From positions 72,786 through 136,785 of the forward strand of contig CAZKPS010000001.1 in assembly GCA_964554765.1 (NCBI GenBank): 64,000 bases of DNA, read 5' to 3'. The translations under genes were made by a program, and so were the position numbers. This DNA is from an uncultured Candidatus Saccharibacteria bacterium (GTDB taxonomy: Bacteria; Patescibacteriota; Minisyncoccia; Phycocordibacterales; CAIRYW01). The notes beneath the pieces were generated by a model, which saw nothing but the letters and a program-made list of their open reading frames with translations, was not told where the DNA came from and ran no database searches. Positions 1-64,000 of this stretch are shown in pieces; positions within the stretch are counted from its first letter, which is position 1; every line of letters starts with the position of its first letter.

Positions 1-239
1 ACATATTCTGAATCAGTATAGAGAACAATGCCCTCGGTGAGATTTTTACTTATCACAAAATCAATAGCTTCGATGACAGCTGTGAGTTCCATCCTGTTAT
101 TAGTCGTATTAGTATTTCTCCCGCCAATCTCCCGCACTCGCGCCTCGCGCATTTCATCGTATGAGACAATAGCACCCCACCCTCCAGGACCAGGATTACC
201 CCTCGATGAACCATCAGTAAATATGATTGTTTTACTCAT
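1..239 (-). CDS. rnhA: Ribonuclease HI, N-terminal part (gene runs off the window start)
   Basis: Minus-strand translation from the ATG at 239..237 reads MSKTIIFTDGSSRGNPGPGGWGAIV...TNNRMELTAVIEAI. This is the RNase H N-terminal signature (DGS...GPGG..G, TNNRMEL). It is absent from the ORF track because it is unterminated inside the window. Confidence 0.7.
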   Translation of the reverse strand, partial: MSKTIIFTDGSSRGNPGPGGWGAIVSYDEMREARVREIGGRNTNTTNNRMELTAVIEAIDFVISKNLTEGIVLYTDSEY

Positions 240-296
240 AATAAACAGTATAAAGGAGAAAGTTAAAAGTTAAAAGAAAATAAATTTGCCACTTAG

Positions 297-635
297 ATGA
301 CGTGTGCTAGAATGCGCAGAGATATGAATGATCACAAAATCAAAGTCCCCATTGAAAATTTGCCGGTATCAGAACGAAGGTTCTATGAGCTATGGGCAAG
401 AAGGGCCAAAATACCTATGAATGAGCTTAAGGTTCATCTATTGATCGAAGGAATTAAGAAACATGGAGTTGTTCCTAATATCACATTTGAGCAAAATACG
501 GAGCTTGAACGAGTTATGGGTCTTCGACCAAAAATGGAAGATGTAAACCTTACCTTAAGAGAACTAGTTTGTGACCAGGTCCATAAATGGATTCGCACAT
601 TCAAGAAGTATTTAAAACCTCGCACACGGAAGTGA
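297..635 (+). CDS. Hypothetical protein (likely true start ATG ~324, leaderless)
   Basis: ORF of 112 aa. A TTGCCA-16-TAGAAT promoter-like element at ~286..313 favours the in-frame ATG at 324 (MNDHKIKV...). No recognisable domain. Confidence 0.4.
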   Translation: MTCARMRRDMNDHKIKVPIENLPVSERRFYELWARRAKIPMNELKVHLLIEGIKKHGVVPNITFEQNTELERVMGLRPKMEDVNLTLRELVCDQVHKWIRTFKKYLKPRTRK

Positions 636-695
636 TGTGAGTTTTTTTATGATTAATTATTAATTAGTGATACTTGAATACTTTTGATTAGCCCT

Positions 696-2405
696 CTAAT
701 CGACTATTTCCTCAATCCTTATCCTAATACTCTCCTTATTCAAAAAGAAAGACCTCTCCACCACCCCAACAAGAGACAAGGTCTTTTTACCGCTTGCTTG
801 TTCAAAGAGTTTTTCTGATGCAAAAAATGAGATCGCCTCAAGTATTCCTCCATTCGGTTTGACTAGAATTATTTTCAAATGCTCTTTTGTTTTGCCAAAC
901 ATCTGCACACTCTCAACTGGCGTATTAGCAATGAGAAATAGAGGTTTTGGATTCCCTGTTCCAAATGGTGCCACCATCTCAACCTGTCGTACAAAATCAC
1001 TATTTATTTCACTTAGTGTTACAGAAGAATCAGCCCATTTTTGAATTTCACCTACCACAGCCCCACACTTTTCATACGCTCGTTCAAGTTCTCCTTCAAG
1101 GAGATGGATTGATTCGTGAGATACTGAGAATCCTCCAGCTAAATGATGCCCTCCAAATTCATTAAACACACCCTCAGGAACTCCAGTCATAATATCTGTT
1201 ACACTCACCTCACCCACACTTCGACAAGAACCCTTGAGAGCCTCTTGCATACCATCTCGCCCCCAGAGAAACACTGGTTTGTTTTCTTTTTCCGCAAGAC
1301 TATTTGCCACGAGCCCGAGAAGTGACGGCTTCCAAGATGGATCTCCTACTACGATCACTTTGTTATTAAAATACGGAGAATACTTTGCCTCGATGTGTTT
1401 TTTTACTTCTTTGACGAGGTGTGCGGTTGTCGCCTTTCGATCTTTGTTTACCTTTTCGAGTTTGTCGACAAGCAGATTCGCCTCAAGAACATCATTAGTG
1501 GTGAGAAGTTTAAATGCATCATATGAGATACCCATTCTCGATGCAGCATTGATACGAGGAGTAATCATAAACCCCACATCATCTTCAGTGAGCTTAGATT
1601 GATCAATCTTCAATTTCTGTAAAAGCTTGATAAGTCCTATTCGTCTTGATTTGCGAAGCACCTTAAGGCCAAAGAATGCGAAGCATCTGTTCTCATTTAC
1701 AAGTGGCACCATATCCGACAATGTTGCAATACCTACCATATCGAGAAACCACTTCTCTTCTCCTTCTTTGAGTCCAAATCTGTTTTTAGCGAGCACCCCT
1801 TGTGCGAGTTTGTATGCAACACCAGCACCACAAATCATTTGGTCCGGATACTCTGGAGAGATTTTTGGATTTACAATTGCGAACGCATTAGGAATTATCT
1901 CATGCGGAAGATGGTGATCAGTAATAATAGTCTCGATACCAAATGTTTTTGCGTAATCAACACACTCTTTGTCTGCAATTCCACAATCAACAGTGATCAT
2001 GAGTCTCACTTCTTCTTTTGCGATTTTCTCCATCGCATCCTTATTGAGCCCGAACCCTTCTTCACTTCTATCGGGAATATAATTTATAAAATTATCATAT
2101 CCAATTCTTTTGAAGAGATCATGGAGCACTACTGCGCCAGGAATGCCATCTGCATCATAGTCCGAATAAATACAAATCTTTTCTTTGTTTTCAATGGCTT
2201 TAAGAATTCTCTCTGTCGCCTTATCCATATCATGAAGAAGAAAAGGATCATATACCCCACTATCATATGAAGGTGAGAGAAAAACTTGTGCCTCGTCTCG
2301 AGTTTTAATCCCACGATGAAAAAGAATGTGGGAAAGAATATCAGAATATTCTTTAAACCCATTTCTTGTATCTTGATCTATATTTTCTCTGATTTTGTAG
2401 GACAT
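696..2405 (-). CDS. recJ: Single-stranded-DNA-specific exonuclease RecJ (DHH/DHHA1)
   Basis: 569 aa carrying the DHH motifs (YSDYDADGI, TDHH) and RecJ-like overall architecture. Confidence 0.88.
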   Translation of the reverse strand: MSYKIRENIDQDTRNGFKEYSDILSHILFHRGIKTRDEAQVFLSPSYDSGVYDPFLLHDMDKATERILKAIENKEKICIYSDYDADGIPGAVVLHDLFKRIGYDNFINYIPDRSEEGFGLNKDAMEKIAKEEVRLMITVDCGIADKECVDYAKTFGIETIITDHHLPHEIIPNAFAIVNPKISPEYPDQMICGAGVAYKLAQGVLAKNRFGLKEGEEKWFLDMVGIATLSDMVPLVNENRCFAFFGLKVLRKSRRIGLIKLLQKLKIDQSKLTEDDVGFMITPRINAASRMGISYDAFKLLTTNDVLEANLLVDKLEKVNKDRKATTAHLVKEVKKHIEAKYSPYFNNKVIVVGDPSWKPSLLGLVANSLAEKENKPVFLWGRDGMQEALKGSCRSVGEVSVTDIMTGVPEGVFNEFGGHHLAGGFSVSHESIHLLEGELERAYEKCGAVVGEIQKWADSSVTLSEINSDFVRQVEMVAPFGTGNPKPLFLIANTPVESVQMFGKTKEHLKIILVKPNGGILEAISFFASEKLFEQASGKKTLSLVGVVERSFFLNKESIRIRIEEIVD

Positions 2406-2452
2406 TGTCTTTAAATTTTAACACGACAGAAAAAATCTGATACAATACAAAT

Positions 2453-2863
2453 ATGAATAATGATTGTATATTCTGCAAAATAGTTAGAGGTGAAATACCC
2501 TCATTTAAAGTCTATGAGGACGAGCATTCACTCGCCTTTTTGGACATTCACCCCAAAAGCCAAGGTCAGACACTTGTCATACCAAAAGAGCATTCGGAGA
2601 ACATTTATGAGCTAACTGATGAGACAATGGCGAGACTCTCACTTGTAGTCAAAAAGGTTGCTGTAGCAGTCAAAAATGGACTAAATAGTGACGGAATTAA
2701 TATCCTGATGAATAACGAAGAATCTGCTGGACAAATAATATTTCACTCCCACTTCCATGTTGTTCCACGATTCAACAAGGATAACTTTGAACATGGTCCT
2801 CATATTGAATATAAACCAGGCGAAGCAGAAGAAGTAGCAGAGAAAATAAAGAGTAGCTTATAA
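2453..2863 (+). CDS. HIT family (histidine triad) nucleotide hydrolase
   Basis: 136 aa with the HxHxHxx motif (FHSHFHVVPR) and the N-terminal CIFCKI motif. Confidence 0.85.
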   Translation: MNNDCIFCKIVRGEIPSFKVYEDEHSLAFLDIHPKSQGQTLVIPKEHSENIYELTDETMARLSLVVKKVAVAVKNGLNSDGINILMNNEESAGQIIFHSHFHVVPRFNKDNFEHGPHIEYKPGEAEEVAEKIKSSL

Positions 2864-2879
2864 TCAGTGTCTTTAATTT

Positions 2880-2924
2880 AAAAAAAAATACACAGTACCC
2901 GACAGGTACTGTGTATTTTTTTTA
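2880..2924. terminator. Bidirectional rho-independent terminator
   Basis: Perfect 11-bp stem (atacacagtac / gtactgtgtat) flanked by an A-run and a T-run. It lies between the convergent HIT gene and the MTase-fusion gene. Confidence 0.6.
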
Positions 2925-2928
2925 AATT

Positions 2929-4032
2929 CTACTTAGATAATTTCAGAATAATGAAGTCTTTTATTTTTCTCCCTTTAAGTTCATACTCTGGAGTAAAAAT
3001 AGTGTCCACAAGATTGAGTCCCGCATCTTTGAAAACTTTGATATACCATTCAATTGGTCTGTGTGATTCGATGATCTCATAGTTACCTTCCTTTTTGATT
3101 TTTTTATAATGATGGTTGTCTTCATATTTATGCTTTGTCTGCATTCTGAAGTCAATCTTTGATTCTGGAACATCAAATATAAGAGGATTACAAAATCCAA
3201 AATAAGCAAAACCATTATCTTTTATCTTGTCTTTAATATTCTTTACAATATTTTTTACTTCATTCTCTGGCACAATACAGAACACAAGGTTACAAATAAT
3301 AAAGTCAAAATATCCCTCGGGAATATCTTCAACCTTTTTATAAACATTCTCTCTTCCGATTCTCTGTCCAGCTCTTTCTCTCATCTCGGATGAAATATCA
3401 TACAGACGGCTGTCTGCGCCTTTTGCTTTAATTGCTGTAGAAAGAACCGCTGGTCCTCCACCATAATCGAGCACTTTCTTATTTTTCAAATTACCAAGAA
3501 GTGGTATGAGTGTATTGTCATAATATGCGAGCTTTATCTTTTCCGATTCAAGCTCTTTGAGCACCTTACCCCACTGTTTTTGGCCTGACACCATTATTCG
3601 ATTTGAGTCCCACATTATCTTCCAGAATTTATCATAAGATTCTGCGGCCACCTTATTTGAGATCAAGATCCCAATTGGAACTTTGGTCCAAATGATTATA
3701 CCAATCTTGTCATTTCTTATGATTGTCTCTGTGAGCGGTTCAAAATCTTTCTTGATGAATTTGTATTCAACTTTTGGATATTTATTTTTATTTACCCAAT
3801 TTTTCAAGGATTCATTAAAGATGAGTTTTGCTTTGATACCTCTTTTGGCTCTTTCTTTATGGTATTCAAGCCAGAATTCGTCTCCCATCATGAGAGATTC
3901 CTTTGCAGACCCAAATGTGTGGTGCTCCTTTCCCCCAGCTTCAAGTAGAATTCGAAGAAGTTCCCTGATTCCCTCAACCCCCTTGAAAGAGGTATGTTCA
4001 GAATATTTTGTTTTTCGTGCTTTAGCTTTCAT
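2929..4032 (-). CDS. Fusion of a TrmB C-terminal-like (effector) domain with a class I SAM-dependent methyltransferase
   Basis: The N-terminal ~150 aa (GIIIWTKV...AAESYDKFWKIMWD) resembles the C-terminal domains of the TrmB paralogs in this window but has no HTH. The C-terminal half carries MTase motif I (VLDYGGGPAVLS). Confidence 0.55.
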   Translation of the reverse strand: MKAKARKTKYSEHTSFKGVEGIRELLRILLEAGGKEHHTFGSAKESLMMGDEFWLEYHKERAKRGIKAKLIFNESLKNWVNKNKYPKVEYKFIKKDFEPLTETIIRNDKIGIIIWTKVPIGILISNKVAAESYDKFWKIMWDSNRIMVSGQKQWGKVLKELESEKIKLAYYDNTLIPLLGNLKNKKVLDYGGGPAVLSTAIKAKGADSRLYDISSEMRERAGQRIGRENVYKKVEDIPEGYFDFIICNLVFCIVPENEVKNIVKNIKDKIKDNGFAYFGFCNPLIFDVPESKIDFRMQTKHKYEDNHHYKKIKKEGNYEIIESHRPIEWYIKVFKDAGLNLVDTIFTPEYELKGRKIKDFIILKLSK

Positions 4033-4041
4033 ATAAGTTTG

Positions 4042-5340
4042 TTAAGAAAATAATATACTAAGCAGCAACACAAATGCAGATCCAACAAGATACACGTTTA
4101 TATCTTTTAATTTCCCACTGAATACTGACAACACAACATAAGATGCAAATCCTGCAAACATCGCCTTATCAAGACCGAAAGTCCACACGGTAACAACAAC
4201 CATTACAGCGATAGAAACAACATCAATCCAGTTATAATTCTTGAGATCCTTTTTTGTTGGAAAAAGTGTGAATCCTACAAAGAGTAGCGCTCCCGTCGTT
4301 GCGACTACCGGCACCAAGTTTATAAGAGGAACCAGGAAGAGAAAGAGTGACATAAGAATTGCAACAACAACTGCCACAAGCCCGGTTCTACCTCCTTCAC
4401 CAATACCAACAGCACTTTCTACATAAGTAATAAGATTTGACGTTCCAGTCACAGCACCGAGAACCGTTCCTCCTCCATCAACAATGAGTCCCTCTTTAAT
4501 TCCAGAAAGATTTCCGTTTTCATCTACAATAGAAGTATTTCTAGTAAGTCCAATAAACTTTGCAATACTTCCGTAAAAGTCGAGAATAAATAATACGAGA
4601 ATCACAGACCAAATCTTTGGATTGAAAATTATTCCCCAATCAAGTGCGAACATTCCATCAAACATTTCTTTTGAAAAATGAATTGGATTTATTGTCTGAC
4701 TAATTCCTATAAGTGGTGCAACAATAGACGCAACGATAATACTCAAAAGCACTGCACCTTTAATTTTAAATGTTCTAGATACAATCACAGATACAAGTCC
4801 AACGTAAAAGATAATTGCTTCGTGTGATGTCAATGCTCCAATACCAATAATTTTTATTCCATCATATGCAAGCATACCACTCACCTTGAATGCAACAAGC
4901 ATCAAGAAAACACCAACAGATGTAGCAAGCCCCGACTTTAGCTTATCTGGAATTGCTTTAACAATATTTACTCGAAGAGGAGTGAAACTTAAAAGCACTG
5001 TAAGTACTCCTGACCAAAAGACTGCACCCAAAGCTTCTTGCCATGTAAACCCTAAGACACCCACAACAACATATGCAACATAGGCATTCATTTCGAGTCC
5101 TGGAGCAACAGCAAAAGGTAATTTTGCCCAAAGCCCCATGGTCAAAGTCGCAATTACAGATCCGAGAATCGTAGCAAAGAAAATTGCACTTGTATTTAAC
5201 CCCATGGCACCAAGTATTGCTGGATTAACCACAAAAATATAAGACAACGCCAAGAATGTAGAAATCCCAGCAAATATCTCAATTTTGATTGAAGATCCTT
5301 TTTTCGTTATGACAAAGAAATCATTTATTTTTTGAATCAT
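4042..5340 (-). CDS. NCS2-family nucleobase (purine) permease, AzgA/PbuG-like
   Basis: 432 aa, polytopic membrane protein with NCS2 signature regions (AVAPGLEMNAY, GxGA). Confidence 0.8.
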   Translation of the reverse strand: MIQKINDFFVITKKGSSIKIEIFAGISTFLALSYIFVVNPAILGAMGLNTSAIFFATILGSVIATLTMGLWAKLPFAVAPGLEMNAYVAYVVVGVLGFTWQEALGAVFWSGVLTVLLSFTPLRVNIVKAIPDKLKSGLATSVGVFLMLVAFKVSGMLAYDGIKIIGIGALTSHEAIIFYVGLVSVIVSRTFKIKGAVLLSIIVASIVAPLIGISQTINPIHFSKEMFDGMFALDWGIIFNPKIWSVILVLFILDFYGSIAKFIGLTRNTSIVDENGNLSGIKEGLIVDGGGTVLGAVTGTSNLITYVESAVGIGEGGRTGLVAVVVAILMSLFLFLVPLINLVPVVATTGALLFVGFTLFPTKKDLKNYNWIDVVSIAVMVVVTVWTFGLDKAMFAGFASYVVLSVFSGKLKDINVYLVGSAFVLLLSILFS

Positions 5341-5462
5341 ATATTTTTAATTTGTAGCTAATGTGTATAGAATACCACATTTTTATTATTAGGTCAAAAC
5401 AATATTGTATAGAATTATAATAATACGTTCATATATAATGATATAATTCTGTTGATAATTAA

Positions 5463-5490
5463 TTGACAAAATAGAGTGATTTGCTACAAT
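5463..5490 (+). promoter_or_regulatory. Sigma-70-like promoter (TTGACA-16-TACAAT) for a leaderless TrmB-family gene
   Basis: The -10 element ends about 8 nt before the ATG at 5499. Confidence 0.35.
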
Positions 5491-6260
5491 TGGAGTATAT
5501 GAAGGAAAAACTCTTAAAGATAGGCCTCAACCCTACTGAAATAGACATCTACCTCACCCTCCTAGAGCATGGCAAACTTCTGCCTGCAAATATAAGTAAA
5601 TTAACAGGTATCAACCGAAGTACGGCATATGCAGCCTGCGCAGAATTGTTGAAGAAAAACATTATTACAGAAGATCTCTCCGGTAAAACCAAATACTTTG
5701 TAGCACTCCCTCCAGAAAACCTCAAAAATCAAGTAAACAAAAAACTCCGGGAAATCAAAATCGAGGAAAGCATTATTAACGAGCTTATTCCAGAACTCGA
5801 GTCACTCCCAAAGTCCGGTAATTATTCAATACCTAGGGTACAGGTAGTTAATAGTGATGATATAGAGGATTTTCTCTACAAAAACACACCAATATGGGAA
5901 AAGAGTATGCGAGATCTAAATGAGAAGACTTGGTGGGGTTTTCAAGATCATGCCTTTGTAGAAAGTGACAAATATCGAAAATGGATTCTCTGGTATTGGA
6001 ATCGATCATCTGAAGATATGGATTTAAAACTTTTTACAAATGAATCCAAGATTGAAGAAAGAATGAGAGAGAAGAATATAACGAGAAGAAAACTGAAACC
6101 GTGGACTGGAGATAATTTTAGCTCAACACAATGGATACTTGGTGAATATATAGTATCCATTATGACTCGAGGAAAGCTCCACTACCTCGTACAAATTCGA
6201 GACCGTGTACTCGCAGATAGTATGCGAAATATGACAAAAAATCTCTGGATTAAGGATTAA
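5481..6260 (+). CDS. TrmB-family transcriptional regulator (likely true start ATG 5499)
   Basis: The track ORF begins at a TTG. From the ATG it reads MKEKLLKIGLNPTEIDIYLTLLEHG...INRSTAY, a TrmB-type N-terminal wHTH followed by a C-terminal sensing-like domain. Confidence 0.75.
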   Translation: MLQLEYMKEKLLKIGLNPTEIDIYLTLLEHGKLLPANISKLTGINRSTAYAACAELLKKNIITEDLSGKTKYFVALPPENLKNQVNKKLREIKIEESIINELIPELESLPKSGNYSIPRVQVVNSDDIEDFLYKNTPIWEKSMRDLNEKTWWGFQDHAFVESDKYRKWILWYWNRSSEDMDLKLFTNESKIEERMREKNITRRKLKPWTGDNFSSTQWILGEYIVSIMTRGKLHYLVQIRDRVLADSMRNMTKNLWIKD

Positions 6261-6298
6261 AAAACAGCACCCGATGAGGTGCTGTTTTTATTTTTAAA
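6261..6298. terminator. Bidirectional terminator between the TrmB gene and pgk
   Basis: Hairpin acagcacc-cgatgag-ggtgctgt with a T-run on the plus strand and an A-run (T-run on minus) upstream. Confidence 0.6.
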
Positions 6299-7526
6299 AC
6301 AATTCCTTTATTTTTTCAAAAAAAGTTTTTTTTGGAATTTCTACAGGTACTGTCACAGAATTTTGTCTTCGATGAGACATAACGACAGATTCGATACCCA
6401 CAAGCGTTTCATCTGCAAGGAAATCAAGCATAGCTCCTCCTCCACTCGAGACAAAAGTGAATTTATCCATAATACCGAGCTTTTCGATTGCGGCTACCAC
6501 ATCACCCCCACCAACAATAGACATTTTACCTGATGCAGCTAAAATTTTTGCAAACTCTTCTGTACTTCCACCAAATCCTCCATCAGCTTTCCCGAGTGGT
6601 CCGTTCCAGAGCACAAACTCTGATTCAGATACTGCAATCTTGAGCATTTTTACTGTTTTTGTACCTACATCCAGAATCTTTTCACCAATACCCACTTCGT
6701 TTGGATGCTTCAAAAGTTTTTCTCCTTTATATGATGTATATACGTCAAGCGGAATAATGAGTTTGTTATGATTGAGTAAATCCCTGATTCCTTCTGGTTC
6801 CCTTTCTGAGACAAGTGAATCACCGACAAAAAAATCTTTTGCTTTGAAGAAATCATTTGCGATAGCCCCTCCCACAAGTACCAGATCCGCAATATCAAGA
6901 AACTTTGAGACAAGAGGTACTTTGGTCTCAAACTTCGCTCCACCCATCACCACGAGAAACGGTTTGTGAGGATAGAATACTTCAGAAAGATGAGTAATCT
7001 CTTGTTTAAATGCACTTCCAAAATATGAAGGAAGTAGTGTCGTGATGGCATCAATAGATGCGTGTTTTCGGTGAGATACAGAGAATGCCTCGTTAATATA
7101 GATATCCCCGAATGATGCAAGGTGTTTTGCAAACTCTATATCATTTGCCTTTTCTCCAGGCCATTTTCGGAGGTTTTCAAAAAGAATGACGTCTCCGTCA
7201 TTCATAGAATCAACAGCGACTCGTGTATTGTTTGAAAAAATATCAGAAACAAAAAAAAGCCGTGGGAATTCTGCTACAAGGTATTTTGCCACAGGTTCAA
7301 GTGTTCCGCCTTCTTTGTCATCAATATGTGCGAGAAGAATCACTTTTGCACCAGCATTTACAAGCTCTTTTATAGTAGGAATAACTCGTCTAATACGGAA
7401 ATCACTCTCTATCTTGTTGTTTTTTATAGAAATATTAAAATCTACTCGCAAAAGTATTTTTTTACCTTTGATAGTATTTGAATCCACATAGAACCTGTCA
7501 GCAAGCATTACCGCGGTCGGTGTCAT
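6294..7526 (-). CDS. pgk: Phosphoglycerate kinase
   Basis: 410 aa with the ILLRVDFN motif and PGK-like hinge and C-terminal domain. Confidence 0.95.
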   Translation of the reverse strand: MTPTAVMLADRFYVDSNTIKGKKILLRVDFNISIKNNKIESDFRIRRVIPTIKELVNAGAKVILLAHIDDKEGGTLEPVAKYLVAEFPRLFFVSDIFSNNTRVAVDSMNDGDVILFENLRKWPGEKANDIEFAKHLASFGDIYINEAFSVSHRKHASIDAITTLLPSYFGSAFKQEITHLSEVFYPHKPFLVVMGGAKFETKVPLVSKFLDIADLVLVGGAIANDFFKAKDFFVGDSLVSEREPEGIRDLLNHNKLIIPLDVYTSYKGEKLLKHPNEVGIGEKILDVGTKTVKMLKIAVSESEFVLWNGPLGKADGGFGGSTEEFAKILAASGKMSIVGGGDVVAAIEKLGIMDKFTFVSSGGGAMLDFLADETLVGIESVVMSHRRQNSVTVPVEIPKKTFFEKIKELF

Positions 7527-7600
7527 ATTGAAAATTAATAAGACCAGTTATTGATCTTATACAAATACTATATCACAGGAGATATAGGCAAACAATAAGT

Positions 7601-8359
7601 CTATTTGCCCGATGTGGATGCCACTATTTGCTCAAACTCTTTGGGTTTTAGACTCGCTCGTCCCATCAGAAATCCTGCAATACCTCCGGCAAGCATTATT
7701 TCTTTGGCACTTTTACCATCAACAGACCCTCCATAGACAATACGGACACCCTCAGCTATTTTAGGCCCGAACATTTCTGTTAACACCTTTTTTATAAAAA
7801 TCGCAGACTCTGCTACATCAGCTGGATTCATAGGACCTGAACTCTTCTTGCCGATAGCCCACACGGGTTCATATGCAATCACACACTTTTTGATATTGTT
7901 CTTAGTGATACCCTGAAGAGAGTCAACGAGCTGCCATTTAATTTCTTGCCAATGTTCTGCACTTTGATTTCGCTCCTTCTCACCTATACAGATAATCGGA
8001 TTTATTTTTGATGCGAGACTAACTATCACCTTTTTTGCTACAATCTCACTCGTCTCACCCATGGCACGCCTCTCAGAATGCCCAATGATGACATAAGTCA
8101 CTCCTAATGACGCCAACTGCCCTGCGCTTACCTCTCCTGTAAATGCACCCTCCTTTTCAAAAGATACATTCTGAGCCCCAAGTAGTGGTCTTTTTGAATT
8201 TTGGAGCAAATGACCAAAAACAAGTGGAGGACACACTACAATATCTGCAAGAGTTTTTTTACTTATCCTTTTAGTTTCCTCAATATTTTTTTTTGCATCC
8301 GCTATTTTAATCGGATTCATCTTCCAGTTGGCGATAATGATTTTTTTCATCCGGTTCAA
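7601..8359 (-). CDS. tpiA: Triosephosphate isomerase
   Basis: IANWKMN, GHSERR and AYEPVWAIG motifs. It lies upstream of pgk on the same strand (tpiA-pgk operon). Confidence 0.95.
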   Translation of the reverse strand: MNRMKKIIIANWKMNPIKIADAKKNIEETKRISKKTLADIVVCPPLVFGHLLQNSKRPLLGAQNVSFEKEGAFTGEVSAGQLASLGVTYVIIGHSERRAMGETSEIVAKKVIVSLASKINPIICIGEKERNQSAEHWQEIKWQLVDSLQGITKNNIKKCVIAYEPVWAIGKKSSGPMNPADVAESAIFIKKVLTEMFGPKIAEGVRIVYGGSVDGKSAKEIMLAGGIAGFLMGRASLKPKEFEQIVASTSGK

Positions 8360-8491
8360 AAAATATAAATAATTTCTAATGTTAGCGCATCATCACTGTT
8401 CATTTACACCCTGTTATAATATCGACTGCCCACACGCTACAATTTTCGAGCAGGATTTATCTTTCTATTCTACCCTAAAAATAATAATTTC

Positions 8492-8528
8492 AAAAATGCG
8501 CTGCGGCTACGCCGCAGCGCATTTATTC
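8492..8528. terminator. Strong rho-independent terminator at the end of the pilus-like operon
   Basis: GC-rich 10-bp stem gcgctgcggc / gccgcagcgc with T-runs on both sides. Confidence 0.65.
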
Positions 8529-8561
8529 TATATACATAATTCCATATTCAATATTCTAACT

Positions 8562-10442
8562 TTATTGTGTCACCTCACCCCAGCTATTTATCTGCCAATT
8601 TCCTCCACTACCACCCCCTCCACTACCACTTATTCCGGTTGTAATGAAATCAATAGATGTGAGACCACTGTTGTAAATTATATTCGAACCTCCATTTAGA
8701 ACTAGTCTTTTTGCAATAGCACTGTTCACAACACCACCACCAGAAATAGCCATTGTACCGTATGGAGCAAACACCACCATAGAACCAGATCCACCTTGTA
8801 TATCTACTGCATTACCGTTTTCTGGACCACTACAATTTCCAGTAGTTGGACACTGACTTGTCGTCATTGCTACCATATAGCTGCCACTCGTACCCGACCC
8901 TCTCATATCAGCCCCTCCGGTCACAATAATTCTTCCGTCAGCAATAATCATCCCATCGGATGCCCCACCAGATGAGGCGAGCTTAATCACAGATCCTCCA
9001 CTTAGATCAATATATCCGGTTACCCACACAGTCCCGGTCAGATTCAAAGTCGCTCCGCCACTCACAACAAGATTACCAACAATTTTCTTTGGCCCTAAAG
9101 ATGCCACTTGCCCTCCACCAAGACTGTATGTGCCATTATTTACACCACCTGCAGTTGCGACCGCTTTCCAATCAATAATGTTTTGATCTGTTATCGGATA
9201 ATCAAGAGGTGTAGGATCTGCACGACTAGTGTTACATATTTTTGTAGAATTGCTTAGGTTGTACAGATTTGTACCGCTTTGGCAATAAGCTGTGCCCGAA
9301 ACAGAAATATTACTAATCTGGTTCGCCCAAGCGTCACCAGAACCACCGGTGCCAATCTGAAGTCGTGTATACTGACCATTTCCAGAAATGGTATTCGGCA
9401 CCCCTCCTAAATAAATATCAAAATATAAATCATAACTTGATGGGATAATATTTACCCATGTATTTTGTCCATTACTTGAACTCCACTTACCGTATCGCGC
9501 ACCACCATTTGTATATATGTTACCTGCAGTCCCTGCGAGTGTAAAATATTTTGTTGTCGACACTGTTGGAGTATCAATTACAATCCAATATGTCGACCCT
9601 ACAGTAAGACTAGGTGCCTGTGTGATAGGAATATTTACATAGGTAAACGATGTGGTTACTGCACTTGCAGCAAGTGTTCCAGTACCTACAACACCACTAT
9701 TGGATGGTTTACCGCTCGCATCAGGTACAATACGAATAGTTGCATCCGATGGTGCTCCAGCTATTGTTTTTTTAATATAAAGCCTTACACTCGTGAGCTG
9801 TGCTGTTGACGTCACCTGAAAACTTTGCGCCAAATCCTGCGAAGCAGTAGTTGTACCCATATTAAGTGACAGCGGCGATGTTCCATCAGTATAACTATTC
9901 GTCTGATTTACAGTTGCAGGAGAGCTATTGCCCACAGTCACAGAGCCAGTTATTGAATTCACCGCGGAGTCAGCAGTTATGCTTCCATTTGAATATACAT
10001 CACCTGTAATAGTCGAACCCCCACCAATACTAATGCCTCCTGTGCCTATTTGTGCTCCATATGCAAATGCTATGACGGAACCTACTGGGGTTAGATATGT
10101 TGAGGCATAGCGAGTAGTATCACCACTTGTCCCAGTGGTAAGTATCTGCTGTTGTGTTCCTGCGAGAGTCACGGAGGCAGATGCTGCAACACCATTTGAA
10201 AATGGTAACGATAAAGTCGAAGGTAGAGTTCGTCCAAGTCTTAGTCTATAATACGCATCTTCATTTACACTATCTGCCGCCAGATAGCTCTGTCGAGACT
10301 TTGATGCCTGGAGTACGGACTTTACCTGATTGGAAGTTGGAATCACAACAGCAGAAATAACAGCCACAGAAATCACTAAAAAGAAAACCACGGTGGTAAT
10401 GATAGCAAAGCCTCTATTTGTTTCTATTTTTTTTGCACTCAC
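8562..10442 (-). CDS. Large pilin-like / pilus-associated protein (possible tip adhesin or minor pilin)
   Basis: 626 aa. The N-terminus (KKIETNRGFAIITTVVFFLVISV) is prepilin-like but lacks Glu at position +5. The rest is Gly/Ser/Thr-rich. It is the last gene of the pilB-pilC-pilin operon. Confidence 0.5.
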   Translation of the reverse strand: MSAKKIETNRGFAIITTVVFFLVISVAVISAVVIPTSNQVKSVLQASKSRQSYLAADSVNEDAYYRLRLGRTLPSTLSLPFSNGVAASASVTLAGTQQQILTTGTSGDTTRYASTYLTPVGSVIAFAYGAQIGTGGISIGGGSTITGDVYSNGSITADSAVNSITGSVTVGNSSPATVNQTNSYTDGTSPLSLNMGTTTASQDLAQSFQVTSTAQLTSVRLYIKKTIAGAPSDATIRIVPDASGKPSNSGVVGTGTLAASAVTTSFTYVNIPITQAPSLTVGSTYWIVIDTPTVSTTKYFTLAGTAGNIYTNGGARYGKWSSSNGQNTWVNIIPSSYDLYFDIYLGGVPNTISGNGQYTRLQIGTGGSGDAWANQISNISVSGTAYCQSGTNLYNLSNSTKICNTSRADPTPLDYPITDQNIIDWKAVATAGGVNNGTYSLGGGQVASLGPKKIVGNLVVSGGATLNLTGTVWVTGYIDLSGGSVIKLASSGGASDGMIIADGRIIVTGGADMRGSGTSGSYMVAMTTSQCPTTGNCSGPENGNAVDIQGGSGSMVVFAPYGTMAISGGGVVNSAIAKRLVLNGGSNIIYNSGLTSIDFITTGISGSGGGGSGGNWQINSWGEVTQ

Positions 10443-10451
10443 AGAAATATA

Positions 10452-10967
10452 TTAATGATAATAACCTCGAAGCACTGCTGTACCATAAAACTTTTCGCTT
10501 ACATCTGGTGTAGAAGTTGGACCTTCCATCACTATCTCATATTTGATCGCTTGTGATGTTGTGGTGGACATAATTTTAAAATGGAGAGATGTCACCTGCA
10601 TATTTGAGAGTGTGACAGGTCCAGTTGTAACACCATTATCATCAACCATGACACGGTCCCCTGCTCTATAAAACCTACTTGTTCGTGTACTTCCGCCAGA
10701 CGTTGGTATAGTTAGCGTCAACTCATCATTGTCATATGGATAGCTCGTGACAAGAGAGGCACTAGATGCAGCCCGAATTTCTCTGACGATCTTATCACTA
10801 AATGCTATTGAGGAATTTTCTACTCTTCTTGTTGCTTTAACCACACTATTTGCAGTCAAAAGCATATTAATCACTGTAGTAATAACACCCACCAGAAGAG
10901 CCATAAGTGATACATATATGATAGTCTCAATCAAAGAATAACCTTTTTTAGCTTCTACTGATTTCAT
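10452..10967 (-). CDS. Type IV pilin-like protein (prepilin-type N-terminal domain)
   Basis: KKGYSLIETIIYVSLMALL is a class III signal peptide with Gly-1 and Glu+5. Confidence 0.7.
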   Translation of the reverse strand: MKSVEAKKGYSLIETIIYVSLMALLVGVITTVINMLLTANSVVKATRRVENSSIAFSDKIVREIRAASSASLVTSYPYDNDELTLTIPTSGGSTRTSRFYRAGDRVMVDDNGVTTGPVTLSNMQVTSLHFKIMSTTTSQAIKYEIVMEGPTSTPDVSEKFYGTAVLRGYYH

Positions 10968-11464
10968 TAATTATTGAATATATTAAATAGGTAAGTTTCA
11001 CCTGATTTCGTTGTTGTTGATACACCTTCCTTCCACGATACAGTAATCAATGCTTTTCGACTGTTATTATCAGTCGTCCCTCCACTTGTTACCACATTAA
11101 AATTGTTATCACGAGACACTGCTGATAAAACAAAGTCTATTTGATATCGGTTTTCGAGCTCAATATTTGTTGTTGTGGCAGTCCAAGTACCTGACCCTAC
11201 TGTAGAATCCCAATAGAGATGATACGTAGATCCAAGAGTAAGCGAAGCGATATTTGCCGTGTAACCAGAATCTCGAAGATAGTGTAGAACCTCAACCCCC
11301 TCTTCGACTAACTGTGTCGCCTTGAGTGCTCGCACATTTGAAAGTGAATATCGTGCAACGGCACTATATACAGAGACAAGTGTAAAAAGTGTCAGTGATA
11401 TAATACTTGAGGCAATAATTACCTCAATCATACTGAATCCCCTTTTTTTATTTTTAATATTCAT
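10967..11464 (-). CDS. Type IV pilin-like protein (prepilin-type N-terminal domain)
   Basis: KRGFSMIEVIIASSII prepilin motif. Start and stop overlap the neighbouring genes. Confidence 0.7.
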   Translation of the reverse strand: MNIKNKKRGFSMIEVIIASSIISLTLFTLVSVYSAVARYSLSNVRALKATQLVEEGVEVLHYLRDSGYTANIASLTLGSTYHLYWDSTVGSGTWTATTTNIELENRYQIDFVLSAVSRDNNFNVVTSGGTTDNNSRKALITVSWKEGVSTTTKSGETYLFNIFNN

Positions 11465-11497
11465 TTTTTAGTTATAACCCGTTACCTCTGACCCTAA

Positions 11498-11956
11498 TTA
11501 TTGTATATCAATAACTCCCGTTGCGTAAATAGTGATAGTCTTTGTTTTAGTCCCATCGGCCGATGTCACCGTTATTGTACCTGTCTTACTTGCAGCACCT
11601 GTTAGTTTATTAAAGTACAAACTAGTGGCACCTCCTGTAAGTGTTATGGCACTGATATTTGACTTCCCTGAGACATCGTATGATGTCTCGATATTAGAGA
11701 CATTGTAGGTAGTTGTTTTGAATACTGTCACCTTTTTTGTTTCAAAGAATACACCATGTTCCAAAGAATTAACTGAGTTTATAGATTCTGTTTTTGCCTT
11801 ATCAATATACGAAACAATATTTGACACATCTTTATCAAGCGAGATTGAATTCGCAAGTCCTGAAAATACTGAGACAGATGCAGCTCCAAGTACTCCAAGA
11901 ATAGCGATACTCATAAGAATCTCTATTATTGTTATTCCTTTATTTTTTGATTTCAT
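11498..11956 (-). CDS. Type IV pilin (probable major pilin)
   Basis: KGITIIEILMSIAILGVLGA prepilin motif, 152 aa, directly downstream of pilC. Confidence 0.7.
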   Translation of the reverse strand: MKSKNKGITIIEILMSIAILGVLGAASVSVFSGLANSISLDKDVSNIVSYIDKAKTESINSVNSLEHGVFFETKKVTVFKTTTYNVSNIETSYDVSGKSNISAITLTGGATSLYFNKLTGAASKTGTITVTSADGTKTKTITIYATGVIDIQ

Positions 11957-11971
11957 TACTACTCAAATGGA

Positions 11972-13174
11972 CTAAATATTATTAAGCACAGTATACATCG
12001 GTGTAATCATAGATACCGCAAAAAAACCCACCGAAAGCCCTATAATCACCATCAAAAAAGGCTCGATAATCGTAGACATATTTTTTGTCTTTTGATCCAC
12101 CTCATCCTCATAATATGTAGCAACTTCTTTCAACATAGTAGAAAGATTACCTGTCTCCTCTCCCACTGATACCATTTCCACTATAAAAGCAGGGTAAAGA
12201 TTTGGGTATTTTGAAATAACATCAGACATTGGCATTCCCTTTTCTATTACCGCAACAACCCTTTCTAACACTTCTTTATAATATGAGTTTTGCATAACCT
12301 CCTTAGTTATTTCTGCAGAACGAATAACAGGCACTCCGGCTGAGAGTAGTGAAGCAAGTGTTCTGGATGTTCTTGCGGTATTCATCTCTTTAGCAATATC
12401 CTTGATAAGAGGTGCATGCAAAACAATAAAATCCATTACTCTTTTACCCTTCTTTGTCTTCAAAGAACTAGAGAGGGATATGACAAGAAAGACAATAATC
12501 GCAATAAATATAAAGTAGTGATTTTGAAGAAAGTCAGAAACATTGATCACAAACTGTGTTGATGCAGGTAATTCTGCATGAAGTTCCTTGAATGTACCAG
12601 TAAGCGATGGTACAACAAATGTAAGCATCAAAATCCCGATCACTACCATAAGCGAAAGAATAATGGCTGGATAAATCAATGCACCTTTTACCCTCTTATA
12701 CAATGTATTTGCCTTTTCCATCTGACTCCCGACAATTTTTAGAGACTCAGCCAATGAACCGGACTCCTCTCCTGCCTTTACCATCGCCACAAACAGATCG
12801 TTAAAAACATCAGGGAATTCCTGCATAGCCTCGTGTAGAGTTCTGCCTTCAGCAACAGATGTTTCAAGTCTGTTTAAAACAGTTTTGAGCTTCTTGTTTT
12901 TTGCTTGCTTTTCCATTACCTGTATTGAACGAGAAAGAGAAAGTCCGGCAGCAAGCATCGAACCCAAATTTCGTGCAAAGAAAATTTTTTCAGATGTTTT
13001 CACTTTGCCATTCAAAAATGGAATATTAATATCTCTTGATTTTTCTTCAGTGATTGTAAGTGGTGTAATATTTTCCTTTTTAAGCATCCGAAAGAGCATA
13101 TATCTATCAGACGCCTCGAACATTCGTTCGCTGGTTCCCCCTTCTGCAGTTGTAAATGTTATTTTATATTGCAT
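11972..13174 (-). CDS. pilC: Type IV pilus / T2SS platform protein PilC (GspF family)
   Basis: 400 aa with duplicated GspF domains and three TM segments (LIYPAIIL..., [12 protein letters not shown]...). Confidence 0.85.
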
Positions 13175-13255
13175 TCTTAAATACTGATTAAAGATTTAAG
13201 ATGTATGATTTAAGAATTATTCATAAATCCTAAATCATATATCTTAATTCCTTCA

Positions 13256-15007
13256 TTATTCTGATATAACTCGAAGAACCTCTTCTATCACAGTAAAACC
13301 CTTTACCGCCTTTACGATTCCGTCTTCAATCATTGTAAGCATCCCTTCTTTCTTCGCCTGTTCTTCAATATCATCAGATGTACCACCTTTCATAATAATA
13401 GTTCTGATTGTAGGTGTTACCTTGAGCACTTCATGAATACCTATTCGACTGTGGAAACCATCAGGATGATCAGATGTTATGTTCGGCTTCCAAAATGGAA
13501 CCTTATCCCATGTATCATTTTGGTCTACTATATTTTCTTTCTTCAACACTTCAAGAATTTTATTGAGATTGACTTTTTTACCAAGCACAGCCTGCTCATC
13601 TTTTGTGAGATAGAACTTTTCTTTTGGTTCAAATAGTCTTCGAACAAGTCTTTGTCCGATAATTACATTGAGTGTAGATACGAGAAGAAAAGGTTCAGCG
13701 TGCATATCAAGAAGTCGAGGGATGGCTCCAGCAGCAGAGTTTGTGTGAAGTGTAGAAAGCACAAGATGTCCTGTAAGTGCAGCATTGATAGCGAGAGACG
13801 CTGTCTCATTATCTCGAATCTCTCCCACCATAATCACATCAGGATCTTGTCGCACAAGTGACCGAAGACCTGACGAGAACGTAAATCCAATTTCAGGCTT
13901 TACTTGAGTCTGATTAACACGCTTCATTTGATATTCTACTGGATCTTCGATAGTAGAAATATTTACATCAGGGGTATTTAGAATATCGAGTACAGTGTAG
14001 AGTGTTGTCGATTTACCCGATCCTGTAGGACCTGTAGTAAGTATCATTCCAGTTGTAAGTTTTGTTGCCTCATGAAGTTGCTCGAGAGCATCCCCGTGAA
14101 ATCCGAGCGACTCAAGTGTAAACCCAGATACACCTTCACGAAGCAATCGCATAACAGTCTTTTCACCAAAATATGTAGGAAGAATCGAAACTCGAAACGC
14201 AACTTTCTCGCCATTTAGATCTATCTTAAATCGTCCATCCTGTGGAAGTCGTTTTTCATCGAGTTTCAGGTTTGAGAGCACCTTGAGACGTGCTGTTATA
14301 CCTGCTCCCGCATTCTTTGGAAGAACCATTGCGTCATGGAGGAGTCCATCGATTCGATACCTAATCACTACTTCATTCTCATATTGTTCAATATGAATAT
14401 CGGATGCATCTTGTAGGATCGCATGCTTGAGCAACGTATCAACGATTCGGACCACTGGCAAATCTTCTGCCATCTTCTTCAAATCATCAGCATTTTGCTG
14501 TCCATCCGCTTCAGTAATTGCAGTGATATTAGCCGACTCTTTTTGAATAAGATCACCGAAATCTGCCTTAAGTGACTTTTGATACTGTAGAAGTACCGTC
14601 TTTATGGATTCAGTAGTAGTAAGACGAGGTAAAATCTTGAGACCAGTCTTCTTCTTGATAAAATCAATAGCATTTAGATCGCCAATATCGAGCATTGCTA
14701 TTTCAAGACCATTCTGTCCCTTTTTATAGGCAACAATATTATGTTTACGAGCAATTGGTTCTGGTACAAGTGACAAAACATCAAAATCAATCTTGAGACC
14801 GCTACCAAGATCAACAAATGGAATACCGAGTATGTATGCACTAATTCTTCGAAGATCATCTTCTGTAATCTTGCCGTTCGAAACAAGAAACTCTCCGAGT
14901 GGTTGCTTCTTTTCTTCTGCATCTTGCTTTGCTTTTGTGAGAGTAGCCTTATCAACAAGACCAGCATCCAGAACAAAATCCTCAAGTTGTTTATCTTTAA
15001 GTATCAT
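13256..15007 (-). CDS. pilB: Type IV pilus assembly ATPase PilB (GspE family)
   Basis: 583 aa with an N-terminal MshEN/T2SSE_N domain, Walker A (GPTGSGKSTT) and His box. Confidence 0.9.
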   Translation of the reverse strand: MILKDKQLEDFVLDAGLVDKATLTKAKQDAEEKKQPLGEFLVSNGKITEDDLRRISAYILGIPFVDLGSGLKIDFDVLSLVPEPIARKHNIVAYKKGQNGLEIAMLDIGDLNAIDFIKKKTGLKILPRLTTTESIKTVLLQYQKSLKADFGDLIQKESANITAITEADGQQNADDLKKMAEDLPVVRIVDTLLKHAILQDASDIHIEQYENEVVIRYRIDGLLHDAMVLPKNAGAGITARLKVLSNLKLDEKRLPQDGRFKIDLNGEKVAFRVSILPTYFGEKTVMRLLREGVSGFTLESLGFHGDALEQLHEATKLTTGMILTTGPTGSGKSTTLYTVLDILNTPDVNISTIEDPVEYQMKRVNQTQVKPEIGFTFSSGLRSLVRQDPDVIMVGEIRDNETASLAINAALTGHLVLSTLHTNSAAGAIPRLLDMHAEPFLLVSTLNVIIGQRLVRRLFEPKEKFYLTKDEQAVLGKKVNLNKILEVLKKENIVDQNDTWDKVPFWKPNITSDHPDGFHSRIGIHEVLKVTPTIRTIIMKGGTSDDIEEQAKKEGMLTMIEDGIVKAVKGFTVIEEVLRVISE

Positions 15008-15065
15008 CGATAATATTATATCAAAGAATTGTATATAGTATATGGCATATGTACATTAAAAAAAT

Positions 15066-15104
15066 AAAATACCCTGCAACTTTGTTGCAGGGTATTTTAT
15101 TTTT
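15066..15104. terminator. Terminator between the Cys-rich protein gene and pilB
   Basis: Hairpin accctgcaac-tttg-ttgcagggt with a T-run after it and an A-run before it. Confidence 0.6.
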
Positions 15105-17226
15105 AATTTGCTTCCAGTGTTCGAATATTTAACCGACAAGATCCAACCGATGTTTCATATGTTGTCTCATCTGTAATATCACCATCATGACACTTGAGCA
15201 TATATGTCATATCCTTCTTAACGTTCGGCATCGAATAAGTAGTTATACCTTCACCATCAGAAGTAAGATCAGCAGGATCAAATGTCCGTATAACACCATC
15301 CTGACTTGAAAGCGTACAGTGCGTTGTAACATCAAAAGCATCAAACACTTCAGAATCCTTACCGATATTTATTTTGCAAGTACCGTTTCGATCAACGATT
15401 GGTGTCACATCGAGTTTTCTATTTAGTGATACATTACCCTTAAATACACAGATATTTGAATTTGCACAATCATTGCCTAGATAACACTTATTCGAGCAAA
15501 TACCTTTATTTTCACAGTATGTGAGTCCGTTCGCACACATGAGATTTGCCTGACAACCCTGATTTAGACCACCTTCTGACCCAAGACAACTCCAGTTAAA
15601 TATTTTTCCATTCTTGGTTACCGTAGACTTAGTACCAGAAGAACAAGCTGCTGTACCAGTAATATCAGATACATAGCTTGCACCACTACTTGATATAGAC
15701 CCGCACACACCACTTACTGGATTGCATACCCCATTTTTACAAGGAAAACATTGACGATCTTGATTTATGTAGTAACCAGACGGAACTGGGATATTCCCTA
15801 GATTCACACACAAATGATTATTGTTACACTGATTGACATTTATCTGGTTTCCAGGATTATCAGGACCAGGACACACATCAACACATTCTGCTGGGTCGGT
15901 CTGTACTCCAGATTGCGGACACCAGTCTACAGCATCACAAAGTCCACTAGAACAGGTAGGCGTTGTTTCAGAACAGATTAACTGCTCTATGTACGAACTG
16001 AGAATATTGGATTCACTCTGAGTAAGAACAACTGTACATGCACCACCAATAAGTGCTCTGTCAAAGACGAAGGGATTGGTAATATCATTTGCAAACCTAT
16101 AACCATTTGGACAAGTCACATCAACCAAAAATGCTATGAGACAAGAATCGTTGTACTGGCAAACCGGCCGATTGTAGTGAGGCGTACAATTTATATTTTG
16201 ATTCCCTCCATTACAATCTGCTTCTGTTTCATAATTTGTTGCGTTCTCATCAGCACAATAATCGCGATCCGGATATCTACAGAGACTATCATTTCGACTA
16301 CAAGGTCGACGATCTTCAGGTATACTATTATTACAATCAGTTTGTGTTTCTGCGTTTAACGCAGGAGTTGTTGTGTCACCACAAAATTCTACAGGATCAT
16401 ATGTACAGTGAGCAGATGGATTTCCCGCGATACAATTCCTATCTGGATTGCTTGCCTGACAATCAGCTTGTGTTTCAAAGTTATTTGCTTCTGGGTCAGG
16501 GCAATAATATACCTTGCATCTTGCATCATCACTGTCTGATGTACAGTATTCACAAGTACCACTGTTGTTTTCAATTTTTTTAGGATCTGAGGTCTCATCT
16601 GGGCATTCGTCGTCATAATTAAGTGCATTGGTGTCTGCACAACAAAATTCTTCGCACCCCTCGTATATACATGCTGCATAAGCACCATAATTACACGCTT
16701 CTGCATCATTACAATACACAATACAAACGGGCGGATCATCATTATTGAAAATCTTCCCCTCTCCGCAGTTGTTACAGAGAGGTGGATTAATCGCACCATT
16801 ATTACAAGTACTAGGCACACATTCACAGCTTTCGCTATCACGCACATATCCTTGCTGTGTACAAGGTCCATAACACTGCCCATCCCCTTCGCACATGCTC
16901 TGCCCAGAAGAACACTCGTCACAATCAGGAGGATTATTTGCACCATTACTACATTCATCATTTACACATTCACAGCTTTCAGCATCTCTTGATTGTCCAA
17001 TCTCACACTGTGTATAACAACTTCCAAGACACTCATCCTCATTTGATCCACACACACAGCTGCAACTCGAATCAAGTTGCTTGCCTCCAGAACATTCAGA
17101 GACACATTGATCATTACATTCCACTTGTCCATTTGGGCAAGTCAAATCTGCAAATGTCTTAGTGTAGCCAACGAAAACACCTAGCACTAGCAGAGAAACA
17201 AGTAATGTAATTTTAATTTTATTCAT
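15103..17226 (-). CDS. Secreted, extremely cysteine-rich repeat protein (function unknown)
   Basis: 707 aa with a signal peptide (MNKIKITLLVSLLVLGVFVGYT) and well over 100 Cys. It has internal repeats (SCECV..C.NGA.NPP.C) and about four copies of an A-x-N-x-E-T-x-A-D-C motif. It abuts the upstream TPR gene (stop/start 3 nt apart). Confidence 0.6.
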   Translation of the reverse strand: MNKIKITLLVSLLVLGVFVGYTKTFADLTCPNGQVECNDQCVSECSGGKQLDSSCSCVCGSNEDECLGSCYTQCEIGQSRDAESCECVNDECSNGANNPPDCDECSSGQSMCEGDGQCYGPCTQQGYVRDSESCECVPSTCNNGAINPPLCNNCGEGKIFNNDDPPVCIVYCNDAEACNYGAYAACIYEGCEEFCCADTNALNYDDECPDETSDPKKIENNSGTCEYCTSDSDDARCKVYYCPDPEANNFETQADCQASNPDRNCIAGNPSAHCTYDPVEFCGDTTTPALNAETQTDCNNSIPEDRRPCSRNDSLCRYPDRDYCADENATNYETEADCNGGNQNINCTPHYNRPVCQYNDSCLIAFLVDVTCPNGYRFANDITNPFVFDRALIGGACTVVLTQSESNILSSYIEQLICSETTPTCSSGLCDAVDWCPQSGVQTDPAECVDVCPGPDNPGNQINVNQCNNNHLCVNLGNIPVPSGYYINQDRQCFPCKNGVCNPVSGVCGSISSSGASYVSDITGTAACSSGTKSTVTKNGKIFNWSCLGSEGGLNQGCQANLMCANGLTYCENKGICSNKCYLGNDCANSNICVFKGNVSLNRKLDVTPIVDRNGTCKINIGKDSEVFDAFDVTTHCTLSSQDGVIRTFDPADLTSDGEGITTYSMPNVKKDMTYMLKCHDGDITDETTYETSVGSCRLNIRTLEAN

Positions 17227-17228
17227 TC

Positions 17229-18362
17229 TTATTTTGAATTAATCTTTGCGGATATTACTTTTATTTTTATATTTATATTTTGAGATGGGATGTATGTAGG
17301 TATAAGCTTGAGCAGATTTTTTTTATCATCTGTATCAATAAAAGGGTACGCCTCAATACTCTTTTTTGCGAGCACTGAATACTTATCATATTTATCTTTA
17401 TCTTTTGATAAACTAGCTATTCTTGAAAGTAGTATATATGTGTACGGGTAGAGAGGATCGACAATAACTGCCTTTTCTGCTAGTTCTTTCGCCCGCAGTG
17501 TTGATGTGGCAACACTTGAAAGACTGAAAGACCTTGCAAATTCAGTCTCCGCAAGTCCATAAAGTGCATAGACAGATGTTGGATTCGTTTCGAGTGCAAA
17601 ATTATAAAATCTCTCTGAATCAAAATAATTTTTATTTTTAAAATAGAGCTGTCCAATCAGCTCAGCAAGCTGAGCCTTATCCGATGATTCAAGTGTTGAA
17701 TCCGTATACACTTCTCTTGCATAATTTAGTGCCAAATCATATCTCTTTTGTAACTGCATCAGTTTGGTGATGCCGATTCTCGCTTTTATGTTCGTAGGAT
17801 CAATGCTAATAACCCTATTGTAATACTCATATGACTTGTTCACATTATGATTGAGCAGCGCAAGATCACCTAGGCTTATTTGTAAATCTACAGATCCTGG
17901 GTCCAAGTCGAGTGCCTTTTTATAAAAAATTTCAGCTGATTTGATCTCTCCGAGATTAAAATATGCTATTCCCTTTGTCTTATATAACTCGGGAATCTCG
18001 TTATTTATAGACTCAGCACTGTTAACAAACTTTATAGCTTTCAAAAACATCTCCTGTCGAGCTTCTGCATCTTTACTCATCTCACCTAGTCCTATATAGG
18101 TACGAGCAGCTAGTATCAAGAAATATGGATCATTAGAATTGTTAGCAAGAAAACCCTGGAGTTCCTGCTCCGCGAGCACATATTCGTGACTGTTAATCAG
18201 AATAGTCAGATGTGAATAATCACTGACATGCATCCGGTTATAGACATAGCGACCTACAAAAAACAAAACAATAAGTAATAGAGCGATTACAAAAATAACC
18301 CTCATTCTCTTCGATCCAAAATTTATTTTTGGTAGGTTTTTTTTAAAAAAATCTTTCATCAC
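17229..18362 (-). CDS. Membrane-anchored TPR-repeat protein
   Basis: 377 aa with one N-terminal TM helix followed by multiple TPR-like repeats (AxxYxxxG, YNRVISIDP...). Confidence 0.7.
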   Translation of the reverse strand: MMKDFFKKNLPKINFGSKRMRVIFVIALLLIVLFFVGRYVYNRMHVSDYSHLTILINSHEYVLAEQELQGFLANNSNDPYFLILAARTYIGLGEMSKDAEARQEMFLKAIKFVNSAESINNEIPELYKTKGIAYFNLGEIKSAEIFYKKALDLDPGSVDLQISLGDLALLNHNVNKSYEYYNRVISIDPTNIKARIGITKLMQLQKRYDLALNYAREVYTDSTLESSDKAQLAELIGQLYFKNKNYFDSERFYNFALETNPTSVYALYGLAETEFARSFSLSSVATSTLRAKELAEKAVIVDPLYPYTYILLSRIASLSKDKDKYDKYSVLAKKSIEAYPFIDTDDKKNLLKLIPTYIPSQNINIKIKVISAKINSK

Positions 18363-18417
18363 ATTGATTATATAACAAAATCAATAAAAGCAACATGCAG
18401 AAATGCACAGCACAGAT

Positions 18418-18455
18418 ATAAAAATGCATCGCACCTTTGGTGCGATGCATTTTCA
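18418..18455 (-). terminator. Rho-independent terminator (minus strand)
   Basis: Hairpin atgcatcgcacc-tttg-gtgcgatgcat preceded on the plus strand by an A-run, which gives a T-run on the minus transcript. Confidence 0.6.
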
Positions 18456-18501
18456 GTACTTAATATTTTATATTATTATATCAAGTCAACACATTCTAAT
18501 T

Positions 18502-18750
18502 CTACTTGTATACTTGATCTAAACCATCAATTTCAGTCGAGATATCTATATTCCCGGCTGTATTTAACTCATTTTGCAGTGTTTTACTAGACACCAATGG
18601 TCTAGTTTTAATGTCATTTTTCATGACAGGAACTTTTGCCGTCCTCCCGTACCAGAAATATGCACCTCCTAAAGCGATTATCAGTATAACAATAACTATT
18701 GCAAGCGCAGACCCTTTTTTTCCTGTTGACGGTGTTTCTATTGTATCCAT
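18502..18750 (-). CDS. Small membrane-anchored hypothetical protein
   Basis: 82 aa with one TM helix (ALAIVIVILIIALGGAYFWY). The terminator lies downstream. Confidence 0.4.
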   Translation of the reverse strand: MDTIETPSTGKKGSALAIVIVILIIALGGAYFWYGRTAKVPVMKNDIKTRPLVSSKTLQNELNTAGNIDISTEIDGLDQVYK

Positions 18751-18773
18751 ACGATTTAAATTAATACTAATAA

Positions 18774-19601
18774 TTATTTTGTTGTAGTGGTTGTTACTTC
18801 CGCGTCATCCTCTGATACCTTAGGAAGAGCTTTTAATACATCATTGTATTTTTCTCTCGCTGCTTTAATCGATGCAAGAGCCGTGTTTACTGCTGATTTG
18901 ACCGCTTCCTTTGATGCACTAGTTGAAGCATCAACATTAGCATTCACAGCTGAATTAACTGAAGCGACAGTCACCTTTGCTTCTTCGAGTGATCGTCTAG
19001 CCATCTCAAGAGCAGACTCTGCTGCACTCACATCAAGCCCTTTTGCCTTTCTACTCAAAATTTCATCACTCACCTTTCTATCAAAACCGGCCAATCTTCC
19101 AATTGCGCCACTTAGTTTTGCGAACGATGCTGAAAGTTTTTGCTTTACCTGAGACCTTGATTCCTCAGTTAATTTTACTTTTTTACCCTCTTTAAAAGCA
19201 TTAATCTCTTTAGTGATTTCGTCCTTCATTGTCTTTCTCTTTTCTTCGAGCTCCGCACGAAACGCTTCTCTATCTGCCTGATTTGCTACTTTCACCTCTT
19301 CAATCTTTGCTTTTATTTGCTCTGGTGTCGCACCGGCCTCTTTCATGGCCTTTACATCCACTCTCATTGCATCAACCTTATCTTTAATACCTGCTTTTAA
19401 CTGTGATCTATCACTTTTTGCCTCCGATCTAAATGATTCTCTCTTCTCCTTAATATCAGCTTTCAAAATTGCTCTGTCTTCCTTTATACCCGCTCTTGGT
19501 CGAGTTGTAGTTGCGTCATTCGCCAATACAGGGATTGTCGCAAAAAACATATAAACAAGAACAGTACCGGATAAAATTATTTGTCTTTTTGTCTTTTTCA
19601 T
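18774..19601 (-). CDS. Secreted Lys/Glu/Ala-rich coiled-coil protein (hypothetical)
   Basis: 275 aa with a signal peptide, then low-complexity KAEIK-type repeats. Confidence 0.55.
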   Translation of the reverse strand: MKKTKRQIILSGTVLVYMFFATIPVLANDATTTRPRAGIKEDRAILKADIKEKRESFRSEAKSDRSQLKAGIKDKVDAMRVDVKAMKEAGATPEQIKAKIEEVKVANQADREAFRAELEEKRKTMKDEITKEINAFKEGKKVKLTEESRSQVKQKLSASFAKLSGAIGRLAGFDRKVSDEILSRKAKGLDVSAAESALEMARRSLEEAKVTVASVNSAVNANVDASTSASKEAVKSAVNTALASIKAAREKYNDVLKALPKVSEDDAEVTTTTTK

Positions 19602-19691
19602 ACTTTTATAATATTAGAAGGTGTATTATCACACCTATAACCATTATACCATCCTTAAAAAGACTAGATGGGAATAGTTGGGGAGAACCAT

Positions 19692-19728
19692 TCAACACAA
19701 AACACTGCACCCAAGGGCGCAGTGCTTT
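19692..19728 (-). terminator. Terminator downstream of ppa (minus strand)
   Basis: On the minus strand the hairpin is gcactgcgccc-ttgg-gtgcagtg, followed by TTTTGTGTT. Confidence 0.5.
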
Positions 19729-19763
19729 TGTGTCGTGTTTTCCTAATGGCTGACAGTTTAGTA

Positions 19764-20282
19764 TTATTTCTTCTCCTTATACATCTCAATCCCTTTCTCA
19801 AATGCCTCTTTAGCCTTTTCAACATCCTCAACTCCTTCAATTTTCACTTCCTTATTCTGAATTTGTTTATATGTTTCAAAAAAGTGCTGAATTTCTTTAA
19901 TAGTATGTTTGTTCACAGTTGCGAGATTTGTCACCTCCTTCCATCGTGGATCATCACAAGGGACTGCAATAATCTTCGCATCACTTTCCCCACTATCTAT
20001 CATATTCATTACAGCTACAGGTCGTGCTCGAACGAGAATACCGGGAGCGAGTGGATATGTTGTGAGCATCACAACATCAAGAGCATCACCATCATCCCAG
20101 AGAGTCTGTGGAACAAATCCATAATCAAACGGATAGTCTTGCGCAGAATGCATCGCACGATCAAGCGCGATGAGTCCGGTTTTTTTATCTATTTCGTATT
20201 TATTTTTTGATCCTTTTGGGATTTCAATAATTACATTCATCTCATTTACTGTTCCCGGATCAATATCGTGAAGTAGATTCAT
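19764..20282 (-). CDS. ppa: Inorganic pyrophosphatase
   Basis: 172 aa, family I PPase motifs (DGDALDVVM, YPFDYGFVPQT). Confidence 0.9.
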   Translation of the reverse strand: MNLLHDIDPGTVNEMNVIIEIPKGSKNKYEIDKKTGLIALDRAMHSAQDYPFDYGFVPQTLWDDGDALDVVMLTTYPLAPGILVRARPVAVMNMIDSGESDAKIIAVPCDDPRWKEVTNLATVNKHTIKEIQHFFETYKQIQNKEVKIEGVEDVEKAKEAFEKGIEMYKEKK

Positions 20283-20364
20283 ATTAGTTAGAATTTAGAT
20301 TTAAGATTATAGATTATTGAATAGATTCAAAATCACAAATCAGTTTTATAATTACTTTTCACTA

Positions 20365-21501
20365 TTATATAGCCGCATCCTCTTCTTCGCTAGATTCATC
20401 TTTCTTTGCCGGGGCACCAATAGATTTGATATCGATTCGATAGTTTGTAAGCTTGGCAGCAAGTCGAACATTCTGTCCACCTTTTCCGATAGCAAGAGAC
20501 TGCTGATCTTCTGTTACCTCTACTGTTGCAGTGTTTGTCTCATTATCAATTACAACGCTTTGAATTTTTGCAGGTGAGAGTGCATCTTCAACAAATTTCT
20601 TTGCATCATCTGACCATTCGATAATATCGATTTTTTCTCCACCGAGTTCACTCATCACAGTTGATACTCGAACACCTCGCTGACCAACCATAGAACCGAT
20701 AGGATCGATATGTGCATCAGAAGAATACACAGCAATCTTTGATCGTGAGCCTGCCTCTCGTGCAATAGCTCGTACTTCGAGAGTACCTGCGAGAATTTCT
20801 GGCACTTCTGTTTCAAAAAGTTTTTCAAGGAATTGAGGATGTGCTCGTGAAAGTCTGATGAATACTCCTCGTGGAGTCTCTTCTACCTTTGTAAGATATG
20901 CTCGAATCTTTTCACCCTGTCGGTATCTCTCCCCTGGGATTTGTTCTTCGTAAGGAAGAATTCCAGAAGCCTTACCCATATCAAAGTAAACATTTCCACG
21001 CTCTATTCGCTGAACCATACCTGTAACGATAGTTCCTTCCTTTTGACCAAATTCTCCAAGTACAGTCACTTTTTCAGCTTCTCGGATTTTCTGGATGATT
21101 ACCTGTTTTGCAGTCTGAGCAGCGATTCGTCCGAAGTCACTTTTTGACTCGAGTGGAAATACCATCTCATCATCGATTTTTGCATCTCTCTTAATCTTCT
21201 TCGCATCCTCAACCATGATGTGGTGCTCAGGATTGAATCGTGTTCTTTCGTCATCATCCGCCGGAGTTTCATCCTCGAGAAGTACCTGAGTATTATCAAC
21301 AACCATCTTGATTTGGAAGAAATCTGTTTTACCAGAATCCATATCGAATGTTGCACGAATAATCTGCCCTCGCTTTCCGTATTCTTTTTTGTATGCAGTT
21401 GCAAGTGCTGATTCAATGGCTTCGATTATTTTTTCTTTTGGAATACCACGCTCTTCTTCGAGTTGTGTGAGTACAGAATGTATTACTTTTAGGTCAAACA
21501 T
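20365..21501 (-). CDS. nusA: Transcription termination/antitermination factor NusA
   Basis: 378 aa with an N-terminal domain, S1 domain and two KH domains (GSMVGQRGVRV; IGKGGQNVRLA). Confidence 0.9.
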   Translation of the reverse strand: MFDLKVIHSVLTQLEEERGIPKEKIIEAIESALATAYKKEYGKRGQIIRATFDMDSGKTDFFQIKMVVDNTQVLLEDETPADDDERTRFNPEHHIMVEDAKKIKRDAKIDDEMVFPLESKSDFGRIAAQTAKQVIIQKIREAEKVTVLGEFGQKEGTIVTGMVQRIERGNVYFDMGKASGILPYEEQIPGERYRQGEKIRAYLTKVEETPRGVFIRLSRAHPQFLEKLFETEVPEILAGTLEVRAIAREAGSRSKIAVYSSDAHIDPIGSMVGQRGVRVSTVMSELGGEKIDIIEWSDDAKKFVEDALSPAKIQSVVIDNETNTATVEVTEDQQSLAIGKGGQNVRLAAKLTNYRIDIKSIGAPAKKDESSEEEDAAI

Positions 21502-21635
21502 ATGTGTTTTTCGTTACTTTATTAAAGACAAAAGTCCGCCGGATGGCGAACCTCTGAAGTGCTACTATTATATCACAGGTGGTCACAAAGTCAAAAGTGA
21601 AAGGTCAAAGGTCAAAAGTACAAGTTAGAATTCAA

Positions 21636-21690
21636 AATCTTGAAGCCCGAGCCCACTTTGTGGGCTCGGGCTTCACTTTTAACTTTTTAA
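21636..21690. terminator. Bidirectional GC-rich terminator between tig and nusA
   Basis: 13-bp stem gaagcccgagccc / gggctcgggcttc with T-runs on both strands. Confidence 0.65.
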
Positions 21691-21713
21691 TTTAAATTCT
21701 GACTTTTGACTTC

Positions 21714-22745
21714 CTACTTCTGACTTTGAGACTCTAAAAACTTAAACACCTCTTCCTTGATAAGCACCTCTTCTACGAAAGCCACGATTCTCTCCTTTGG
21801 AGTTCCTGGATACTGAGCTTCCATTGCATCTGATTCTCTTTCAATATCCTCTTTCTTTGCATCAATCTTTTCTGTTTTTGCAATATCGAGAAGTATAAGC
21901 TCATTCTGTACTCGTTCTTTTGCTTTATCTTTCCATTCTGCTCGGATTTCCTCATCAGTCTTTTTTGCATCTTTCTTGTACTGTTCGAGAGTCACACCCA
22001 TCCGTGAGAGATGATGTGTGAATTCATTTGTCATACGATCAAGCTCGCTTTCAATAAGAATATTTGGCACTTCAACTTTAGAGTCCTTTCTGATAGCATC
22101 AAGAGTTTCGATTCGAGCTTTTTCTTTTGCCTTGTATTCCTTTTCTTTCTTGAGATTATCCATTACTTTCACCTTGAAATCAGCCATATCTTTGAAGTCC
22201 CCGAGAGTTTTTACAAAAGCATCATCAATCACTACATCACCATGATCGTGGTTATCATGATCGTGTCCGTGCTCAGAGTGGAATTTGTGAGCCTTGAGTT
22301 CCTCAAGCACTTTGTTGTATTCATCTTCTGTTACCTCATCAATCTTCTCTGTTTTTGTTTTTGATGCAATCTTCTTGTAGTCAGCAAGTTTAATCTCTGG
22401 AAGTACCGCAGTTGTGACAGTCACTTCAAATGGAGATCCTTTTGCAATCTTTGTGATGACAACTTTTGGATTCCCGATAGCCTTGATTTCTTTTTCTTTC
22501 AAAACCATTGGATATACTTCGTTAATCGCGAGTTCACCTGCTTCTTCAAGCACTGTGATCTCCCCTACCTTCTCAACAAGTGTCTTTTCTGGGATATGTC
22601 CCTTTCGGAAACCATCCATAGTAATACTATCGTTAATAGTCTGAATAGCTTTTGACCATTTCTTCTCGATAGTCTCGACAGCGATTTCAAGATGGATTTC
22701 CACCTCTGATCCTTCCTTCTTTTCAACTTTTTTAACTGTATACAT
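21714..22745 (-). CDS. tig: Trigger factor, short form (appears to lack the FKBP/PPIase domain)
   Basis: 343 aa. It has the ribosome-binding signature GFRKGHIP in the N-domain and a C-terminal chaperone-arm-like region. There is no FKBP-type segment. A His-rich insertion reads HKFHSEHGHDHDNHDHGD. Confidence 0.8.
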   Translation of the reverse strand: MYTVKKVEKKEGSEVEIHLEIAVETIEKKWSKAIQTINDSITMDGFRKGHIPEKTLVEKVGEITVLEEAGELAINEVYPMVLKEKEIKAIGNPKVVITKIAKGSPFEVTVTTAVLPEIKLADYKKIASKTKTEKIDEVTEDEYNKVLEELKAHKFHSEHGHDHDNHDHGDVVIDDAFVKTLGDFKDMADFKVKVMDNLKKEKEYKAKEKARIETLDAIRKDSKVEVPNILIESELDRMTNEFTHHLSRMGVTLEQYKKDAKKTDEEIRAEWKDKAKERVQNELILLDIAKTEKIDAKKEDIERESDAMEAQYPGTPKERIVAFVEEVLIKEEVFKFLESQSQK

Positions 22746-22904
22746 ATATATATTATTTATTACTTACCTATCTATTATCTATAACCCCAATTTAGATGCC
22801 TATAATACACAGAAATTGGAGAAATACAAAGCGAAATTGTATTTAGTATATTGTATATGGTATGTAGTATAAAATACGTAAATTTTAAATCCCCTCACCA
22901 CTCA

Positions 22905-23627
22905 CTACTTATGACTCATCACTAATGCAGTCGCCACCATTGCCGCAGTCTCCGCCCGAAGAACTGTGTCTCCCAATTTAAATGTTTCAACACTTAAATT
23001 CTTAAATGATTGCATTTCCCTCTCGCCCCATCCCCCCTCAGGTCCAATAAGTATTTTTATTTCTTTTTCTCCATTTAATATTTCAGATTTGTTTCGAGCT
23101 TCGACATTCGAATTTCGGATTTCTTTTCCTTCCATATCAAAAACAATCACATCTGGATTTTCTCTTAATACATCTTCAAGATTCATTGTCTCACCAATAG
23201 TCGGCACATCTCCTCGTCCACATTGCTCACTCGCTTCTTTCATTATTTTTAGAGCTCGCTCAATATTCAAATTCTTACTCTGGGTTCTCTCAGATATTAC
23301 AGGCACAAAATGCGTCACCCCAATCTCCGTACACTTCTCGAGCACCATCTCAAAATTATCTTTCTTAATAAGTGACATATAGAGTGTCACCTTTTTTGAT
23401 ACTGTTATGTTTTGAATGGTTTCAACAAATCCAAATTCTGCTTCTTTCTTAGAAATAATTCTCGCCTCATATATATAATCTAGTCCATCCCCATTAAAAA
23501 ATATCACTCGGTCCCCCTTGGCAAGTCGAAACACGTCTCGGAGCTGGTGTAGTGCCGCCTCATCCCGAAGTGTCATAGTATCCTGCCCCGCCAAATGTTC
23601 TGTTGTATAGAATCTGTGTAATCGCAT
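22905..23627 (-). CDS. rsmE: 16S rRNA (uracil1498-N3)-methyltransferase RsmE
   Basis: 240 aa, RsmE/SPOUT-knot motifs (GPEGGW, LRAETAA). Confidence 0.85.
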   Translation of the reverse strand: MRLHRFYTTEHLAGQDTMTLRDEAALHQLRDVFRLAKGDRVIFFNGDGLDYIYEARIISKKEAEFGFVETIQNITVSKKVTLYMSLIKKDNFEMVLEKCTEIGVTHFVPVISERTQSKNLNIERALKIMKEASEQCGRGDVPTIGETMNLEDVLRENPDVIVFDMEGKEIRNSNVEARNKSEILNGEKEIKILIGPEGGWGEREMQSFKNLSVETFKLGDTVLRAETAAMVATALVMSHK

Positions 23628-23861
23628 TTACCCTAGAAAATTTTATCTATTAAAAAGTTGAATACATTTCCAGTATAGCTGATAACACCACCAACATAAA
23701 GAGACAGAATATTTTCTATATACCTTGTTTGTATTCAACTTTTTTGTTATGCAGTATAAATAACTTTAATCTCGTTCCATATCCTACTTAAATCATTATC
23801 TGCTACACTCATAAAGAATAATCTTTACTGCATAACGATAGATAAAACTTTAGAGGGTGAA

Positions 23862-24593
23862 TTATTTTCTAGAATTTTGCCACAGGTATGCAAATATCTT
23901 TCGGAATGCATCAGAAATAATTTTGTTCTTAAGAATCATTCCCATCGGCTCCTTTTTATCAAAAGCCACAATTGCAAGCTTATCGTCAAAAATATTAATC
24001 TCAATCCCCAGATCCTTGAACACATCGGAGAATCTCATATCACGAAGAAGCTCTTTAGCTCGAGTTTTATCTCTCTTGCCATATTTATCCATCGGAAGCA
24101 AACTCTTGACCGATACCCCAGCTTTCACTCGATACGGAAAATAATCTTCATCAAAAAAATCATTCATAGTCTCATATGCTTTTTGATAGTCAGTGATAGC
24201 GAGGATATGCTTCTCATTATTCTCTCTCCAAGTCTCACCGTAGAGTTTCTTTACCGCCTCTTTCCCTTCAAAATACCGAATACCCGAATGTAGTACTGGA
24301 TACTTTTTCTTTTTGAACACCCCTCTAAGTTTTTCCGATTCTTCCTCGAGAGATTTTATCTTTCTTTTAGACCACACCTCAAACTCCTCCTCCGAAATAG
24401 ATTGAAAAAGTGTCGTATCATTTTTCTTGATCTGACTTACAAGCCCCTTCTCTTCGAGAAGAGTGAGCGTGTGATAAAGTGCTGTTCGATTGAGACTCGT
24501 GTCCTTGGCGATCTGGGATACGGGAGATGGTCCGAAACTTGCGAGAGCTTCAAACACCGCTCTCTCCTTTTCACTCATGAGTTCGTTATTCAT
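23862..24593 (-). CDS. TrmB-family transcriptional regulator
   Basis: N-terminal wHTH (VFEALASFGPSPVSQIAKDTSLNRTALYHTLTLLEEKGLV), C-terminal domain. Confidence 0.7.
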   Translation of the reverse strand: MNNELMSEKERAVFEALASFGPSPVSQIAKDTSLNRTALYHTLTLLEEKGLVSQIKKNDTTLFQSISEEEFEVWSKRKIKSLEEESEKLRGVFKKKKYPVLHSGIRYFEGKEAVKKLYGETWRENNEKHILAITDYQKAYETMNDFFDEDYFPYRVKAGVSVKSLLPMDKYGKRDKTRAKELLRDMRFSDVFKDLGIEINIFDDKLAIVAFDKKEPMGMILKNKIISDAFRKIFAYLWQNSRK

Positions 24594-24692
24594 ATATTAA
24601 GAGTATCGAAATCACTTTATGTTGTCAAATTGTTTAGACATATTTACCATTACCCTATTATGTTGCACACTTACCCACAGACACAACCGTCC

Positions 24693-25049
24693 TTACAACA
24701 AATCATGAAAACACTTATACGAAAAACTGGACCTTTTATGTTCATCGAACTTGATGGTTGGGGATTCTCCTCTATACCTACAGGTCCAAATGGGGTTAAA
24801 AGAATAAGATCGCGCGACTACACCGTGAGCAAAAAGCATAACTTTGTTTCTTTTTACAAAACGAAGGCAATGAGAATTCGGGATGCTAAAGATAAAATCT
24901 ATAAGCTCCCCAAATACGCCCTTGTTATAGTCCCTGCCGGGATTGAGCATAGTTGGATTGCCAGCTGTCACGGAGATGGGCTTCTCGGTTCTGTCGATAC
25001 TCGCCATGAGAAAGAAGTTCTTGCATGTCATACATCAGTATGTGTTTGA
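24693..25049 (+). CDS. Hypothetical protein (118 aa)
   Basis: This is the in-frame ATG within track ORF 24402..25049. The upstream part of that ORF overlaps the TrmB gene on the other strand and is discounted. No domain recognised. Confidence 0.4.
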   Translation, partial: LQQIMKTLIRKTGPFMFIELDGWGFSSIPTGPNGVKRIRSRDYTVSKKHNFVSFYKTKAMRIRDAKDKIYKLPKYALVIVPAGIEHSWIASCHGDGLLGSVDTRHEKEVLACHTSVCV

Positions 25050-25125
25050 TCATCAAGCCTCGGCAGACAAGATGAAATACTCTTGTCTGCTTTTTTTATT
25101 TTTATTTTTCACCTACAATACCCTC

Positions 25126-25959
25126 ATGAAAGAAACGATCAAAACCTTCCAAAAAACTGTCTGGCAATATCACAAGAAAAACAGACGCGATTTCCCATGG
25201 CGAGAGACACGCGATCCATACCATATATTAGTATCAGAAATAATGCTCCAGCAGACACAAACTATTCGCGTAGTATCCAAGTACAAAGAATTCCTCGCTC
25301 GCTTCCCTACTATAGATAAATTAGCAAAAGCAGAGCTCCGTGAAGTACTTCATATCTGGCAAGGACTCGGATACAATAGACGAGCAAAGTTTCTCTATGA
25401 ATGTGCAAAAGAAATTTGTGCACACTACAGAGGACAATTTCCAAAAGATTTAGACACTCTTAAAAGACTTCCCGGTATCGGACAGTCGACCGCTGGCGCT
25501 GTCCTTAATTTCGCATTCGATATTCCTACACCATTTATTGAGACAAACATTCGAACAGTTTTCATTCATCACTTTTATCACAACAAAGTACAAAACGTTT
25601 CTGACAAAGAAATATTAGAACTGATTAACACGACATTAGATCGTGATAAACCTCGAGAGTGGTTCTACTCGCTCTATGATTACGGATCGTTTCTCAAATC
25701 TACCCTCGATACAGACCCTGCGAAACGAAGTAAAATTTATAAAAAACAATCCTCATTCAAAGGATCATTCCGTGAGAAACGTTCATTCGTACTGAGGCTT
25801 CTTTTGAATAACAAGTTACGAGAAACGGAGGTAATGAAACATCTTCTCGATAAAAAACTTGTGGAGAAAAAGGATTCAAAAGAAGAAACCACAAAAATTC
25901 TCACCTCTCTCCTCAAGGACAGACTCATTCTAAAAGACAAAGGGTATTATTTTGTTTAA
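25126..25959 (+). CDS. HhH-GPD DNA glycosylase, MutY/Nth-like, apparently without an Fe-S cluster
   Basis: From MKETIKTF... it carries the DPYHILVSEIMLQQTQ signature and HhH-GPD (LPGIGQSTAGAVLNFAFD). No C-terminal Cys cluster. The track ORF starts earlier at 24943. Confidence 0.7.
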   Translation: MKETIKTFQKTVWQYHKKNRRDFPWRETRDPYHILVSEIMLQQTQTIRVVSKYKEFLARFPTIDKLAKAELREVLHIWQGLGYNRRAKFLYECAKEICAHYRGQFPKDLDTLKRLPGIGQSTAGAVLNFAFDIPTPFIETNIRTVFIHHFYHNKVQNVSDKEILELINTTLDRDKPREWFYSLYDYGSFLKSTLDTDPAKRSKIYKKQSSFKGSFREKRSFVLRLLLNNKLRETEVMKHLLDKKLVEKKDSKEETTKILTSLLKDRLILKDKGYYFV

Positions 25960-26660
25960 TCCGTGGTAGCATCTTTTAGAATTATTCTCACTGATGAATC
26001 AATTAGTACCTCCGTCGTATCAATAATCAATAACCCCTGATAGTTACCAGAAAGAATCAATTGTAAATCTGTACAAGCAAGCAATATTGCCTCCGCACCC
26101 CTTTGTTTTAATGCATTACAGATGTTGAACAATCGCTCTCTTTGAGTCCTATTTTTAATACCATTCAATATCTCAACTATTATCGCATTGATTACTCTCT
26201 GTTCACCTACAGTCGGCCGGACTAACTTCACATCACTCCTTTCAAAAGCATTTTGATAGATATTTGTATTAATAGTTGTCTCTGTTGCCAATATACCGAC
26301 AGTATTCATTTTCTTCTCTATCACACACCTCACAGTCTCTTCCAAAATACTCAAAAAAGGAATTCGTGTTTTCGCACGGATTTGTTCGATATATGTATGC
26401 AATGTATTACACGGAAGTATACCGAAATCAGCACCAGACTTTTCCAGAACTTTAGTTCCATCAATCAGGTATGGCAACATCTTTGAAACATTTTTGCCTT
26501 TTATAATTACATCTTCTTCAATTGAGGATGGGAATGGCAAATTATAAATGACAATAGGTGGATACTTTCCCTTTTCTTTTTTAATTTGTTTTACAACTGA
26601 CAGATATATTTTTGCTGTCGTGTCTGGCCCTACACCTCCTAATATTCCTATAGTTTTCAT
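25956..26660 (-). CDS. Aspartate/glutamate racemase family protein (Asp racemase-like)
   Basis: MKTIGILGGVGP N-terminal motif and a second conserved Cys region (LACTDL). Confidence 0.8.
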   Translation of the reverse strand: MKTIGILGGVGPDTTAKIYLSVVKQIKKEKGKYPPIVIYNLPFPSSIEEDVIIKGKNVSKMLPYLIDGTKVLEKSGADFGILPCNTLHTYIEQIRAKTRIPFLSILEETVRCVIEKKMNTVGILATETTINTNIYQNAFERSDVKLVRPTVGEQRVINAIIVEILNGIKNRTQRERLFNICNALKQRGAEAILLACTDLQLILSGNYQGLLIIDTTEVLIDSSVRIILKDATTD

Positions 26661-26741
26661 ATTGTTTAGTTTGATTAAATTAAGAGAGACACCCTGGTAC
26701 CATACAGTACCAGAGTAGTCTCTGAATAAACTGACACATCT

Positions 26742-27170
26742 CTATGATCGATACTCTCTATACCTGATTGCCTTCTGATGACCTTTGCACTTTAGGTCAA
26801 AGGTTTTATTGTGACCAAAAGGAGATGTATACACCTCAACATTTGGCAGCAATTCGTGCGCAGATGAAACAATCTGTTTCGAAAGTTCAAGAGCAACATC
26901 GGGTGGGGCATAGCTGTGGGATATGTGCCCAAAAGCAGCAATGACCAATCGCATTGCACCGAGCTCAAAGAAAAATTTTTGTACATCCTTGAGTAATCGT
27001 TTTTTCTGTTTTTCTCCATCACCTTCCTCTACGTGAAAGAGGACAACCAAACATTCCTCGACCAGGAGTGATGAATTTTCAGGTGATATGATTTCGGGTG
27101 CTTGAATATATTCCGAAGAACTAACCCAAGAAAAACCAAAGCTTAAAGCGTCAAAAAACTGTGCCTTCAT
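26742..27170 (-). CDS. Stand-alone archaeal-type ThrRS editing-domain / DTD2-like D-aminoacyl-tRNA deacylase homolog
   Basis: Starting from MKAQFF (142 aa), the C-terminus reads SPFGHNKTFDLKCKGHQKAI and the middle reads LVVLFHVEEGD...AAFGHISHS. This resembles the archaeal ThrRS N-terminal editing domain (...APFGYYKAFKISCKGHP...). The 5' extension in the track ORF is discounted. Confidence 0.55.
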   Translation of the reverse strand: MKAQFFDALSFGFSWVSSSEYIQAPEIISPENSSLLVEECLVVLFHVEEGDGEKQKKRLLKDVQKFFFELGAMRLVIAAFGHISHSYAPPDVALELSKQIVSSAHELLPNVEVYTSPFGHNKTFDLKCKGHQKAIRYREYRS

Positions 27171-27479
27171 AGTGATAAGTGTGTTTAAAAGAACATATTC
27201 TGTAGAGGTACAGAAATAAAAAACCCTCCGGATCGCTCCGAAGGGTTTTGTGCCTTTAACAAAGATATCATTCGCAATAAAGCAAAAAACCGTTCGGAGC
27301 GATAAAACCAACGGCTTGCCACCACTTTGTGTTCTGAATATTGAATTTGCTTATTTTTTGAATCATTTGATTTTGTGTTTTGATTTCCTTATATCCCTCA
27401 TTAGTATTCACCCTTCAAATCAAAACTTATTTATGATATTATCACCATACTAGTATAGTAATACATAAAAGTCAAATCT

Positions 27480-27782
27480 ATGAAAATAAATACAAATAAA
27501 AAGATTGGTGCGTGGCTAGATTCATATGCAGAAAATCATATGAGTCCAAAAGACCTCCTTACCAAAGTAACCGCAGAGTTCAATGAGAAGAATCTACCCT
27601 ATTTCTTCGCAAGCATCTTTACCGAGGATGAAATCAAGACATTCGCCAATCGTCTCCTTATAATCAAAAAACTCAAAGATGGAACATCACAACATGAAAT
27701 TGCATCAAAATTAAAAGTCGGGGTTACCACGGTCACCCGGGGCGCCCATGAGATTTCAAAAGGTAAATTTGATTTTATATAG
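27480..27782 (+). CDS. TrpR-like YerC/YecD family protein
   Basis: 100 aa. HEIASKLKVGVTTVTRGAHE matches the YerC/YecD HTH. Confidence 0.65.
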   Translation: MKINTNKKIGAWLDSYAENHMSPKDLLTKVTAEFNEKNLPYFFASIFTEDEIKTFANRLLIIKKLKDGTSQHEIASKLKVGVTTVTRGAHEISKGKFDFI

Positions 27783-27970
27783 CAAAATAGTTTCTAGAAT
27801 ATGTTCCAAAGACAAGTTCTACCTTGGTAATAAAAGGTTGTCGGTTTCTCTCAAAACCTCTAAAACAAAAAGAAAAACCGAGGGCAGAAAGTTTTTGAAG
27901 GAAATTTAAATAATTTATTTTTAAATAAAAAGACGGCAAGATTGCTCTTGCCGCCGTTGATAAACATTGC

Positions 27971-28732
27971 CTATTTCTTCTCCTCCTTCAGGATCCTGCT
28001 CCGTGAATTAGTGCGGTTACCTGCTGCGTCGTATGCCCACTCCTGCATAAGCAGACCGTTTTGCCCGTGATACAGGGTACAGACAGGCCGATTAAGTTCG
28101 TCGTAAATATTTGTCTGCAACGACGGGTCTTCAGTCCCAAGCTTCTTGTATTGAGCAAGATAGACACAGGCCCGAATATCTGAAATCACATGGAAGTATT
28201 GATCCGCCCAATGACGAAGAACATCGAGCCGAGCCTGTTCTGTATCCTCCACACCTTTAGGTAGATGAATAACTTCGGAAAGTGAGGGATGCACCGTTGT
28301 GGAAGACTGAGTCTGCAAGATTTCTCCCACAGTATTGTCATCTTTTTTGAATGCATCATTTATGACACCGTCCACATTGCTGTCATCCAAGATCCGAATC
28401 TCAGACCTCTTGCCAACCGGATAGTAATAAACACGGAAACGGTTTTGTTTCGTCTCGGCATCTTGCCACAGCCAGCAGGTGTAGTGCATACCATTCTGCT
28501 CGAAGACAGTTTCGAATCCGCCAACTGCTGGTGGGCGGTCACAGACCTTCTGAAGAATAACCTTGGAGCTAGGCAGCGCAGCGAGCTCGACTACAGCTTC
28601 AAAGGTGGGATGATTTTTGGCCACCACACGGAAAGTCTCAAGAGACACAGTGGGTTTGAGTTCCTCTGCGAAAGCAGAGAATTGAATGAAGAAAAGCCCG
28701 AGAAGGGCGAGGATGTTAAGGAGCGTTTTCAC
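27971..28732 (-). CDS. Secreted hypothetical protein on a G+C-rich island
   Basis: 253 aa with a signal peptide (MKTLLNILALLGLFFIQFSAFA). G+C content and codon usage are visibly higher than the flanks. The C-terminal WAYDAAGNRT resembles a single YD-repeat. Confidence 0.6.
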   Translation of the reverse strand: MKTLLNILALLGLFFIQFSAFAEELKPTVSLETFRVVAKNHPTFEAVVELAALPSSKVILQKVCDRPPAVGGFETVFEQNGMHYTCWLWQDAETKQNRFRVYYYPVGKRSEIRILDDSNVDGVINDAFKKDDNTVGEILQTQSSTTVHPSLSEVIHLPKGVEDTEQARLDVLRHWADQYFHVISDIRACVYLAQYKKLGTEDPSLQTNIYDELNRPVCTLYHGQNGLLMQEWAYDAAGNRTNSRSRILKEEKK

Positions 28733-28823
28733 GATTTGATATTCAGAGTTGAGGTGTTGTGGCGTGATTGCCGATTAGAATATAAACATAGATTTGTATT
28801 TTTGTCTATGTCTATGTTATCAC

Positions 28824-29087
28824 CTAAATCAACCCAGGATACTTTTGGATATCCTCTTTCTTTATTCTTAATGCATAGCACTCATCTACAATATCTCTTA
28901 CATAGAAAATCAAAGTGACGTATTCACCCTCATCTACATAATCTTGTGCATGTATAAGCCACTCCATTTGGGTCACAGCTTTTACAAAATCCTCTGGAGT
29001 TTGAAGTTCAGAGTCAGTATGTATATCTTGAGTCGGGAGCGAATCACGCTTAATCATAAATCTAAATTGTCTGTCGACTTGTTCCAT
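28824..29087 (-). CDS. Small hypothetical protein
   Basis: 87 aa acidic ORF upstream (same strand) of the secreted protein gene. No domain recognised. Confidence 0.35.
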   Translation of the reverse strand: MEQVDRQFRFMIKRDSLPTQDIHTDSELQTPEDFVKAVTQMEWLIHAQDYVDEGEYVTLIFYVRDIVDECYALRIKKEDIQKYPGLI

Positions 29088-29133
29088 TTTATTTTTTTAA
29101 CTAATTAACACAAGAATTACATTTACCAAAAAA

Positions 29134-29931
29134 TTATTTTTCCTCAGTTTTACCGTCCAACCTTTTCGCCTCTTTCCACGCTAGTTCAAAAAGTTTTTTG
29201 AGAGCATCAGCAATCTCTTCACTTTCTATAATAATACCAAGCTCCTCTCTCCAGGATGCAATCATCACTTTGTTATCATAAATTTCTATATCAGGAGAAA
29301 TGTCAAAAAGTTCTTTTGGTACAAGAGCGAGCTCTCGAGCCTCAAACGGATTCATCTTTTTTCGCTCAAGTGCCAACTCTGTTGCAGGAACAATACCCCG
29401 AACAAACAAACCCTTCGCCGCCCGTCTCCTGTAATAGTCAGGAAAATATCCTTTGAGAGTTTTGTGCATATCATCATAGGAAGCCATTGCCACAAAAGGT
29501 CCAGATGCAGTCAAGGTATCTTCATATACTTTTTTCATTCCCTCAATACCTTCATAAAATTTTACTTGTGGCCGAGTACCGACTTTATACATGGACTTAA
29601 GCTCGGGCAATAGTAATTGTGCATACCTATAGTCCTCTTCTTTTCGCTCAATATTGTGACGCAGAAATTTTAATATCTGTTCAGGATCCTCACATCGATA
29701 CTCTTGTTTTGGTTCTTTCCCAGAAATACTCACAAGACCCTTTTGTGCCAGGCTTGCCAAAATATCGTAGGCACCCGTTCTATTAATACCAGCCCTTTTT
29801 GCAATCTCACTTACTTTACCTTTTCCTATCCCTAAGAATGAAATGTAGAGCTCAGACTCTTTTTTGTTGAGACCCAGCTTTTGTAAAGCGTTTTGAAAAG
29901 TTCCACTCTGACCTTCTTCGTATTTTGTCAT
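29134..29931 (-). CDS. TrmB-family transcriptional regulator (close paralog of 62920..63708)
   Basis: wHTH (SEIAKRAGINRTGAYDILASLAQKGLVSISGKEPKQEYR). The C-terminal IYDNKVMIASWREELGIIIESEEIADALKKLFELAW is shared with the paralog. Confidence 0.75.
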   Translation of the reverse strand: MTKYEEGQSGTFQNALQKLGLNKKESELYISFLGIGKGKVSEIAKRAGINRTGAYDILASLAQKGLVSISGKEPKQEYRCEDPEQILKFLRHNIERKEEDYRYAQLLLPELKSMYKVGTRPQVKFYEGIEGMKKVYEDTLTASGPFVAMASYDDMHKTLKGYFPDYYRRRAAKGLFVRGIVPATELALERKKMNPFEARELALVPKELFDISPDIEIYDNKVMIASWREELGIIIESEEIADALKKLFELAWKEAKRLDGKTEEK

Positions 29932-30105
29932 AAATGCATGCTACCAAAAATCATATTTTGTGTCAAAAAAATATACACAATTTGTTTATATAATACAAAA
30001 TATTATTATTTTATAATACTATAATAGTTTTACTATTTATGACGATTATTTACACTTATTGACTTGTATTGTTAAATCTACCTAGATCAAAGCACAATCC
30101 GTCCT

Positions 30106-30720
30106 TTGACGCCAAATCAAAGTCAACAACCTATGAACATCCCCTCCATAATCTTTTGGATTCTTCCCTTTGTAATCGTCAAGATTGCAATCAAGAAACC
30201 AAAATGGGCCCAGAGAATGGTTGCCTTCGAGGTAATCACTGCACTGCTCGCAATGCTACTCTACGAGATCAGCGATACTCCGGAACGAATTCCTGATCCA
30301 TTTCATCTCCCAATGAGATGGATTTCGGAATGGGTGATACATCCCACATTACTCACAATCCCCTTAGTACTGCTACTTGGATTCATTCGAGTGATACTAA
30401 AGATTATTTTAAAATCAATCAATTGGACTCAGGGTGACAAAATACCCATCTGGGTGAGATGGACTGCTTCTGTGGTATTTACACTCTGGGTTATTGATTT
30501 AATTGTATCGATTGCTCATTGTGGAATATCCGAGGGAATGAAATCTTACACAGATTCGCTACTCTGGATTCCAGGTCGATATCCTTGGACCTATTGGTTT
30601 GTGCTTCCTTCTGAGGCAATAATCTTACTTCGGATGAAGAACGAGCAAGGTATGTGGCTTCGGCCACAGAGGTATGTTGAGTTCCTTATTCGGATTGTTG
30701 AGTGGCCTATCAAAAAGTAG
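30106..30720 (+). CDS. Polytopic membrane protein, hypothetical (likely start ATG 30133)
   Basis: The track ORF starts at a TTG. From MNIPSIIFWILPFVIV there are 5-6 predicted TM helices. Confidence 0.5.
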   Translation: MTPNQSQQPMNIPSIIFWILPFVIVKIAIKKPKWAQRMVAFEVITALLAMLLYEISDTPERIPDPFHLPMRWISEWVIHPTLLTIPLVLLLGFIRVILKIILKSINWTQGDKIPIWVRWTASVVFTLWVIDLIVSIAHCGISEGMKSYTDSLLWIPGRYPWTYWFVLPSEAIILLRMKNEQGMWLRPQRYVEFLIRIVEWPIKK

Positions 30721-30731
30721 TCACCGTACTT

Positions 30732-30767
30732 GTCGCCAGACTTTTGTCTGGCGACTTTTTATATTTT
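30732..30767 (+). terminator. Rho-independent terminator
   Basis: Perfect 10-bp stem gtcgccagac-tttt-gtctggcgac followed by TTTTTATATTTT. Confidence 0.7.
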
Positions 30768-31338
30768 AATTTCCATCTTTTGGCTTTAATCTTTGCCTTT
30801 TGCTTTTTGACTTTTGATTTATTCTCACATACTCCCTCTCAGTCACAATGTCTTTCGGATTTGTTCGATCGAGAAATACAATTCCATTTAGATGATCGTA
30901 TTCATGCTGGAAAATTCTTGCAGGAAAGTCTTCCAGAGTAAGCCTGAGCTTCTCCCCTTCTCGAGTTGTAAATTCAACATCGATGCTTTTATGCCTCGGC
31001 ACAAGTCCTCGAATACCGGGTATTGAGAGGCACCCCTCGTAGCTTTTGATTATTCTCTTTGATGCAGAAACAATTTTTGGATTAATAACAGCAATAGGTC
31101 CGAGCTTTGGAATATTTTTTCTTTTCTTTGTTGTTCGGGACCAGAGAATAAATACTCGAAGACCCTCATTCACCTGAGGTGCAGCGATGCCTACCCCACT
31201 ACTTAGATCACAGGTCTTGATTAGATCATCAATAAAATTTTGAAACTCCTTCGTTTTCAACGCCTTGCCCGAAACAACCTTCGCACGAGTCCGAAGTATC
31301 TTGTCCCCTAGTTCTACTATCTTTAGTTTTTTACTCAT
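30766..31338 (-). CDS. def: Peptide deformylase
   Basis: GVGIAAPQV, EGCLS and QHEYDHLNG motifs. Confidence 0.9.
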   Translation of the reverse strand: MSKKLKIVELGDKILRTRAKVVSGKALKTKEFQNFIDDLIKTCDLSSGVGIAAPQVNEGLRVFILWSRTTKKRKNIPKLGPIAVINPKIVSASKRIIKSYEGCLSIPGIRGLVPRHKSIDVEFTTREGEKLRLTLEDFPARIFQHEYDHLNGIVFLDRTNPKDIVTEREYVRINQKSKSKRQRLKPKDGN

Positions 31339-31443
31339 AACACCAATCTACTCCCCATTTGTATTATTTTCAATCACACTACTGTACCCTGAACCTCCTG
31401 AATGGGAAGTTCGAGTACCCCTGCGAAATACAAATAAATTGAC

Positions 31444-32241
31444 TTATTCGTATTTCGTTCCTGTCCAACTCAATTCAAAAATCATCTTCATAAGTCCGTG
31501 AATTGTTGGATCTTCGATAATGACTCCTGTTAACTTTTCTTTACCGAGGTTTATGATCGAAACATTTTTTTCACCATAGATTGTAATCTCGGCCTTGTAG
31601 GGGAATTTCTCTGCCGGGATGAATCGTGCATTAGGCATCAATTCTTCTTTGAAATCACCGTACGATCTCTCAACAAAGGTCTTGTCTATGTTTGTATCTG
31701 GGAAAATAACTCTTGAACTAATTCCTTTCTGTTTCTTTGTCTTAATATAATTTCTAAAAAAGTCTCTCGGCACCTGTTCCTCCACCTCTTGAACATTCGC
31801 CCACGCGAGCATTTCATATGGCTTCGATACATTAATATGTGTTGCATAAATATCAAGCACACCCTCAATACCTTCATAATACGTAATCTTTGGTTTATCG
31901 GCCGCTCCCAATAACCCCTCGAGATCAGGAAGAATCCTCTGGACATTCTCAATCTCATCTTGGATGATAGACATTTTGGATTTGGCATACCGCACGAGCT
32001 TGGTTGGACTCTCGAGTTGATAGAATTGTTTATTCTTCTTTTCTATCTCATTCACTACCCCCTTTACTGACATTTGGGTGAGCAACATATAGACCGTACT
32101 TCGATTAAGTCCAGTGTATTCTGCAATCTTTGACGGATATGCTCCTCCGAGCTCAAGGAGTGCTACATATATTAAAGACTCTTTGTCAGAGAGACCTGAC
32201 TTTTGGAGCTTTTTGAGGAGATTTTCGTGTTTTATGCTCAT
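31444..32241 (-). CDS. TrmB-family transcriptional regulator
   Basis: wHTH (IYVALLELGGAYPSKIAEYTGLNRSTVYMLL) plus a C-terminal domain. Confidence 0.75.
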   Translation of the reverse strand: MSIKHENLLKKLQKSGLSDKESLIYVALLELGGAYPSKIAEYTGLNRSTVYMLLTQMSVKGVVNEIEKKNKQFYQLESPTKLVRYAKSKMSIIQDEIENVQRILPDLEGLLGAADKPKITYYEGIEGVLDIYATHINVSKPYEMLAWANVQEVEEQVPRDFFRNYIKTKKQKGISSRVIFPDTNIDKTFVERSYGDFKEELMPNARFIPAEKFPYKAEITIYGEKNVSIINLGKEKLTGVIIEDPTIHGLMKMIFELSWTGTKYE

Positions 32242-32363
32242 ATTTATATAATATTACACCACGATATTTTGTCAATTTTTACTAACAAAATATCACTACA
32301 ATCCAAAAACCTATATTTATTAATGTACTAGCTTGTTTAATTGATATTCTCTACTCACAATAA

Positions 32364-33962
32364 TTGACAATGTGTGATAATTCTTGCGGAAAGTATATTG
32401 AAATCAACAAACACACAATTATGAACAAAAGATTTGTACTTATTAACCCAGAAGCGATGGTTCTAGAAAACACGGGTGACGACCAAACCCAATATCGAGT
32501 ATGGCCGCATAATGGTCTGCTCTATGTAGGAACAGCTGCCGAAAAAGCCGGCTACTCTGTTGCCCTATGGGACGAACTTGTTCAAGGCAAGGTCTCGCTC
32601 GAAAACATCGTCGAACCTGGTGACATTGTCGGGTTTAGTCTTGTTATTACTGGTATTGAACGCGGAGTGTTGCTTGCCAAGGAAGCCAAGAAACTAGGAG
32701 CCAGGTATTGTATAGCCGGCAACGACTCTGCAATATTTAGATCTTCAAAAATTCTGGCTTTGGCTGGCAAGCCGATAGATGCCGTGTTCACGGGTGACAG
32801 TTTGAGAGCAATCACGTCATTTTTCAGTCAGATAGATTCAGTACCGATGAGTGATTTAAAAATCAGTGGAGTAGAAACGAATCCCAACCATACCAGCCGT
32901 TCAAATGTTCTGGAATCCCTCAAGTTAGAAGCCGATTCAAGAAGGGGTGGACAAAGAGATGATGGTGACGTATTCATCGTGCCTAATCTGAATCTTTTTG
33001 ATCAGGCCTATTGGAATACCGTGTGGAGGAACTACAACGAGAACTTTGGACACAAACACCCAAAAGGTAAACCTGTCCGAAACACTCTTGCACTCTTTTC
33101 ACACGGTTGCACCCGTCCAAGAGGTACGGAAGTGTGCAGCTACTGTACAATCGCGGAGGTCGCTAACATTCGTTTTCCAAGTGATGCACATGTCACAGAA
33201 TTGGCAGAGACATATGCTCGTTTTGGCATTAATACTGTCTTTAACGCTGCAGACTCTTCATTTGAGATGATTCCCGTCATCAACACACTGAAGAAGCATA
33301 ATATAAAGTGGGACGCGCTCACGATCTACGCTCGGTCCAGAGGTATCGCAATGGAGGGTAACCAGAAACTAATGGAAAAATGGTTGTCAGTGACAAGGGA
33401 TAGATTACTTCTTAATGTGGGCATGGATTCTGGGGATGATGATATTTTGAAGAAAGGAATTACTAAATCATCAGCAGGTAAAAACGATTCGAGGGTGGAG
33501 GAGAATAAGGAGGCAACAAGGAGGATAAAACAATTCGGTGCGCACTTACACTGTTCACTTATCTTTGGTAGTCCAGGGGAGACCTTGGCTTCGTGCCGTA
33601 GGTCGATGGAGTATCTTGAGTGGATGATTGATGTGTTGGGAGACCAACTCGATCAAGCTGAAGCAGATAGATACTGGCTTAACTTCGGATCTCCTGCAAG
33701 TCGAGTGTTCTTTGATTATGATTATGCAGTCTTGCTTGCCTCATATGCGGGTAAGACAATTAATCGCGATGAATGGCACAGACATTTTGTGTTACATGCT
33801 GATGAACTTGTGGTTCCACCAGAAGTTCAAAAGTCTTGGTATAGATTTTTCACCCGAATCGATATAGAAACGGCTGACGAATTCAATGCCATGGTAGCAC
33901 ATAGAATGCTCAGGCATACAGGGAGCATACGCAGTCGCGCGTTTATGCCCCTTGCGACGTAG
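32364..33962 (+). CDS. B12-binding-domain-like / radical SAM superfamily protein with a non-canonical CX8CX2C motif (start probably ATG 32421)
   Basis: Rossmann-like N-domain, then CTRPRGTEVCSYC, then radical-SAM-type motifs LNVGMDSGDDDIL (GxESG-like) and IFGSPGET. G+C-rich relative to the flanks. Confidence 0.55.
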   Translation: MTMCDNSCGKYIEINKHTIMNKRFVLINPEAMVLENTGDDQTQYRVWPHNGLLYVGTAAEKAGYSVALWDELVQGKVSLENIVEPGDIVGFSLVITGIERGVLLAKEAKKLGARYCIAGNDSAIFRSSKILALAGKPIDAVFTGDSLRAITSFFSQIDSVPMSDLKISGVETNPNHTSRSNVLESLKLEADSRRGGQRDDGDVFIVPNLNLFDQAYWNTVWRNYNENFGHKHPKGKPVRNTLALFSHGCTRPRGTEVCSYCTIAEVANIRFPSDAHVTELAETYARFGINTVFNAADSSFEMIPVINTLKKHNIKWDALTIYARSRGIAMEGNQKLMEKWLSVTRDRLLLNVGMDSGDDDILKKGITKSSAGKNDSRVEENKEATRRIKQFGAHLHCSLIFGSPGETLASCRRSMEYLEWMIDVLGDQLDQAEADRYWLNFGSPASRVFFDYDYAVLLASYAGKTINRDEWHRHFVLHADELVVPPEVQKSWYRFFTRIDIETADEFNAMVAHRMLRHTGSIRSRAFMPLAT

Positions 33963-33977
33963 ATCTTCAATAATCAA

Positions 33978-34014
33978 CAGCTGGTTTCGCTTTGCGAAAC
34001 CAGCTTTTTAATTG
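33978..34014 (+). terminator. Rho-independent terminator
   Basis: Hairpin cagctggtttcgc-ttt-gcgaaaccagct followed by TTTTTT. Confidence 0.7.
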
Positions 34015-34134
34015 GAAAACAAAGCCAAATCGTGATATTGTATCGGTACCCCAACAGTTATCGACCCCAGAGCTAAATTTGATTACAAATTTGCTACGGG
34101 GCAAGAAAAACTTATCAACTAATTTTTCAAACTT

Positions 34135-34710
34135 ATGTCTTATCTTATACCGACCGTCATTGAGAAAACCAACCTCGGTGAGCGAGCTTACGATATCTAC
34201 TCACGACTCCTCAAAGAAAATATTATTTTCCTTGGGGGACCTATCGATGATGCTGTGGCCAACACTATTATTGCTCAGCTTCTCTTTCTTCAATCAGAAG
34301 ACCCAAAAAAAGATATCACTCTCTATGTGAATTCACCTGGGGGACACGTGACTGCAGGTCTCGCAATTATTGATACAATGAACAATATCAAAAATGATGT
34401 CTCAACTGTCTGTGTAGGACTCGCGGCATCTATGGGTGCGGTAATACTTGCATCAGGGGCAAAAGGCAAGAGATACGCACTCCCAAACAGTGAAATAATG
34501 ATCCACCAACCACACGGAGGAGCAGAAGGACAGGCATCAGATATTGAAATCAGTGCAAAGCGGATCATTAAGAATAGAGATATACTGAACAAAATCCTTG
34601 CAAAGACTACAGGACAACCACTATCAAAGATCGAAAAAGATGTAGACCGAGATTTCTTCCTGGGGTCAGATGAGGCTAAGAAATATGGAATTATAGACAA
34701 AGTCTTATAA
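34135..34710 (+). CDS. clpP: ATP-dependent Clp protease proteolytic subunit
   Basis: 191 aa with catalytic Ser (GLAASMGA), His (IHQPHGG) and Asp context. Confidence 0.95.
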
Positions 34711-34766
34711 AATCCTAGATTTTATAAGAAAGTAAACAAGAACCAAGTATTCAAGTAAACAAACAA

Positions 34767-34803
34767 ATGCAGCGCGCCCTACGGGCGCGCTGCATTTGTT
34801 TAG
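34767..34803 (+). terminator. Rho-independent terminator after clpP
   Basis: Hairpin atgcagcgcgccc-tacg-ggcgcgctgcat followed by TTGTTT. Confidence 0.7.
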
Positions 34804-34893
34804 TTCACCCCTCATTCTTCATCCCTCACAACTTTCATTCAACGAAAGCACCCCGCCAGACTTGCGTCAGGGCGGGGGGGGTACTGGTTGATG

Positions 34894-35106
34894 TTATTTC
34901 CGCATTTTTTGGCCGACCTTACCAATGGCGTAGTCGAGAATAAAGGCGAATGATGCAGTGAAACCAATCTGCCAGCGTGCGAGCACCGGAAGACTCCAGT
35001 TGTTATGGGAATAGATACCCATAATGATTGCGATCGCCAAGAGGACAACCGCCAGTTCAATGTACAAACAGACTTGTTTAGGGTCTGTGCGACGAATATT
35101 TCTCAT
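34894..35106 (-). CDS. Small membrane protein (hypothetical)
   Basis: 70 aa with two predicted TM helices. A G-rich imperfect hairpin lies downstream. Confidence 0.35.
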   Translation of the reverse strand: MRNIRRTDPKQVCLYIELAVVLLAIAIIMGIYSHNNWSLPVLARWQIGFTASFAFILDYAIGKVGQKMRK

Positions 35107-35335
35107 AGCAAATTTATAATAACATATTTTATGAAGTAGGTCAACTAAACCTTGACATTTACAAAAACTCCCATTAGAGGTATATTGTATACATTAACAT
35201 TTAATAAAAATGTTCGTTTCCGATACTGGATTCACTTATATTTTTCCCGGAGATTCTGACAATATGCAACTTCAAAAATTCGTAATTAAATTCTTAAGAG
35301 AATAAACAGTTTCGAAAGCGGACTAAATCGCTTTT

Positions 35336-36865
35336 ATGTCATTAAAATTAGTATTTCTACTCCTGGCAGTCGCAGGGGTGGCAGGAATAGCACTCGGATA
35401 TGTGCTCCGAATGCTTATTGCGTTAAGCAAAAAAGGCACAGCAGAACATTATATAAAGGAGGTTACACTCAAGGCTACTGAAGAGGCAAAGAAGATTACA
35501 CTCAAAGCCGAAGAAGAAGCTGCAGAGGTACTCAAAGGTGTTCGAGAAGAATTGAAAGAAAAAGAAGACAAGATCAAGAAAACAGAAGATCGACTTATTT
35601 CAAAGGAAGATCTTCTCGACAAACGACAAACAGATATCGACAAAGAGGTCGAGGCAATGAAACAAAGAATCCAAGAACTCCGAGAGAAAAAGGAGAGGAT
35701 TGATGCGATGGAGGCACAAAAACTTGAAGAGCTCCAAAAAGTAGCTCGACTCACAGAAGAAGAAGCAAGACAAAGACTTATTGCAACAGTAGAGCAGAAT
35801 GCAGAAGAGGATTTGATTGTTCGGATGAAGAAACTTGAGACAAGTGCAAACGAGACTTTGGAGCGAAAAGCAAAGGAGATTCTCACCATGTCTATCCAAA
35901 GACTTGCTAACTCTGTAAGTCCAGATATATTCATCACGTCTGTGCCAATTCAATCAGATGAACTCAAAGGAAAAATAATCGGTAAAGAAGGACGAAACAT
36001 CAAAGCATTCGAACGAGAAACAGGAGTAGAAGTCATCATTGATGATACTCCAGGTGCTATCACCATCTCATGTTTTGATCCTGTGCGACGTGCTGTAGCA
36101 AAACTCGCACTTGAGAGTCTCCTCCTTGATGGACGTATTCAACCTGCAAAAATCGAAAAGGAAGTCGAAAAAGCAAAAGCAGACATCAACAAAATAATTA
36201 AGGAGAAAGGTGAGCAAGCAGCACTCGAATGTGGAGTGTTCAATCTTGATCCACGAATCCTCGCAATCCTTGGACGACTTTATTTCCGAACAAGCTATGG
36301 ACAAAATGTTCTCCAACACTCTATCGAGATGACGCACATCGCAGGGATGATTGCACAGGAACTCGGTGCAGATGTGGCTGTTGCAAAAGCAGGCGCACTC
36401 ACTCACGATATTGGTAAAGCATTGGATCATGAAGTACAAGGTACTCACGTTGAAATCGGACGAAGAATTCTTCAGAAGTTTGGTGCGAATGAAGCAATCG
36501 TTAAAGCAATGGAAGCCCACCATGAAGAATATCCATACGAAACTCTCGAATCACGAATCGTTCAAGCCGCTGACTCAATTTCAGGCTCACGACCTGGAGC
36601 ACGACGAGACAGTGTCGAAAACTATATCAAGCGACTTGCAGATCTCGAAGCAATTGCAAATGGATTTAGTGGAGTAGACAAGTGTTATGCTCTCCAGGCT
36701 GGACGAGAAATCCGAGTATTTGTAAGACCAAACGAGATAAATGACCTTGAGGCAACAAATATGGCTCGAGACATCGCAGTCAAAATAGAAAGTGAGCTCA
36801 AATATCCAGGAGAAATTAAGGTAACAGTTATAAGAGAGAATAAAATAGTGGAAATAGCGAGGTAA
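35336..36865 (+). CDS. rny: Ribonuclease Y
   Basis: 509 aa with an N-terminal TM helix, coiled-coil, KH domain (GKIIGKEGRNIK) and HD domain (LTHDIGK). Confidence 0.9.
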   Translation: MSLKLVFLLLAVAGVAGIALGYVLRMLIALSKKGTAEHYIKEVTLKATEEAKKITLKAEEEAAEVLKGVREELKEKEDKIKKTEDRLISKEDLLDKRQTDIDKEVEAMKQRIQELREKKERIDAMEAQKLEELQKVARLTEEEARQRLIATVEQNAEEDLIVRMKKLETSANETLERKAKEILTMSIQRLANSVSPDIFITSVPIQSDELKGKIIGKEGRNIKAFERETGVEVIIDDTPGAITISCFDPVRRAVAKLALESLLLDGRIQPAKIEKEVEKAKADINKIIKEKGEQAALECGVFNLDPRILAILGRLYFRTSYGQNVLQHSIEMTHIAGMIAQELGADVAVAKAGALTHDIGKALDHEVQGTHVEIGRRILQKFGANEAIVKAMEAHHEEYPYETLESRIVQAADSISGSRPGARRDSVENYIKRLADLEAIANGFSGVDKCYALQAGREIRVFVRPNEINDLEATNMARDIAVKIESELKYPGEIKVTVIRENKIVEIAR

Positions 36866-36895
36866 ATCAAAGATTTTAAATCAAAAATCAAAAAT

Positions 36896-36930
36896 AAAAC
36901 CGCAACCCTTGGGTGCGGTTTTATTTTATT
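36896..36930 (+). terminator. Terminator after rny
   Basis: Hairpin ccgcaaccc-tt-gggtgcgg with a one-base bulge, followed by TTTTATTTTATTT. Confidence 0.6.
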
Positions 36931-37063
36931 TAATTCAAGCACTTTATTTTTGATCTTTGATTCTTAATTTTTGATTCAAGAACTCCAAACATCCAACGGG
37001 AAATAATAATTTTACGAAGCTTAAGTCTAAAACTAAACTATATAAACATTGATTTGTAAATAT

Positions 37064-37091
37064 ATTGCTATCAAAAACTATTGGTATATAA
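37064..37091 (+). promoter_or_regulatory. Sigma-70-like promoter (TTGCTA-16-TATAAT) upstream of hup
   Basis: Hexamer spacing judged by eye. The -10 element lies about 55 nt upstream of the hup ATG. Confidence 0.35.
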
Positions 37092-37146
37092 TGATTATCG
37101 AAAGAGATAGGTCGTGATTACTTAATAAAATAATTTTTTAGATAAA

Positions 37147-37419
37147 ATGAACAAGCAAGGAATCGTAGATGCAGTTCACGCACTGCTTCAAGGAACAAAG
37201 GTTCAGGCTGAATCTGTAGTAGATACAGTTATTGAATCAATCGTAAAATCTTTGAAGAAAGGTAACGAAGTTTCAATTGCAGGACTAGGAATCTTTTCTG
37301 TGAAGACTCGAGCAGCTCGAATGGCGAGAAACCCTCGAACAGGAGAGACTGTAAAAGTTGCAGCAACAAAAGTTCCAAAGTTCAGAGCAGCAAAAGCTTT
37401 GAAAGATGCAGTTAAGTAA
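37147..37419 (+). CDS. hup: DNA-binding protein HU
   Basis: 90 aa with the GLGIFSVKTRAARMARNPRTGE arm motif. Confidence 0.9.
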   Translation: MNKQGIVDAVHALLQGTKVQAESVVDTVIESIVKSLKKGNEVSIAGLGIFSVKTRAARMARNPRTGETVKVAATKVPKFRAAKALKDAVK

Positions 37420-37440
37420 TTAACTACTCACACTTATACA

Positions 37441-37476
37441 AAAAGCCTCCCTTTCGGGAGGCTTTTTGTTTTTTGA
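37441..37476 (+). terminator. Terminator after hup
   Basis: Hairpin aagcctccc-tttc-gggaggctt followed by TTTGTTTTTTG. Confidence 0.7.
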
Positions 37477-37507
37477 ATATTGTAATTCTTAAAATTCCTT
37501 ATTTAAG

Positions 37508-37680
37508 AAAATTAATCTCTCGCTTCCTTTATCGCTTGTATGAGTGCATCACGATCATAACCGCCAACAACAGGATATTCTTCAAGCACTTTGGGCTCTT
37601 CGTTTAATATATCAGCGATTTCGCTTGATTGATTAATTCCTTCTTCGTTTGAGTCTAGAAAATTATTTTCTCCGTTCATA
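37508..37680 (-). CDS. Possible small acidic protein (56 aa), unverified
   Basis: Minus-strand ORF MNGENNFLDSNEEGINQSSEIADILNEEPKVLEEYPVVGGYDRDALIQAIKEAREIN. It is below the 60-aa threshold of the track and has no known domain. Confidence 0.2.
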
Positions 37681-37903
37681 TGATGTTGGGTTGAGAGATT
37701 ACAAAACTCTCAAGATTGAATTTAATTGTTTAACGTAAACTCATTACGATGCAATACGGAGAATGATAGATAAACAGATGATTGATGACAGAATTTCTGA
37801 TGGGATAAGTGAATCGGTCACAAATAATTTATTCACCTTCGTTCATAAATTTTTGCGACCCCGGCTCGCTTGTTTCCAAAGCTTTGGAAACACAGCTCCG
37901 CCC

Positions 37904-37952
37904 TTCGATTCCCTTACGTGAGTCGAACTATCGACTCACTGTCCCGCACATT
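37904..37952 (+). repeat. Inverted (mirror) copy of the 3' end of tRNA-Gly(UCC), interrupted by a 25-nt hairpin insertion
   Basis: ttcgattccctta + [cgtgagtcgaactatcgactcactg] + tcccgcacatt is the reverse complement of the tRNA T-loop, T-stem 3' and acceptor 3' (plus 4 nt of trailer), apart from the insertion. The insertion sits exactly at the T-stem/acceptor junction. Confidence 0.65.
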
Positions 37953-37973
37953 ATCGTCGCAGGCTCCTCAATG

Positions 37974-38044
37974 TGCGGGATAAGGGAATCGAACCCTTGT
38001 CTACTGCTTGGAAGGCAGTCATTCTACCACTAAACCAATCCCGC
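37974..38044 (-). tRNA. tRNA-Gly (anticodon UCC), CCA not encoded
   Basis: Cloverleaf with acceptor gcgggat/atcccgc, anticodon arm actgc-CTTCCAA-gcagt and T-arm aaggg-ttcgatt-ccctt. Coordinates are anchored to track ORF 37809..38033. Confidence 0.75.
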
Positions 38045-38256
38045 GTTATATACTGACCACTATAGCAGATTTTACAGCTCAATTCAACTTGATAATAATT
38101 CACCTTTCAGATTCTCTGAAAGAATGAATTTGAGCTATAATAGTATTCAACATAGTCCGCAACAAAAGCGAGTCACCCATAAATTTATTGAACTATCATC
38201 ATGGACAAAATATCCATAACATCATTATCAACAGTCACTAATCTTTTCTAGTAGAG

Positions 38257-39504
38257 ATGACGTCACCATTGATAAAATCTCTTGCACATCTAATCGTTGC
38301 GATTATGACATTCCTCGGATGGAATGTTTCGGAATACGAGTATTTACTTCCTTCGCCAATACAGTTAGCAATAGATTCAACTATAGATGAGGAACACCTC
38401 GACAAGACTTCAACATCGACTCCAACACAAAAAAATTCAGATGATGAATTTTATAAATTCATACCTGTCGAAAAACCAAAAGGAATTGAGCCGAAAAAAG
38501 TCTCAATCAAAAAACAGCAGGACAAACTGACCCCAGAAAAGACACCAGAGCAAACTAAGACGCGACCTACTTACTACCCTGCTCCTACAACAAAAGTCAC
38601 CCAAATAAAAAATGAAATTAAAAATATTATAAACGAAATAGTTCCGCCCGAAACACCTGCACAAGCGACAGCAAAAAGAGAGATTCTCAGCACTGAAGAA
38701 AAAATAAAGAAGGCGGTAGTAAATATTTTCTGTAGTCGAACAGTAGGAAATAAAATTCAGAAGATTACAGGTAGCGGAGTCATCATCGACGAGAAGGGAG
38801 TTATCATCACAAATGCTCATGTAGCAGAATACTTTCTGCTAGCAGAAAGTAACAACAATACCGATTGTTCCATCAGGACTGGATCACCCGCTATCACTTC
38901 TTATAAGGCGAAACTCGTCTACCTACCGACAGCATGGGTGAACGCAAACAAAAATAATCTGTCTCTTGCTACACTTACAGGAACAGGGCAAGATGATTAT
39001 GCTATTCTAGTCATCACGGGACGAGCTCGGACTGACGCTCCGAATATTCCTCTAGAGTTTCTTGAAACTACAGATGATTATCCGAGTCAAAACCAAAGTG
39101 TATTTGTTGCAGGATATCCTGCGGGATTTAGTGAAGTCAGACTCCTCGACAGTGCTCTCTACGAACTTACAAAACCGACAACCATCACACGACTCTCAAG
39201 CTTTAATGGGTCTTCTGCAGATGTGGTAAACACGGGACCAACATCGGTTGCTGAACACGGCTCATCAGGTGGTGGAGTCATTGATACCAACGGAAATCTA
39301 ATTGCACTTATCGCCGCAACAACTATCGATAGCAAGACTGGCTTGAAAAATATTCAGGCGATCACACTCCCCTACATCAAACAAAGTATAAGAAGTTATT
39401 CAGGCAAAAGTCTTGACTCACTCATATCAAATGCAAAAAGCGAAGCAGATAATTTTGAAAAAACATCTCTACCAATTCTGGTAAATACGTTGTTGGGAAA
39501 CTAA
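38257..39504 (+). CDS. Membrane-anchored trypsin-like (S1/HtrA-type without PDZ) serine protease
   Basis: 415 aa with an N-terminal TM helix, a Pro/Thr/Lys-rich linker, and catalytic His (ITNAHV), Asp (DDYAIL) and Ser (GSSGGGV) regions. Confidence 0.65.
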   Translation: MTSPLIKSLAHLIVAIMTFLGWNVSEYEYLLPSPIQLAIDSTIDEEHLDKTSTSTPTQKNSDDEFYKFIPVEKPKGIEPKKVSIKKQQDKLTPEKTPEQTKTRPTYYPAPTTKVTQIKNEIKNIINEIVPPETPAQATAKREILSTEEKIKKAVVNIFCSRTVGNKIQKITGSGVIIDEKGVIITNAHVAEYFLLAESNNNTDCSIRTGSPAITSYKAKLVYLPTAWVNANKNNLSLATLTGTGQDDYAILVITGRARTDAPNIPLEFLETTDDYPSQNQSVFVAGYPAGFSEVRLLDSALYELTKPTTITRLSSFNGSSADVVNTGPTSVAEHGSSGGGVIDTNGNLIALIAATTIDSKTGLKNIQAITLPYIKQSIRSYSGKSLDSLISNAKSEADNFEKTSLPILVNTLLGN

Positions 39505-39735
39505 GGAACAGCTTAGGAGAAAATGCAGCTTAGAAGCTTGTGAGCTTTTAATTCAGAATACCGAACCTTTAGGTTTGGTATTTTGTTTTGTATCCCCCCT
39601 CCTTTAAGATAAGGGGGGGGGCTGGGGTGAATATGATTTCACTTGGATACTTGTCACTTGAAACCCTGCCTGCCGGCAGGCAGGTTGATTACTTCCAAAT
39701 TCAATAAACCAAATCTAATTCTTTTCTGTTTTGGT

Positions 39736-40041
39736 TTACTGAATTTGGCGTTTCACAATTTTTATCGCCACATCAAAGTCATCATCTGGTGCCATCTTGT
39801 TTCGTTTCTCATAACTACATTTCACACACTTATGCGTGAGAATATAAGTGTTATTCAGAGATTCTATTTTGATTAACTTCATTAACCCACCACAGTTTGC
39901 TCCCCTATCTCCAGGAAATACATCAACATGTTTTGAATACAGACACTTCGGACAATGGTTTGTGAAACCGTTCCCAATAACTTCTACACCACAATGCTCG
40001 CAAATAAAATTTTCTTTTTTCTTTTGAAATTTTTGAGACAT
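39736..40041 (-). CDS. RNHCP-domain zinc-ribbon protein
   Basis: 101 aa with CEHCG...GFTNHCPKCLYSKHVD...CVKC. Confidence 0.65.
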   Translation of the reverse strand: MSQKFQKKKENFICEHCGVEVIGNGFTNHCPKCLYSKHVDVFPGDRGANCGGLMKLIKIESLNNTYILTHKCVKCSYEKRNKMAPDDDFDVAIKIVKRQIQ

Positions 40042-40044
40042 ATA

Positions 40045-40809
40045 TTATTTTATCCAATTCGTTACAATTGACCTAAATTCTTCTTGTTTTTTTTCATCAC
40101 CACTTAAACTATGTTCTGCTTCTGGCATGCAAATATATCCCACTCTATCTTTATTGGTTGCAGCATTAATAAAACTTTGAACAGTCTCATGTGGAATAAT
40201 CTTATCTTTACCCGATTCAACAACAAGAAGTTTCCCTTCATATTTATGCAAAGCTCGGAGTGACTTTGTCTCATCTGAATTATGTAATTTCCTCCTCCAT
40301 TCCATAATTTCGGGATCTTCTGAGCCTCTCACTCCAGATATCTCGAAATCATCATCTCTGTAATCAGCAGGTGCTCGAAGTAAAAGTTTTTTGATTCTTC
40401 TTTCCTCCGTTAAAATTGTCCCGAGATATGCTCCGAAACTAGATCCAACAACATTGATATTTTCTGGATTCACCTCACTTCTTGTCGAAAGAAAATCATA
40501 GGCCGCTCTCACATCACTTAAGAATTCCTTTTTTGAAAATCTATTAGGATCTCCCCCTTCGATTCCATGATCCCTCAAATTAAAAGTAAGAGATGCCACC
40601 TTTTGTTTTGCAAGATCTTTTGCAATGTCAAATGATCCATCTTGTTTACTTCCCCAGCCATGAACAAATAAAACTCCAGGAATTTTATCCTCAACATTGT
40701 GTGGCAAAAATATTTGTCCGTGAAGTTCTACCTCTCCATTTTTGATGACAACAGATTCTTCATTTATTTCAGTCATCATTTCATTTCTGTTTGAATATTG
40801 ATCTTTCAT
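40045..40809 (-). CDS. Alpha/beta hydrolase (dienelactone hydrolase / S9-like)
   Basis: 254 aa with the GxSxG nucleophile elbow (VVGSSFGAY) and an HGWGS oxyanion region. Confidence 0.7.
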   Translation of the reverse strand: MKDQYSNRNEMMTEINEESVVIKNGEVELHGQIFLPHNVEDKIPGVLFVHGWGSKQDGSFDIAKDLAKQKVASLTFNLRDHGIEGGDPNRFSKKEFLSDVRAAYDFLSTRSEVNPENINVVGSSFGAYLGTILTEERRIKKLLLRAPADYRDDDFEISGVRGSEDPEIMEWRRKLHNSDETKSLRALHKYEGKLLVVESGKDKIIPHETVQSFINAATNKDRVGYICMPEAEHSLSGDEKKQEEFRSIVTNWIK

Positions 40810-42284
40810 TTATTTTTGTCAGCTTGTATGATCGTCTTTGCGAATCTATCCACCAAAAAAGCAGCTCGTTCTTCTATCTCGTGAGAAGATTTAGCGATGC
40901 TATATGGAAAAATAAATTTGAAAAGTCTCGGCACATTTTTTTCAATTGGTTTATTTATTTGTGGCACAGTATCAACAATCAAAAAATCATTTTTATCTTT
41001 CAAATCTTTAAGTGTTATTCCAGGACCTTTATACATAAGCGAGTCGATCTCTTTCATATAATTATAAATACCAGCAACAATTGGTAGCCGTAACGCAGTA
41101 ATTTCTTTTGGAGAAAAACTGACATGGGAAAAACCAGAGTGTTGTTTTAGATTTCTATTCACCTCCACAAAATCAAATTCAACATCAATGTCCAAGTGGC
41201 TCGCAAGATGGAAGAATTCAAGTGGTGGTATTTTCTTATGAATCATTGAAAGGGAGTGGAGAAGTAGTGATCCAGTAAATCGAGGATTACATTCAATAGC
41301 AAATATTTCTTTTTTGTTCTTATCATACAAAAAATCGACTCCAAATACCCCTTTATACCCCAATTTCTCTAGATGACCTCCTACGAGCTCAATTACTCTT
41401 TTTGCATCTTCCTCAGTATCCGGTGACCAATTAGTAAACTCTAAATCATTACCAAAAAAAATTCCATTTTTAGGAACACCCTGGAGAGATTCTGGGACAT
41501 CAACAAATTGCAGTTGCAGTGGTCCAGACAGCACCCCTTTTTTTGTGATACATCCAAGCATTGATGTAGAATAACCCTCAATAAACTCTGTAACAACCAA
41601 TTCTTCAAAATCCCCGCTTTTGTTTAGACCCGAAATACAACTACTAAAATCACTCTCATCGTGTATAAAAAATGTACCTTCATTACCCCCAGTTTCCTTG
41701 TCCCCTCTTTGAATAACAAACGATCCATTAAACTCAGAAAATAGCTCACTAAAACTTTTACCAAAAAAAATCTCCTTTTTGTAAATAGTAGACTTGGCGG
41801 TTTTGATTCCCAAATCCTTTAATAAATTTCTAAAATTACTTTTATACTTAACATCGTTGCAAAGATAGGGACTGTTACCAATAAAAGGGATATTTAAATG
41901 ATTGAGATCGTCAACCAATCCTTCGGTCATTGTATAAAACATAAGATGCGTCCCTTTGGGCTGGGAAGTATAAAATCTCTGAAAAGCTTCAGATTTGACT
42001 AAAAAGCCGGTTCCATGGACTCGACTCGCAAGTCCTGGATTTTTGTCTTCGAGAGTATAAATATCGAAATACTTTTCCAAAAGATCTACATCGCTTGATC
42101 TTTTTACCGAATAAATAGAATAATTATCGAGAAAAAGTGAAGGAATAATTCGTGTATAAGGAGCAACCCCAACAGAAAGGATTCTTGTCTCATTCATTTT
42201 TTTAATTACTTCTTCAATATTTGAGATTAAAGATTTCCATTCCAAAAAGTTAATTTTTTTATTCATTGCAATAAAATTATACAT
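40806..42284 (-). CDS. ATP-grasp domain protein with an N-terminal extension
   Basis: 492 aa. The C-terminal ATP-grasp motifs are GVFGVDFLYD and ECNPRFTGS. It overlaps the downstream hydrolase gene by 4 nt. Confidence 0.65.
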   Translation of the reverse strand: MYNFIAMNKKINFLEWKSLISNIEEVIKKMNETRILSVGVAPYTRIIPSLFLDNYSIYSVKRSSDVDLLEKYFDIYTLEDKNPGLASRVHGTGFLVKSEAFQRFYTSQPKGTHLMFYTMTEGLVDDLNHLNIPFIGNSPYLCNDVKYKSNFRNLLKDLGIKTAKSTIYKKEIFFGKSFSELFSEFNGSFVIQRGDKETGGNEGTFFIHDESDFSSCISGLNKSGDFEELVVTEFIEGYSTSMLGCITKKGVLSGPLQLQFVDVPESLQGVPKNGIFFGNDLEFTNWSPDTEEDAKRVIELVGGHLEKLGYKGVFGVDFLYDKNKKEIFAIECNPRFTGSLLLHSLSMIHKKIPPLEFFHLASHLDIDVEFDFVEVNRNLKQHSGFSHVSFSPKEITALRLPIVAGIYNYMKEIDSLMYKGPGITLKDLKDKNDFLIVDTVPQINKPIEKNVPRLFKFIFPYSIAKSSHEIEERAAFLVDRFAKTIIQADKNK

Positions 42285-42332
42285 TAAAAAAGCGAGGGTG
42301 TCCTTTCGGTCACCCTCGCTTCGTATTCATCA

Positions 42333-43499
42333 CTATTCGATTCCTTTCATACCAAGCGGTGCAATGTAAGCCTCCGAGTCAAAACGGAGTTTGCTGACCT
42401 TGTGTTTACCCGACTCTATCTTAGAGGCGAAGGAGACGGGTTGACCCGGCTCCAGAATAGGGAATTCATCTCCCTTGCAGAGTTGACGACCTTGCGGATC
42501 AACAATCTGCTTGAAATGAACGAAGTGGAGATTACCATCGTTGCCGATCACGTTGCCGTAACCACAAAGAAGGTTATACCATGCCACCTGGCCCACCATT
42601 GCGCACCCGTTAGCAACCGCTTCTGGTGTCGCCTCGAGATGATTTGAGATTGGGAACCATCCCGCCACTTCACAGTCACTCAATCGTGCCGAGCGATTAT
42701 TGGTGACAGCGTATTCCACAAGCTGAGCAAACATGCCGGGGAAGATCTTGGCATAATCTGCACCCGGATAAGCATCGTCCGAACGAGTCGGGATGATCGT
42801 ACTGCAAACACCGGAGTACCAATGGGATGTGACACCCATCTGCTTCGCCAGAGCTTCACGAGTACGAACCACTTGACCTTGGTAGATACTCTGCACGCCG
42901 GCATAAAAGTAACCATTGCGAGTAATGAGACTCACTTGTACTTGATGGAACTCTCCAGAAGGCTTCAAGAAAACCAAATCCACATTGTCTTGCCCTCGCA
43001 CCCGAGTATGGGGACGATAATCTTTCCAGGCAACAGGTACGACGAGCGAAGGTACGGGGTCAGCCGTAACATCACTCATCTTACCTTCTTTGAAATGAAA
43101 GATTTTGACCCCATTTTCAGCGAGCCGATAAATGTGGAGCACGATATCCTTGACCTGACCTGAACCCTCGCCAGTGTAGTTGAGCCTTGCTAGGCGATGA
43201 GTGACGCTGCCAGTTTCTTCCTCCGAGAACTGAGCACTTGACCGATTTGTTCCGATGCGGAGGCTACCGAAGCCCTTCGAGGAAATTTTGAGTTCCCCTT
43301 CTTCGAAAGCCCATAGCTGGGAGTTTCTTTTCAGAAGTTCAGTTGGCAACGGTTTTTTTGCGAGAGCGTAAGCCTCACAAAGAACGTCGAACAGGGGGGT
43401 GACAAGTTGATTGCCACCTGTAGCGGATGTGGTAGTAAGCATGATCTTAAGATTGGGTCGTTGTCTTGTTTTTGTTGCGGAGCAACCATTGAAAATCAA
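42333..43499 (-). CDS. Hypothetical protein on a G+C-rich island
   Basis: 388-aa ORF. G+C content is clearly above the flanks. No domain recognised. The true start may be MLTTTSATGG. Confidence 0.5.
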   Translation of the reverse strand: MIFNGCSATKTRQRPNLKIMLTTTSATGGNQLVTPLFDVLCEAYALAKKPLPTELLKRNSQLWAFEEGELKISSKGFGSLRIGTNRSSAQFSEEETGSVTHRLARLNYTGEGSGQVKDIVLHIYRLAENGVKIFHFKEGKMSDVTADPVPSLVVPVAWKDYRPHTRVRGQDNVDLVFLKPSGEFHQVQVSLITRNGYFYAGVQSIYQGQVVRTREALAKQMGVTSHWYSGVCSTIIPTRSDDAYPGADYAKIFPGMFAQLVEYAVTNNRSARLSDCEVAGWFPISNHLEATPEAVANGCAMVGQVAWYNLLCGYGNVIGNDGNLHFVHFKQIVDPQGRQLCKGDEFPILEPGQPVSFASKIESGKHKVSKLRFDSEAYIAPLGMKGIE

Positions 43500-43658
43500 G
43501 AAGATTTCCCATGGTTACTTCGCACCAAAATATCGAATTAAGTGATTTCAAAGTTCAATCCTGTTACAATTATATACTGAATTTGACAAAAAGTCAACAT
43601 AATGTCAGCAACAAAATTACCCTTATTTGAAAGGGTGTTTGTCACTCTGGCCATAAAA

Positions 43659-44702
43659 TTAGAACTTCGACTTCAGCCCCTCCACTACTAAATCCACCAC
43701 CTTATTATATGGAATCATTGTCGGAGTAATATCTGTAGTAGTAAGCGACCCATTAAATGCAGAATCCTTTGTATGAAAAAGATACCATGGTATATCATCT
43801 ATTGCCCCTTCGCCGCCTAAGATATTTTTGTCTTTAATCTTTATCTCTCCCCACCTATAGAACTGCTCGGCCATTCGTAGAAGAATAATTGAGTTCGTAA
43901 GATCAAGCCCTCTCTTTTGATAGGTGAATATTGCCACGTTACCTCGACTACTAAATTGAATTATGAGTTGAGCTCTTTTGGAACGGAATGCTTTATTGAT
44001 TTCTTCGTTATCTGACGTCACTACTGCCATATCTATCGGTTGTCCGTCACTCCCAATAAATCTTTCTTTCACTGCACCATCGAATTCCCTAAGCGCAGAT
44101 TGATATTGATCGTCTTGGTACTTTCTTGCTTTCACAATCATATCCTTCCAAAATCCCAAATCTTCACTTTTTAATTCTTCAAGAATCCCCTCTGTACCCG
44201 CTACGGTAAATGGACATATCTCTCCCCTCTCAAGGAAAAATCTGATGTGGGCCATATATGCAATTTCTGCCCAACGATATATTTTTTCAGAATCTAGTTT
44301 GAAACAAGAATGTAAAAACTTGATACCAATAGATAGTGAGTCCTTATCTTTTGCAGGTGCAAGATCTTCTTCTTTAATAATATTTAAAATTCCTTGCAGC
44401 TCTGGTTTATTTTCTATCCCGAGATATTTTGCAACGAGAGTTGCACACACTTCCCCACTCTCTCTTTCTTTGTCCGCAGTCGCATGCTCGTCAAAAGGCC
44501 CACCACCTACACCAAGAAATACAGTGTCCGGAAAATCCAAGTATGTTTTATTATTTGGCAATTTCCCTGCACCAAGAAACTCTACTTTTGCAGTGGAGAC
44601 ACCTGGAAGCTTTTCTTCCCCTTCGGGGAATTTTTTAAGCAACATCAAAGCCACCAGTTCATCTGCGTGCGGTCGGTTATGTGTGATGATTTTGGTGATC
44701 AT
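43659..44702 (-). CDS. MYG1 (UPF0160) family metal-dependent hydrolase
   Basis: The N-terminal ITHNRPHADELVALMLL matches the MYG1 signature THSGxFHADE. Confidence 0.7.
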   Translation of the reverse strand: MITKIITHNRPHADELVALMLLKKFPEGEEKLPGVSTAKVEFLGAGKLPNNKTYLDFPDTVFLGVGGGPFDEHATADKERESGEVCATLVAKYLGIENKPELQGILNIIKEEDLAPAKDKDSLSIGIKFLHSCFKLDSEKIYRWAEIAYMAHIRFFLERGEICPFTVAGTEGILEELKSEDLGFWKDMIVKARKYQDDQYQSALREFDGAVKERFIGSDGQPIDMAVVTSDNEEINKAFRSKRAQLIIQFSSRGNVAIFTYQKRGLDLTNSIILLRMAEQFYRWGEIKIKDKNILGGEGAIDDIPWYLFHTKDSAFNGSLTTTDITPTMIPYNKVVDLVVEGLKSKF

Positions 44703-44838
44703 AAGATATGCTGATCTCTTACAATGATTCTAAAATAGAATCCGTGGACCGAATCCCTACGGGCCACAGATGTATAACATACATCTGTCTCAAATTAGTT
44801 TTTAATCAATTTCTCATTTTTACATTTAATCTGCGATT

Positions 44839-44909
44839 TCGGGACGCCGGGATTTGAACCCGGACTGAATGCTCCCAAAGCATTTATGCTACCGTTACAC
44901 CACGTCCCG
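44839..44909 (-). tRNA. tRNA-Pro (anticodon UGG), CCA not encoded
   Basis: Acceptor cgggacg/cgtcccg, anticodon arm aatgc-TTTGGGA-gcatt and T-arm ccggg-ttcaaat-cccgg. Coordinates are anchored to the track ORF ending at 44727. Confidence 0.75.
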
Positions 44910-45046
44910 TTAAAAGATTAAATGTAAAAATAAAAACTTGATGAAATTGTCAAAAAACTAATTATCGCCCCAAAGCACTTACTGCCGAGTCACCACCACT
45001 CCGTTATCGGTAGATATTATCACAAAATCCAAAAATATCTAGACAC

Positions 45047-45781
45047 CTACTCACTTTTCTCCCAGAGCATCTTCCAAACCGATCTGAGACTCTCGGCAAT
45101 TGATTGATTTTTGATGATGATTCCCATCTCGTCTTTAGTTGAAAGCATCGCCACTTTATCGTCGAAGATCATAATTTCATTATTTATCCTGTGGTTTTCT
45201 GGTATCAGACGCACCTCTCTCAAAACTTCCTCCCCTTCTCTCTTATCCTGTTCCCCCACTTCACCACCTGGAGCGAATCCTCGAACCCTAATCCCCTTCT
45301 TAACCCTCTGCCTTACATAATTATCTACATACTCCCCACCAAAATACTCCTTCACCTCTTTGGAATTTGTAAAAGTCAAAATCTCTCCCTTTGATAATAA
45401 ACTTTCTTCATAGATTTGCTTAAGACCCTCCCTTGTACTGACAGTTGTGATTCTTGGCCTTTTCTCATTATTTTTATTTTTGACCAAGTCAACTAGACTC
45501 TCCTCGAGTATCCCGAGCCCCTCTTTATGTTTCTTTATCAGAATCTGAGGATTGAGCGCCCCAAAGTACATAACACCCTTCATCTTAAACCCTGACACAA
45601 TACCTCTACTCGAAAGGCGCTTCAGGACCTCAAAATTAGTAATCCGATTTAGCTTTGATTCTCTAGCAATCTGACTATTTGTTGCCGAACCGAGCCCAAG
45701 GAGTGCTAAATAAACCGCCGCCTCGTTCTCCGAGAATCCTAATCCACCAAGTTCTTTCCTGATATCAATCTGCATATTCAA
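45047..45781 (-). CDS. TrmB-family transcriptional regulator
   Basis: wHTH (AAVYLALLGLGSATNSQIARESKLNRITNFEVL). The C-terminal MGIIIKNQSIAESLRSVWKMLWE is shared with the family. Confidence 0.7.
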   Translation of the reverse strand: MNMQIDIRKELGGLGFSENEAAVYLALLGLGSATNSQIARESKLNRITNFEVLKRLSSRGIVSGFKMKGVMYFGALNPQILIKKHKEGLGILEESLVDLVKNKNNEKRPRITTVSTREGLKQIYEESLLSKGEILTFTNSKEVKEYFGGEYVDNYVRQRVKKGIRVRGFAPGGEVGEQDKREGEEVLREVRLIPENHRINNEIMIFDDKVAMLSTKDEMGIIIKNQSIAESLRSVWKMLWEKSE

Positions 45782-45935
45782 ATTCTTGTTTTTGACTTAT
45801 AATCTTTGACTATCCTTTAGTTGTAATATTTTTCTACAGTAAATTAATTATATATTATATTGTATATTAGTCAATTTTAAGTATTTTCGTAATATAAATT
45901 TACAATTATGTTTTCACGTGTAACACTGAAGCTCT

Positions 45936-46271
45936 ATGAATGCGTTCTTTTACATTAGCCTGTACATGCTTTCGATTTACTCCATCTTTCGAAACTTTGT
46001 GTCCGCCAGACATAAATTTAAGGTGCAGATAGCTGGGGTGCGATTAATTGATTTTACCAAGACAGAACAGATGCATGTCGATCAAATTGGCTACTGTCAG
46101 CGATTCAGCACTGGATCCGACCCCTCCCGAGACAGATATGAGGTATGGCAGGAGCTTCTACCTTACTTCAGGAAAGCGATGCTCAACTTCATACTCAATA
46201 CAACCATTGATATGGTGGTTTACACGCTTGTATTTAAAATACTAATTTCGGTCATTGAATATGTCTCGTGA
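45936..46271 (+). CDS. Hypothetical protein
   Basis: 111 aa ORF followed by a plus-strand terminator. No domain recognised. Confidence 0.35.
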   Translation: MNAFFYISLYMLSIYSIFRNFVSARHKFKVQIAGVRLIDFTKTEQMHVDQIGYCQRFSTGSDPSRDRYEVWQELLPYFRKAMLNFILNTTIDMVVYTLVFKILISVIEYVS

Positions 46272-46280
46272 GTCACCCTT

Positions 46281-46311
46281 CACCCACATGTCCAGCATGT
46301 GGGTTTTTTAA
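46281..46311 (+). terminator. Rho-independent terminator
   Basis: Hairpin cccacatg-tccag-catgtggg followed by TTTTTTAATT. Confidence 0.6.
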
Positions 46312-46727
46312 TTCCCAGATTCCAGGATTTGATTCTCCAAAACTCTTACTTCAGCTTTTTTATTGACTTGGTCAATATAGATGGTTATCACATCAAACTG
46401 CCAGCTTTTCACATGAAACACTGATATATAGACCTGGATAACGCGAGCTAGTTTCTTTAACTTAGTGCTATGTAGATTATCTTCCGGTCTAATGTTTTCA
46501 CCCGAGCGACTTCCTACGGAACTTGAAACGGGCATGTGTGAACCGTATTTGATTTCACATGAAACACTTTTGACCTCTATAAAGTGAGTTTTATCACCTT
46601 TTTCACAAACAATGTCTATTTCCCCATATGGTTTCCAATAATTCCTATGTAATATCTCGTACCCTTTGCCTATCAGGTATTTTTCTACCAAATCCTCCCC
46701 TAGTCTACCAATTTTGTTACCTATCAA
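46308..46727 (-). CDS. yraN: YraN-family (UPF0102) endonuclease
   Basis: GEDLVEKYLIGKGYEILHRNYW...GEIDIV...FIEVKS. Confidence 0.75.
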   Translation of the reverse strand: MIGNKIGRLGEDLVEKYLIGKGYEILHRNYWKPYGEIDIVCEKGDKTHFIEVKSVSCEIKYGSHMPVSSSVGSRSGENIRPEDNLHSTKLKKLARVIQVYISVFHVKSWQFDVITIYIDQVNKKAEVRVLENQILESGN

Positions 46728-47175
46728 GTGTTTTACTTATAATTTCTCTTATAAGAGACATCTTAGACTTGTCGTTTACTACCGCACGTATATAACTCTC
46801 ACTATCGTTAATCTTTGTTAGAAATTCTATGGGCACCCACTTAAACTCAGTATGTTCGTCACTCAGCTTCACCCTGTTACCCAAACTAGTTTCATATGAA
46901 ACATAAGTAAGACGGATAACCCTGATCTCAGGCTTTATAATGTCCTGTGCAGCAACAATTGCTAGTATTTTAGGATTTAAACCAGTCTCCTCTTTGATTT
47001 CTCTCTTTAGGTTATCCTCAAGAGTGGATTTAGGATCTATCCTCCCTCCTGGAATATCCCACAAATTTTCAACATTTGGATATTTAACGGGGTTTCGCTT
47101 AATGACTAGGATATTGCCCTCTCTGTTGAAAATAAGTGCCTTTACCCCTACCTGAAGTGGATTTGATTGTTTCAT
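46717..47175 (-). CDS. NUDIX hydrolase
   Basis: Nudix box variant GGRIDPKSTLEDNLKREIKEETGL, in which REIKEETGL fits REUxEExGU. It overlaps yraN by 11 nt. Confidence 0.75.
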   Translation of the reverse strand: MKQSNPLQVGVKALIFNREGNILVIKRNPVKYPNVENLWDIPGGRIDPKSTLEDNLKREIKEETGLNPKILAIVAAQDIIKPEIRVIRLTYVSYETSLGNRVKLSDEHTEFKWVPIEFLTKINDSESYIRAVVNDKSKMSLIREIISKTLDR

Positions 47176-47685
47176 GTGAAATATTATACCTCCAAACTAG
47201 CTAGCATGTAATGTTGATAAGTCTAAGATCTATCCTTTGTGCCTGAGCATAGCTCCTGTTCCACATGAAATGTGCAAGAGAATAAACCACAGTACCCACA
47301 TGGCACGGAGCCGTATATTCCAGGGTTTTCATGTGTAACGAAATTTAGAGTGTTTCTTATGAAACGTTTTGTGGGTAAAACCCATAAAGTACACTAAATT
47401 CTGATTATATCCATACAAAATAAGGGTATTCTAGAAAAGTCCGATAAAATAGTTGTCTTTTATAGATTTGTCTTATACACATATCCACCGAGTTATCCAC
47501 AGTTTGTTGATAAATATGGGTGATTTCTGGGGAGAAAGAGAGGAAAAGGACAGGACGGATTAGGTCCTGTAGGTCTCAACAACTAGGGGAGAAAATCGGT
47601 CACAAGTTGTCCGTTTGCCGTCGCGAACAGACACTCGCAACTCCGGCTCGTCCGTTTTGTGTGCTCACAAAACATGACTGCGTCC

Positions 47686-47790
47686 TTCGATTCTCCCACG
47701 CAAAGTGCGTTTGGCATTTTGCTTACTCGCACAAAAATAGCAAAAACCTGGGTCAAATTGACCTAGGTTTTTGCTATTTTTGTGCGAGTA
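47686..47790 (+). repeat. Mirror copy of the tRNA-Gly(GCC) 3' end, with a 26-nt insertion, plus a ~31-bp palindrome that includes the tRNA acceptor 3' strand
   Basis: ttcgattctccc + [acgcaaagtgcgtttggcattttgct] + tactcgcac, followed by the palindrome tactcgcacaaaaatagcaaaaacctgggtc / gacctaggtttttgctatttttgtgcgagta. The right arm of the palindrome is the tRNA 3' end. Confidence 0.65.
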
Positions 47791-47853
47791 GGGAGAATCG
47801 AACTCCCGTCTCATCCTTGGCAAGGACGTGTTCTACCACTAAACCATACCCGC
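47783..47853 (-). tRNA. tRNA-Gly (anticodon GCC), CCA not encoded
   Basis: Acceptor gcgggta/tactcgc (one G-U pair), anticodon arm cgtcc-TTGCCAA-ggatg and T-arm gggag-ttcgatt-ctccc. Coordinates are anchored to track ORF 47520..47867. Confidence 0.75.
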
Positions 47854-48195
47854 TTTATTTGAAGTAGTATATAGGAAAATGTGAAAAAGGGAAGGGGGAA
47901 GTGGAAGAAAACGCTGGGTAGGAATCTCGAACCTTACAGGTTCAGTACACCTTTTGGTGATTTTGTTTCCTTAATCAATCACAAAATCAACTCAAAAGGT
48001 TCTCGAATCCAGCAGCGGAAGGAACTCGGTCGTTACACGACCAGTATCCTGATTGGAAATTTTATTTCGCAAGCTTATAAAATTTGCTCAATCGGGCTTC
48101 GAGTCCTGCACCGGCAGGAACTCTCGGCTTACAGCCGCAGTACAGGTTTCCCATTTTCTCGGATGAGTACATCCTCAAAAATATGGGAGAACCTT

Positions 48196-48288
48196 TTCGA
48201 GTCCTGCACGCAAGCGCCCCGCGCTTGCTCGGGTGCACAAAATAGAAAAACCGCCCCATAAAAGGCGGTTTTCTATTTTGTGCACCCG
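48196..48288 (+). repeat. Mirror copy of the tRNA-Arg 3' end, with a 19-nt hairpin insertion, plus a ~24-bp palindrome that includes the tRNA acceptor 3' strand
   Basis: ttcgagtcctgcac + [gcaagcgccccgcgcttgc] + tcgggtgca, followed by the palindrome gggtgcacaaaatagaaaaaccgcc / ggcggttttctattttgtgcaccc. The right arm of the palindrome is the tRNA 3' end. Confidence 0.65.
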
Positions 48289-48352
48289 GCAGGACTCGAA
48301 CCTACAAAAACGGTTCCGAAGACCGTTGTGATATCCATTTCACCACGGGTGC
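48281..48352 (-). tRNA. tRNA-Arg (anticodon UCG), CCA not encoded
   Basis: Acceptor gcacccg/cgggtgc, D-arm gtga-aatggata-tcac, anticodon arm acggt-CTTCGGA-accgt and T-arm gtagg-ttcgagt-cctgc. Coordinates are anchored to track ORF 47881..48261. Confidence 0.75.
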
Positions 48353-48410
48353 GTAGTAAGTACTATACATCAAATTATGAAAAAGTAAAAATATAATGTA
48401 GAATTAAGGT

Positions 48411-49895
48411 ATGAAGAACGATACTCTCAATATCCCAAAGGAAGTTTCACATGTAACAGAAACACTTGAAAACGCTGGTTTTGAAGCATATTTAGTAGGC
48501 GGCTGCGTACGAGATATGTTGCTTGGTCGCAAGCCAAAGGATTGGGATGTGACCACAAATGCTACACCAGAACAGATTGTTTCATTGTTTCCAAACACTT
48601 TTTATGAAAATGACTATGGAACAGTAGGGATAGTTAATGATGAGGAGGGGATAGACCCGACACTTAAAGTAGTAGAGATAACTCCATACCGAATTGAAGG
48701 AAAGTACTCAAACAACAGACATCCAGACGAGGTGAAGTGGAGTAACAATATCCTCGACGATCTCGATAGAAGAGACTTCACGGTCAATGCCATAGCAGTG
48801 CGAAGCAAAGCGGGCAAGAACGCGATTGTAGACCCTCACAATGGGCAACAGGACCTAAAGGACAAACTAATCCGAACAGTAGGGAACCCTCATGAAAGAT
48901 TCCAGGAAGACGGACTACGGATACTTCGATCAGTTCGAATCGCGACTGATCTTGATTTTGATATTGATCCTGCTACCGAAAAGGCAATTATAGAGGAAGG
49001 GGGTCTTTTGAAGAATATATCTGTTGAGCGTGTCCGAGACGAGTTCTCAAAGATTTTGATGTCCGATAGACCTTCGTTTGGGATTGAGCTCTGTGAAAAA
49101 ACACGGATTCTTCAATACTTTTTGCCAGAACTCCGTGATGGAATAGGGTGCGGACAGAATCAGGCGCACGCATTTGATGTATTTACCCACCTTATGAAGA
49201 CTCTTGAGCACGCTGCAAAGAAAAAATACACATTTGAGGTACGTCTTGCAGCCTTGTTTCACGATATAGGAAAGCCAGCAACAAAGAAACCTTCGACTAA
49301 ACGTGATGAACCTACTTTCTATGGACACGATGTTGTAGGAGCACGAATAACTGAGAAAATACTCAATAGACTCAAATTTCCCAAGAAAACCATTGATATG
49401 GTTGTGAAACTCGTGCGTTGGCATATGTTTTTCTCTGATACAGAAACTATTACGCTCTCTGCAGTACGAAGAATGATACGAAATGTAGGGGAAGAGAATA
49501 TCTGGTATCTTATGGATGTACGCGCTTGTGATCGTATAGGGACAGGTAGACCAAAGGAAAGTCCATATAGACTACGTGTGTACCACTCAATGGTGGAGGA
49601 GGCAATGAGAAACCCAATCTCTGTTGCCACACTGAAGATTAATGGAGCGCGGCTTATGGAAATCACCAAGATGCCTCCTGGACCGAAAATAGGGCAGATA
49701 CTACTTATTCTTCTTGAGGAAGCGCTCGATAATGCAGATATAAATACAGTTGAATATCTAGAAAAAAGAGCATTGGAACTTGCAGAACTAGATGAAAAAG
49801 AGTTAAAAATATTAGGTGAAAAGGCGAAAGCTCGTAAGGAAGAAGTGGAGGAAAAAGAAATAGGAAAAATTCGGAATAAACACCATGTAAAATAG
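48411..49895 (+). CDS. cca: CCA-adding tRNA nucleotidyltransferase with a C-terminal HD domain
   Basis: GGCVRDMLLGRKPKDWDVTT polymerase-beta-type head and HD motif LFHDIGKP. It lies directly downstream of three CCA-less tRNA genes. Confidence 0.85.
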   Translation: MKNDTLNIPKEVSHVTETLENAGFEAYLVGGCVRDMLLGRKPKDWDVTTNATPEQIVSLFPNTFYENDYGTVGIVNDEEGIDPTLKVVEITPYRIEGKYSNNRHPDEVKWSNNILDDLDRRDFTVNAIAVRSKAGKNAIVDPHNGQQDLKDKLIRTVGNPHERFQEDGLRILRSVRIATDLDFDIDPATEKAIIEEGGLLKNISVERVRDEFSKILMSDRPSFGIELCEKTRILQYFLPELRDGIGCGQNQAHAFDVFTHLMKTLEHAAKKKYTFEVRLAALFHDIGKPATKKPSTKRDEPTFYGHDVVGARITEKILNRLKFPKKTIDMVVKLVRWHMFFSDTETITLSAVRRMIRNVGEENIWYLMDVRACDRIGTGRPKESPYRLRVYHSMVEEAMRNPISVATLKINGARLMEITKMPPGPKIGQILLILLEEALDNADINTVEYLEKRALELAELDEKELKILGEKAKARKEEVEEKEIGKIRNKHHVK

Positions 49896-50024
49896 AGAGG
49901 CTTGCCCCGTAGTAAATTTGTAATCAAATTTTGCTTTGGGGTAGAAGAGAGGGAAATTGGGCAGATACAGAGTAAGTATCATGTGAAATAGTAGTTGATA
50001 GCCAATAGTCATTAGTTTATAAAA

Positions 50025-50056
50025 AAGCGATACCCTTTGGGCACCGCTTTTTTTGC
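50025..50056 (+). terminator. Imperfect terminator hairpin after cca
   Basis: agcgataccc-ttt-gggcaccgct with two mismatches, followed by TTTTTTT. Confidence 0.4.
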
Positions 50057-50669
50057 TCTGTGTTTATTCTATATAATATATTCAAAATTCAGTATTCCAC
50101 TCAAGAAAAGGAAAAGACCGCTTCCGCGGCAGGGATCCTACATTTCTCGCGCCAAACATGAAAATTTCTGGCACCTATAGTTCTCTTACCTCAAAAACGG
50201 CCTTTGTTTATCGATTTTCCTCTAATATATGTTTTAGAGTTGTTGTTTCTGGTTTCACGAGAAACACACTTTCGATATAAAGGAGTTTATAAATCAATGG
50301 TTTTTTGGCTAATACAAGTGATTGTGAGATATCAAGTTTAAAGAATTTCCTTTTTATAATACTACGCGAACGTAGTTGAAAGAGATATATTTTGAGAAAT
50401 CAATTTCTACTTATATCAATCCAATTCTTTACTTTTAACCTAAACCTTTAGATTTACATTGCTCAAAGAACTTTCTCGCATTTCTAGAGGTGCTTTAAGT
50501 ATTCATAAGACGACTTGTACCAATCTTCGTCTTGTTTAAACCAAAAACATACTCTTCGTTTATGAATTACAATGTTGACTTCAAAAGTCCGAGACAGTAA
50601 TTTCATCAAACATATTTTTGCGACTGAGATAATTATATTTTTTTATTAAAGACATGTAAAGGACATACC

Positions 50670-50711
50670 TGTGGATAACAATGTCTTTTATAAAAGACAT
50701 TGTTATCCACA
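50670..50711. repeat. Near-perfect 20-bp palindrome containing two inverted DnaA-box consensus 9-mers (TGTGGATAA / TTATCCACA)
   Basis: tgtggataacaatgtctttt at / aaaagacattgttatccaca. It sits inside a ~900-bp AT-rich stretch (49900..50807) with no ORFs. Confidence 0.6.
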
Positions 50712-50807
50712 AAAAATTTTAGGTGATAATAGTTAATTAACCAAATGAAAATGCATTGCAATCAATGGTTGCAATGCATTTTCTGAATTCATTCAATATA
50801 CAATATT

Positions 50808-51647
50808 CTATATTCCAACTTCTAGCATTACTGGGCAATGATCAGATCCCATCACTTCATTTAAAATTTCAGCTTTCTTAATTTTTTTCTCAAGTCTTTT
50901 TGATGCAAAGAAATAATCTATTCTCCATCCGACATTTCTCGCTCTCGCTCCGCCCCAAGCTGTCCACCAAGTATAATTACCTCCTTCTTTATTAAATAAT
51001 CTGAATGTATCTACAAAGCCGGCATCTAGAATATTATCCACCCCTTCTCGTTCTTCCGCAGTAAATCCGTGTTCACCTTCGTTTTCTTTTGGACGAGCGA
51101 GGTCTTGTACTGTGTGAGCAACGTTCAGATCACCGCAGAAAATAACAGGTTTTTTGACCTCAAGTTCTTTACAGTATTCAAGAAACGCCGGATCCCATTT
51201 TTTGTAGCGAAGCTCGAGGCGACTCAAATTATCTTTGGAATTAGGAGTATAAACATTTACTATATAGAATTCATCGAATTCTGCTGTAATCACGCGCCCC
51301 TCAGTATTAGGATTACCATATGAATCAGTGTCGAATTTGTATTTATGAGCGATTTCTTTTGGAAGTCCAAGGATTATTGAAATAGGCTTGATTTTAGTAA
51401 ATATTGCCACACCACTGTAGCCTTTTTTCTCTGCTGAATTCCAATATTCTTCATATTCTGAAAGATCTATCTCTGCCTGACCTTGCTGTGCTTTAGTCTC
51501 TTGAAGGCATATGATATCTGGTTTGTATTTAGCAACAGATGGAAGAAAAAGTCCTTTATTGTGGACTGCGCGAATACCGTTTACATTCCATGAGATGATT
51601 AGCATACGAATAGTATATAGTATGTGGTATATGGTATACAAACACAA
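50808..51647 (-). CDS. xth: Exodeoxyribonuclease III (likely start MLIISWNVNG at ~51605)
   Basis: WNVNGIRA, QETK and the C-terminal SDHCPV motif. Confidence 0.85.
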   Translation of the reverse strand: MCLYTIYHILYTIRMLIISWNVNGIRAVHNKGLFLPSVAKYKPDIICLQETKAQQGQAEIDLSEYEEYWNSAEKKGYSGVAIFTKIKPISIILGLPKEIAHKYKFDTDSYGNPNTEGRVITAEFDEFYIVNVYTPNSKDNLSRLELRYKKWDPAFLEYCKELEVKKPVIFCGDLNVAHTVQDLARPKENEGEHGFTAEEREGVDNILDAGFVDTFRLFNKEGGNYTWWTAWGGARARNVGWRIDYFFASKRLEKKIKKAEILNEVMGSDHCPVMLEVGI

Positions 51648-51734
51648 AGACTTTTGATGTATTTCCTAATAGATTTTTATAAAATCTTTTCCACAGCTTG
51701 TCAAAATTAGAATTAGGAGTAGTATACTGAACCA

Positions 51735-52101
51735 GTGAGCACCTTTTAAACTTGAGGGCTCTAAGGAAACATTAATTCACCTACCTCCTATGCCACCCAA
51801 CGGATCCACATCGCGCTGCCCTAAAGACCATCTTTACGCCGGCCATCCTGCAATTTCCGCACTGCTCAACCTGCCGAGCCCCGACCGATTTGGTCACAGG
51901 ACTATCAGGGTCGGTCCGACGGACTCGGAGACCATTCTGGCTAACAAAGATGGTGTTGCCAAATACTTCATGGATACCCACACTCTCGACTTCTCGTTCA
52001 AAAGTGGGGTCCCTTTGAGTACCGTGACATTAACCCCTCGCTGAGAGATTCATCAGCACGTTTATATCACACCCCAAGACGAAAGTCGGCCGGGTGTTTT
52101 T
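51735..52101 (+). ncRNA. Candidate structured ncRNA, or a degraded gene remnant: a ~330-nt G+C-rich noncoding segment
   Basis: G+C content is sharply above the flanks, and stops break every frame (only two short unconvincing ORFs). It ends in a GAAA-tetraloop hairpin plus caccc...gggtg followed by TTTTT, and a second terminator follows. It did not match the RNase P, tmRNA, SRP or 6S motifs I could check by eye. Confidence 0.25.
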
Positions 52102-52113
52102 AATTTGGAGTGA

Positions 52114-52150
52114 AAATAGCACCGCGCCTAAAGGCGCGGTGCATTTTTGA
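52114..52150. terminator. Bidirectional terminator (also serves the xer gene)
   Basis: Hairpin gcaccgcgcc-taaa-ggcgcggtgc with T-runs on both strands. Confidence 0.65.
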
Positions 52151-52177
52151 TTTCTATACTACATACAATATACAAAA

Positions 52178-52220
52178 TACTACATACTACATACTACATA
52201 CTACTTACTACTTCTTACTA
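52178..52220. repeat. Heptamer microsatellite, (ATACTAC)x4 followed by degenerate copies, immediately 3' of the xer stop
   Basis: Tandem atactac atactac atactac atactac ttactac ttcttac. Coordinates may be off by 1 nt. Confidence 0.55.
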
Positions 52221-53125
52221 TGAAATTTTTTATGCACTTCTCGAAGATGTGAGTCAGTGACGTGGGTATAGATTTGAGTAGTTGAGATATTTGCGTGTCC
52301 CAAAAGCATCTGTACAGAACGTAAGTCAGCACCATTGCGGAGCAAATCAGTCGCAAAACAGTGTCGTATCACGTGGGGAGTTACTTTTTTGGATACCCCT
52401 GCTTTGATTGCATAATATCTGATTAGTCTTTGAATTGAGCGGGGAGTCAGGGCTCCGTCTTCTTTTTTTGCTCTTTCATTGCCCACTTTTACAAAGAGAG
52501 CACCGTCGAGGTCTTTACGGAGATTCAAATATGTTTTCACCATTGATTTTGCTTCATCGGAAAGGAAAACAACACGCACCTTACCACCTTTACCTCTGAT
52601 AGAGAGCTCATCCTGACGAAGATCAATATCCCGATCAAGTGAACAAAGCTCGGACACTCGAAGTCCAGTAGAGAAGAGGAGTTCCAAAATAGCCTTACCA
52701 CGAGCCTTTTTTTCTTGATTCTCCTCATTATTTGGCGCATCAAAGATTCTCCGGAGTTCATCTGCAGAGATGAGGTCGAGTGATCTCTCGCCGGTTTTCG
52801 CAAGCTCTATATAGTCTGCCGGTAGGGTAGTAATCCCTCGTTTTGCTATGTATTTGAGAAATGCGCGGAGAGCAATGAGATAATAGTTTTGAGTTCTTTT
52901 CTTGAGAGTTTCATTGAATTTACGATTGTTGCCTGTTACCTGTCGGTTAAGCCAGAGACGATATTCACGCATTATTTCTGGAGTAATATCTTTTGGATCG
53001 GTCTTTTTAAAGAATTCGAGAAACCGAGTAAGGTAATGATCATAATTCTCAACAGTCTTGAGGCTGCGACCTTTTTCGATTTCGATGTGTTCAAGGAATT
53101 GTCTTTTGAGGGTGAGTAGATCCAT
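52208..53125 (-). CDS. Tyrosine recombinase, XerC/XerD family
   Basis: 305 aa with an N-terminal SAM-like domain and the catalytic motifs RHCFAT and LGHANISTTQIYTHV. Confidence 0.85.
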   Translation of the reverse strand: MDLLTLKRQFLEHIEIEKGRSLKTVENYDHYLTRFLEFFKKTDPKDITPEIMREYRLWLNRQVTGNNRKFNETLKKRTQNYYLIALRAFLKYIAKRGITTLPADYIELAKTGERSLDLISADELRRIFDAPNNEENQEKKARGKAILELLFSTGLRVSELCSLDRDIDLRQDELSIRGKGGKVRVVFLSDEAKSMVKTYLNLRKDLDGALFVKVGNERAKKEDGALTPRSIQRLIRYYAIKAGVSKKVTPHVIRHCFATDLLRNGADLRSVQMLLGHANISTTQIYTHVTDSHLREVHKKFHSKK

Positions 53126-53222
53126 ATGATAAGTATATCAAAAAATATTTTGCGACATAATATTTTTTTGATAATAAAGCATAAGGGGTATATAATTTGA
53201 ACATTAAAATAACTAGAAAAAT

Positions 53223-55481
53223 ATGCCAGATAAAATTCCACCACCAGATGAAATAAATGCAGGATCACCAGAATCTCAACCTGGGGTAGATGTTGAGACC
53301 ATTCTAGAGGAAAAAATTGCCCCTATTAGAAGTGCAATTGCTAACGGAAGACCTATTGATGTTGAAGATTACAGAGCATTTTTTGCTGCTATACCTGACA
53401 AAGGCACCGTAAGCGATGATGATTATGAAATTGCAAGGGAATACGCAGAAAATCTCTTGAAGCTTTTTCGTAGTGAGAATGTCGAGATTAAGATATCGGA
53501 TACTCAAACTAAGAAATTTAATGAGCTTGAAAAGGAGCGTAAGGAACGAGAGGAAAAGCAGAAGGAAGATCTTGAAAATTTTCTAGAGCTTAAGAGAGAA
53601 ATAACTGGTTATATTCATAACAACCAATTTATTCCTTTTGCTCTCGCAGTAAAAGCAGAATCATTACTAGAAGATATTCCAGAGGAGGAAAGGGATGAAT
53701 TCGATATATTGATGAATCAAGACAAGGTAAGAATCATTCAAAAAAGTAATAGTCGACAAATCACTTGGAATGACTTCTTGATTAGAAATTCGCCAGAGAT
53801 GATTGAGATGAAAGAACTCATAACAAAACTTCAAGAGATAGTTAATGATAAAAATCCAAATCCAATTCCCGTTGAATATCTGGAAAGTCTTCATGAATTT
53901 TTAAAGACAGATGATGATCGTGTTGTATCTCTGCTTTTGCGCAACCAGATCCTTTCTGGTATGAAAAATGCAACAAAGAAAAAACCAATCTTGGTCACCT
54001 TAGCTGATGGAAATACAGTAGAAGTAAAATCTGATGTATTTGACTCGGCTGATAAATTACCAAAGCCAGAAACTCCTGCCCCAGCAAAAATCGAGCCCAC
54101 TCCAGCTGCTACACCTGAACCAACCCCTGCTACTGCAAAAGTCACAGCCTCTTCAACAGCATCTGTTGCAGAAGCACCAGTCAAACCAGAAGCTACACCA
54201 GCAGTAGAGCCTCCTCTCAAGATAGACCCAGAAACATATAAAAGACAGCTTGCACTAGAACTTGAGTCAATTGAGATGCATACAATTGAGCACATCCTCG
54301 AGGAAATAGTAGTAGAGTTCAGTAAACTAAGTAAAAAAGATAAAGAAGTATTTAAAGAGCTTCTAGAAAAAATATCTCCTTCTTCTCACGATAATCACGG
54401 AGACCACCACGAAGAAGAGCACGATACTCATCATAACGAACATGATAGTGGACATACGCACAGTACAGAACACGAGAAATCTCCTGCAGAACTCGCAGAG
54501 ATAGTAAGTGGATTCCTAAAAAAACTTGAGTCCAGTGATGAGCTTGAGATGAGTGATGCAACACGTCAATCACTCAAAGGTATGTTCTACAATCTCAGAG
54601 TAGAGGTAAGAAAAGCAGAAATAAAAGCATTAGATGAAGAAAAACTATTCAAAGATGACAAAGAGAAACTGAAAATATTTGAAGCAATTTCAAAATCAAA
54701 AAGGGAAAGTGAAGCGGCATATAATGATGAAATAAATATAATAGAGTCAAGACTTGATGAAGTGGAAGGTGACGAAAACATTCAGGATAGCTACCGCATT
54801 ATTTTACTTAGAGAGAAATTCATAAAAATCTTCGAGTACAACAAGAAGATGCGTGACTTCCTATCTAGAGAAATTGAGGAGCTGCGAAAAGCTCTCGAGG
54901 AGAAGAAAGCTGAACTCGAAGAAAAAATCAGAATCCGAGATGCGGCAGAAGAAGAGATGAGAGAAGCTGTCCGAAGCGGTGATAAGGAAAGAATCAAATC
55001 TACTACAGAAGTCTACAAAAAAGCACAGAAAGATGTTGATGAATTGGAAATAATTGTTCATGGATTGCAACTCAAAGTAAATGGTAAAGTCGCAGTACTT
55101 GAATCAGTAACACACAAGATTGAGGAAATAGAAGGAAAAAAGGCGGATATAGAAAAAAGTGACGACTTAGCAGAGGTTAGAGAAATAATTGAGGAAGTAG
55201 AAAAACTTTCAAAAGAAATCGACCACGAGTTAAAACCAGGTTTGCACGGAGATCATGGACACGAGCACGGACATCACCATGATGAGCCAAAGAAATCTCT
55301 ATTTAAATCGACAGTGACGTGGAGTCTCGTAGGTGGAGGGTTATTAATAGGGTTGTTCAATATTTTTGCAACAAATCTCTACAATACACTTCGAGGAGTA
55401 AAGGCAAGCGGAGGAGGAGGTGGTGGTCATGGTGGAGGACATGGAGGTGGCCACGGGCACGGTGGAGGCGGACACCATTAA
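53223..55481 (+). CDS. His-rich coiled-coil protein with a C-terminal TM anchor and a Gly/His tail (function unknown)
   Basis: 752 aa with long Glu/Lys coiled-coil segments, a Pro/Ala/Thr linker and three His clusters (HDNHGDHHEEEHDTHHNEHDSGHTH; HGDHGHEHGHHHDE; GGGHGGGHGGGHGHGGGGHH). There is a single TM helix near the C-terminus. Confidence 0.6.
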   Translation: MPDKIPPPDEINAGSPESQPGVDVETILEEKIAPIRSAIANGRPIDVEDYRAFFAAIPDKGTVSDDDYEIAREYAENLLKLFRSENVEIKISDTQTKKFNELEKERKEREEKQKEDLENFLELKREITGYIHNNQFIPFALAVKAESLLEDIPEEERDEFDILMNQDKVRIIQKSNSRQITWNDFLIRNSPEMIEMKELITKLQEIVNDKNPNPIPVEYLESLHEFLKTDDDRVVSLLLRNQILSGMKNATKKKPILVTLADGNTVEVKSDVFDSADKLPKPETPAPAKIEPTPAATPEPTPATAKVTASSTASVAEAPVKPEATPAVEPPLKIDPETYKRQLALELESIEMHTIEHILEEIVVEFSKLSKKDKEVFKELLEKISPSSHDNHGDHHEEEHDTHHNEHDSGHTHSTEHEKSPAELAEIVSGFLKKLESSDELEMSDATRQSLKGMFYNLRVEVRKAEIKALDEEKLFKDDKEKLKIFEAISKSKRESEAAYNDEINIIESRLDEVEGDENIQDSYRIILLREKFIKIFEYNKKMRDFLSREIEELRKALEEKKAELEEKIRIRDAAEEEMREAVRSGDKERIKSTTEVYKKAQKDVDELEIIVHGLQLKVNGKVAVLESVTHKIEEIEGKKADIEKSDDLAEVREIIEEVEKLSKEIDHELKPGLHGDHGHEHGHHHDEPKKSLFKSTVTWSLVGGGLLIGLFNIFATNLYNTLRGVKASGGGGGGHGGGHGGGHGHGGGGHH

Positions 55482-55517
55482 AATACAGTTTGTAGTCCGT
55501 ATCTAGTAGCAGAATCC

Positions 55518-55549
55518 AAGGCACGGCAGCTAAGCTGCCGTGCCTTTTG
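55518..55549 (+). terminator. Rho-independent terminator
   Basis: Hairpin ggcacggcagc-taa-gctgccgtgcc followed by TTTTGCTGT. Confidence 0.65.
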
Positions 55550-55587
55550 CTGTATTCTATATACAATATTCAATATTCGAACACGAC

Positions 55588-55616
55588 TTGCTTTTGATGG
55601 GCTTTCGTGGTAAGAT
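55588..55616 (+). promoter_or_regulatory. Sigma-70-like promoter (TTGCTT-17-TAAGAT) for rpsO
   Basis: The -10 element ends 6 nt before the rpsO ATG, so the mRNA is leaderless or nearly so. Confidence 0.35.
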
Positions 55617-55622
55617 TCCAGC

Positions 55623-55895
55623 ATGATAACAAAGACAAAGAAAACCAAAGTGATCAAGGATCTACAGATTCATGATAAAGATACTGGCTCTCCAGAAGTG
55701 CAGATTGGTATCCTTTCTAAGCGAATCGATGAACTTGCAGAACACCTAAAGACTCATAAGAAGGATAATCACTCTCGAAAGGGACTTCTCCAGCTTGTAG
55801 CAGATCGACAATCTCACATGAAATATCTCATGAAGAAAGACGCGAAGCGATACGCCTCAGTAGTAAAAAAACTAGAACTCAAAAAGAAGGCGTAA
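55623..55895 (+). CDS. rpsO: 30S ribosomal protein S15
   Basis: 90 aa with S15 signature regions ([14 protein letters not shown]). Confidence 0.95.
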
Positions 55896-55913
55896 AAGCC
55901 TTCTTTTTGTTTT
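55885..55913 (+). terminator. Terminator/attenuator overlapping the rpsO stop
   Basis: Hairpin agaaggc-gtaaaa-gccttct followed by TTTTGTTTT. Confidence 0.55.
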
Positions 55914-55997
55914 AATACCTTTTGAGGTATAATTTTTATAGTAGGTCTTATTTTAATAATCGGTAGAAAGCAATGTTTTTCTAACCTAACCAGCCAA

Positions 55998-56618
55998 TTG
56001 GCTTTTTATATGTCAGTAATTAAACACAAAGAACAGAGAGTAGGAGTCTTTATAGATACTCAAAACCTTTATCACACAGCCAAAAACCTTTATCACGCAA
56101 GGGTTAATTTTGGCGCAGTACTCAAAGACGCGGTCGCAGGACGAAATCTCATCCGTGCTATTGCGTATGTAATCACTACAGAAGCAGGGGATGAACGAGC
56201 GTTTTTCGAAGCTCTCACAAAAATGGGTATCGAATCAAAAACCAAAGATCTTCAGATATTCGCAGGGGGAAGTAAAAAAGCAGACTGGGATGTAGGACTC
56301 GCAGTAGACGCGATCAAAATCGCGCCGAAGCTTGATGCAATCATTATTGTTTCAGGAGACGGAGACTTTATCCCACTTGTAGAATATCTACGTACAAATA
56401 TGGGGTGCCAAGTAGAGGCAGCATCATTCGGCAAATCTACATCAAGTAAACTCAAGGAAGCAGTAGATGATTTTATTGATCTTGATGAGGATCCAAGTAA
56501 ATACCTTCTAGGACAAACTCCACAAAAGAACAGTAGACGGCCGAAGGGAAGAGATAGTGTGCGAAACAACAACAGTGATCTGGCAGAGATGCTAAGAGAG
56601 GCGGGGGAAGAGTTATAA
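55998..56618 (+). CDS. NYN-domain (LabA-like) protein, probable ribonuclease
   Basis: VGVFIDTQNLYH ... KADWDVGLAVDAIKIA ... IIIVSGDGDFIPLVEYLR. Confidence 0.75.
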   Translation: MAFYMSVIKHKEQRVGVFIDTQNLYHTAKNLYHARVNFGAVLKDAVAGRNLIRAIAYVITTEAGDERAFFEALTKMGIESKTKDLQIFAGGSKKADWDVGLAVDAIKIAPKLDAIIIVSGDGDFIPLVEYLRTNMGCQVEAASFGKSTSSKLKEAVDDFIDLDEDPSKYLLGQTPQKNSRRPKGRDSVRNNNSDLAEMLREAGEEL

Positions 56619-56657
56619 AATACAGCTTTCAGGTTTTAGCTGCTAGCTATTGGCTTA

Positions 56658-56690
56658 AAATACAGATCAGCACCGTGGCTACGCCATGGT
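56658..56690 (+). terminator. Terminator hairpin
   Basis: agcaccgtggc-tacg-ccatggtgct (one G-U pair) followed by TTTAATT. Confidence 0.5.
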
Positions 56691-56740
56691 GCTTTTAATT
56701 GACACCATAACAGATATCTGTAGTATTTATCGCGGATCGG

Positions 56741-57442
56741 TTGTCGGACCACCAGAAGCTTAAAATGGTGCGTCGGACCGAAAGTCCTTCGACACGAGGA
56801 ACCCGAAAGGTTTCAGTCTTCTTTCACATCACACAATACTTGAGCCGACACTCAAAAAATCAGACTATGAAACTCAACTATTCGCCAGCCCTTTTTTGGG
56901 AACTCTACAGAGCAGGATTGTGCACAAATCTCATCTTGCAGATCAAGAAAACTCTTGGTATTGCATTTGACTTGAGTCACCTGAAGACAGCAGAAGGTAC
57001 TTTATGCTTCCAGCGAGCAGCTATTTGGACCGGACTAGGCATCAGTGTCACATTCATTGTCTTCGCTATGACAGTGGGAGTACAGAACGGTGCATGGGCT
57101 TCACTATTCATTTCTCTGTTCATTTTGGGTTTCTGCTCCTTGATTGACCCCGACGACAGACTCAAGGATATGAGAAAGGTCGAGGCTCTCGCCAAGAAAT
57201 TCTTCGACACTTTCTGTGATGGCAGAATCGATACTGAAGCAGCCAGTAACCCAGTCGAATTCATAAAGAGCGGACTTTCTCTCAAAGCAGGAAAGATAGT
57301 GGATGCAACTCCTGATAAAACCCACGCGCTCCAAACAGAATTCTCTCGCTTGGTGAACGTGGCCATGGAACTTGGTCTTGGTGATGCAGATCAGATTTAC
57401 AGAGATGCATATACTCCTGCCAAAGATGCCATGAGACCTTAA
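56741..57442 (+). CDS. Hypothetical membrane protein (likely start MKLNYSPALF at ~56867)
   Basis: Two predicted TM helices. The 5' part of the track ORF is G+C-rich and may be a leader rather than coding. Confidence 0.4.
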   Translation: MSDHQKLKMVRRTESPSTRGTRKVSVFFHITQYLSRHSKNQTMKLNYSPALFWELYRAGLCTNLILQIKKTLGIAFDLSHLKTAEGTLCFQRAAIWTGLGISVTFIVFAMTVGVQNGAWASLFISLFILGFCSLIDPDDRLKDMRKVEALAKKFFDTFCDGRIDTEAASNPVEFIKSGLSLKAGKIVDATPDKTHALQTEFSRLVNVAMELGLGDADQIYRDAYTPAKDAMRP

Positions 57443-57464
57443 TAATCTCGTGATAAAGATAGTG

Positions 57465-57500
57465 TGCGTGTCGATCTTCCGATCGACACGCTTTTTTTTG
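57465..57500 (+). terminator. Strong rho-independent terminator
   Basis: Hairpin gcgtgtcgatc-ttcc-gatcgacacgc followed by TTTTTTTT. Confidence 0.7.
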
Positions 57501-57704
57501 TCAAAACCCTATTTTTGTGATTTAATGGTGATATATTAATAAATGGTAGTTTTCACATATAGACCTAAAGCAATTTGAGCTAAAACATAACATGTTCGCT
57601 CAAGTCGAAAAAGCTTTATGCCTAACTTGTGAAAATTACTCGTTGTTTCTGTTGGGTTTAGGAATCCCCTAGAAGCTAACAGCGGACAGCTAACAGCTAA
57701 ATTT

Positions 57705-59804
57705 ATGAAATCAAAAGAATATACATTGGATGTCGCAGGGTTCCCTTTGACAGCCACATTCACAGACCTTGCCGATCAAGCACAGGGTTCTGTAATACTC
57801 TCATATAGAGACACAACATTACTCGCAACAGCTTGTATGGGTAAAAAAGACAAAGACAGCGACTTCTTCCCACTCACAGTAGATCTCGAAGAGAGATTCT
57901 ATGCCGCAGGCAAGATCCTCGGATCACAATTCGTCCGACGAGAAGGTCGTCCATCAGATGATGCCATCCTCGCAGGACGAGTAGTCGATCGAACTATCCG
58001 ACCACTCTTCAACCAGCTCATTCGTCGTGATATTCAGGTAGTAGTAACAACACTCGCACTTGGTGATGCAGAAGTAGACACACTCGGTGTGATAGCAGCA
58101 TCTCTTGCACTTGCAACTTCTAATATTCCATTTAATGGTCCGGTATCAGGAGTACACGTGGGATACATCGGAGGACAGATGGTTGTCAATCCTTCGTTTG
58201 AAGATGTGAAGAACAATCCATTCTATTTTGATGTGACAGTCTGTGGTAAAGACGGGAACATCACAATGATCGAAACTGCAGCAAAAGAAATTTCAAATGA
58301 TGTAGCAGGTCACGCGCTCGACAAAGCAGTAGAAACAATCGAAAAAATACAAGAATGGCAGAAGAAGATTGTCTCAGAGATCGGCAAACCAAAAACAAAT
58401 ATCGAGGTCAAAACAGGTCCAGCAGGTCTTGCAGAACTCTTTGAGGAGAAGGTGGCTGCAAAATTCTATGATGCAGTATTTGCAGGCCCAGGCAAAGAAT
58501 CAATGTACAAACTTACAGATGAATGGATCGCAGCATACACAGAGAAATTTCCAGAAGAGAAAACTTTTTTTGCTCATGAATACATCGAAGAAAAAATAAA
58601 CGACCTCATTCACAAGGAGGCAATCGAAAAAGGCAAGCGACCAGATGGGCGAGGAATAGATGAAGTCAGACCACTTTTTGCAAAAGCAGGAGGAGTATCA
58701 AAAGTGCTTCACGGATCTGGAATCTTCTACCGAGGAGGAACTCACGTATTCTCTGCAGTAACACTTGGTGCTCCTGGTGATGCTCAAACTATCGAGACCA
58801 TCAAAACAAGTGGTGAGAAGAGATTTATGCACCACTACAACTTCCCACCATATTCAGTAGGTGAGCCAGGACGAATGGGTGGACTCAACCGACGAATGAT
58901 AGGACATGGATACCTCGCAGAGAAATCACTTGCTCAAGTTATCCCATCTAAAGATGTATTCCCATATACAATCCGACTCGTATCAGAATCGACAGCATCA
59001 AATGGTAGTACATCTATGGGATCAGTATGTGCATCATCACTTGCGCTAATGGACGCAGGAGTTCCGATTAGTGCACCTGTAGCAGGTATCGCTTCAGGAC
59101 TAATGATGGAGACACCAGAGAAGTACGCACTCATCACAGATATTCAAGGACCAGAAGACCATCACGGAGATATGGATTTCAAAGTAGCAGGTACTCGAAA
59201 GGGAATCACAGGAATCCAGATGGATATCAAAGTTGACGGTATCCCAGTAAAGATTCTCAAAGAAGCGTTGGTCAAAGCAGAAAAAGCGAGACTTCAAATC
59301 CTTGATGTTATTGAGGCAGAGATCGCGGCACCACGTGGAGATATTTCACCTCGAGCTCCAAAGATCCTCACAACAAAAATCAATCCAAACCAAATCGGAC
59401 TCGTGATTGGTACAGGAGGCAAGACAATCAAAGAGATTATGGAAAAGACTGGTGCACAAATCGATATTGATGATGATGGAACAGTATTCTTCACAGGTAC
59501 AAACGGAAGTGCAGACGAGGCGAAGAGAATAGTCGAAGATATGACCCGAGAAATCAAGATGGGGGAGAGATTTGATGCAGAGATTACTAAGGTTGTGGAG
59601 TTCGGAGCATTTGCAAGGCTTGCAGGTCAAACAGAAGGACTCATCCACGTATCAGAAATAGCACCGTTTAGAGTTGATCGTGTAATAGACTATCTCAAAG
59701 AAGGAATGACAGTGCCTGTCGTGGTGAAAGGAGTAGATGAAAGAGGAAAGATTAGTCTCTCAATCAAGCAAGTTGCTCCGGAGATGTTTGCAAAAAAGGC
59801 ATAA
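57705..59804 (+). CDS. pnp: Polynucleotide phosphorylase
   Basis: 699 aa with two RNase PH domains, a KH domain (GKTIKEI) and an S1 domain. Confidence 0.95.
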   Translation: MKSKEYTLDVAGFPLTATFTDLADQAQGSVILSYRDTTLLATACMGKKDKDSDFFPLTVDLEERFYAAGKILGSQFVRREGRPSDDAILAGRVVDRTIRPLFNQLIRRDIQVVVTTLALGDAEVDTLGVIAASLALATSNIPFNGPVSGVHVGYIGGQMVVNPSFEDVKNNPFYFDVTVCGKDGNITMIETAAKEISNDVAGHALDKAVETIEKIQEWQKKIVSEIGKPKTNIEVKTGPAGLAELFEEKVAAKFYDAVFAGPGKESMYKLTDEWIAAYTEKFPEEKTFFAHEYIEEKINDLIHKEAIEKGKRPDGRGIDEVRPLFAKAGGVSKVLHGSGIFYRGGTHVFSAVTLGAPGDAQTIETIKTSGEKRFMHHYNFPPYSVGEPGRMGGLNRRMIGHGYLAEKSLAQVIPSKDVFPYTIRLVSESTASNGSTSMGSVCASSLALMDAGVPISAPVAGIASGLMMETPEKYALITDIQGPEDHHGDMDFKVAGTRKGITGIQMDIKVDGIPVKILKEALVKAEKARLQILDVIEAEIAAPRGDISPRAPKILTTKINPNQIGLVIGTGGKTIKEIMEKTGAQIDIDDDGTVFFTGTNGSADEAKRIVEDMTREIKMGERFDAEITKVVEFGAFARLAGQTEGLIHVSEIAPFRVDRVIDYLKEGMTVPVVVKGVDERGKISLSIKQVAPEMFAKKA

Positions 59805-59830
59805 ATCAAAAAGTAGAAATCAAAAATAAT

Positions 59831-59866
59831 AAATCCGCGGCACCTAAAGGTGCCGCGGATTTTTAA
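59831..59866 (+). terminator. Terminator after pnp
   Basis: 12-bp stem atccgcggcacc / ggtgccgcggat followed by TTTTAAT. Confidence 0.7.
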
Positions 59867-59867
59867 T

Positions 59868-59905
59868 ATAAAAATTAGTCTGCAAGATTTTCATCTTGCA
59901 GACTT
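59868..59905 (-). terminator. Convergent minus-strand terminator
   Basis: Hairpin gtctgcaaga-ttttca-tcttgcagac, followed on the minus strand by TAATTTTT. Confidence 0.55.
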
Positions 59906-59944
59906 GGGTTCAACAAGTATCCTGAAGTGTAAGACAACAAGAAT

Positions 59945-60592
59945 CTAAAAGGTTTCTCTTGTTTCGCTTGTATCTATGTAACCAATCACTGTTTGTGGTA
60001 TTACATTTTCATTAACACCAGAGAACCATTCTTCAGATCTAACGATTCTTGGATTGTGGAGATCCTCAAAGTCGACAACAAGAACACTTCGGCAGAGATG
60101 TGGGTAAATACGAATTTGATTCCACCCATAACCGATTTTAAACCCTCCGTGGGGCACACGATTATAGTATCTTTCACACCACCCTCTTTTCTCTTTCTCA
60201 ACAAGTTCCCATACTTGTGGACGCATAAGTGAGAGGAACACTATCCTAACATACCTCCTCATCATAAATATGTCGGATACACATTGGTGCTCAATTGACC
60301 TTGGTTTTTGAATTAAGTCACTATTTTTCTCAAAATATCCTTGTATCAGGTAATTTGAGACACTGTGTCTTGGCAGAAGTTTCCGTGCTCTCATCACAAA
60401 CTCTTCTTCTCCCATCTCCAAATACGGTGATTTTTGATCATGCCTAAACAGTTCAATTTGTGAGGGATGGTGTATAGGTAGAAGATTCAAACGAATACCC
60501 CTCCTCTTCAAGAAAGGTTCTCCGATATGTTGAAAGAGAAAACGATTTGAAAAAAACAGATTCATCATAATTATATTTGGTTCGACCAGCAA
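59945..60592 (-). CDS. Hypothetical protein
   Basis: 215-aa ORF. The true start may be internal (MNLFFSNRF). No recognisable domain. Confidence 0.45.
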   Translation of the reverse strand: MLVEPNIIMMNLFFSNRFLFQHIGEPFLKRRGIRLNLLPIHHPSQIELFRHDQKSPYLEMGEEEFVMRARKLLPRHSVSNYLIQGYFEKNSDLIQKPRSIEHQCVSDIFMMRRYVRIVFLSLMRPQVWELVEKEKRGWCERYYNRVPHGGFKIGYGWNQIRIYPHLCRSVLVVDFEDLHNPRIVRSEEWFSGVNENVIPQTVIGYIDTSETRETF

Positions 60593-60719
60593 AACTTCAT
60601 GTTATACCGGCTTCACCTCCTCCTAACATCATTATTCAATAATTTCGTCAAAAATCAATATTAAAAAATTGATTTTTTAGTATTTATAGTATAAACTGAC
60701 GAAAATAATTCGTCGTCAT

Positions 60720-61505
60720 ATGGAAAATGTATTAAAACAATTGGGTTTAAATGAAAAGGAGATTTTAGTCTATAAATCACTCTTGGAAAGAGGTGCTTCG
60801 ACATCATCTTCACTTGCAAATGTTATTGACTTGCCACGACAGACTATCTACTCAATCCTTCAAAAACTATGTGATGAAGGAGTAATTGAGAAAGGCCCGT
60901 GGAAAGGGGCACACAAATTCATTGCCGACCCAACCAATCTTTCATCAATAGTGAGATTTAGGCAGAAAAAACTTACCCAAATAGGAAATACAATTGAGGA
61001 ATTGATGCCAGAACTTCTCACAATAACAAAACTCAGAGCAAACCGAAAACCTTCGGTTCAGTATTATGATGGGGTATTTGGGTTGAAGCGTCTTTTTGAT
61101 GAGATCATTGAACAATACAAAAGAAAAGAAGATACTATGTTTCGAGGATTCGGAATTAATTATTTTGAAAATACAGACATACAAGAAATTTTAAATGATT
61201 TTGTTAGAGAGAGATATAAATATGGTATAAAAACTCACTTACTTATTGGTAAAGGGGGGAATGATTTTGGCATTACGATAGATGGATCAACAACTTTAGG
61301 AAGAGAAGTCCGTAGTATAAATATGGAAGCACAAAATGCTGGCATCTACCTAGTAGGAGATCGTATTTATTTATTTTCTTACGAGGATGATGTGGGAATT
61401 ATGATTGAACAGAAACTTATTGCACAATTATTAAAAAATATTTTCGATTTGGAGTGGGATAAGGCAAAAGAGCTTGATAAAGAAATAAGAAGATTAGAGA
61501 AGTAA
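60720..61505 (+). CDS. TrmB-family transcriptional regulator
   Basis: wHTH (ILVYKSLLERGASTSSSLANVIDLPRQTIYSILQKL). The C-terminal ...WDKAKELDKEIRRLEK is identical to 62920..63708. Confidence 0.7.
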   Translation: MENVLKQLGLNEKEILVYKSLLERGASTSSSLANVIDLPRQTIYSILQKLCDEGVIEKGPWKGAHKFIADPTNLSSIVRFRQKKLTQIGNTIEELMPELLTITKLRANRKPSVQYYDGVFGLKRLFDEIIEQYKRKEDTMFRGFGINYFENTDIQEILNDFVRERYKYGIKTHLLIGKGGNDFGITIDGSTTLGREVRSINMEAQNAGIYLVGDRIYLFSYEDDVGIMIEQKLIAQLLKNIFDLEWDKAKELDKEIRRLEK

Positions 61506-61530
61506 TAAACAGTAAGTAATAAGTAATCAA
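61456..61530 (+). repeat. ~75-nt direct repeat, copy 1 (3' end of the TrmB paralog plus 20 nt downstream)
   Basis: gggataaggcaaaagagcttgataaagaaataagaagattagagaagtaataaacagtaagtaataa, with 1 mismatch versus the copy at 63661. Confidence 0.75.
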
Positions 61531-61532
61531 GT

Positions 61533-61568
61533 GAATGCATCGTGCCCTTCGGGCGCGATGCATTTTGC
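61533..61568 (+). terminator. Terminator after the TrmB paralog
   Basis: Hairpin atgcatcgtgccc-ttcg-ggcgcgatgcat (one G-U pair) followed by TTTGC. Confidence 0.6.
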
Positions 61569-61613
61569 TATAAAAATACCCCTAGAACTTTCGTTCTGAG
61601 GGTTAAAGACACA

Positions 61614-61916
61614 CTAATCAAAAACAAAAAGTGGATGGGAAGTCGTCCAAACAAAAACCCAGATGCGCGGAGATGCCAAGGCACTAAGGTCTGAAGATAG
61701 ATTCTGAATGTTAATCAAACCTTCAGAATCCTTCAAGTGGCATCTGCAAGCAATCTCAAACTCCCCAATCTTCTGCTTTGTCCCAATAGCAAAGTAGAAA
61801 CATTCTACTCTATATCGAGAAGCTCCAAGTTGTTTGGTATGAAGAAATATTCTCTGCCATTGCCTCATCCATTTTTTGCGAACAAAACTCATCAAAAGAT
61901 AAACTAAAAATTTCAT
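61614..61916 (-). CDS. Small hypothetical protein, paralog A of a tandem pair
   Basis: 100 aa (MKFLVYLLMSF...FAIGTKQKIGEFEI). It is weakly similar to 62016..62333 (MNLIIFLIRF...SFVGHQTEHKELIE). Its coding status is uncertain. Confidence 0.3.
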   Translation of the reverse strand: MKFLVYLLMSFVRKKWMRQWQRIFLHTKQLGASRYRVECFYFAIGTKQKIGEFEIACRCHLKDSEGLINIQNLSSDLSALASPRIWVFVWTTSHPLFVFD

Positions 61917-61941
61917 AATATTTGACTAAGTTTGAATGAAC

Positions 61942-62022
61942 ATTAACCTACAAACCAACGACACTCGTCGCGGGTTTGAAAAGTTCCACTTGTTAAGCAC
62001 AAGTGGGAAAGCTTTTTACCAT
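61942..62022 (-). repeat. 81-nt conserved double-hairpin module, copy 1, ending exactly at the stop of the upstream ORF
   Basis: It is ~90% identical to 62397..62477. On the minus strand it reads taa aaagctttcc CCACTTG-tgcttaa-CAAGTGG aacttttcaaa cc CGAC-gagt-GTCG ttggtttgtagg: two small hairpins, each followed by a U-rich tract. Confidence 0.7.
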
Positions 62023-62333
62023 CCACCGCCACAAATTCTAGTAGTTCTCGGAGGAGGGTTATAAAAAGGTGATCCTATTTTGACAAAGGCATACCCCGTA
62101 CACTTAATTTTACTGAGAATATTTTTTTGCTCTTCTATTGTATAAGCAAGCCACAAAGCATGCCTCAGTTCGATGAGTTCCTTGTGTTCTGTTTGATGAC
62201 CCACGAATGAAATTGTCACATTAGTTGACCAGCATGAGACAGGGAAGTTACTCAGATACACCTCTTCTATCTTATATTTCATACCCCTGAACCAACCGGT
62301 GCAGAAGCGAATTAGGAAAATAATCAAATTCAT
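62016..62333 (-). CDS. Small hypothetical protein, paralog B of a tandem pair
   Basis: 105 aa. The stop codon and final Trp are supplied by the TTACCAT end of the 81-nt module. Its coding status is uncertain. Confidence 0.3.
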   Translation of the reverse strand: MNLIIFLIRFCTGWFRGMKYKIEEVYLSNFPVSCWSTNVTISFVGHQTEHKELIELRHALWLAYTIEEQKNILSKIKCTGYAFVKIGSPFYNPPPRTTRICGGGW

Positions 62334-62396
62334 AACAACTAAGGTCTCTCACCTCTTGCCCGAATGGTTATGCCGGGATCGCATTTATTAAAGAAC

Positions 62397-62477
62397 ATTA
62401 ACCTACAAACCAACGACACTCGTCGCGGGTTTGAAAAGTTCCACTTGTTAAGCACAAGCGGAAAAGCCAGTTACCAT
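62397..62477 (-). repeat. 81-nt conserved double-hairpin module, copy 2
   Basis: Same module as copy 1. It ends at the stop of the small membrane ORF 62471..62731, which also terminates ...W*. Confidence 0.7.
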
Positions 62478-62731
62478 TTCAACCAAAGAAAAATGACCCT
62501 AATGACCATTGCACATGTTGCCGACAAGATGAATAGAAGTGTCAATAAATAAATTACAGGGTTCCAAAGGAAGATATTAATTTCGGGAGGGAGAAAAATT
62601 GGCAACACATAAGCAAAAATCAGTTCAAAATACCGACTCTGTTCGATCCTCTCGATGATTTTATTGTTTAGGTAGACCATAACAATAAAAATAATGACAG
62701 TGGTAGTGACTATGGCATTCATAAGTATCAT
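62471..62731 (-). CDS. Small two-TM membrane protein (hypothetical)
   Basis: 86 aa, very hydrophobic. It is the first gene of the minus-strand small-ORF array. Confidence 0.35.
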   Translation of the reverse strand: MILMNAIVTTTVIIFIVMVYLNNKIIERIEQSRYFELIFAYVLPIFLPPEINIFLWNPVIYLLTLLFILSATCAMVIRVIFLWLKW

Positions 62732-62919
62732 TTTTATATATTTTGTTGTTTCAGGAACAGTCCGCTCTTACTGTTCACAGTAAAACATATAAATGATGTA
62801 TGTAAATATATGTCAACATAAATAAAATAATAGTTGTTGATAAACATAGCTTTTTTTGGAATATTTAGATTTTGTCGATGCGGATTGACACAAATAGATC
62901 TGCTTTGTATACTTAAAAT

Positions 62920-63708
62920 ATGGAAAACAAAGGGAATTTCGTTGGTGCCCTCATCAATATGGGTCTCCCAGAAAAGGAGGCTGCAGTTTATGTATCTCTC
63001 CTCGGGCTGGGACTTGCAACAGTAACCGAAATTGCCAATAAATCAGGAATCAATCGAACAACTGTCTACGATATCCTTTCTTCACTATCCCAGAAAGGAC
63101 TTGTGAGCATTTCGGGTAAAGAACCAAAGCAAGAATACAGATCTGAAAATCCTGATAAGCTACTAACATATCTCAAAAACGAACTTGAGCGAAAGGCTCA
63201 AAGTGTGAGGTATGCAGAGCTCATGCTTCCGGAACTTAAATCAATACACAAAATAGGTGAAAGACCTCGAATCAAATTTTATGAAGGTGAGGAAGGTTTG
63301 CGAGAAGTATACGAAGACACTCTCACATCAGAAGAAACTATTTTGGCATATGCCGCAGTGGATGATGTGAACAAAGGGATTGCAAATTATTTCCCCAAAT
63401 ACTATAAAAGACGCGCTGCAAAAAACATTCCTATCCGTGCTATATTTCCCGATACTCCCGTGGCAAGAGAACGATCGGACCTTGATAAAGAGGAGAGGCG
63501 GGAAAGTCTTTTGGTGCCATTTGAAAAATACAGCTTTACTCCCGAAATAAATATCTATGACAACAAAGTTATGATCGCATCGTGGAGAGAAAAGCTTGGA
63601 ATAATTATTGAAAGCGCCGAGATTGCAGATGCCATGAAAAAAATATTTGAACTCTCATGGGATAAGGCAAAAGAGCTTGATAAAGAAATAAGAAGATTAG
63701 AGAAGTAA
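62920..63708 (+). CDS. TrmB-family transcriptional regulator (close paralog of 29134..29931)
   Basis: wHTH (AAVYVSLLGLGLATVTEIANKSGINRTTVYDILSSLSQKGLVSISGKEPKQEYR). The C-terminus is identical to 60720..61505. Confidence 0.75.
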   Translation: MENKGNFVGALINMGLPEKEAAVYVSLLGLGLATVTEIANKSGINRTTVYDILSSLSQKGLVSISGKEPKQEYRSENPDKLLTYLKNELERKAQSVRYAELMLPELKSIHKIGERPRIKFYEGEEGLREVYEDTLTSEETILAYAAVDDVNKGIANYFPKYYKRRAAKNIPIRAIFPDTPVARERSDLDKEERRESLLVPFEKYSFTPEINIYDNKVMIASWREKLGIIIESAEIADAMKKIFELSWDKAKELDKEIRRLEK

Positions 63709-63736
63709 TAAATAGTAAGTAATAAAAGTGATACGA
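63661..63736 (+). repeat. ~75-nt direct repeat, copy 2
   Basis: See 61456..61530. Confidence 0.75.
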
Positions 63737-63786
63737 TTCTAAATTTGTATTTATACAACATACTATATACAATATACTACATACTA

Positions 63787-64000
63787 TGACTAATGAATTC
63801 CAAGAAGGTGATGAACTAAAACGACAATATATGGAAAAGGCTCTTCACGCTAATGAAGAGGCGACCAGTGGTGCAAAATTTACCGATCTTATTAACAAAA
63901 ACTCTACTGTCTATAAAGACCAAAATCCTCCACAACAACGAGATCGAGCCCCACTTCCCGAAAAACCGACAGTGGATGCTGATGGATACCCTATAATTCA
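63787..64000 (+). CDS. Hypothetical protein, N-terminal part (runs off the window end)
   Basis: Open frame from the ATG reading MTNEFQEGDELKRQYMEKALHANEEATSG... with no stop before the window edge. Confidence 0.3.

Follow-up and report, generated by a model that had tools for sequence, protein, structure and literature searches.

TrmB and TrmBL2 have an HTH, a helix for dimerisation and a C-terminal domain in common, and an extra sugar-binding domain is carried by TrmB and TrmBL1 only, TrmBL2 being without the sugar-binding subdomain (PMC4877046). TrmBL2 is highly conserved, is present in all Thermococcales, binds DNA largely non-specifically and forms filaments (PMC4877046). Here we describe a 64-kb stretch of DNA, henceforth the window, that encodes seven regulators, T1 to T7, of the TrmB family, a group of DNA-binding proteins typical of archaea. 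All seven have the anatomy of TrmBL2, namely an N-terminal wHTH, an amphipathic helix of ~30 residues and a single PLD-fold domain. TrmBL2 of Pyrococcus furiosus (PF0496) and Thermococcus kodakarensis (TK0471; PDB 5bpd, 5box, 5bqt) shares with them the domain order, a length of ~260 aa, the extended wHTH, the long dimerisation helix, the one PLD-like C-terminal domain without sugar-binding subdomain and the high conservation of one type through its clade, which is the T7 type here. The window proteins are nevertheless not its orthologs, with ~20% identity and 28 bits against the 530-bit NCBIfam cut-off. Their host is a bacterium with sigma-70 promoters rather than BRE/TATA and with many paralogs per genome rather than one, and the promoter of the window type itself bears a specific, conserved dyad, whereas binding by TrmBL2 is largely non-specific (PMC4877046). 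The sugar-sensing regulators TrmB/TrmBL1 of Thermococcales and Halobacterium TrmB (PDB 3qph, 2f5t; PF01978 plus PF11495) differ in that the window proteins lack PF11495 and are ~80 aa shorter, and the window shows neither a TGM or TACT-N7-8-type operator nor a link to sugar transport genes.

Results

The host was recognised as an ultra-small bacterium of the Patescibacteria (CPR) from its genes for RecJ, NusA, trigger factor, PilB/PilC, RNase Y and ClpP and from the Patescibacteria/Paceibacterota names of near-identical proteins. An earlier note on this DNA had listed seven full-length TrmB-like genes with TrmB-family N-terminal HTHs, and all seven were confirmed at their positions. PF01978, the TrmB N-terminal wHTH, was matched by 7/7 ORFs in the Pfam search with 33.9–61.5 bits (E 3e-8 to 7e-17; gathering score 25.6 bits). 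On the forward strand lie T1 (5499–6260, 253 aa, 44.9 bits) and T6 (60720–61505, 261 aa, 52.2 bits), both divergent members, and T7 (62920–63708, 262 aa), the type conserved most widely. T2 (23862–24593, 243 aa, 33.9 bits), T3 (29134–29931, 265 aa, 56.3 bits), T4 (31444–32241, 265 aa, 49.6 bits) and T5 (45047–45781, 242–244 aa, 46.5 bits) are on the reverse strand. The regulators measure 243–265 aa, and the start of T5 is probably ATG 45775. For T1 the ORF listing gives TTG 5481, but the source-contig gene call (253 aa) and the promoter geometry favour ATG 5499.

A six-frame scan of all window ORFs of at least 50 aa with a profile of the seven paralogs recovered exactly these seven regulators (E 1e-85 to 1e-108). 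Its sole further match was ORF 2929–4032, residues 15–148 of which aligned with profile positions 117–253 (E 3e-13). The count of TrmB-like genes is therefore complete for the 64-kb window, and it is beyond chance. In the source assembly an eighth paralog of 249 aa lies ~5 kb past the window's left end. The prominence of TrmB-like proteins in transcriptional control, as proposed earlier, is supported within the window, where they make up 7/8 of the candidate sequence-specific regulators recognised. The eighth is a TrpR-like protein (27480–27782); HU is encoded at 37147–37419. The density is uneven: the 21 kb that surround the ortholog in a distant relative contain only a single TrmB gene. The C-terminal tail motif (M/L)GIII...IA(E/D)...W given in the earlier note is real but looser than written: the Trp alone is invariant across the seven paralogs, the tail reading YLVQIRDRVLADS...W in the gene at 5499 and TGVIIEDPTIHG...W in that at 31444.

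The paralogs are mutually 20–58% identical, T3 and T7 being 58% identical by pairwise BLAST. Five of the seven have their own, differing nearest clusters elsewhere, among them those of T2 (P0375, 45%), T4 (P0247, 61%) and T5 (P0243, 77%), whereas for T1 and T6 the proteins retrieved included none related at more than about 37% identity. The T7 type is present in 80 different Patescibacteria genomes at 56–87% identity. With clusters defined at 50% identity, the family comprises 22,039 clusters at E ≤ 1e-3 and 3,347 at E ≤ 1e-30; it is very large and is found in Patescibacteria and DPANN-like archaea. At just 20–58% identity, the paralogs appear to be old and diverged rather than products of a recent local expansion, and the lineage-specific expansion suggested earlier is misleading at genome scale. 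The segment with T6 is missing from a close relative, as judged by synteny with L094, and the final ~100 nt of T6 copy the 3' end of T7 in a 104-nt direct repeat (61419–61522 and 63622–63725, 84% identity). T1 is transcribed divergently from a permease/methyltransferase operon, an arrangement with an orthologous counterpart at L005/L006; genes for PGK and TIM adjoin T1, and this neighbourhood is not kept in L005.

For the shared C-terminal domain the Pfam search gave no match to PF11495 or to another family, even at E ≤ 10. In T7, the wHTH (residues ~4–75) is followed by a long helix (80–109) and the PLD-like domain (112–250), and its AF2 model (pLDDT 92.6) likewise has a helix at 80–109 and a beta/alpha C-domain. 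Foldseek with this model returned TrmBL2 chains as the best matches over 260–270 columns (E 5e-15), with PLD-family proteins ranking next, and the paralog profile aligned with TrmBL2 end to end (positions 6–255 against 5–262 of PDB 5bpd, E 2e-9). The alignment of the C-terminal domain with TrmB's sugar-binding domain took in only 122 of the latter's 233 residues. The models indicate that the shared domain is one PLD-fold module without HKD motif, equivalent to the TrmBL2 C-terminal domain. By the same comparison its counterpart in TrmB is the first half of the sugar-binding domain, and the subdomain that binds the sugar is absent.

Sequence profiles matched no PLD family and gave only a marginal E of 0.37 to a poxvirus PLD-family enzyme. 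The HxK(x)4D motif is absent from all eight proteins, the fusion described below included, so that none has the catalytic histidine, and most paralogs retain only the PLD-type lysine (xDxK); this sets them apart from the single-domain PLD members Nuc, NucT and Zucchini/PLD6. With a nearly invariant Arg and the conserved Lys at the PLD lysine position, the domain could accommodate a small-molecule or phosphate ligand, and a sensor role is conceivable. The domain is modular: it is single in the regulators, stands alone before a SAM methyltransferase and is in tandem in relatives. Some related proteins bear 2–6 extra tandem copies, one of them on an archaeal-type contig, and some family members show 3–7 matched stretches, the repeated units each ending in F..LWNQ.

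The gene at 2929–4032 (reverse strand) was correctly described earlier as the C-terminal domain only, joined to a class I SAM-dependent methyltransferase. Its PLD-like domain (residues ~10–146, 3595–4005) was found by the paralog profile, the Pfam search revealed no wHTH in it, and the enzyme domain (residues ~171–367, 2932–3522) matched Methyltransf_23 (46.9 bits) and Methyltransf_11 (37.2 bits) above cut-off over residues ~180–280. Homology of the regulators' C-terminal domains to each other and to the fusion N-domain was also borne out (hhalign probability 98.2%, E 4e-14, 131 columns), and the predicted order of secondary structure is the same in the fusion N-domain and the T7 C-domain. Foldseek, too, placed SAM methyltransferases on top, in support of the enzyme domain. 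Directly upstream, with a 9-nt gap, lies the gene for a xanthine/uracil-family permease of 432 aa (4042–5340, reverse strand; PF00860, E 7e-30), and the pair occurs in three differing neighbourhoods (the window, L003/L004 and L005/L006). The fusion is genuine and conserved, and its gene invariably comes after one for a nucleobase-type permease. Free-standing methyltransferases of ~228 aa, far commoner than the fused form, follow a Xan_ur_permease gene in the same order in CPR bacteria and DPANN archaea; they are 60–67% identical to the enzyme half, the C-terminal 60% of the fusion, and lack the N-terminal PLD-like domain. In L007 the permease is paired with such an unfused methyltransferase. 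The predicted promoter of the permease gene carries a palindrome, AATGTG-N10-CACATT (5360–5381), that overlaps its −10 region and is a weak candidate operator; in L003, L005 and L007 it is not kept before the permease gene.

The sequences upstream of T1–T4 and T7 read as sigma-70 promoters close to consensus, in positions that suit leaderless mRNAs. The T7 promoter (62872–62919, forward strand) has −35 TTGACA at 62885–62890 and −10 TATACT at 62908–62913, 6 nt from the ATG, and over its −35 lies a dyad, TTTTGTC-N-TTGACACAA, as a candidate autoregulatory operator. On the reverse strand, the dyads TTGTG-N13-CACAA before T3 (29932–29980; −10 TAGCAT), TTTTGT-N12-ACAAAA before T4 (32242–32288; −10 TATTAT) and TGTC-N10-GACA before T2 (24594–24640; a −10-like hexamer) likewise cover a −35 TTGACA, with 6 nt to the ATG in each. 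T1 (5450–5498, forward strand) has TGT-N10-TTGACA, −10 TACAAT and 8 nt to the ATG, a geometry repeated in its L005 ortholog. TTGACA-N16-18-TAnnnT occurs at only 6 sites in the 64 kb, 5 of which end 6–8 nt short of a TrmB gene's ATG. T6 lacks the TGT-N-TTGACA type of promoter, and so does the differing region upstream of T5.

The T7-type layout of dyad and −35 is kept in 59 of 80 orthologous loci, the TGT being invariant 9 nt upstream of TTGACA (−12 to −10 from the hexamer) and CAA following the hexamer in 81–98%. When 80 metagenome matches to the exact 19-base motif TTGTGGAAAANNNTTGACACAA were examined, 66 sat directly upstream of a TrmB-like ORF. The dyad was not found at the promoters of the window's other genes. 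The earlier note had named TACT-N7-AGTA-like operators as ones to look for; none is positioned upstream of window genes, and the TGT...ACA dyad is there instead, as a probable autoregulatory operator. Archaeal TrmB motifs have their half-sites about 11–12 bp apart. The half-site cores of the dyad are ~16 bp apart, centre to centre, and this unlike spacing is a point against the operator reading.

Discussion

We propose, with a probability of roughly 70%, that the window regulators are ancient paralogs of TrmBL2 architecture that act as dyad-binding autorepressors, their PLD-like domain serving as a pairing module. The earlier note had taken the C-terminal domain for the TrmB effector domain and saw in the fusion a hint that it is reused as a sensor for an enzyme. 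On that reading the seven would be ligand-sensing regulators, and a sugar or ligand sensor would control the methyltransferase in the fusion. This would accord with the strong conservation of the domain in the fusion, with an Arg and a Lys that could line a pocket and with a permease gene before the fusion, which would suit sensing of an imported compound. We consider it unlikely. PF11495 is unmatched, and the proteins, just like TrmBL2 (PMC4877046), have no counterpart of the subdomain with which TrmB/TrmBL1 bind sugar; the effector or sensor label is therefore unsupported, and homology of the domain does not imply a sensor role. Just 122/233 residues are covered, no logic of sugar transport or of a glycolytic regulon is apparent, PGK/TIM not staying beside T1 in L005, and tandem arrays of 2–6 extra copies better suit a structural or pairing module. 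That the fusion itself is a truncated TrmB pseudogene joined to a methyltransferase by assembly, gene-calling error or recent decay could be argued from the larger number of free-standing enzymes and from the missing wHTH, as expected of a 5'-truncated gene. This is effectively refuted: independent assemblies show the fusion as a single unbroken ORF, ~28 clusters at 72–100% identity span its full length, the N-domain (70–88% among fusion homologs) and linker are conserved like the enzyme half, and the AF2 model is confidently folded over residues 11–140 (block pLDDT mostly 86–96).

T7, and perhaps T3, might instead be a nucleoid-associated, chromatin-like protein that coats DNA with low specificity like TrmBL2 of Thermococcales, rather than a specific transcription factor. 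In structure and in full-length sequence TrmBL2 is the closest match, T7 is unusually conserved over a very divergent phylum (56–87%, 80 genomes), TrmBL2 likewise being highly conserved in Thermococcales (PMC4877046), and its near-consensus promoter suggests high expression. This seems rather improbable, as the precise conservation of the dyad before its own gene points to sequence-specific recognition, the 28 bits against the TrmBL2 equivalog cut-off speak against orthology and the genome already has HU. The conserved sequence upstream of the −35, in turn, could be read as a promoter-strength element. A conserved TTTT..GGAAAA lies at about −50 to −39, where a UP element for the RNA polymerase alpha subunit would sit, and partly resembles the UP-element consensus, TTTTnnAAAA, in promoters otherwise near consensus. 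Part of this conservation could be a promoter signal rather than operator. As an account in place of a TrmB-like operator it is doubtful: the invariant bases are TGT, which the UP consensus lacks, they are mirrored by ACA/CACAA in or after the −35, conserved in 81–98% though sigma needs none, and the full motif occurs almost solely at the promoters of TrmB-like genes and is absent from those of other window genes.

Our results show the architecture of the proteins, their homology and distribution and the conservation of the promoter; we infer autorepression and the part played by the fusion domain, and take DNA binding and oligomeric state over from TrmB/TrmBL2. Each regulator would most likely form a coiled-coil dimer or higher oligomer on the DNA dyad, and cross-talk may occur among paralogs with a common NR(S/T)xxY start of the recognition helix. 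The PLD-like domain would on this reading be a portable protein-protein module rather than a proven ligand sensor, and in the fusion it would probably make the enzyme dimeric or link it to a TrmB-like partner. Transcription of T1–T4 and T7 would start at or beside the ATG, giving leaderless mRNAs. The right arm of the dyad lies in and just past the −35 hexamer; autorepression through occlusion of the −35 would be the simplest account. What is new here is five near-consensus sigma-70 promoters of leaderless type with a TGT...ACA dyad over the −35.

Results

Seven TrmB-like proteins with the TrmBL2 architecture

The seven TrmB-like ORFs proposed in the earlier note were all found: T1 (5499–6260, +), T2 (23862–24593, −), T3 (29134–29931, −), T4 (31444–32241, −), T5 (45047–45781, −), T6 (60720–61505, +) and T7 (62920–63708, +). 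Their N-terminal HTHs belong to the TrmB family as had been claimed, with all seven scoring 33.9–61.5 bits against PF01978, the TrmB N-terminal winged helix (gathering threshold 25.6). A profile built from the seven paralogs was run on all six-frame ORFs of at least 50 residues in the window. It recovered exactly T1–T7, and the sole further match was to residues 15–148 of the fusion protein encoded at 2929–4032 (−), which aligned to profile positions 117–253 (E = 3e-13); this protein has no PF01978 domain above threshold. The recognition helix starts with NR(S/T)xxY in T1–T4 and T7, with NRITNF in T5 and with PRQTIY in T6. As for the conserved tail described as (M/L)GIII...IA(E/D)...W, the tryptophan is invariant but the remainder is looser than claimed.

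The paralogs are 243–265 aa long. TrmBL2, at about 260 aa, consists of a wHTH, a dimerisation helix and one PLD-like domain at the C-terminus and lacks a sugar subdomain; the window paralogs share this layout. A whole-protein profile of the paralogs aligned to TrmBL2 from end to end (positions 6–255 versus 5–262 of 5bpd), the terminal tryptophan included. The best Foldseek matches of the AlphaFold model of T7 (pLDDT 92.6) were TrmBL2 chains (260–270 columns, E = 5e-15), and proteins of the PLD family came next. After the wHTH, the T7 model (AF2) contains a helix at residues 80–109 (pLDDT ~95) that aligns with the TrmBL2 helix; it is predicted to correspond to the long amphipathic helix that dimerises in TrmB and TrmBL2. 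The additional sugar-binding domain is confined to TrmB and TrmBL1 (PMC4877046), and this domain of the sugar-sensing TrmB sensu stricto and TrmBL1 is without counterpart in the window proteins. The paralogs also fall outside the TrmBL2 orthologous group (NCBIfam NF041141), for which the best window score was 28.3 bits (T7) against an equivalog cut-off of 530 bits. TrmBL2 itself is described as an abundant tetramer that coats DNA non-specifically and forms filaments (PMC4877046).

The C-terminal half had been read as a TrmB effector domain shared by the regulators and the fusion. The whole proteins of the window gave no match to PF11495 at E ≤ 0.01, and the isolated C-terminal domains matched no Pfam family at E ≤ 10, PF11495 included, and no Pfam assignment was therefore retained for the domain. 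Against PDB sequences, the profile of the isolated domain found nothing significant, the best matches being an adenosine kinase (E = 0.29) and a poxvirus PLD-family enzyme (E = 0.37). The domain, which has the PLD alpha/beta fold, was placed solely by structure comparison and not by its isolated sequence profile. A regular-expression search for HxK(x)4D (HKD) found this motif in none of the eight proteins; by sequence inspection, we take the residues at the HKD positions to be (Y/F)D(N/D)K, YGEK, VGDR or RNDK. The window proteins thus have the TrmBL2 architecture, and their second domain is an inactive PLD-fold module and not the known effector-binding part of TrmB. Homology among these domains stands; the shared unit is a PLD-like module of the TrmBL2 type, unmatched by PF11495 and at most a putative effector domain. 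The PLD-like module in place of an effector domain is the main correction to the earlier reading.

A PLD-like domain fused to a methyltransferase

The methyltransferase fusion claimed at 2929–4032 (−) is real and joins the C-terminal-type domain of the regulators, lacking the wHTH, to an enzyme. Its N-domain aligned to the C-domain of the regulators with an hhalign probability of 98.2% (E = 4e-14, 131 columns), and the predicted order of strands and helices is identical in the two. The C-terminal half matched Methyltransf_23 (46.9 bits, cut-off 27) and Methyltransf_11 (37.2 bits, cut-off 21.2) and is a Rossmann-like class I SAM methyltransferase with a GxGxG-type sequence, VLDYGGGPA. No NCBIfam equivalog cut-off was reached by the fusion. 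The best 50 Foldseek matches listed for the fusion model were all SAM-dependent methyltransferases; dominated as they were by this half, they were uninformative as a test of the N-domain.

About 28 protein clusters (72–100% identity) represent the fused form. Its N-domain is as well conserved as the enzyme half (70–88% identity), and a Xan_ur_permease gene encoding 432–433 aa (4042–5340, − in the window) lies directly upstream of the fusion in three different neighbourhoods. These three features mark the fusion as genuine and under selection. A divergent TrmB-like gene is close to the pair in two of the three neighbourhoods; in the third, type-IV-secretion-like genes surround the pair, and the locus as examined contains no TrmB gene. 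An unfused methyltransferase of ~228 aa, 60–67% identical to the enzyme half of the fusion, is far commoner. Its homologs include proteins named from the DPANN archaea Aenigmarchaeota and Woesearchaeota, and it too directly follows a Xan_ur_permease gene in one context examined. The permease and the methyltransferase form a conserved two-gene module, which has probably been exchanged between domains. The earlier note had further suggested that an effector domain is reused in the fusion as a sensor; ligand sensing by the added domain is unsupported.

The pairing of permease and SAM methyltransferase was met in four contexts in all, fused in the window (2929–5340) and at loci L003 and L005, and unfused at L007. 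A palindrome at 5360–5381 was considered as a site through which T1 might regulate the permease operon; it is not conserved in the other contexts and is a weak lead only.

The PLD-like unit recurs in other domain arrangements

An exhaustive profile search for the family returned 22,039 clusters (50% identity) at E ≤ 1e-3, 3,347 of them at E ≤ 1e-30. Many of the top matches are 500–1,080 aa long and have, behind a single complete regulator module, two to six PLD-like units, these extra units each ending in F..LWNQ. Such tandem-array relatives include P0241, P0244, P0257 and P0260 (loci L096 and L097), of up to 1,061 aa. One adjoins ribosomal protein genes, among them one matching Pfam Ribosomal_L5e. 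Since we take Ribosomal_L5e to be an archaeal and eukaryotic family, we read this contig as archaeal, probably DPANN-like. In another family member, P0292, the protein is fused to a long polytopic (multi-pass) membrane region. The tandem arrays, the membrane-region fusion and the methyltransferase fusion thus show the PLD-like unit to be a mobile, repeatable module. PLD-fold domains normally act in pairs, and a mobile, repeatable unit would therefore fit a pairing or architectural role; ligand binding would be compatible as well.

The paralogs are old and unevenly distributed

Pairwise identities among the seven paralogs are 20–58%. For T2, T3, T4, T5 and T7, the closest cluster outside the window differs from one paralog to the next, at 45–95% identity; among the proteins retrieved, nothing was closer than about 37% to T1 or about 30% to T6. 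Orthologs of T7 occur at 56–87% identity in 80 different Patescibacteria genomes, with hosts that include Nomura-, Taylor-, Jackson-, Doudna-, Uhr-, Giovannoni- and Yonathbacteria. The earlier note had seen a lineage-specific expansion. The low identities, the separate outside clusters and the spread of the T7 type argue instead for an old, phylum-wide diversification, and not a recent local burst, as judged from T2, T3, T4, T5 and T7.

TrmB-like genes account for seven of the eight candidate regulators that could be recognised in the window, the other being a TrpR-like protein; HU is also present. PMC9426492, citing Lemmens et al. 2019, gives the share of TrmB among transcription factors as ~0.5% in bacteria and ~12% in archaea. 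The density in the window is striking for a bacterium. About 5 kb to the left of the window, the source assembly carries an eighth paralog (7110–7859 of locus L092). In the close relative GCA_040384245.1 (locus L094), two further TrmB-family genes (12764–13516 and 20727 onward) are found within 10 kb downstream of the T7 ortholog. The density is not uniform, as the 59%-identical T7 ortholog of a distant relative (L186) is the single TrmB gene in the surrounding 21 kb.

The window, with a G+C content of 37–43%, carries bacterial housekeeping genes for RecJ, PGK, TIM, PilB/PilC, NusA, trigger factor, RsmE, peptide deformylase, ClpP, RNase Y, HU, the CCA-adding enzyme, a XerC-like recombinase, S15 and PNPase, together with four tRNA genes. 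Near-identical proteins are labelled "Patescibacteria group bacterium" or "Candidatus Paceibacterota", and the window is accordingly assigned to a metagenome-assembled genome of the CPR/Patescibacteria (ENA ERZ15185866). An NCBIfam search of the neighbouring hypothetical genes brought out no regulon theme.

Several other genes were recorded in passing. A free-standing 189-aa protein (26742–27311, −) matches PF08915 (E = 4e-20), the archaea-specific editing domain of threonyl-tRNA synthetase, and is a further archaeal-type gene in a bacterial genome. The trigger factor (21714–22745, −) has only 343 aa, its N- and C-terminal domains being matched with no PPIase (FKBP) match between them. A type IV pilus-like cluster (8562–18362, −) encodes a PilB-type ATPase (13256–15007), and a PilC-type platform protein (11972–13174). 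A TPR protein belongs to the cluster as well, and five flanking ORFs of 152–707 aa have no Pfam match.

A conserved promoter with a candidate operator

The motif TTGACA-N16-18-TAnnnT has six matches in the window, five of which end 6–8 nt before the ATG of T1, T2, T3, T4 and T7. A −10 element so close to the start codon implies leaderless mRNAs. Shine-Dalgarno motifs are nearly missing across the gene starts of the window (for example at 2453, 7526, 53125, 55623, 31338 and 48411), and a TAnnnT hexamer also ends ~6 nt before the ATG of the HIT, PGK, XerC, S15, peptide deformylase, CCA enzyme, NUDIX and trigger factor genes. Because of these two features, leaderless initiation looks like a general rule of this genome, and the many first genes that share the spacing rule it out as a TrmB-specific trait. 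What is special to T1–T4 and T7 is a perfect −35 hexamer with a TGT 9–10 nt upstream; this TGT is the left arm of an inverted repeat whose other arm is made up of the ACA of TTGACA and the bases that follow.

The whole promoter layout is kept in 59 of the 80 loci orthologous to T7, and the TGT is invariant there; the consensus of this type is TTTTGTGGAAAAnnnTTGACACAA, or TTGTG-N12-CACAA. The exact motif TTGTGGAAAANNNTTGACACAA, searched for across metagenomes, gave 88 stretches; 80 of these were examined, and 66 of the 80 have a TrmB-like ORF directly downstream. We interpret the TGT...ACA dyad as a candidate autoregulatory operator overlapping the −35 box, and repression by occlusion of that box would be the simplest reading. 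An UP-element-like promoter signal is a partial alternative that could explain the conserved upstream sequence. T5 and T6 have no such TGT/−35 promoter; its lack goes with their different recognition-helix start, a suggestive correlation.

The operators of TrmB sensu stricto and TrmBL1 are the TGM (TATCAC-N5-GTGATA) or TACT-N7-8-GAGTA near promoters, and our scan covered TACT-N7-AGTA. With up to one mismatch, 36 matches were found in the window versus 24 ± 4.7 expected, a number reached in one of 100 shuffles. This is a mild excess, and none of the matches in the window is placed at a promoter; the one exact match falls within the coding sequence of T1. The expectation of TACT-N7-AGTA-like operators upstream of neighbouring genes was thus not borne out, and the upstream regions bear a different dyad.

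Two further occurrences of such elements were noted. Upstream of the ExoIII-like gene (50808–51647), the sequence TTGACAAGCTGTGGAAAAGAT at ~51684–51704 (−) includes the left half TGTGGAAAA of the T7-type element; it is not followed by TTGACACAA and may be a chance occurrence or a half-site. At ~3375–3400 of L005, a TGT-N9-TTGACA promoter of the TrmB type, TGTTAAAAAATTATTGACAACA, precedes a non-TrmB gene of 168 aa that is divergent from the T1 ortholog, which hints that the dyad may also serve target genes.

Possible recombination around T6 and T7

The 3′ ends of T6 and T7 form a 104-nt direct repeat of 84% identity (61419–61522 and 63622–63725), both ending ...KAKELDKEIRRLEK; the proteins are otherwise only 28% identical. 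This difference suggests recombination or gene conversion between the two paralogs. Synteny between L094 and the window extends from ExoIII as far as PNPase and resumes at the T7 ortholog. The stretch between PNPase and T7 contains a dubious ORF and T6 in the window (59805–61513), and two minus-strand genes of 265 and 111 aa in L094 (8339–9880). The 53 nt that stand just after PNPase in L094 are found, at 91% identity, after T6 in the window (61514–61566), and T6 on that basis lies within an inserted or replaced segment. A non-coding element of ~85–140 nt occurs twice nearby, at 61935–62022 and 62390–62477 (also 62328–62467), with copies 93% identical. It is 87–88% identical to intergenic DNA of L094 (9327–9474), above the identity of the adjoining coding DNA. 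An Rfam search of the ORF-poor DNA around T6 gave no match at the gathering threshold and none convincing below it. The element may be a small RNA or a regulatory element.

Discussion

Relative to what is known, the window proteins extend the TrmB/TrmBL2 kind by new, uncharacterised members from bacteria, accompanied by a new domain combination (PLD-like domain and methyltransferase) and by a distinctive, highly conserved promoter with a candidate operator. Within the library searched, no paper joined TrmB or PF01978 with Patescibacteria or CPR, and matches for TrmB with DPANN were apparently unrelated, judged by titles and abstracts.

One further reading is speculative, with a probability of roughly 0.12. 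A family typical of archaea would be the principal transcription-factor family in at least some Patescibacteria lineages, and CPR bacteria and DPANN archaea would probably have exchanged it. The PLD-like domain would be a hetero-pairing "plug" by which non-DNA-binding proteins, for example the permease-linked methyltransferase or tandem-array proteins, join or titrate TrmB-like regulators. Here, binding of the fusion to T1 would tie transcription to the uptake of a nucleobase-like compound, or to its modification after import.

A large part of bacterial diversity belongs to the Patescibacteria, and to our knowledge almost nothing is known on the control of transcription in them. The mobile PLD-like module raises the question of what job this domain does, for TrmBL2 as well. 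The phylum-wide ortholog group of T7, with its conserved leaderless promoter and candidate operator, offers a concrete experimental handle. Among the Patescibacteria, Saccharibacteria can be manipulated genetically by transposon or allelic-exchange systems (PMC10633639). If the share of seven in eight regulators held genome-wide, it would suggest that a bacterial lineage uses a regulator toolkit of archaeal style.

Follow-up and report, generated by a model that had tools for sequence, protein, structure and literature searches.

A cysteine-rich exported protein and a membrane-anchored TPR protein beside the type IV pilus genes of a Candidatus Saccharibacteria bacterium

Described systems and how the locus compares

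Patescibacteria live attached to other microbes, and type IV pili are the best-supported device for their attachment and uptake. Several described systems share features with the gene pair analyzed here, which encodes a 707-aa Cys-rich secreted protein and a TPR protein. The type IVa non-pilin adhesins PilY1/PilC (PF05567) are likewise large, Sec-exported and encoded at a pil locus, with a variable N-terminal and a conserved C-terminal docking part. Their C-terminal part is a seven-bladed beta-propeller, whereas the Cys-rich protein ends in an Ig-like domain without a Pfam match. Their genes lie in a minor-pilin operon, whereas the present gene lies upstream of pilB in tight linkage with a TPR gene and is followed by a terminator, and the Cys density of its product is far higher. 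Membership of PilY1/PilC was rejected on the missing beta-propeller and the position of the gene outside the minor-pilin operon. CofJ and TcpF, encoded in type IVb pilus operons, are secreted, and a short terminal peptide docks them onto a minor pilin. They resemble the Cys-rich protein in having a Sec signal, in the association of their genes with a type IV pilus system and in their conserved, apparently flexible terminal motif, but this motif is N-terminal in CofJ/TcpF and C-terminal here, with no relation in sequence or fold.

The TPR pilotins PilF, PilW, Tgl and TadD are also encoded with pilus genes and precede or assist an exported partner. They are outer-membrane lipoproteins of diderms with a secretin as partner, whereas the TPR protein described here is TM-anchored and its partner has no secretin domain. 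TPR domains bind C-terminal peptides, as in Hop-EEVD and PEX5-PTS1. By analogy, the present TPR protein may be likened to these, being paired with an invariant acidic/aromatic extreme C-terminus (E-x-N here, EEF in an analogous clade), although the compartment of the pair is extracytoplasmic.

EGF, furin-like/insulin-receptor CR and TNFR CRD repeats resemble the Cys-rich protein in being tandem arrays of short beta-hairpin modules that each contain 4-6 Cys, and one ortholog (P0003) is named 'EGF-like domain protein' at NCBI. However, the Cys-rich protein matches no Pfam model at E<=1, and its best Foldseek match in the PDB has an E of 0.095, a probability of 0.05 and a TM below 0.1; the likeness is therefore merely general, and membership of these repeat families was rejected. 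The cargo proteins of the T9SS are also otherwise unrelated passengers that end in a conserved beta-sandwich, but that system needs an outer membrane and belongs to Bacteroidota, whereas the lineage here is Patescibacteria. As no T9SS-CTD model of Pfam or NCBIfam was matched and only the general beta-sandwich fold is in common, this candidate was also set aside. Compared by description, the large Cys-rich extracellular proteins of Peregrinibacteria also share features with the protein: they come from a CPR lineage, have signal peptides and 7-10% Cys, and have been proposed to provide rigidity or attachment (PMC4736985). They differ in their average length of 1,655 aa, in their cluster of 14 genes and in having no stated linkage to pil or TPR genes, whereas the present family is defined by a C-terminal Ig-like domain.

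Architecture and family of the Cys-rich protein

The window, by which we mean the whole 64,000-nt stretch of DNA that was analyzed, encodes the Cys-rich protein on the minus strand. Its features, from the N- to the C-terminus, are as follows.

15103..17226, minus strand: gene of the Cys-rich secreted protein (ORF with ATG start, 707 aa plus stop)
17149..17226, minus strand: predicted Sec-type signal peptide, residues 1-26, cleavage between TFA and D (read by eye)
16732..17145, minus strand: beta-hairpin Cys modules, residues 28-165 (self-alignment; AF2 pLDDT about 73-78, short strand pairs)
16504..16731, minus strand: two degenerate CxDxxAxNY-type units, residues 166-241 (motif scan, self-alignment)
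16141..16503, minus strand: three ~40-aa four-Cys repeats, C-x-D-x-x-A-x-N-x-E-T-x-x-D-C...C...C-x-Y, residues 242-362 (motif and self-alignment)
15892..16140, minus strand: mid domain with a predicted long helix and a DWCP motif at its end, residues 363-445 (AF2, alignment)
15736..15891, minus strand: CPxxxGxQ-type unit and linker, residues 446-497 (65% identity to both orthologs compared)
15532..15735, minus strand: ~60-aa module GxCG...C..G.......W.C.G..GG....C.A, residues 498-565 (sequence search; AF2 pLDDT 86-93)
15436..15531, minus strand: Cys-knot-like linker, residues 566-597 (most conserved stretch, 91% identity to both orthologs compared)
15106..15435, minus strand: family-defining C-terminal Ig-like beta-sandwich domain, residues 598-707 (AF2 model, family alignment)
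15106..15129, minus strand: invariant C-terminal tail NIRTLEAN-COOH, family pattern CR[LI]N-x4-E-x-N (family alignment)

The initial annotation described a secreted protein with a signal peptide, dense Cys spacing and more than 100 cysteines. The ATG-started ORF, the Sec-type signal and the dense spacing were borne out, but the Cys count is 74 (10.5%), an even number. This is still extreme: the median across the 47 large ORFs of the window is 0.5%, and 44% of the cysteines of these ORFs reside in this one protein. The mature chain is also highly acidic, with 98 D+E against 36 K+R. The view that such a Cys content is unusual for an extracellular bacterial protein holds against the window median but has a precedent in CPR bacteria, for which exported Cys-rich proteins have already been documented (PMC4736985), so that the protein is less anomalous in its lineage. 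Oxidative folding systems of the MdbA/VKOR type are enriched in CPR (bioRxiv 10.1101/335083); within the 64-kb window, no gene for a DsbA/VKOR-type or other CxxC oxidoreductase was found.

Read by eye, the N-terminus is MNKIKITLLVSLLVLGVFVGYTKTFA followed by D, a Sec-type signal with a basic n-region, a 16-residue hydrophobic core and an A-D junction that is also seen in family relatives. The N_methyl/prepilin motif (PF07963) is absent from the protein at Pfam E<=1. With no such match and a classical Sec signal instead, identity as a type IV pilin or pseudopilin was rejected.

The N-terminal two thirds are built from several kinds of Cys module. Local self-alignment of residues 67-110 with 117-160 gave a score of 129 against a shuffled-null maximum of 60, and both copies bear CxNGAxNPPxCxxC. 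The tandem pair of Cys modules recognized initially is thus a real duplication, though with a period of ~50 aa and not ~45 aa. The CxNGAxNPPxC unit is also repeated in P0004 and P0022, and the N-terminal extension of ortholog P0003 contains GCTDxxAxNYDxxAxxDDGSC units of canonical form. The motif A.N.[ED]T.[AT]DC, for which about four copies had been proposed, is present, but as three exact copies (residues 247, 289 and 329, each inside a ~40-aa four-Cys repeat) and two degenerate ones (residues 172-186 and 196-208). The ~40-aa repeats, with pairwise scores of 85 and 69, form the best-predicted piece of the N-terminal AF2 model, a strand-helix-strand unit with pLDDT 84-92, and all 13 of their Cys are invariant in orthologs. 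The mid domain can be aligned in P0008, P0009 and P0013 and is modeled at low confidence (46-61); the CPxxxGxQ-type unit occurs in many copies in P0008 and P0009. Overall, the N-terminal and mid-domain models have a low mean pLDDT of 65.7.

In the C-terminal third, the ~60-aa module is the most widely shared piece of the protein, reaching up to 18 copies in large unnamed proteins, including some outside CPR (Syntrophobacteraceae). The Cys-knot-like linker has low AF2 confidence (60-68), and the C-terminal domain is modeled as an Ig-like sandwich with pLDDT 82-94 and has four Cys conserved across the family. The tail lies outside the modeled sandwich, and its pLDDT falls to 39 at the end despite invariant residues, which are E at -3 and R after the last Cys (19 sequences, 35% mean identity). 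The C-terminus ends in GSCRLNIRTLEAN and lacks a hydrophobic segment as well as any LPXTG, PEP or GlyGly motif; the protein was therefore rejected as a substrate of sortase, exosortase or rhombosortase.

No sequence match to the 707-aa protein was obtained in Pfam, NCBIfam or the PDB, even at permissive thresholds (Pfam E<=1), in agreement with the initial statement that no characterized family fits. Fold searches with the models returned generic Ig/FnIII or weak EGF/furin-like resemblances only. An exhaustive HMMER search gave about 20 relatives, every one in Patescibacteria. Conservation in relatives, proposed initially as a check, was found: orthologs share 62% (P0002), 47% (P0003) and 40% (P0006) identity, and 65 of the 74 Cys are invariant across three orthologs. 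The conservation is graded, with N-terminal regions 31-61% identical and residues from 498 onward 60-91% identical. Distant members have just the C-terminal 210-270 aa in common, and all end in ..CR[LI]N....E.N, while the N-terminal two thirds are fast-evolving and entirely different between family members. The same C-terminal domain was found on otherwise different proteins encoded just upstream of a TPR gene (L005, L006, L007 and L010; E 1e-14 to 5e-20). An HMM of this domain scores the window protein at 164 bits, and the protein has the four-Cys domain, the invariant R and E, the TPR gene upstream and pilB downstream. The architecture is a mosaic, with Cys modules that evolve fast on the N-terminal side and a C-terminal third that is conserved, and the part that defines the family is the C-terminal Ig-like domain with its tail rather than the Cys repeats. 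The protein is real, conserved and exported, and its family is undescribed and was found only in a narrow set of the ultra-small Patescibacteria.

The TPR partner and the pilus locus

The gene preceding the Cys-rich gene encodes the TPR protein.

17229..18362, minus strand: TPR protein gene, N-terminally membrane-anchored, 377 aa (Pfam TPR_1/TPR_2, E 1e-15)
18240..18302, minus strand: predicted TM anchor of the TPR protein, residues ~21-41 (RVIFVIALLLIVLFFVGRYVY after a K/R-rich N-terminus)

The TPR stop codon lies 2 nt ahead of the ATG of the Cys-rich gene. In 10 of 10 independent loci, a homologous TM-anchored TPR gene stands immediately upstream of the gene with the C-terminal domain, the two either abutting (gaps of 1-9 nt) or overlapping by 4 nt. 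The genes are not paired 1:1, since L005, L006 and L007 each have two proteins with the C-terminal domain and one TPR gene. By the positive-inside rule, the TM anchor is predicted to be oriented N-in. Inspection of the N-terminal sequence revealed no lipobox Cys, and the NCBIfam similarities of the TPR protein to Tgl, PilW and GltE are weak (PilW 20.2 bits against a cut-off of 154, Tgl 23.8 against 225). Identity with the pilotins PilF/PilW/Tgl was rejected because of the TM anchor without a lipobox and scores far below the cut-offs.

Downstream of the pair, a hairpin precedes the pilus genes.

15061..15103, minus strand: intrinsic-terminator-like hairpin and T-run in the interval between the Cys-rich gene and pilB (20-bp stem, dG -32.7 kcal/mol)
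13256..15007, minus strand: pilB, assembly ATPase, the next gene downstream (Pfam T2SSE, E 5e-118, plus MshEN)
11972..13174, minus strand: pilC, platform protein (Pfam T2SSF, E 1.6e-58)
11498-11956, 10967-11464 and 10452-10967, minus strand: three pilin-like genes (N_methyl matches, one GspH-like)
8562-10442, minus strand: gene of a 626-aa PilX-like large minor pilin (N-terminal hydrophobic segment, W.I..W.E C-terminus)

The order TPR gene, Cys-rich gene, pilB-pilC-pilin genes was found in every related locus examined, with pilB downstream of the pair in all eight loci that reach far enough. The order of the gene run described initially was thus upheld, but the strong terminator and a TATAAT promoter-like box separate the pair from pilB, and the TPR and Cys-rich genes appear to form a separate bicistronic unit. 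Equivalent hairpins of different sequence are present in L001, L002 and L003, and none was found in L005 or L007. In L007, the TPR gene, the gene with the C-terminal domain and pilB are kept together although the NusA/PPase/trigger factor block is inverted, and in L010 the pair is duplicated or expanded and still lies beside pilB.

The initial annotation took proximity to the pil genes as a pointer to a role at the cell surface or pilus. This evidence is weaker than supposed, since the collinear neighborhood in relatives (TrmB, trigger factor, NusA, PPase ... TIM, PGK) reaches well into housekeeping genes. In these small genomes, gene order is kept well outside the pil region too, so that adjacency to pilB may be partly phylogenetic inertia. 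The TPR/Cys-rich pair is also absent within 8 kb of pilB genes that are ~70% identical, some of them on contigs of 245-667 kb. In a sister clade, a non-homologous TPR gene and a gene for a secreted Ig protein with the tail ..INF.P..EEF-COOH lie upstream of pilB.

Candidate functions of the gene pair

The likeliest role that can be inferred for the Cys-rich protein is that of a pilus-linked surface stalk or adhesin. In the reading we tentatively prefer, at a probability of about 0.45, a Sec-exported, acidic extracellular protein, probably disulfide-stabilized, is paired with a TM-anchored TPR protein, and the two would serve the type IV pilus locus as an accessory specific to this lineage. After export, the protein would be folded oxidatively by an MdbA/VKOR-type system. 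Its conserved C-terminal end would be the docking end, probably onto the TPR partner, whose extracytoplasmic TPR domain would most likely grip the free, flexible, invariant tail by analogy with the way TPRs hold EEVD-COOH or PTS1 tails. The variable, acidic, disulfide-stapled N-terminal modules would form a rigid stalk through the wall or S-layer and could contact the environment or a host surface near the pilus, and the protein may in this way serve in adhesion or host attachment.

Counted for the preferred reading were the export signal, the Cys conservation, the conservation gradient, the variety of passengers, the flexible invariant tail, the TPR coupling and the L007 rearrangement, as well as the accessory status of the pair, the analogous EEF-tailed unit and the CPR background of Cys-rich proteins and MdbA/VKOR. 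Counted against it were gene-order inertia, the terminator, the TPR and C-terminal-domain genes not being 1:1, the low N-terminal and mid-domain pLDDT, the lack of an oxidoreductase gene in the window and the generic fold matches.

An unlikely alternative is that the protein docks on the pilus as an accessory adhesin, or is a secreted factor dependent on the pilus, and corresponds in function to PilY1/PilC or CofJ/TcpF. Here the conserved C-terminal domain or tail would attach to the tip complex of minor pilins (the 626-aa PilX-like protein with the three small pilins), the pilus would carry out or expel the variable, Cys-rich portion, and the TPR protein would be just a chaperone or hand-over factor. 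The large size, the Sec instead of a prepilin signal, the variable N-terminus with a conserved C-terminus and the position at the pil locus agree with this, and the conserved linear motif at the C-terminus is reminiscent of the peptides by which CofJ/TcpF dock. A conserved tail, h-x-[IV]-x-x-W-x-E, is likewise present on the PilX-like proteins encoded at these loci, and the W.I..W.E C-terminus of the 626-aa protein is common to its counterparts; however, the likeness of the PilX tail to that of the Cys-rich protein is weak and comes from a regular expression alone. Saccharibacteria PilX2, a large minor pilin, has been proposed as a tip adhesin (PMC11623550), so that tip-borne adhesion modules exist in the group, but the 626-aa PilX-like protein is already a candidate for that place at this locus. 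The coupling to a TPR gene and not to minor-pilin genes, the terminator before the pil operon, and an Ig-like C-terminal domain in a protein with neither the PilY1 beta-propeller nor a Pfam match also argue against it. Considered about equally unlikely is that the protein has nothing to do with the pilus and acts at the surface or after secretion in another way (S-layer-associated, metal- or Ca-binding, or a defensive decoy, for example); its adjacency to pilB would then be frozen gene order in a reduced genome. The collinearity of the whole neighborhood, the separate terminator of the pair and promoter-like box of pilB, the dispensability of the pair in related lineages and the lack of general pil linkage among exported Cys-rich proteins of CPR (PMC4736985) are consistent with it. 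Against it stand the eight of eight loci with the pair beside pilB, among them L007 with its inverted housekeeping block and L010 with its expanded pair, and the independent, non-homologous TPR and secreted-protein pair in the same slot of another clade, which argues that the slot is functional.

The least probable idea of those considered is a structural collar or conduit: in a cell that lacks an outer membrane, the Cys-rich protein would oligomerize to guide the pilus across the wall or S-layer, with the TPR protein as assembly factor. This idea would fit the order of a TPR gene and a secreted-protein gene directly before pilB, and CPR bacteria have no PilQ yet push their pili through an S-layer (bioRxiv 10.1101/335083). 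The weak NCBIfam similarity to Tgl, PilW and GltE would suit a TPR role like that of PilF/PilW/Tgl/TadD for secretins, but the matches are far below every family cut-off and the protein has a TM anchor instead of a lipobox. The absence of the pair beside ~70% identical pilB genes speaks against a core conduit, which would be expected to be as conserved as the motor, as do the wholly different, fast-evolving N-terminal two thirds and the lack of any secretin or ring-forming domain in Pfam. Identity as a secretin (PilQ/GspD) was rejected, with no match to the secretin domain or N-domains in Pfam or NCBIfam. Doubtful, though somewhat likelier than a conduit, is a broader scheme in which TPR receptor and C-terminal tag form a previously unrecognized display or hand-over system on the type IV pilus machine of Patescibacteria, with the Cys-rich protein as one class of cargo. 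The membrane-anchored receptor would recognize the tag ..R[LI]N....E.N-COOH, or ..INF.P..EEF-COOH in the sister clade, on interchangeable pre-folded passengers that would be tethered at the pilus base or fed to the pilus, which might act on them as the piston of type II secretion does and push them across the wall or S-layer.

As a conserved unit of a TPR and a secreted protein at the pilus locus with a fast-evolving outward part, the pair is a concrete candidate, open to testing, for an accessory of host contact or of the envelope. If the pairing of tail and TPR domain is true and common to the EEF-tailed clade, it would represent a new coupling of surface proteins to the pilus in cells without an outer membrane; if false, the protein would join the other lineage-specific, Cys-rich surface proteins of which CPR genomes have already provided examples. 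The invariant C-terminal tail provides a precise experimental handle, and among 5339 ORFs its pattern CR[LI]N....E.N is nearly specific to family proteins.

A conserved C-terminal end with variable Cys-rich modules

The protein under study is exported, Cys-dense, acidic and modular, and it ends in a conserved Ig-like C-terminal domain (CTD, residues 598-707) with an invariant tail. The features of its locus are as follows.

17229-18362, minus strand: TPR protein ORF (Pfam TPR_1, E 1e-15)
15103-17226, minus strand: ORF of the 707-aa Cys-rich protein, with the ATG four codons past an in-frame stop
15532-15735, minus strand: ~60-aa module, GxCG...C..G...W.C.G..GG....C.A
15103-15061, minus strand: hairpin with 20-bp stem and T-run, dG -32.7 kcal/mol, directly 3' of the Cys-rich stop codon
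8562-10442, minus strand: 626-aa PilX-like large minor pilin, C-terminal end ..NWQINSWGEVTQ

The initial annotation proposed a signal peptide, and a classical Sec signal is present at the N-terminus (MNKIKITLLVSLLVLGVFVGYTKTFA, then D). It also put the Cys content above 100 residues; the count is 74, though at 10.5% this is still extreme against a median of 0.5% across the 47 large ORFs of the window, 44% of whose Cys lie in this one protein. The mature chain is Asn-rich (10%) and highly acidic (D+E 98 versus K+R 36); because of this strong acidity, a DNA-binding or competence role was ruled out. Of the two tandem ~45-aa Cys modules first described, the duplication itself is real (residues 67-110 and 117-160, alignment score 129 versus a maximum of 60 in shuffled controls, CxNGAxNPPxCxxC in both copies), but the period is ~50 aa. 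The A-x-N-x-(E/D)-T-x-A-D-C-type motif, estimated at about four copies, occurs exactly three times, at residues 247, 289 and 329, each within a ~40-aa four-Cys repeat, and two degenerate copies lie N-terminal of these. By composition, no foreign-DNA signature was seen at the locus.

Consistent with the earlier view that no characterised family fits, Pfam and NCBIfam scans (E<=1) returned no family and a PDB sequence search (E<=10) no match. Pfam domains are likewise absent from seven relatives; one ortholog is labelled 'EGF-like domain protein' at NCBI, yet no EGF model matches. A word-indexed search recovered the protein itself, two orthologs at 62% and 47% identity and one marginal match. 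The ORF is thus conserved, with 65 of the 74 Cys invariant in these two orthologs. An exhaustive HMMER search over 1.84 billion representatives gave 63 matches in three groups: a few full-length orthologs (P0002, P0005, P0006, P0007), about 12 proteins sharing the C-terminal 210-270 residues only, and many large proteins sharing only the ~60-aa module (query residues 500-563) in up to 18 repeats. Two further searches of the word-indexed protein database, whose yield is limited by the index, used a profile of the C-terminal alignment, which retrieved P0010 only, and an 86-aa module, which matched nothing. A scan of genome contigs gave four loci, among which L011 (Spirochaetota) lacks the CTD, and was hence dropped as spurious.

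Named family members are each a 'hypothetical protein' of Patescibacteria, Paceibacterota or Candidatus Taylorbacteria. Every member has a signal peptide and a ..C-R-[LI]-N-x4-E-x-N terminus; four Cys, one Thr, one Asp and the tail Arg and Glu are invariant across 19 sequences with 35% mean identity. Against the two closest orthologs, identity is 31-61% in the N-terminal and middle regions and 60-91% from residue 498 onward, and other members have CPxxxGxQ repeats, CxDxxAxNY repeats or different Cys modules in their passengers. The higher C-terminal identity and the shared C-terminal part and tail indicate, from the alignments, that the C-terminal end defines the family and that the Cys-rich N-terminal modules are a variable mosaic passenger. 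The ~60-aa module (also in P0011, P0015, P0016, P0019 and P0026) is a widespread unnamed repeat of large surface-type proteins, with up to 18 copies each and no Pfam model, and is found outside CPR in one Syntrophobacteraceae protein.

The TPR partner and the pilus neighbourhood

The Cys-rich gene, an accessory of a narrow lineage, lies beside pilus genes and forms a tightly coupled pair with a membrane-anchored TPR gene. The TPR protein has a K/R-rich start followed by a hydrophobic anchor, and 2 nt separate its stop codon from the Cys-rich ATG. Downstream of the Cys-rich gene are pilB, pilC, three N_methyl pilin-like genes and the 626-aa PilX-like gene. The continuous TPR-Cys-rich-pil gene run read initially holds as to gene order and the position of the TPR gene, but not as to continuity, with the hairpin and a TATAAT box preceding pilB. 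On the evidence of the terminator-like hairpin and the box, the TPR gene and the Cys-rich gene appear to form a bicistronic unit beside the pil operon, outside the operon itself. Hairpins of different sequence were found at the equivalent place in the relatives' loci L001, L002 and L003, and none in L005 or L007.

Synteny with the pil genes was borne out in relatives. Using HMMs, a TPR homolog was detected immediately upstream of the CTD gene in 10/10 loci, and pilB downstream in all eight loci of sufficient extent. The order TPR, CTD gene, pilB, pilC, pilins is found in L001, L002/L008, L003, L005, L007, L009 and L010, and is kept in L004 and L006 as far as the contigs reach. The TPR and CTD genes adjoin or share a 4-nt overlap, and the TPR proteins are mutually homologous; those of full length, which excludes L005 (split) and L003 (cut by the contig end), begin with a hydrophobic anchor of the same type. 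Little can be read from adjacency by itself, because in closer relatives collinearity extends over the entire neighbourhood, with NusA, pyrophosphatase, TIM and PGK. In L007 the housekeeping block is inverted and TPR-CTD-pilB is still intact.

Strict 1:1 pairing of TPR and CTD genes does not hold across loci. A second, otherwise different CTD protein with the tail ..CRLN..Y.EVN is encoded just upstream of the TPR gene in four loci, and L010 has two TPR genes.

L005, 3572-6898: second-class CTD protein
L007, 4625-6850: second-class CTD protein
L010, 302-2593: second-class CTD protein
L006, 32-877: second-class CTD protein

All three long ones carry a signal peptide and a large N-terminal domain, with two TM helices in mid-chain. 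In the window, this position is taken by a 275-aa coiled-coil protein and an 82-aa TM protein.

The CTD was found in none of 80 metagenome loci fetched through PilB (38-74% identity), and in several loci with ~70% identical PilB, NusA/PPase lies directly upstream of pilB; this distribution marks the pair as a lineage-restricted accessory that does not belong to the core machinery. Members of another Patescibacteria clade, whose PilB is 66-69% identical, encode a Cys-poor Ig/PKD-type secreted protein with the tail ..[QR]I[NK]F[ND]P..EEF-COOH upstream of pilB, in L022 (5587-7951), L023, L025, L026, L027, L028, L038 and L055; its gene is preceded by a TM-anchored TPR gene in L022, L023 and L038. 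Homology of the two C-terminal domains was rejected at profile level (hhalign probability 0.2%), and the EEF-tailed unit is therefore analogous, not related. This parallel unit suggests that a TPR protein plus a tail-bearing secreted protein before pilB is a functional arrangement.

Predicted structure and possible role

The C-terminal 212 aa were modelled by AF2 from 15 sequences with a mean pLDDT of 81.9; in this model a small beta-rich module and a Cys linker of poor confidence precede a beta-sandwich. The tail, including the invariant Glu, lies outside the modelled sandwich, with pLDDT down to 39. In the model, such a free, low-pLDDT tail with an invariant Glu is the likely mark of a short linear motif recognised by a partner. 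The model of residues 26-500 (9 sequences) is weaker, with a mean pLDDT of 65.7: the three 40-aa repeats form strand-helix-strand units (pLDDT 84-92), the N-terminal modules form hairpins (~75), and confidence is poor for the mid domain. A Foldseek search with the N-terminal model gave no significant match; the weak ones are all eukaryotic Cys-rich repeats (LRP2, Pfs25, insulin-receptor CR region, R-spondin).

We give a probability of about 0.45 to a joint reading in which disulfides, a TPR-docked C-terminal end and an outward N-terminal stalk or adhesive surface are combined. EEVD and PTS1 are C-terminal peptides recognised by TPR domains, and by analogy the extracytoplasmic TPR domain would most likely hold the free C-terminal tail. 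The conserved C-terminal end would then be the docking end, and the variable N-terminal modules could project outward as a rigid stalk or an adhesive surface. The Cys would be paired as disulfides. CPR are reportedly enriched in MdbA-like oxidoreductases and VKOR (bioRxiv 10.1101/335083); among the real genes of the 64-kb window, none carries a thiol-disulfide oxidoreductase motif. Cys-rich exported proteins have already been recorded in CPR genomes (PMC4736985).

In Saccharibacteria, type IV pili have an established role in CPR episymbiosis, and PilX2 has been proposed there as a tip adhesin (PMC11623550). That the protein is a PilY1- or CofJ/TcpF-like factor, either an adhesin docked on the pilus or a product secreted through it, is unlikely: a PilX-like candidate tip adhesin is already encoded at the locus, and it is the TPR gene, not the minor pilins, to which the Cys-rich gene is coupled. 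The Cys-rich protein could also be a surface protein unrelated to pili whose gene order is frozen, as collinearity of the neighbourhood, a terminator of its own and related lineages that lack the pair would allow; this we consider improbable. Least credible is a conduit through the wall or S-layer with the TPR protein as a pilotin-like assembly factor, since the pair is missing beside closely related pilB genes and the N-terminus of the Cys-rich protein evolves fast. In the databases and literature searched, no description was found of the family, its C-terminal domain or tail, the obligatory TPR partner or the parallel EEF-tailed unit. The Cys-rich protein is a well-delimited, testable candidate, its function being read from context only.

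Other observations at the pil loci and in the window

In L007 (GCA_034680565.1, contig JAXOUH010021247.1), a diversity-generating retroelement lies between pilC and the pilin genes at 12800-15500, with bAvd and reverse transcriptase adjacent.

L007, 13452-13573: variable repeat, 3'-terminal in a 171-aa ORF that has no signal peptide
L007, 13901-14022: template repeat; every repeat mismatch falls at template adenines

PilX-like counterparts in L001, L002, L010 and L030 have in common a W.[IV]..W.E C-terminal pattern, loosely like the tail of the Cys-rich family. At least seven TrmB-like helix-turn-helix regulator paralogs are encoded in the 64 kb, called by eye in the window and by a Pfam TrmB match on L001 orthologs.

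5481-6260, 23862-24593, 29134-29931, 31444-32241, 45047-45781: TrmB-like genes
60720-61505 and 62920-63708: TrmB-like genes with the identical end ELDKEIRRLEK
53223-55481, plus strand: 752-aa coiled-coil-type protein with His-rich stretches

At its C-terminus this 752-aa protein has a hydrophobic segment and, after it, a Gly/His tract (GGGGGGHGGGHGGGHGHGGGGHH).

Follow-up and report, generated by a model that had tools for sequence, protein, structure and literature searches.

A probable stand-alone radical SAM enzyme with a CX8CX2C cluster motif from a small Patescibacteria family

The DNA analysed here, a stretch of 64,000 nucleotides that we call the window, carries a gene for which we consider it likely, with a probability of about three in four, that it encodes a stand-alone radical SAM enzyme with a class-B-like architecture. 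In such an enzyme an unusually spaced cysteine triad would hold the iron-sulfur cluster, a Rossmann-like N-terminal domain would provide a second binding site and a divergent TrmB-type regulator would control the gene. The gene is a member of a small, previously undescribed family that was found only in Patescibacteria (CPR) genomes.

The gene and its putative transcription signals were located as follows:

32364..33962, plus strand: maximal open reading frame of the radical SAM gene, 532 aa from a TTG start, 100% identical to database protein P0001.
32421..33962, plus strand: likeliest coding sequence, 513 aa from an ATG (M20), a start suggested by that of homologue P0002 and by the promoter-like site.
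32354..32381, plus strand: promoter-like site CTCACA-N16-(TG)TGATAAT for this gene, obtained from a consensus scan as a match to the consensus only.
33979..34013, plus strand: intrinsic-terminator-like hairpin with a 12-bp stem, 7 pairs of which are G-C; it begins 17 nt past the stop codon and a T run comes after it, the hairpin itself spanning 33979-34005.

The extended -10 promoter-like site falls within the first 20 codons of the TTG reading frame, in a block that is kept between the window and the homologous locus L001. The closest homologue, P0002, starts at the methionine equivalent to M20, and the database copy P0001 starts at M3. Taken together, these observations make the ATG at 32421 a likelier start than the TTG at 32364. 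Judged by these signals, the gene is predicted to be monocistronic, with a promoter-like site and a terminator of its own.

Within the encoded protein we distinguish the following parts, where residues of the reading frame, including C411, are counted from the TTG at 32364:

32421..32840, plus strand: N-terminal Rossmann-like domain (B12-binding fold) of five beta strands, with conserved loops WPH(N/L)G, WDE, GxSLVxTG, AGNDS and DAVFT.
32841..33080, plus strand: linker or insert with the family-specific motifs RSN and W..W.NY..FGHKH, from homologue alignments.
33081..33680, plus strand: radical SAM (beta/alpha)6 core, from PF04055 at aa 246-417, the secondary structure of the predicted model and fold matches.
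33108..33146, plus strand: cysteine triad CTRPRGTEVCSYC, CX8CX2C, C249/C258/C261 (aa 249-261), predicted [4Fe-4S] ligands.
33420..33440, plus strand: GMDSGDD, the counterpart of GxESG on beta4 (aa 353-359), from alignment with distant relatives.
33564..33584, plus strand: FGSPGET, a GxIxGxxE-type motif on beta5 (aa 401-407), from the same alignment.
33594..33596, plus strand: C411, a fourth family-invariant cysteine in the first turn of helix alpha5 (107/107 homologues).
33681..33959, plus strand: helical C-terminal domain with a W(Y)xxFT motif, from model and alignment.

A B12-binding-like Rossmann domain joined to a radical SAM core had been proposed by an earlier, sequence-only reading of this DNA. 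For the window protein alone the Pfam matches stayed under the gathering score (Radical_SAM E=8e-4, B12-binding E=0.05). Across the family, PF04055 was detected in 54 of 62 members and PF02310 in 36 of 62. The predicted model has very high confidence throughout the core and contains six beta-alpha units (residues 221-417 in M20 numbering). It forms a (beta/alpha)6 barrel carrying the SAM-site motifs, which matched many radical SAM structures in the fold search, and the Rossmann-like domain of PF02310 fold is fused N-terminally to it. The fold search bears out the proposed architecture. Sequence searches against the PDB, with the single sequence as well as with a profile, gave chance matches only, and the best NCBIfam scores of 20-24 bits were far under the threshold of every curated family (cut-offs of 250-650).

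The same reading had described the cysteine triad as CX8CX2C instead of CX3CX2C, a spacing that might have been an alignment artefact. The spacing turned out to be genuine: exact CX8CX2C was found in 107/107 homologues, the triad lies in the canonical beta1-alpha1 loop of the predicted model, and scans of the whole sequences found CX3CX2C neither in the window protein nor in any of the 107 homologues. Relative to CX3CX2C, CTRPRGTEVCSYC contains a five-residue insertion. In an alignment with 98 distant relatives, which themselves match PF02310 and PF04055, each cysteine of the triad falls into the same column as its counterpart. Like canonical enzymes, the protein has an aromatic residue (Tyr in CSYC) before the last cysteine. 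The longer loop is probably a modified version of the usual cluster site and not a separate cofactor site, and C249, C258 and C261 would be expected to bind a SAM-chelating [4Fe-4S] cluster.

The GxESG-like and FGSPGET motifs, which had also been noted, were both recovered. On beta4, all 99 sequences have G334 and either E or D at position 336, and 79/99 (about 80%) have S337. On beta5, conservation including the distant relatives amounts to 96% for G383 and 98% for E387. Overall D278, Y303, G334, E/D336-S337-G338, S379, G383 and E387 are kept across the wider clade. The only conserved cysteines of the family are C249, C258, C261 and C411. We considered C411 as a fourth cluster ligand, which is unlikely: the equivalent position holds Leu, Ile or Met in 89/99 aligned sequences, so that C411 is probably a buried helix residue.

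The family is rare and patchily distributed: a scan of 185,579 species genomes found 37 loci. All named homologues come from Patescibacteria MAGs; 36 of the 37 genome loci and the two P0064 matches either belong to Patescibacteria MAGs or bear automated labels on CPR-like contigs. In profile searches the family forms a separate tight group at more than 250 bits, compared to at most about 150 bits for the remainder. The window copy is a short form that does not have the N-terminal domain of about 100 aa present in most members. Neither this family nor the expansion of TrmB in Patescibacteria was the subject of any paper that we found.

More distantly, full-length profile matches (E 1e-39 to 1e-10) connect the family to a clade of about 870 metagenomic relatives, B12-domain radical SAM proteins of about 450-520 aa that possess CX6-9CX2C loops as well. 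Among representatives the first spacer comprises six residues in 39, seven in 15, eight in 42 (a number that takes in some representatives of the core family) and nine in 11. Clade and family have in common a G-C at the first cysteine, D278, Y303, GxE/DSG, GxPGE and a C-terminal W..xF(T/C). In contrast to the clade, the family has its own invariant residues (WPH, FGHKH, GAHLH and C411) and usually an extra N-terminal domain; likewise, conservation of the linker histidines is confined to the Patescibacteria family. For three of the distant relatives, P0142, P0149 and P0151, the contigs were too short to show a gene context. Our guess is that the distant clade possibly corresponds to variant-motif clusters of RadicalSAM.org such as Megacluster-2-5 with its CX7CX2C motif.

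Two named families were tried as identities for the protein. Many homologues at JGI bear the name YgiQ/UPF0313. YgiQ-specific domains are an N-terminal Radical_SAM_N and a C-terminal DUF3362, whereas Pfam shows only PF04055 and PF02310 in the present family, and the name appears to be a generic COG1032 label. Methylthiotransferases of the MiaB/RimO type carry three conserved cysteines for an auxiliary cluster in their N-terminal UPF0004 domain and end in a TRAM beta-barrel. Here the N-terminal domain is without conserved cysteine, the C-terminal domain is helical and no NCBIfam methylthiotransferase model matched.

For the reaction we propose the following sequence of events. C249, C258 and C261, placed in a beta1-alpha1 loop that is five residues longer, would bind a [4Fe-4S] cluster, and SAM would be chelated by the cluster's free iron. 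Reductive cleavage of SAM would then provide a 5'-deoxyadenosyl radical that would take a hydrogen atom from the substrate. The very strongly conserved Rossmann-like domain may act as a second binding site, either for cobalamin, as in TsrM and TokK, or, in a cobalamin-free manner like that of AprD4, for the substrate or some other ligand. Of the two, we slightly favour the latter.

AprD4 is the radical SAM 1,2-diol dehydratase of apramycin biosynthesis. In the fold search this cobalamin-free enzyme (PDB 6FD2; NCBIfam NF033070) was the best structural match of the predicted model, only slightly ahead of the cobalamin-dependent TsrM and MgmA. Its sequence identity to the window protein amounts to only 14-16%, and AprD4 has a partner reductase, AprD3, and belongs to an aminoglycoside gene cluster; the window gene, by contrast, is without enzymatic neighbour. 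We know of no stretched cluster loop in AprD4. Membership in the AprD4 family was rejected, as no NF033070 match was obtained at E<=1 and none of the loci examined has reductase or biosynthetic neighbours.

The cobalamin-dependent class B enzymes (PF02310 plus PF04055) with known structures, namely TsrM (6WTE), MgmA (9CCB), TokK (7KDX/7KDY), CysS (9N1B/9N1D) and OxsB (5UL2), served as comparison group. A review describes class B enzymes by the canonical CXXXCXXC (PMC12931638), in contrast to the CX8CX2C found throughout the present family, which furthermore is restricted to Patescibacteria and scores far below the thresholds of the curated models. Within this architecture the protein could nevertheless be a cobalamin-dependent class B enzyme or methyltransferase, which would hold scavenged cobalamin on its Rossmann domain and add a methyl group to a lipid, glycan, RNA or protein at an unactivated carbon or phosphorus centre. 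We regard this as a serious alternative, though one of distinctly lower probability. It would account for the architecture with its PF02310 matches in more than half of the members, for the strong fold matches to TsrM, MgmA, CysS and TokK, and for the high conservation of the Rossmann-domain loops, as expected for a cofactor site. Also the best NCBIfam matches, weak as they were, all belong to B12-type radical SAM families (ladderane lipid, Sden_1168, PhpK P-methylases, HpnJ and HpnR). Against it speaks the best structural match, since Rossmann-like domains need not bind cobalamin, as exemplified by AprD4 and ArsL-type enzymes (PMC12931638). Three further points argue in the same direction, though none of the four is decisive: neither the window nor the DNA beside the gene yielded a cobalamin riboswitch (an Rfam scan of the window gave four tRNAs only, with no riboswitch upstream of the gene), no cobalamin-related Pfam family occurred among the 41 window ORFs scanned, and the GG(P)H of typical B12-dependent radical SAM enzymes is replaced by AGNDS.

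The gene had been placed between a TrmB regulator and clpP with no obvious pathway partners. This agrees with the Pfam matches of the flanking genes (for clpP via a 92% identical protein), and a conserved enzymatic neighbour was absent across the loci examined. The features flanking the gene are:

31444..32241, minus strand: TrmB-family regulator, divergent from the radical SAM gene (PF01978, E=4e-13).
32263..32294, no strand: perfect 10-bp inverted repeat GATATTTTGT-N12-ACAAAATATC in the divergent promoter region, a candidate operator.
34135-34710: clpP, the downstream gene, 92% identical to a protein matching CLP_protease.

TrmB is the sole recurrent neighbour of the family and mostly stands beside short forms like the window copy. 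A divergent TrmB gene lies upstream in 7/40 loci that are distributed over three or four clades; its distance is at most 150 bp in the window, L001, L027, L029, L037 and L041, and 465 bp in L032. For the pairs L027/L029 and L041/L032, TrmB is the only flanking gene in common. A 24-nt core of the inverted repeat is identical in L001. Between clades, the TrmB proteins adjacent to the radical SAM gene share only 25-35% identity. With seven paralogues within the 64-kb window, TrmB genes are extremely common in this genome, such that the adjacency could be due to chance. We infer that in this genome and in several others the radical SAM gene is probably controlled by the divergent TrmB-type regulator. 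The recurrence of TrmB, which makes it more than a bystander, had escaped the sequence-only reading.

The gene had been described as sitting on a G+C-rich island, and horizontal acquisition had been suggested. The gene is indeed richer in G+C than its neighbours (0.445 compared to 0.390 for the window), but "island" is an overstatement, because the elevation is modest and confined to the gene itself. Its GC3 is 0.43 compared to 0.36 ± 0.07 for 13 neighbours, an excess of only about 1 SD, and two neighbours are equal or higher. Throughout the family the gene exceeds its flanks in 36/37 loci, on average by 8 points in G+C and by 0.12 in GC3, and its G+C tracks that of the host (slope 0.81, r 0.77). 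Since the excess is family-wide and scales with host G+C, it indicates an offset intrinsic to the gene rather than a recent arrival.

The contig of the closest relative has the same gene order as the window, TrmB–rSAM–clpP–RNase Y–HU. The identity to this relative is 77-78% for the radical SAM protein, 78% for def and 74% for the HhH-GPD glycosylase. Conserved synteny and similar divergence argue for vertical inheritance since the two genomes split, such that the inference of a recent transfer finds no support here. A recently acquired foreign gene is therefore an improbable explanation for the window copy, even though the raised G+C and the rare, patchy occurrence of the family could be read in its favour. 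Elsewhere in the family, single-gene relocation is clear for some copies: between L015 and L020, 92% nucleotide identity is confined to the radical SAM gene, and the flanks are unrelated. Transfer of individual genes among Patescibacteria is documented as well (PMC12455944). Around the window copy, however, no mobility genes adjoin, a search of IMG/VR found no relatives, and a plasmid search gave one distant match only (Rhizobium, 25% identical). We therefore regard the window gene as coding for a resident, vertically inherited and probably TrmB-regulated accessory enzyme.

Slightly less credible still is a degenerate, non-catalytic homologue, in which the loop would have lost the ability to bind a SAM-cleaving cluster, leaving the protein with a role in structure or regulation or with another redox function. 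The non-canonical motif, the sub-threshold Pfam scores and the loss of the N-terminal domain in the window copy would fit such a role. However, the three cysteines, the aromatic residue before the last of them and the beta2, beta4 and beta5 motifs stay invariant or nearly so in family members that are only 40-60% identical, and they recur in the distant relatives; the very confident core model also argues against decay. Variant first spacers are moreover on record among accepted radical SAM members, with RadicalSAM.org clusters ranging from CX4 to CX11, and active enzymes that have an extended first spacer exist (PMC9477430). An anti-phage defence or phage-derived gene, e.g. a viperin-like producer of modified nucleotides, would explain the patchiness, mobility, changing contexts and atypical composition of this single-gene unit but is highly improbable, given that PADLOC and PHROGs gave no significant match, the viral contigs of IMG/VR yielded no relative, BFVD returned generic COG1032-type fold matches only and the gene lies among housekeeping genes, not in defence islands.

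Radical SAM enzymes that carry a B12-type domain form a large pool of chemistry yet to be explored, and the family described here offers a clear-cut natural case in which a CX8CX2C loop is fixed within the class-B architecture. It provides a link to the much larger, uncharacterised CX6-9CX2C clade, which mining based on the CX3CX2C motif would miss. Because the metabolism of Patescibacteria is minimal, a conserved and self-contained radical SAM enzyme likely has a target of central importance to their way of life, for instance the envelope, scavenged molecules or RNA. As a speculation, to which we attach little weight, the family may represent an accessory enzyme specific to Patescibacteria that passes from genome to genome and carries out an undescribed, cobalamin-free radical reaction. 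Its substrate would be a carbohydrate-like or host-derived molecule for which the TrmB-type partner is the sensor. In that case the constant excess in G+C and GC3 over every host genome would result from unusual selection or mutation linked to the way in which the gene is maintained or exchanged among episymbionts.

The family-wide compositional excess together with the relocation of single genes constitutes an unexplained evolutionary pattern that is worth a dedicated study. Two causes of the high GC3 were considered and rejected. Translational selection was dismissed because all synonymous classes are enriched, not just C over U. For an overlapping antisense gene, the lengths of the antisense ORFs were within the expectation from synonymous codon shuffling in most loci. 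The window has no long antisense ORF; in G+C-rich homologues such ORFs reach up to 545 codons.

The open reading frame present at 32364-33962 of the forward strand encodes 532 aa from a TTG start codon. Judged by conserved motifs and predicted fold, the best-supported reading is that this protein is an active radical SAM (rSAM) enzyme. The stretched loop of its Cys triad would bind a [4Fe-4S] cluster, SAM would be cleaved to yield a 5'-deoxyadenosyl radical, and the radical would take a hydrogen atom from a substrate. The characteristic peptides are:

33108-33146, forward strand: CTRPRGTEVCSYC, the Cys triad peptide, residues 249-261
residues 353-359: GMDSGDD
residues 401-407: FGSPGET

Domain searches gave weak matches. 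Pfam Radical_SAM was found at aa 246-417 (E=8e-4) and Pfam B12-binding with E=0.05, both under the gathering score. In NCBIfam the protein reached only 20-24 bits against B12-radical SAM families (ladderane lipid protein, the Sden_1168 and PhpK P-methylases, HpnJ, HpnR and MJ_1487), which have cut-offs of 250-650 bits. Neither the single sequence nor the family profile gave a meaningful match in sequence searches of the PDB. The AlphaFold2 model calculated with 107 homologues as input was very confident (pLDDT 93.5, pTM 0.92). It comprises an N-terminal Rossmann-like domain with five strands (residues 1-140, counted from M20), a linker, a core of six beta/alpha units (221-417) and a helical C-terminal domain. 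The loop joining beta1 (221-224) to alpha1 (255-268), where the SAM cluster is canonically located, contains the Cys triad. The sequence-only reading was thus right to propose a B12-type Rossmann domain combined with a radical SAM domain, and the same arrangement disposes of a TIM barrel of non-radical-SAM type.

A homologue search over 5.8 billion proteins yielded 169 relatives, 107 of which were aligned (47-78% identical to the window protein). All 107 carry exactly CX8CX2C and none carries CX3CX2C. This canonical motif is also absent from the whole window protein, the eight Cys of which are at positions 4, 8, 116, 249, 258, 261, 397 and 411. The unusual spacing noticed in the sequence is therefore genuine and fixed in the family. 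As in canonical enzymes, the residue before the last Cys of the triad is Tyr. A fourth Cys, C411, is invariant across the family and belongs to the opening turn of helix alpha5. Leu, Ile or Met takes its place in 89 of 99 aligned sequences (the window protein and 98 distant relatives), so that C411 is probably buried and less likely to be a ligand.

In a profile search covering 1.84 billion cluster representatives, about 20 scored above 250 bits and form a tight core family. Scores then fall sharply to some 870 proteins of 450-520 aa that are more distantly related. The latter match PF02310 and PF04055 properly and curated B12-rSAM families below threshold only. Nearly all of them have a stretched first spacer; it measures 6 residues in 39 representatives, 7 in 15, 8 in 42 (some of these core family) and 9 in 11. 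Common to the whole clade are the three Cys with the preceding Gly, D278, Y303, G334, E/D336-S337-G338, S379, G383 and E387, a pattern as would be expected if the SAM site is active. Stretched loops as such are no novelty, since variant spacers including CX7CX2C and CX8CX2C are recorded for some RadicalSAM.org clusters (PMC9477430). None of the curated models searched covers this family or its position within the class-B architecture; the family is a new, lineage-restricted form of a known enzyme kind.

The family is clearly rare, with a patchy distribution. Scanning one genome per species for 185,579 species gave 37 loci, a lower bound as the scan rests on two peptide patterns. The credibly labelled loci belong to Patescibacteria MAGs (Paceibacteria, Parcubacteria, Microgenomates, Uhr-, Kerfeld-, Moran-, Doudna-, Buchanan- and Zambryskiibacteria). 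One Paceibacteria MAG (JBGAUV01) holds two paralogues on different contigs (L018 and L044), which are not sisters in the tree. Most members are about 615 aa long and have an extra N-terminal segment of ~100 residues, while the window protein, its close relative and a few others are short forms without it. In a model of one homologue, P0010 (m9e72388b0813; pLDDT 90.9 overall), the extension forms a small alpha/beta domain (1-85; pLDDT 76-94 in the extension) with a disordered linker (86-103). It opens with a hydrophobic, signal-peptide-like stretch, yet is predicted to fold as a domain. Candidate roles are membrane association or substrate recruitment. In one MAG a second radical SAM protein of 497 aa with a canonical CNLKCGPC (L007:10180-11673) is encoded 2.4 kb downstream of the family member; it is unrelated and resembles neither the family nor the distant relatives.

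The Rossmann-domain loops WPHxG, WDE, GxSLVxTG, AGNDS and DAVFT rank with the best-conserved stretches of the protein, which argues that the domain surely binds some ligand. We slightly favour a cobalamin-free use, at little better than even odds, over cobalamin, a possible but less probable ligand. The best fold match is AprD4, the radical SAM 1,2-diol dehydratase of apramycin biosynthesis (PDB 6FD2), which itself works without cobalamin. In addition, the usual GG(P)H motif is replaced, a corrinoid-related signal is absent nearby, and the hosts have a minimal metabolism (PMC8672522). The paper describing this metabolism is ambiguous about cobalamin.

The surroundings of the rSAM gene contain the following features:

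31444-32241, reverse strand: TrmB-family regulator, upstream of the rSAM gene and divergent
32263-32272 and 32285-32294: perfect 10-bp inverted repeat GATATTTTGT/ACAAAATATC in the divergent promoter region
32354-32381, forward strand: promoter-like block CTCACA-N16-(TG)TGATAAT, within the first 20 codons of the TTG-started frame
33979-34005, forward strand: strong hairpin terminator 3' of the rSAM stop codon

Translation probably begins at the ATG at 32421 (M20), for a product of 513 aa. The closest relative, P0002, starts at the equivalent Met, and the promoter-like block, besides its position, is conserved at the nucleotide level in the related contig L001 in a pattern unlike coding sequence. 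With only 122-179 nt to the TrmB start there is no room for the N-terminal extension in the window. Given the terminator, the gene looks monocistronic.

The flanks noted from the sequence, TrmB upstream and clpP downstream, were borne out; the downstream product is 92% identical to a protein matching PF00574. So was the lack of obvious pathway partners: when all ORFs within 8 kb of the rSAM gene were clustered over 40 loci, only TrmB-family regulators emerged as conserved neighbours. In the window this adjacency could be due to chance, since it contains seven TrmB-family paralogues, roughly one gene in nine:

5481-6260 (forward), 23862-24593 (reverse), 29134-29931 (reverse), 31444-32241 (reverse), 45047-45781 (reverse), 60720-61505 (forward) and 62920-63708 (forward): TrmB paralogues (PF01978)

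This expansion is striking for such a genome, and we found no paper on it. A divergent TrmB gene lies within 150 bp upstream of the rSAM gene in the window, L001, L027, L029, L037 and L041; in L032 the distance is 465 bp. In a neighbour-joining tree these loci, mostly short forms, occupy three or four separate clades. L027 and L029 (rSAM 75% identical) share only TrmB and rSAM while their other flanks differ, and the same holds for L041 and L032 (63%), which supports a two-gene module. As a caution, between clades the rSAM-adjacent TrmBs are only 25-35% identical. The inverted repeat overlaps a TrmB promoter-like site (TTGACA-16-TATTAT, minus strand), has a 24-nt core identical in L001 and is a candidate TrmB operator. 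Searches for riboswitches were negative. TrmB regulators are known for sugar sensing. From the recurring TrmB partner and the AprD4 match a carbohydrate-type substrate would be a reasonable first guess, made with low confidence.

The proposed horizontal acquisition does not hold as a recent event in the present genome, in view of synteny and ordinary divergence relative to the P0002 contig and a family-wide G+C excess. This contig (rSAM 78%) has the same gene order, i.e. def, TrmB, rSAM, clpP, RNase Y and HU. Amino acid identities to the window are 100% for HU, 96% for RNase Y, 94% for TrmB, 92% for ClpP, 78% for Def, 77% for rSAM and 74% for an HhH-GPD glycosylase; rSAM behaves as a moderately constrained resident gene. 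Family members do move, though single-gene relocation is occasional. L015:5167-7076 and L020:7605-9513 show 92% nucleotide identity over a single-gene unit that opens ~70 nt before the start and ends precisely at the stop codon; outside it, similarity between the flanks is undetectable. This signature suggests recent transfer or relocation of the rSAM gene alone. Gene-by-gene exchange among Patescibacteria has been reported (PMC12455944). IMG/VR contained no relatives, a plasmid search gave one distant match only (25% identical), and PADLOC and PHROGs returned nothing for rSAM.

Between the glycosylase and the TrmB-rSAM pair lies a variable region. In the window (25960-30770, about 4.8 kb) it holds a second TrmB, a racemase, a ThrRS-editing-domain protein and ORFans, whereas in L001:2550-5010 the interval from def to TrmB is occupied by a 517-aa ORFan and an ORF of 60 aa. 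The product of 26742-27311 (reverse strand) is a stand-alone match to the archaea-specific threonyl-tRNA synthetase editing domain (PF08915, E 4e-20). A tyrosine recombinase (Phage_integrase, SAM-like N-terminal domain; XerC/D or integrase) is encoded at 52208-53125 (reverse strand), about 18 kb from the rSAM gene and thus not adjacent.

As to the reported G+C-rich island, the elevation is real (0.445 against 0.390 for the window), but it is modest and stops at the gene borders. GC3 is 0.43 compared to 0.36 ± 0.07 for 13 neighbouring ORFs, two of which are equal or higher. Across L001, L004, L009-L044 and the window, rSAM G+C exceeded that of the flanks in 36 of 37 loci; the mean difference is 8 points (Wilcoxon p=2e-7) and the mean GC3 excess 0.12. 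In 20 of 35 loci the gene tops the GC3 ranking of ORFs with 150 aa or more, and the enrichment spans all synonymous codon classes. Its G+C follows that of the flanks with a constant offset (slope 0.81, r 0.77), which argues for a gene-intrinsic bias and not repeated fresh arrivals. A conserved antisense ORF as its cause was ruled out. Three window ORFs have a higher G+C than rSAM: 27971-28732 (reverse strand, 0.486), 42333-43499 (reverse strand, 0.498) and 56741-57442 (forward strand, 0.459). Pfam gave no convincing match for them, apart from one weak cold-shock domain match, and they may be compositionally atypical ORFans.
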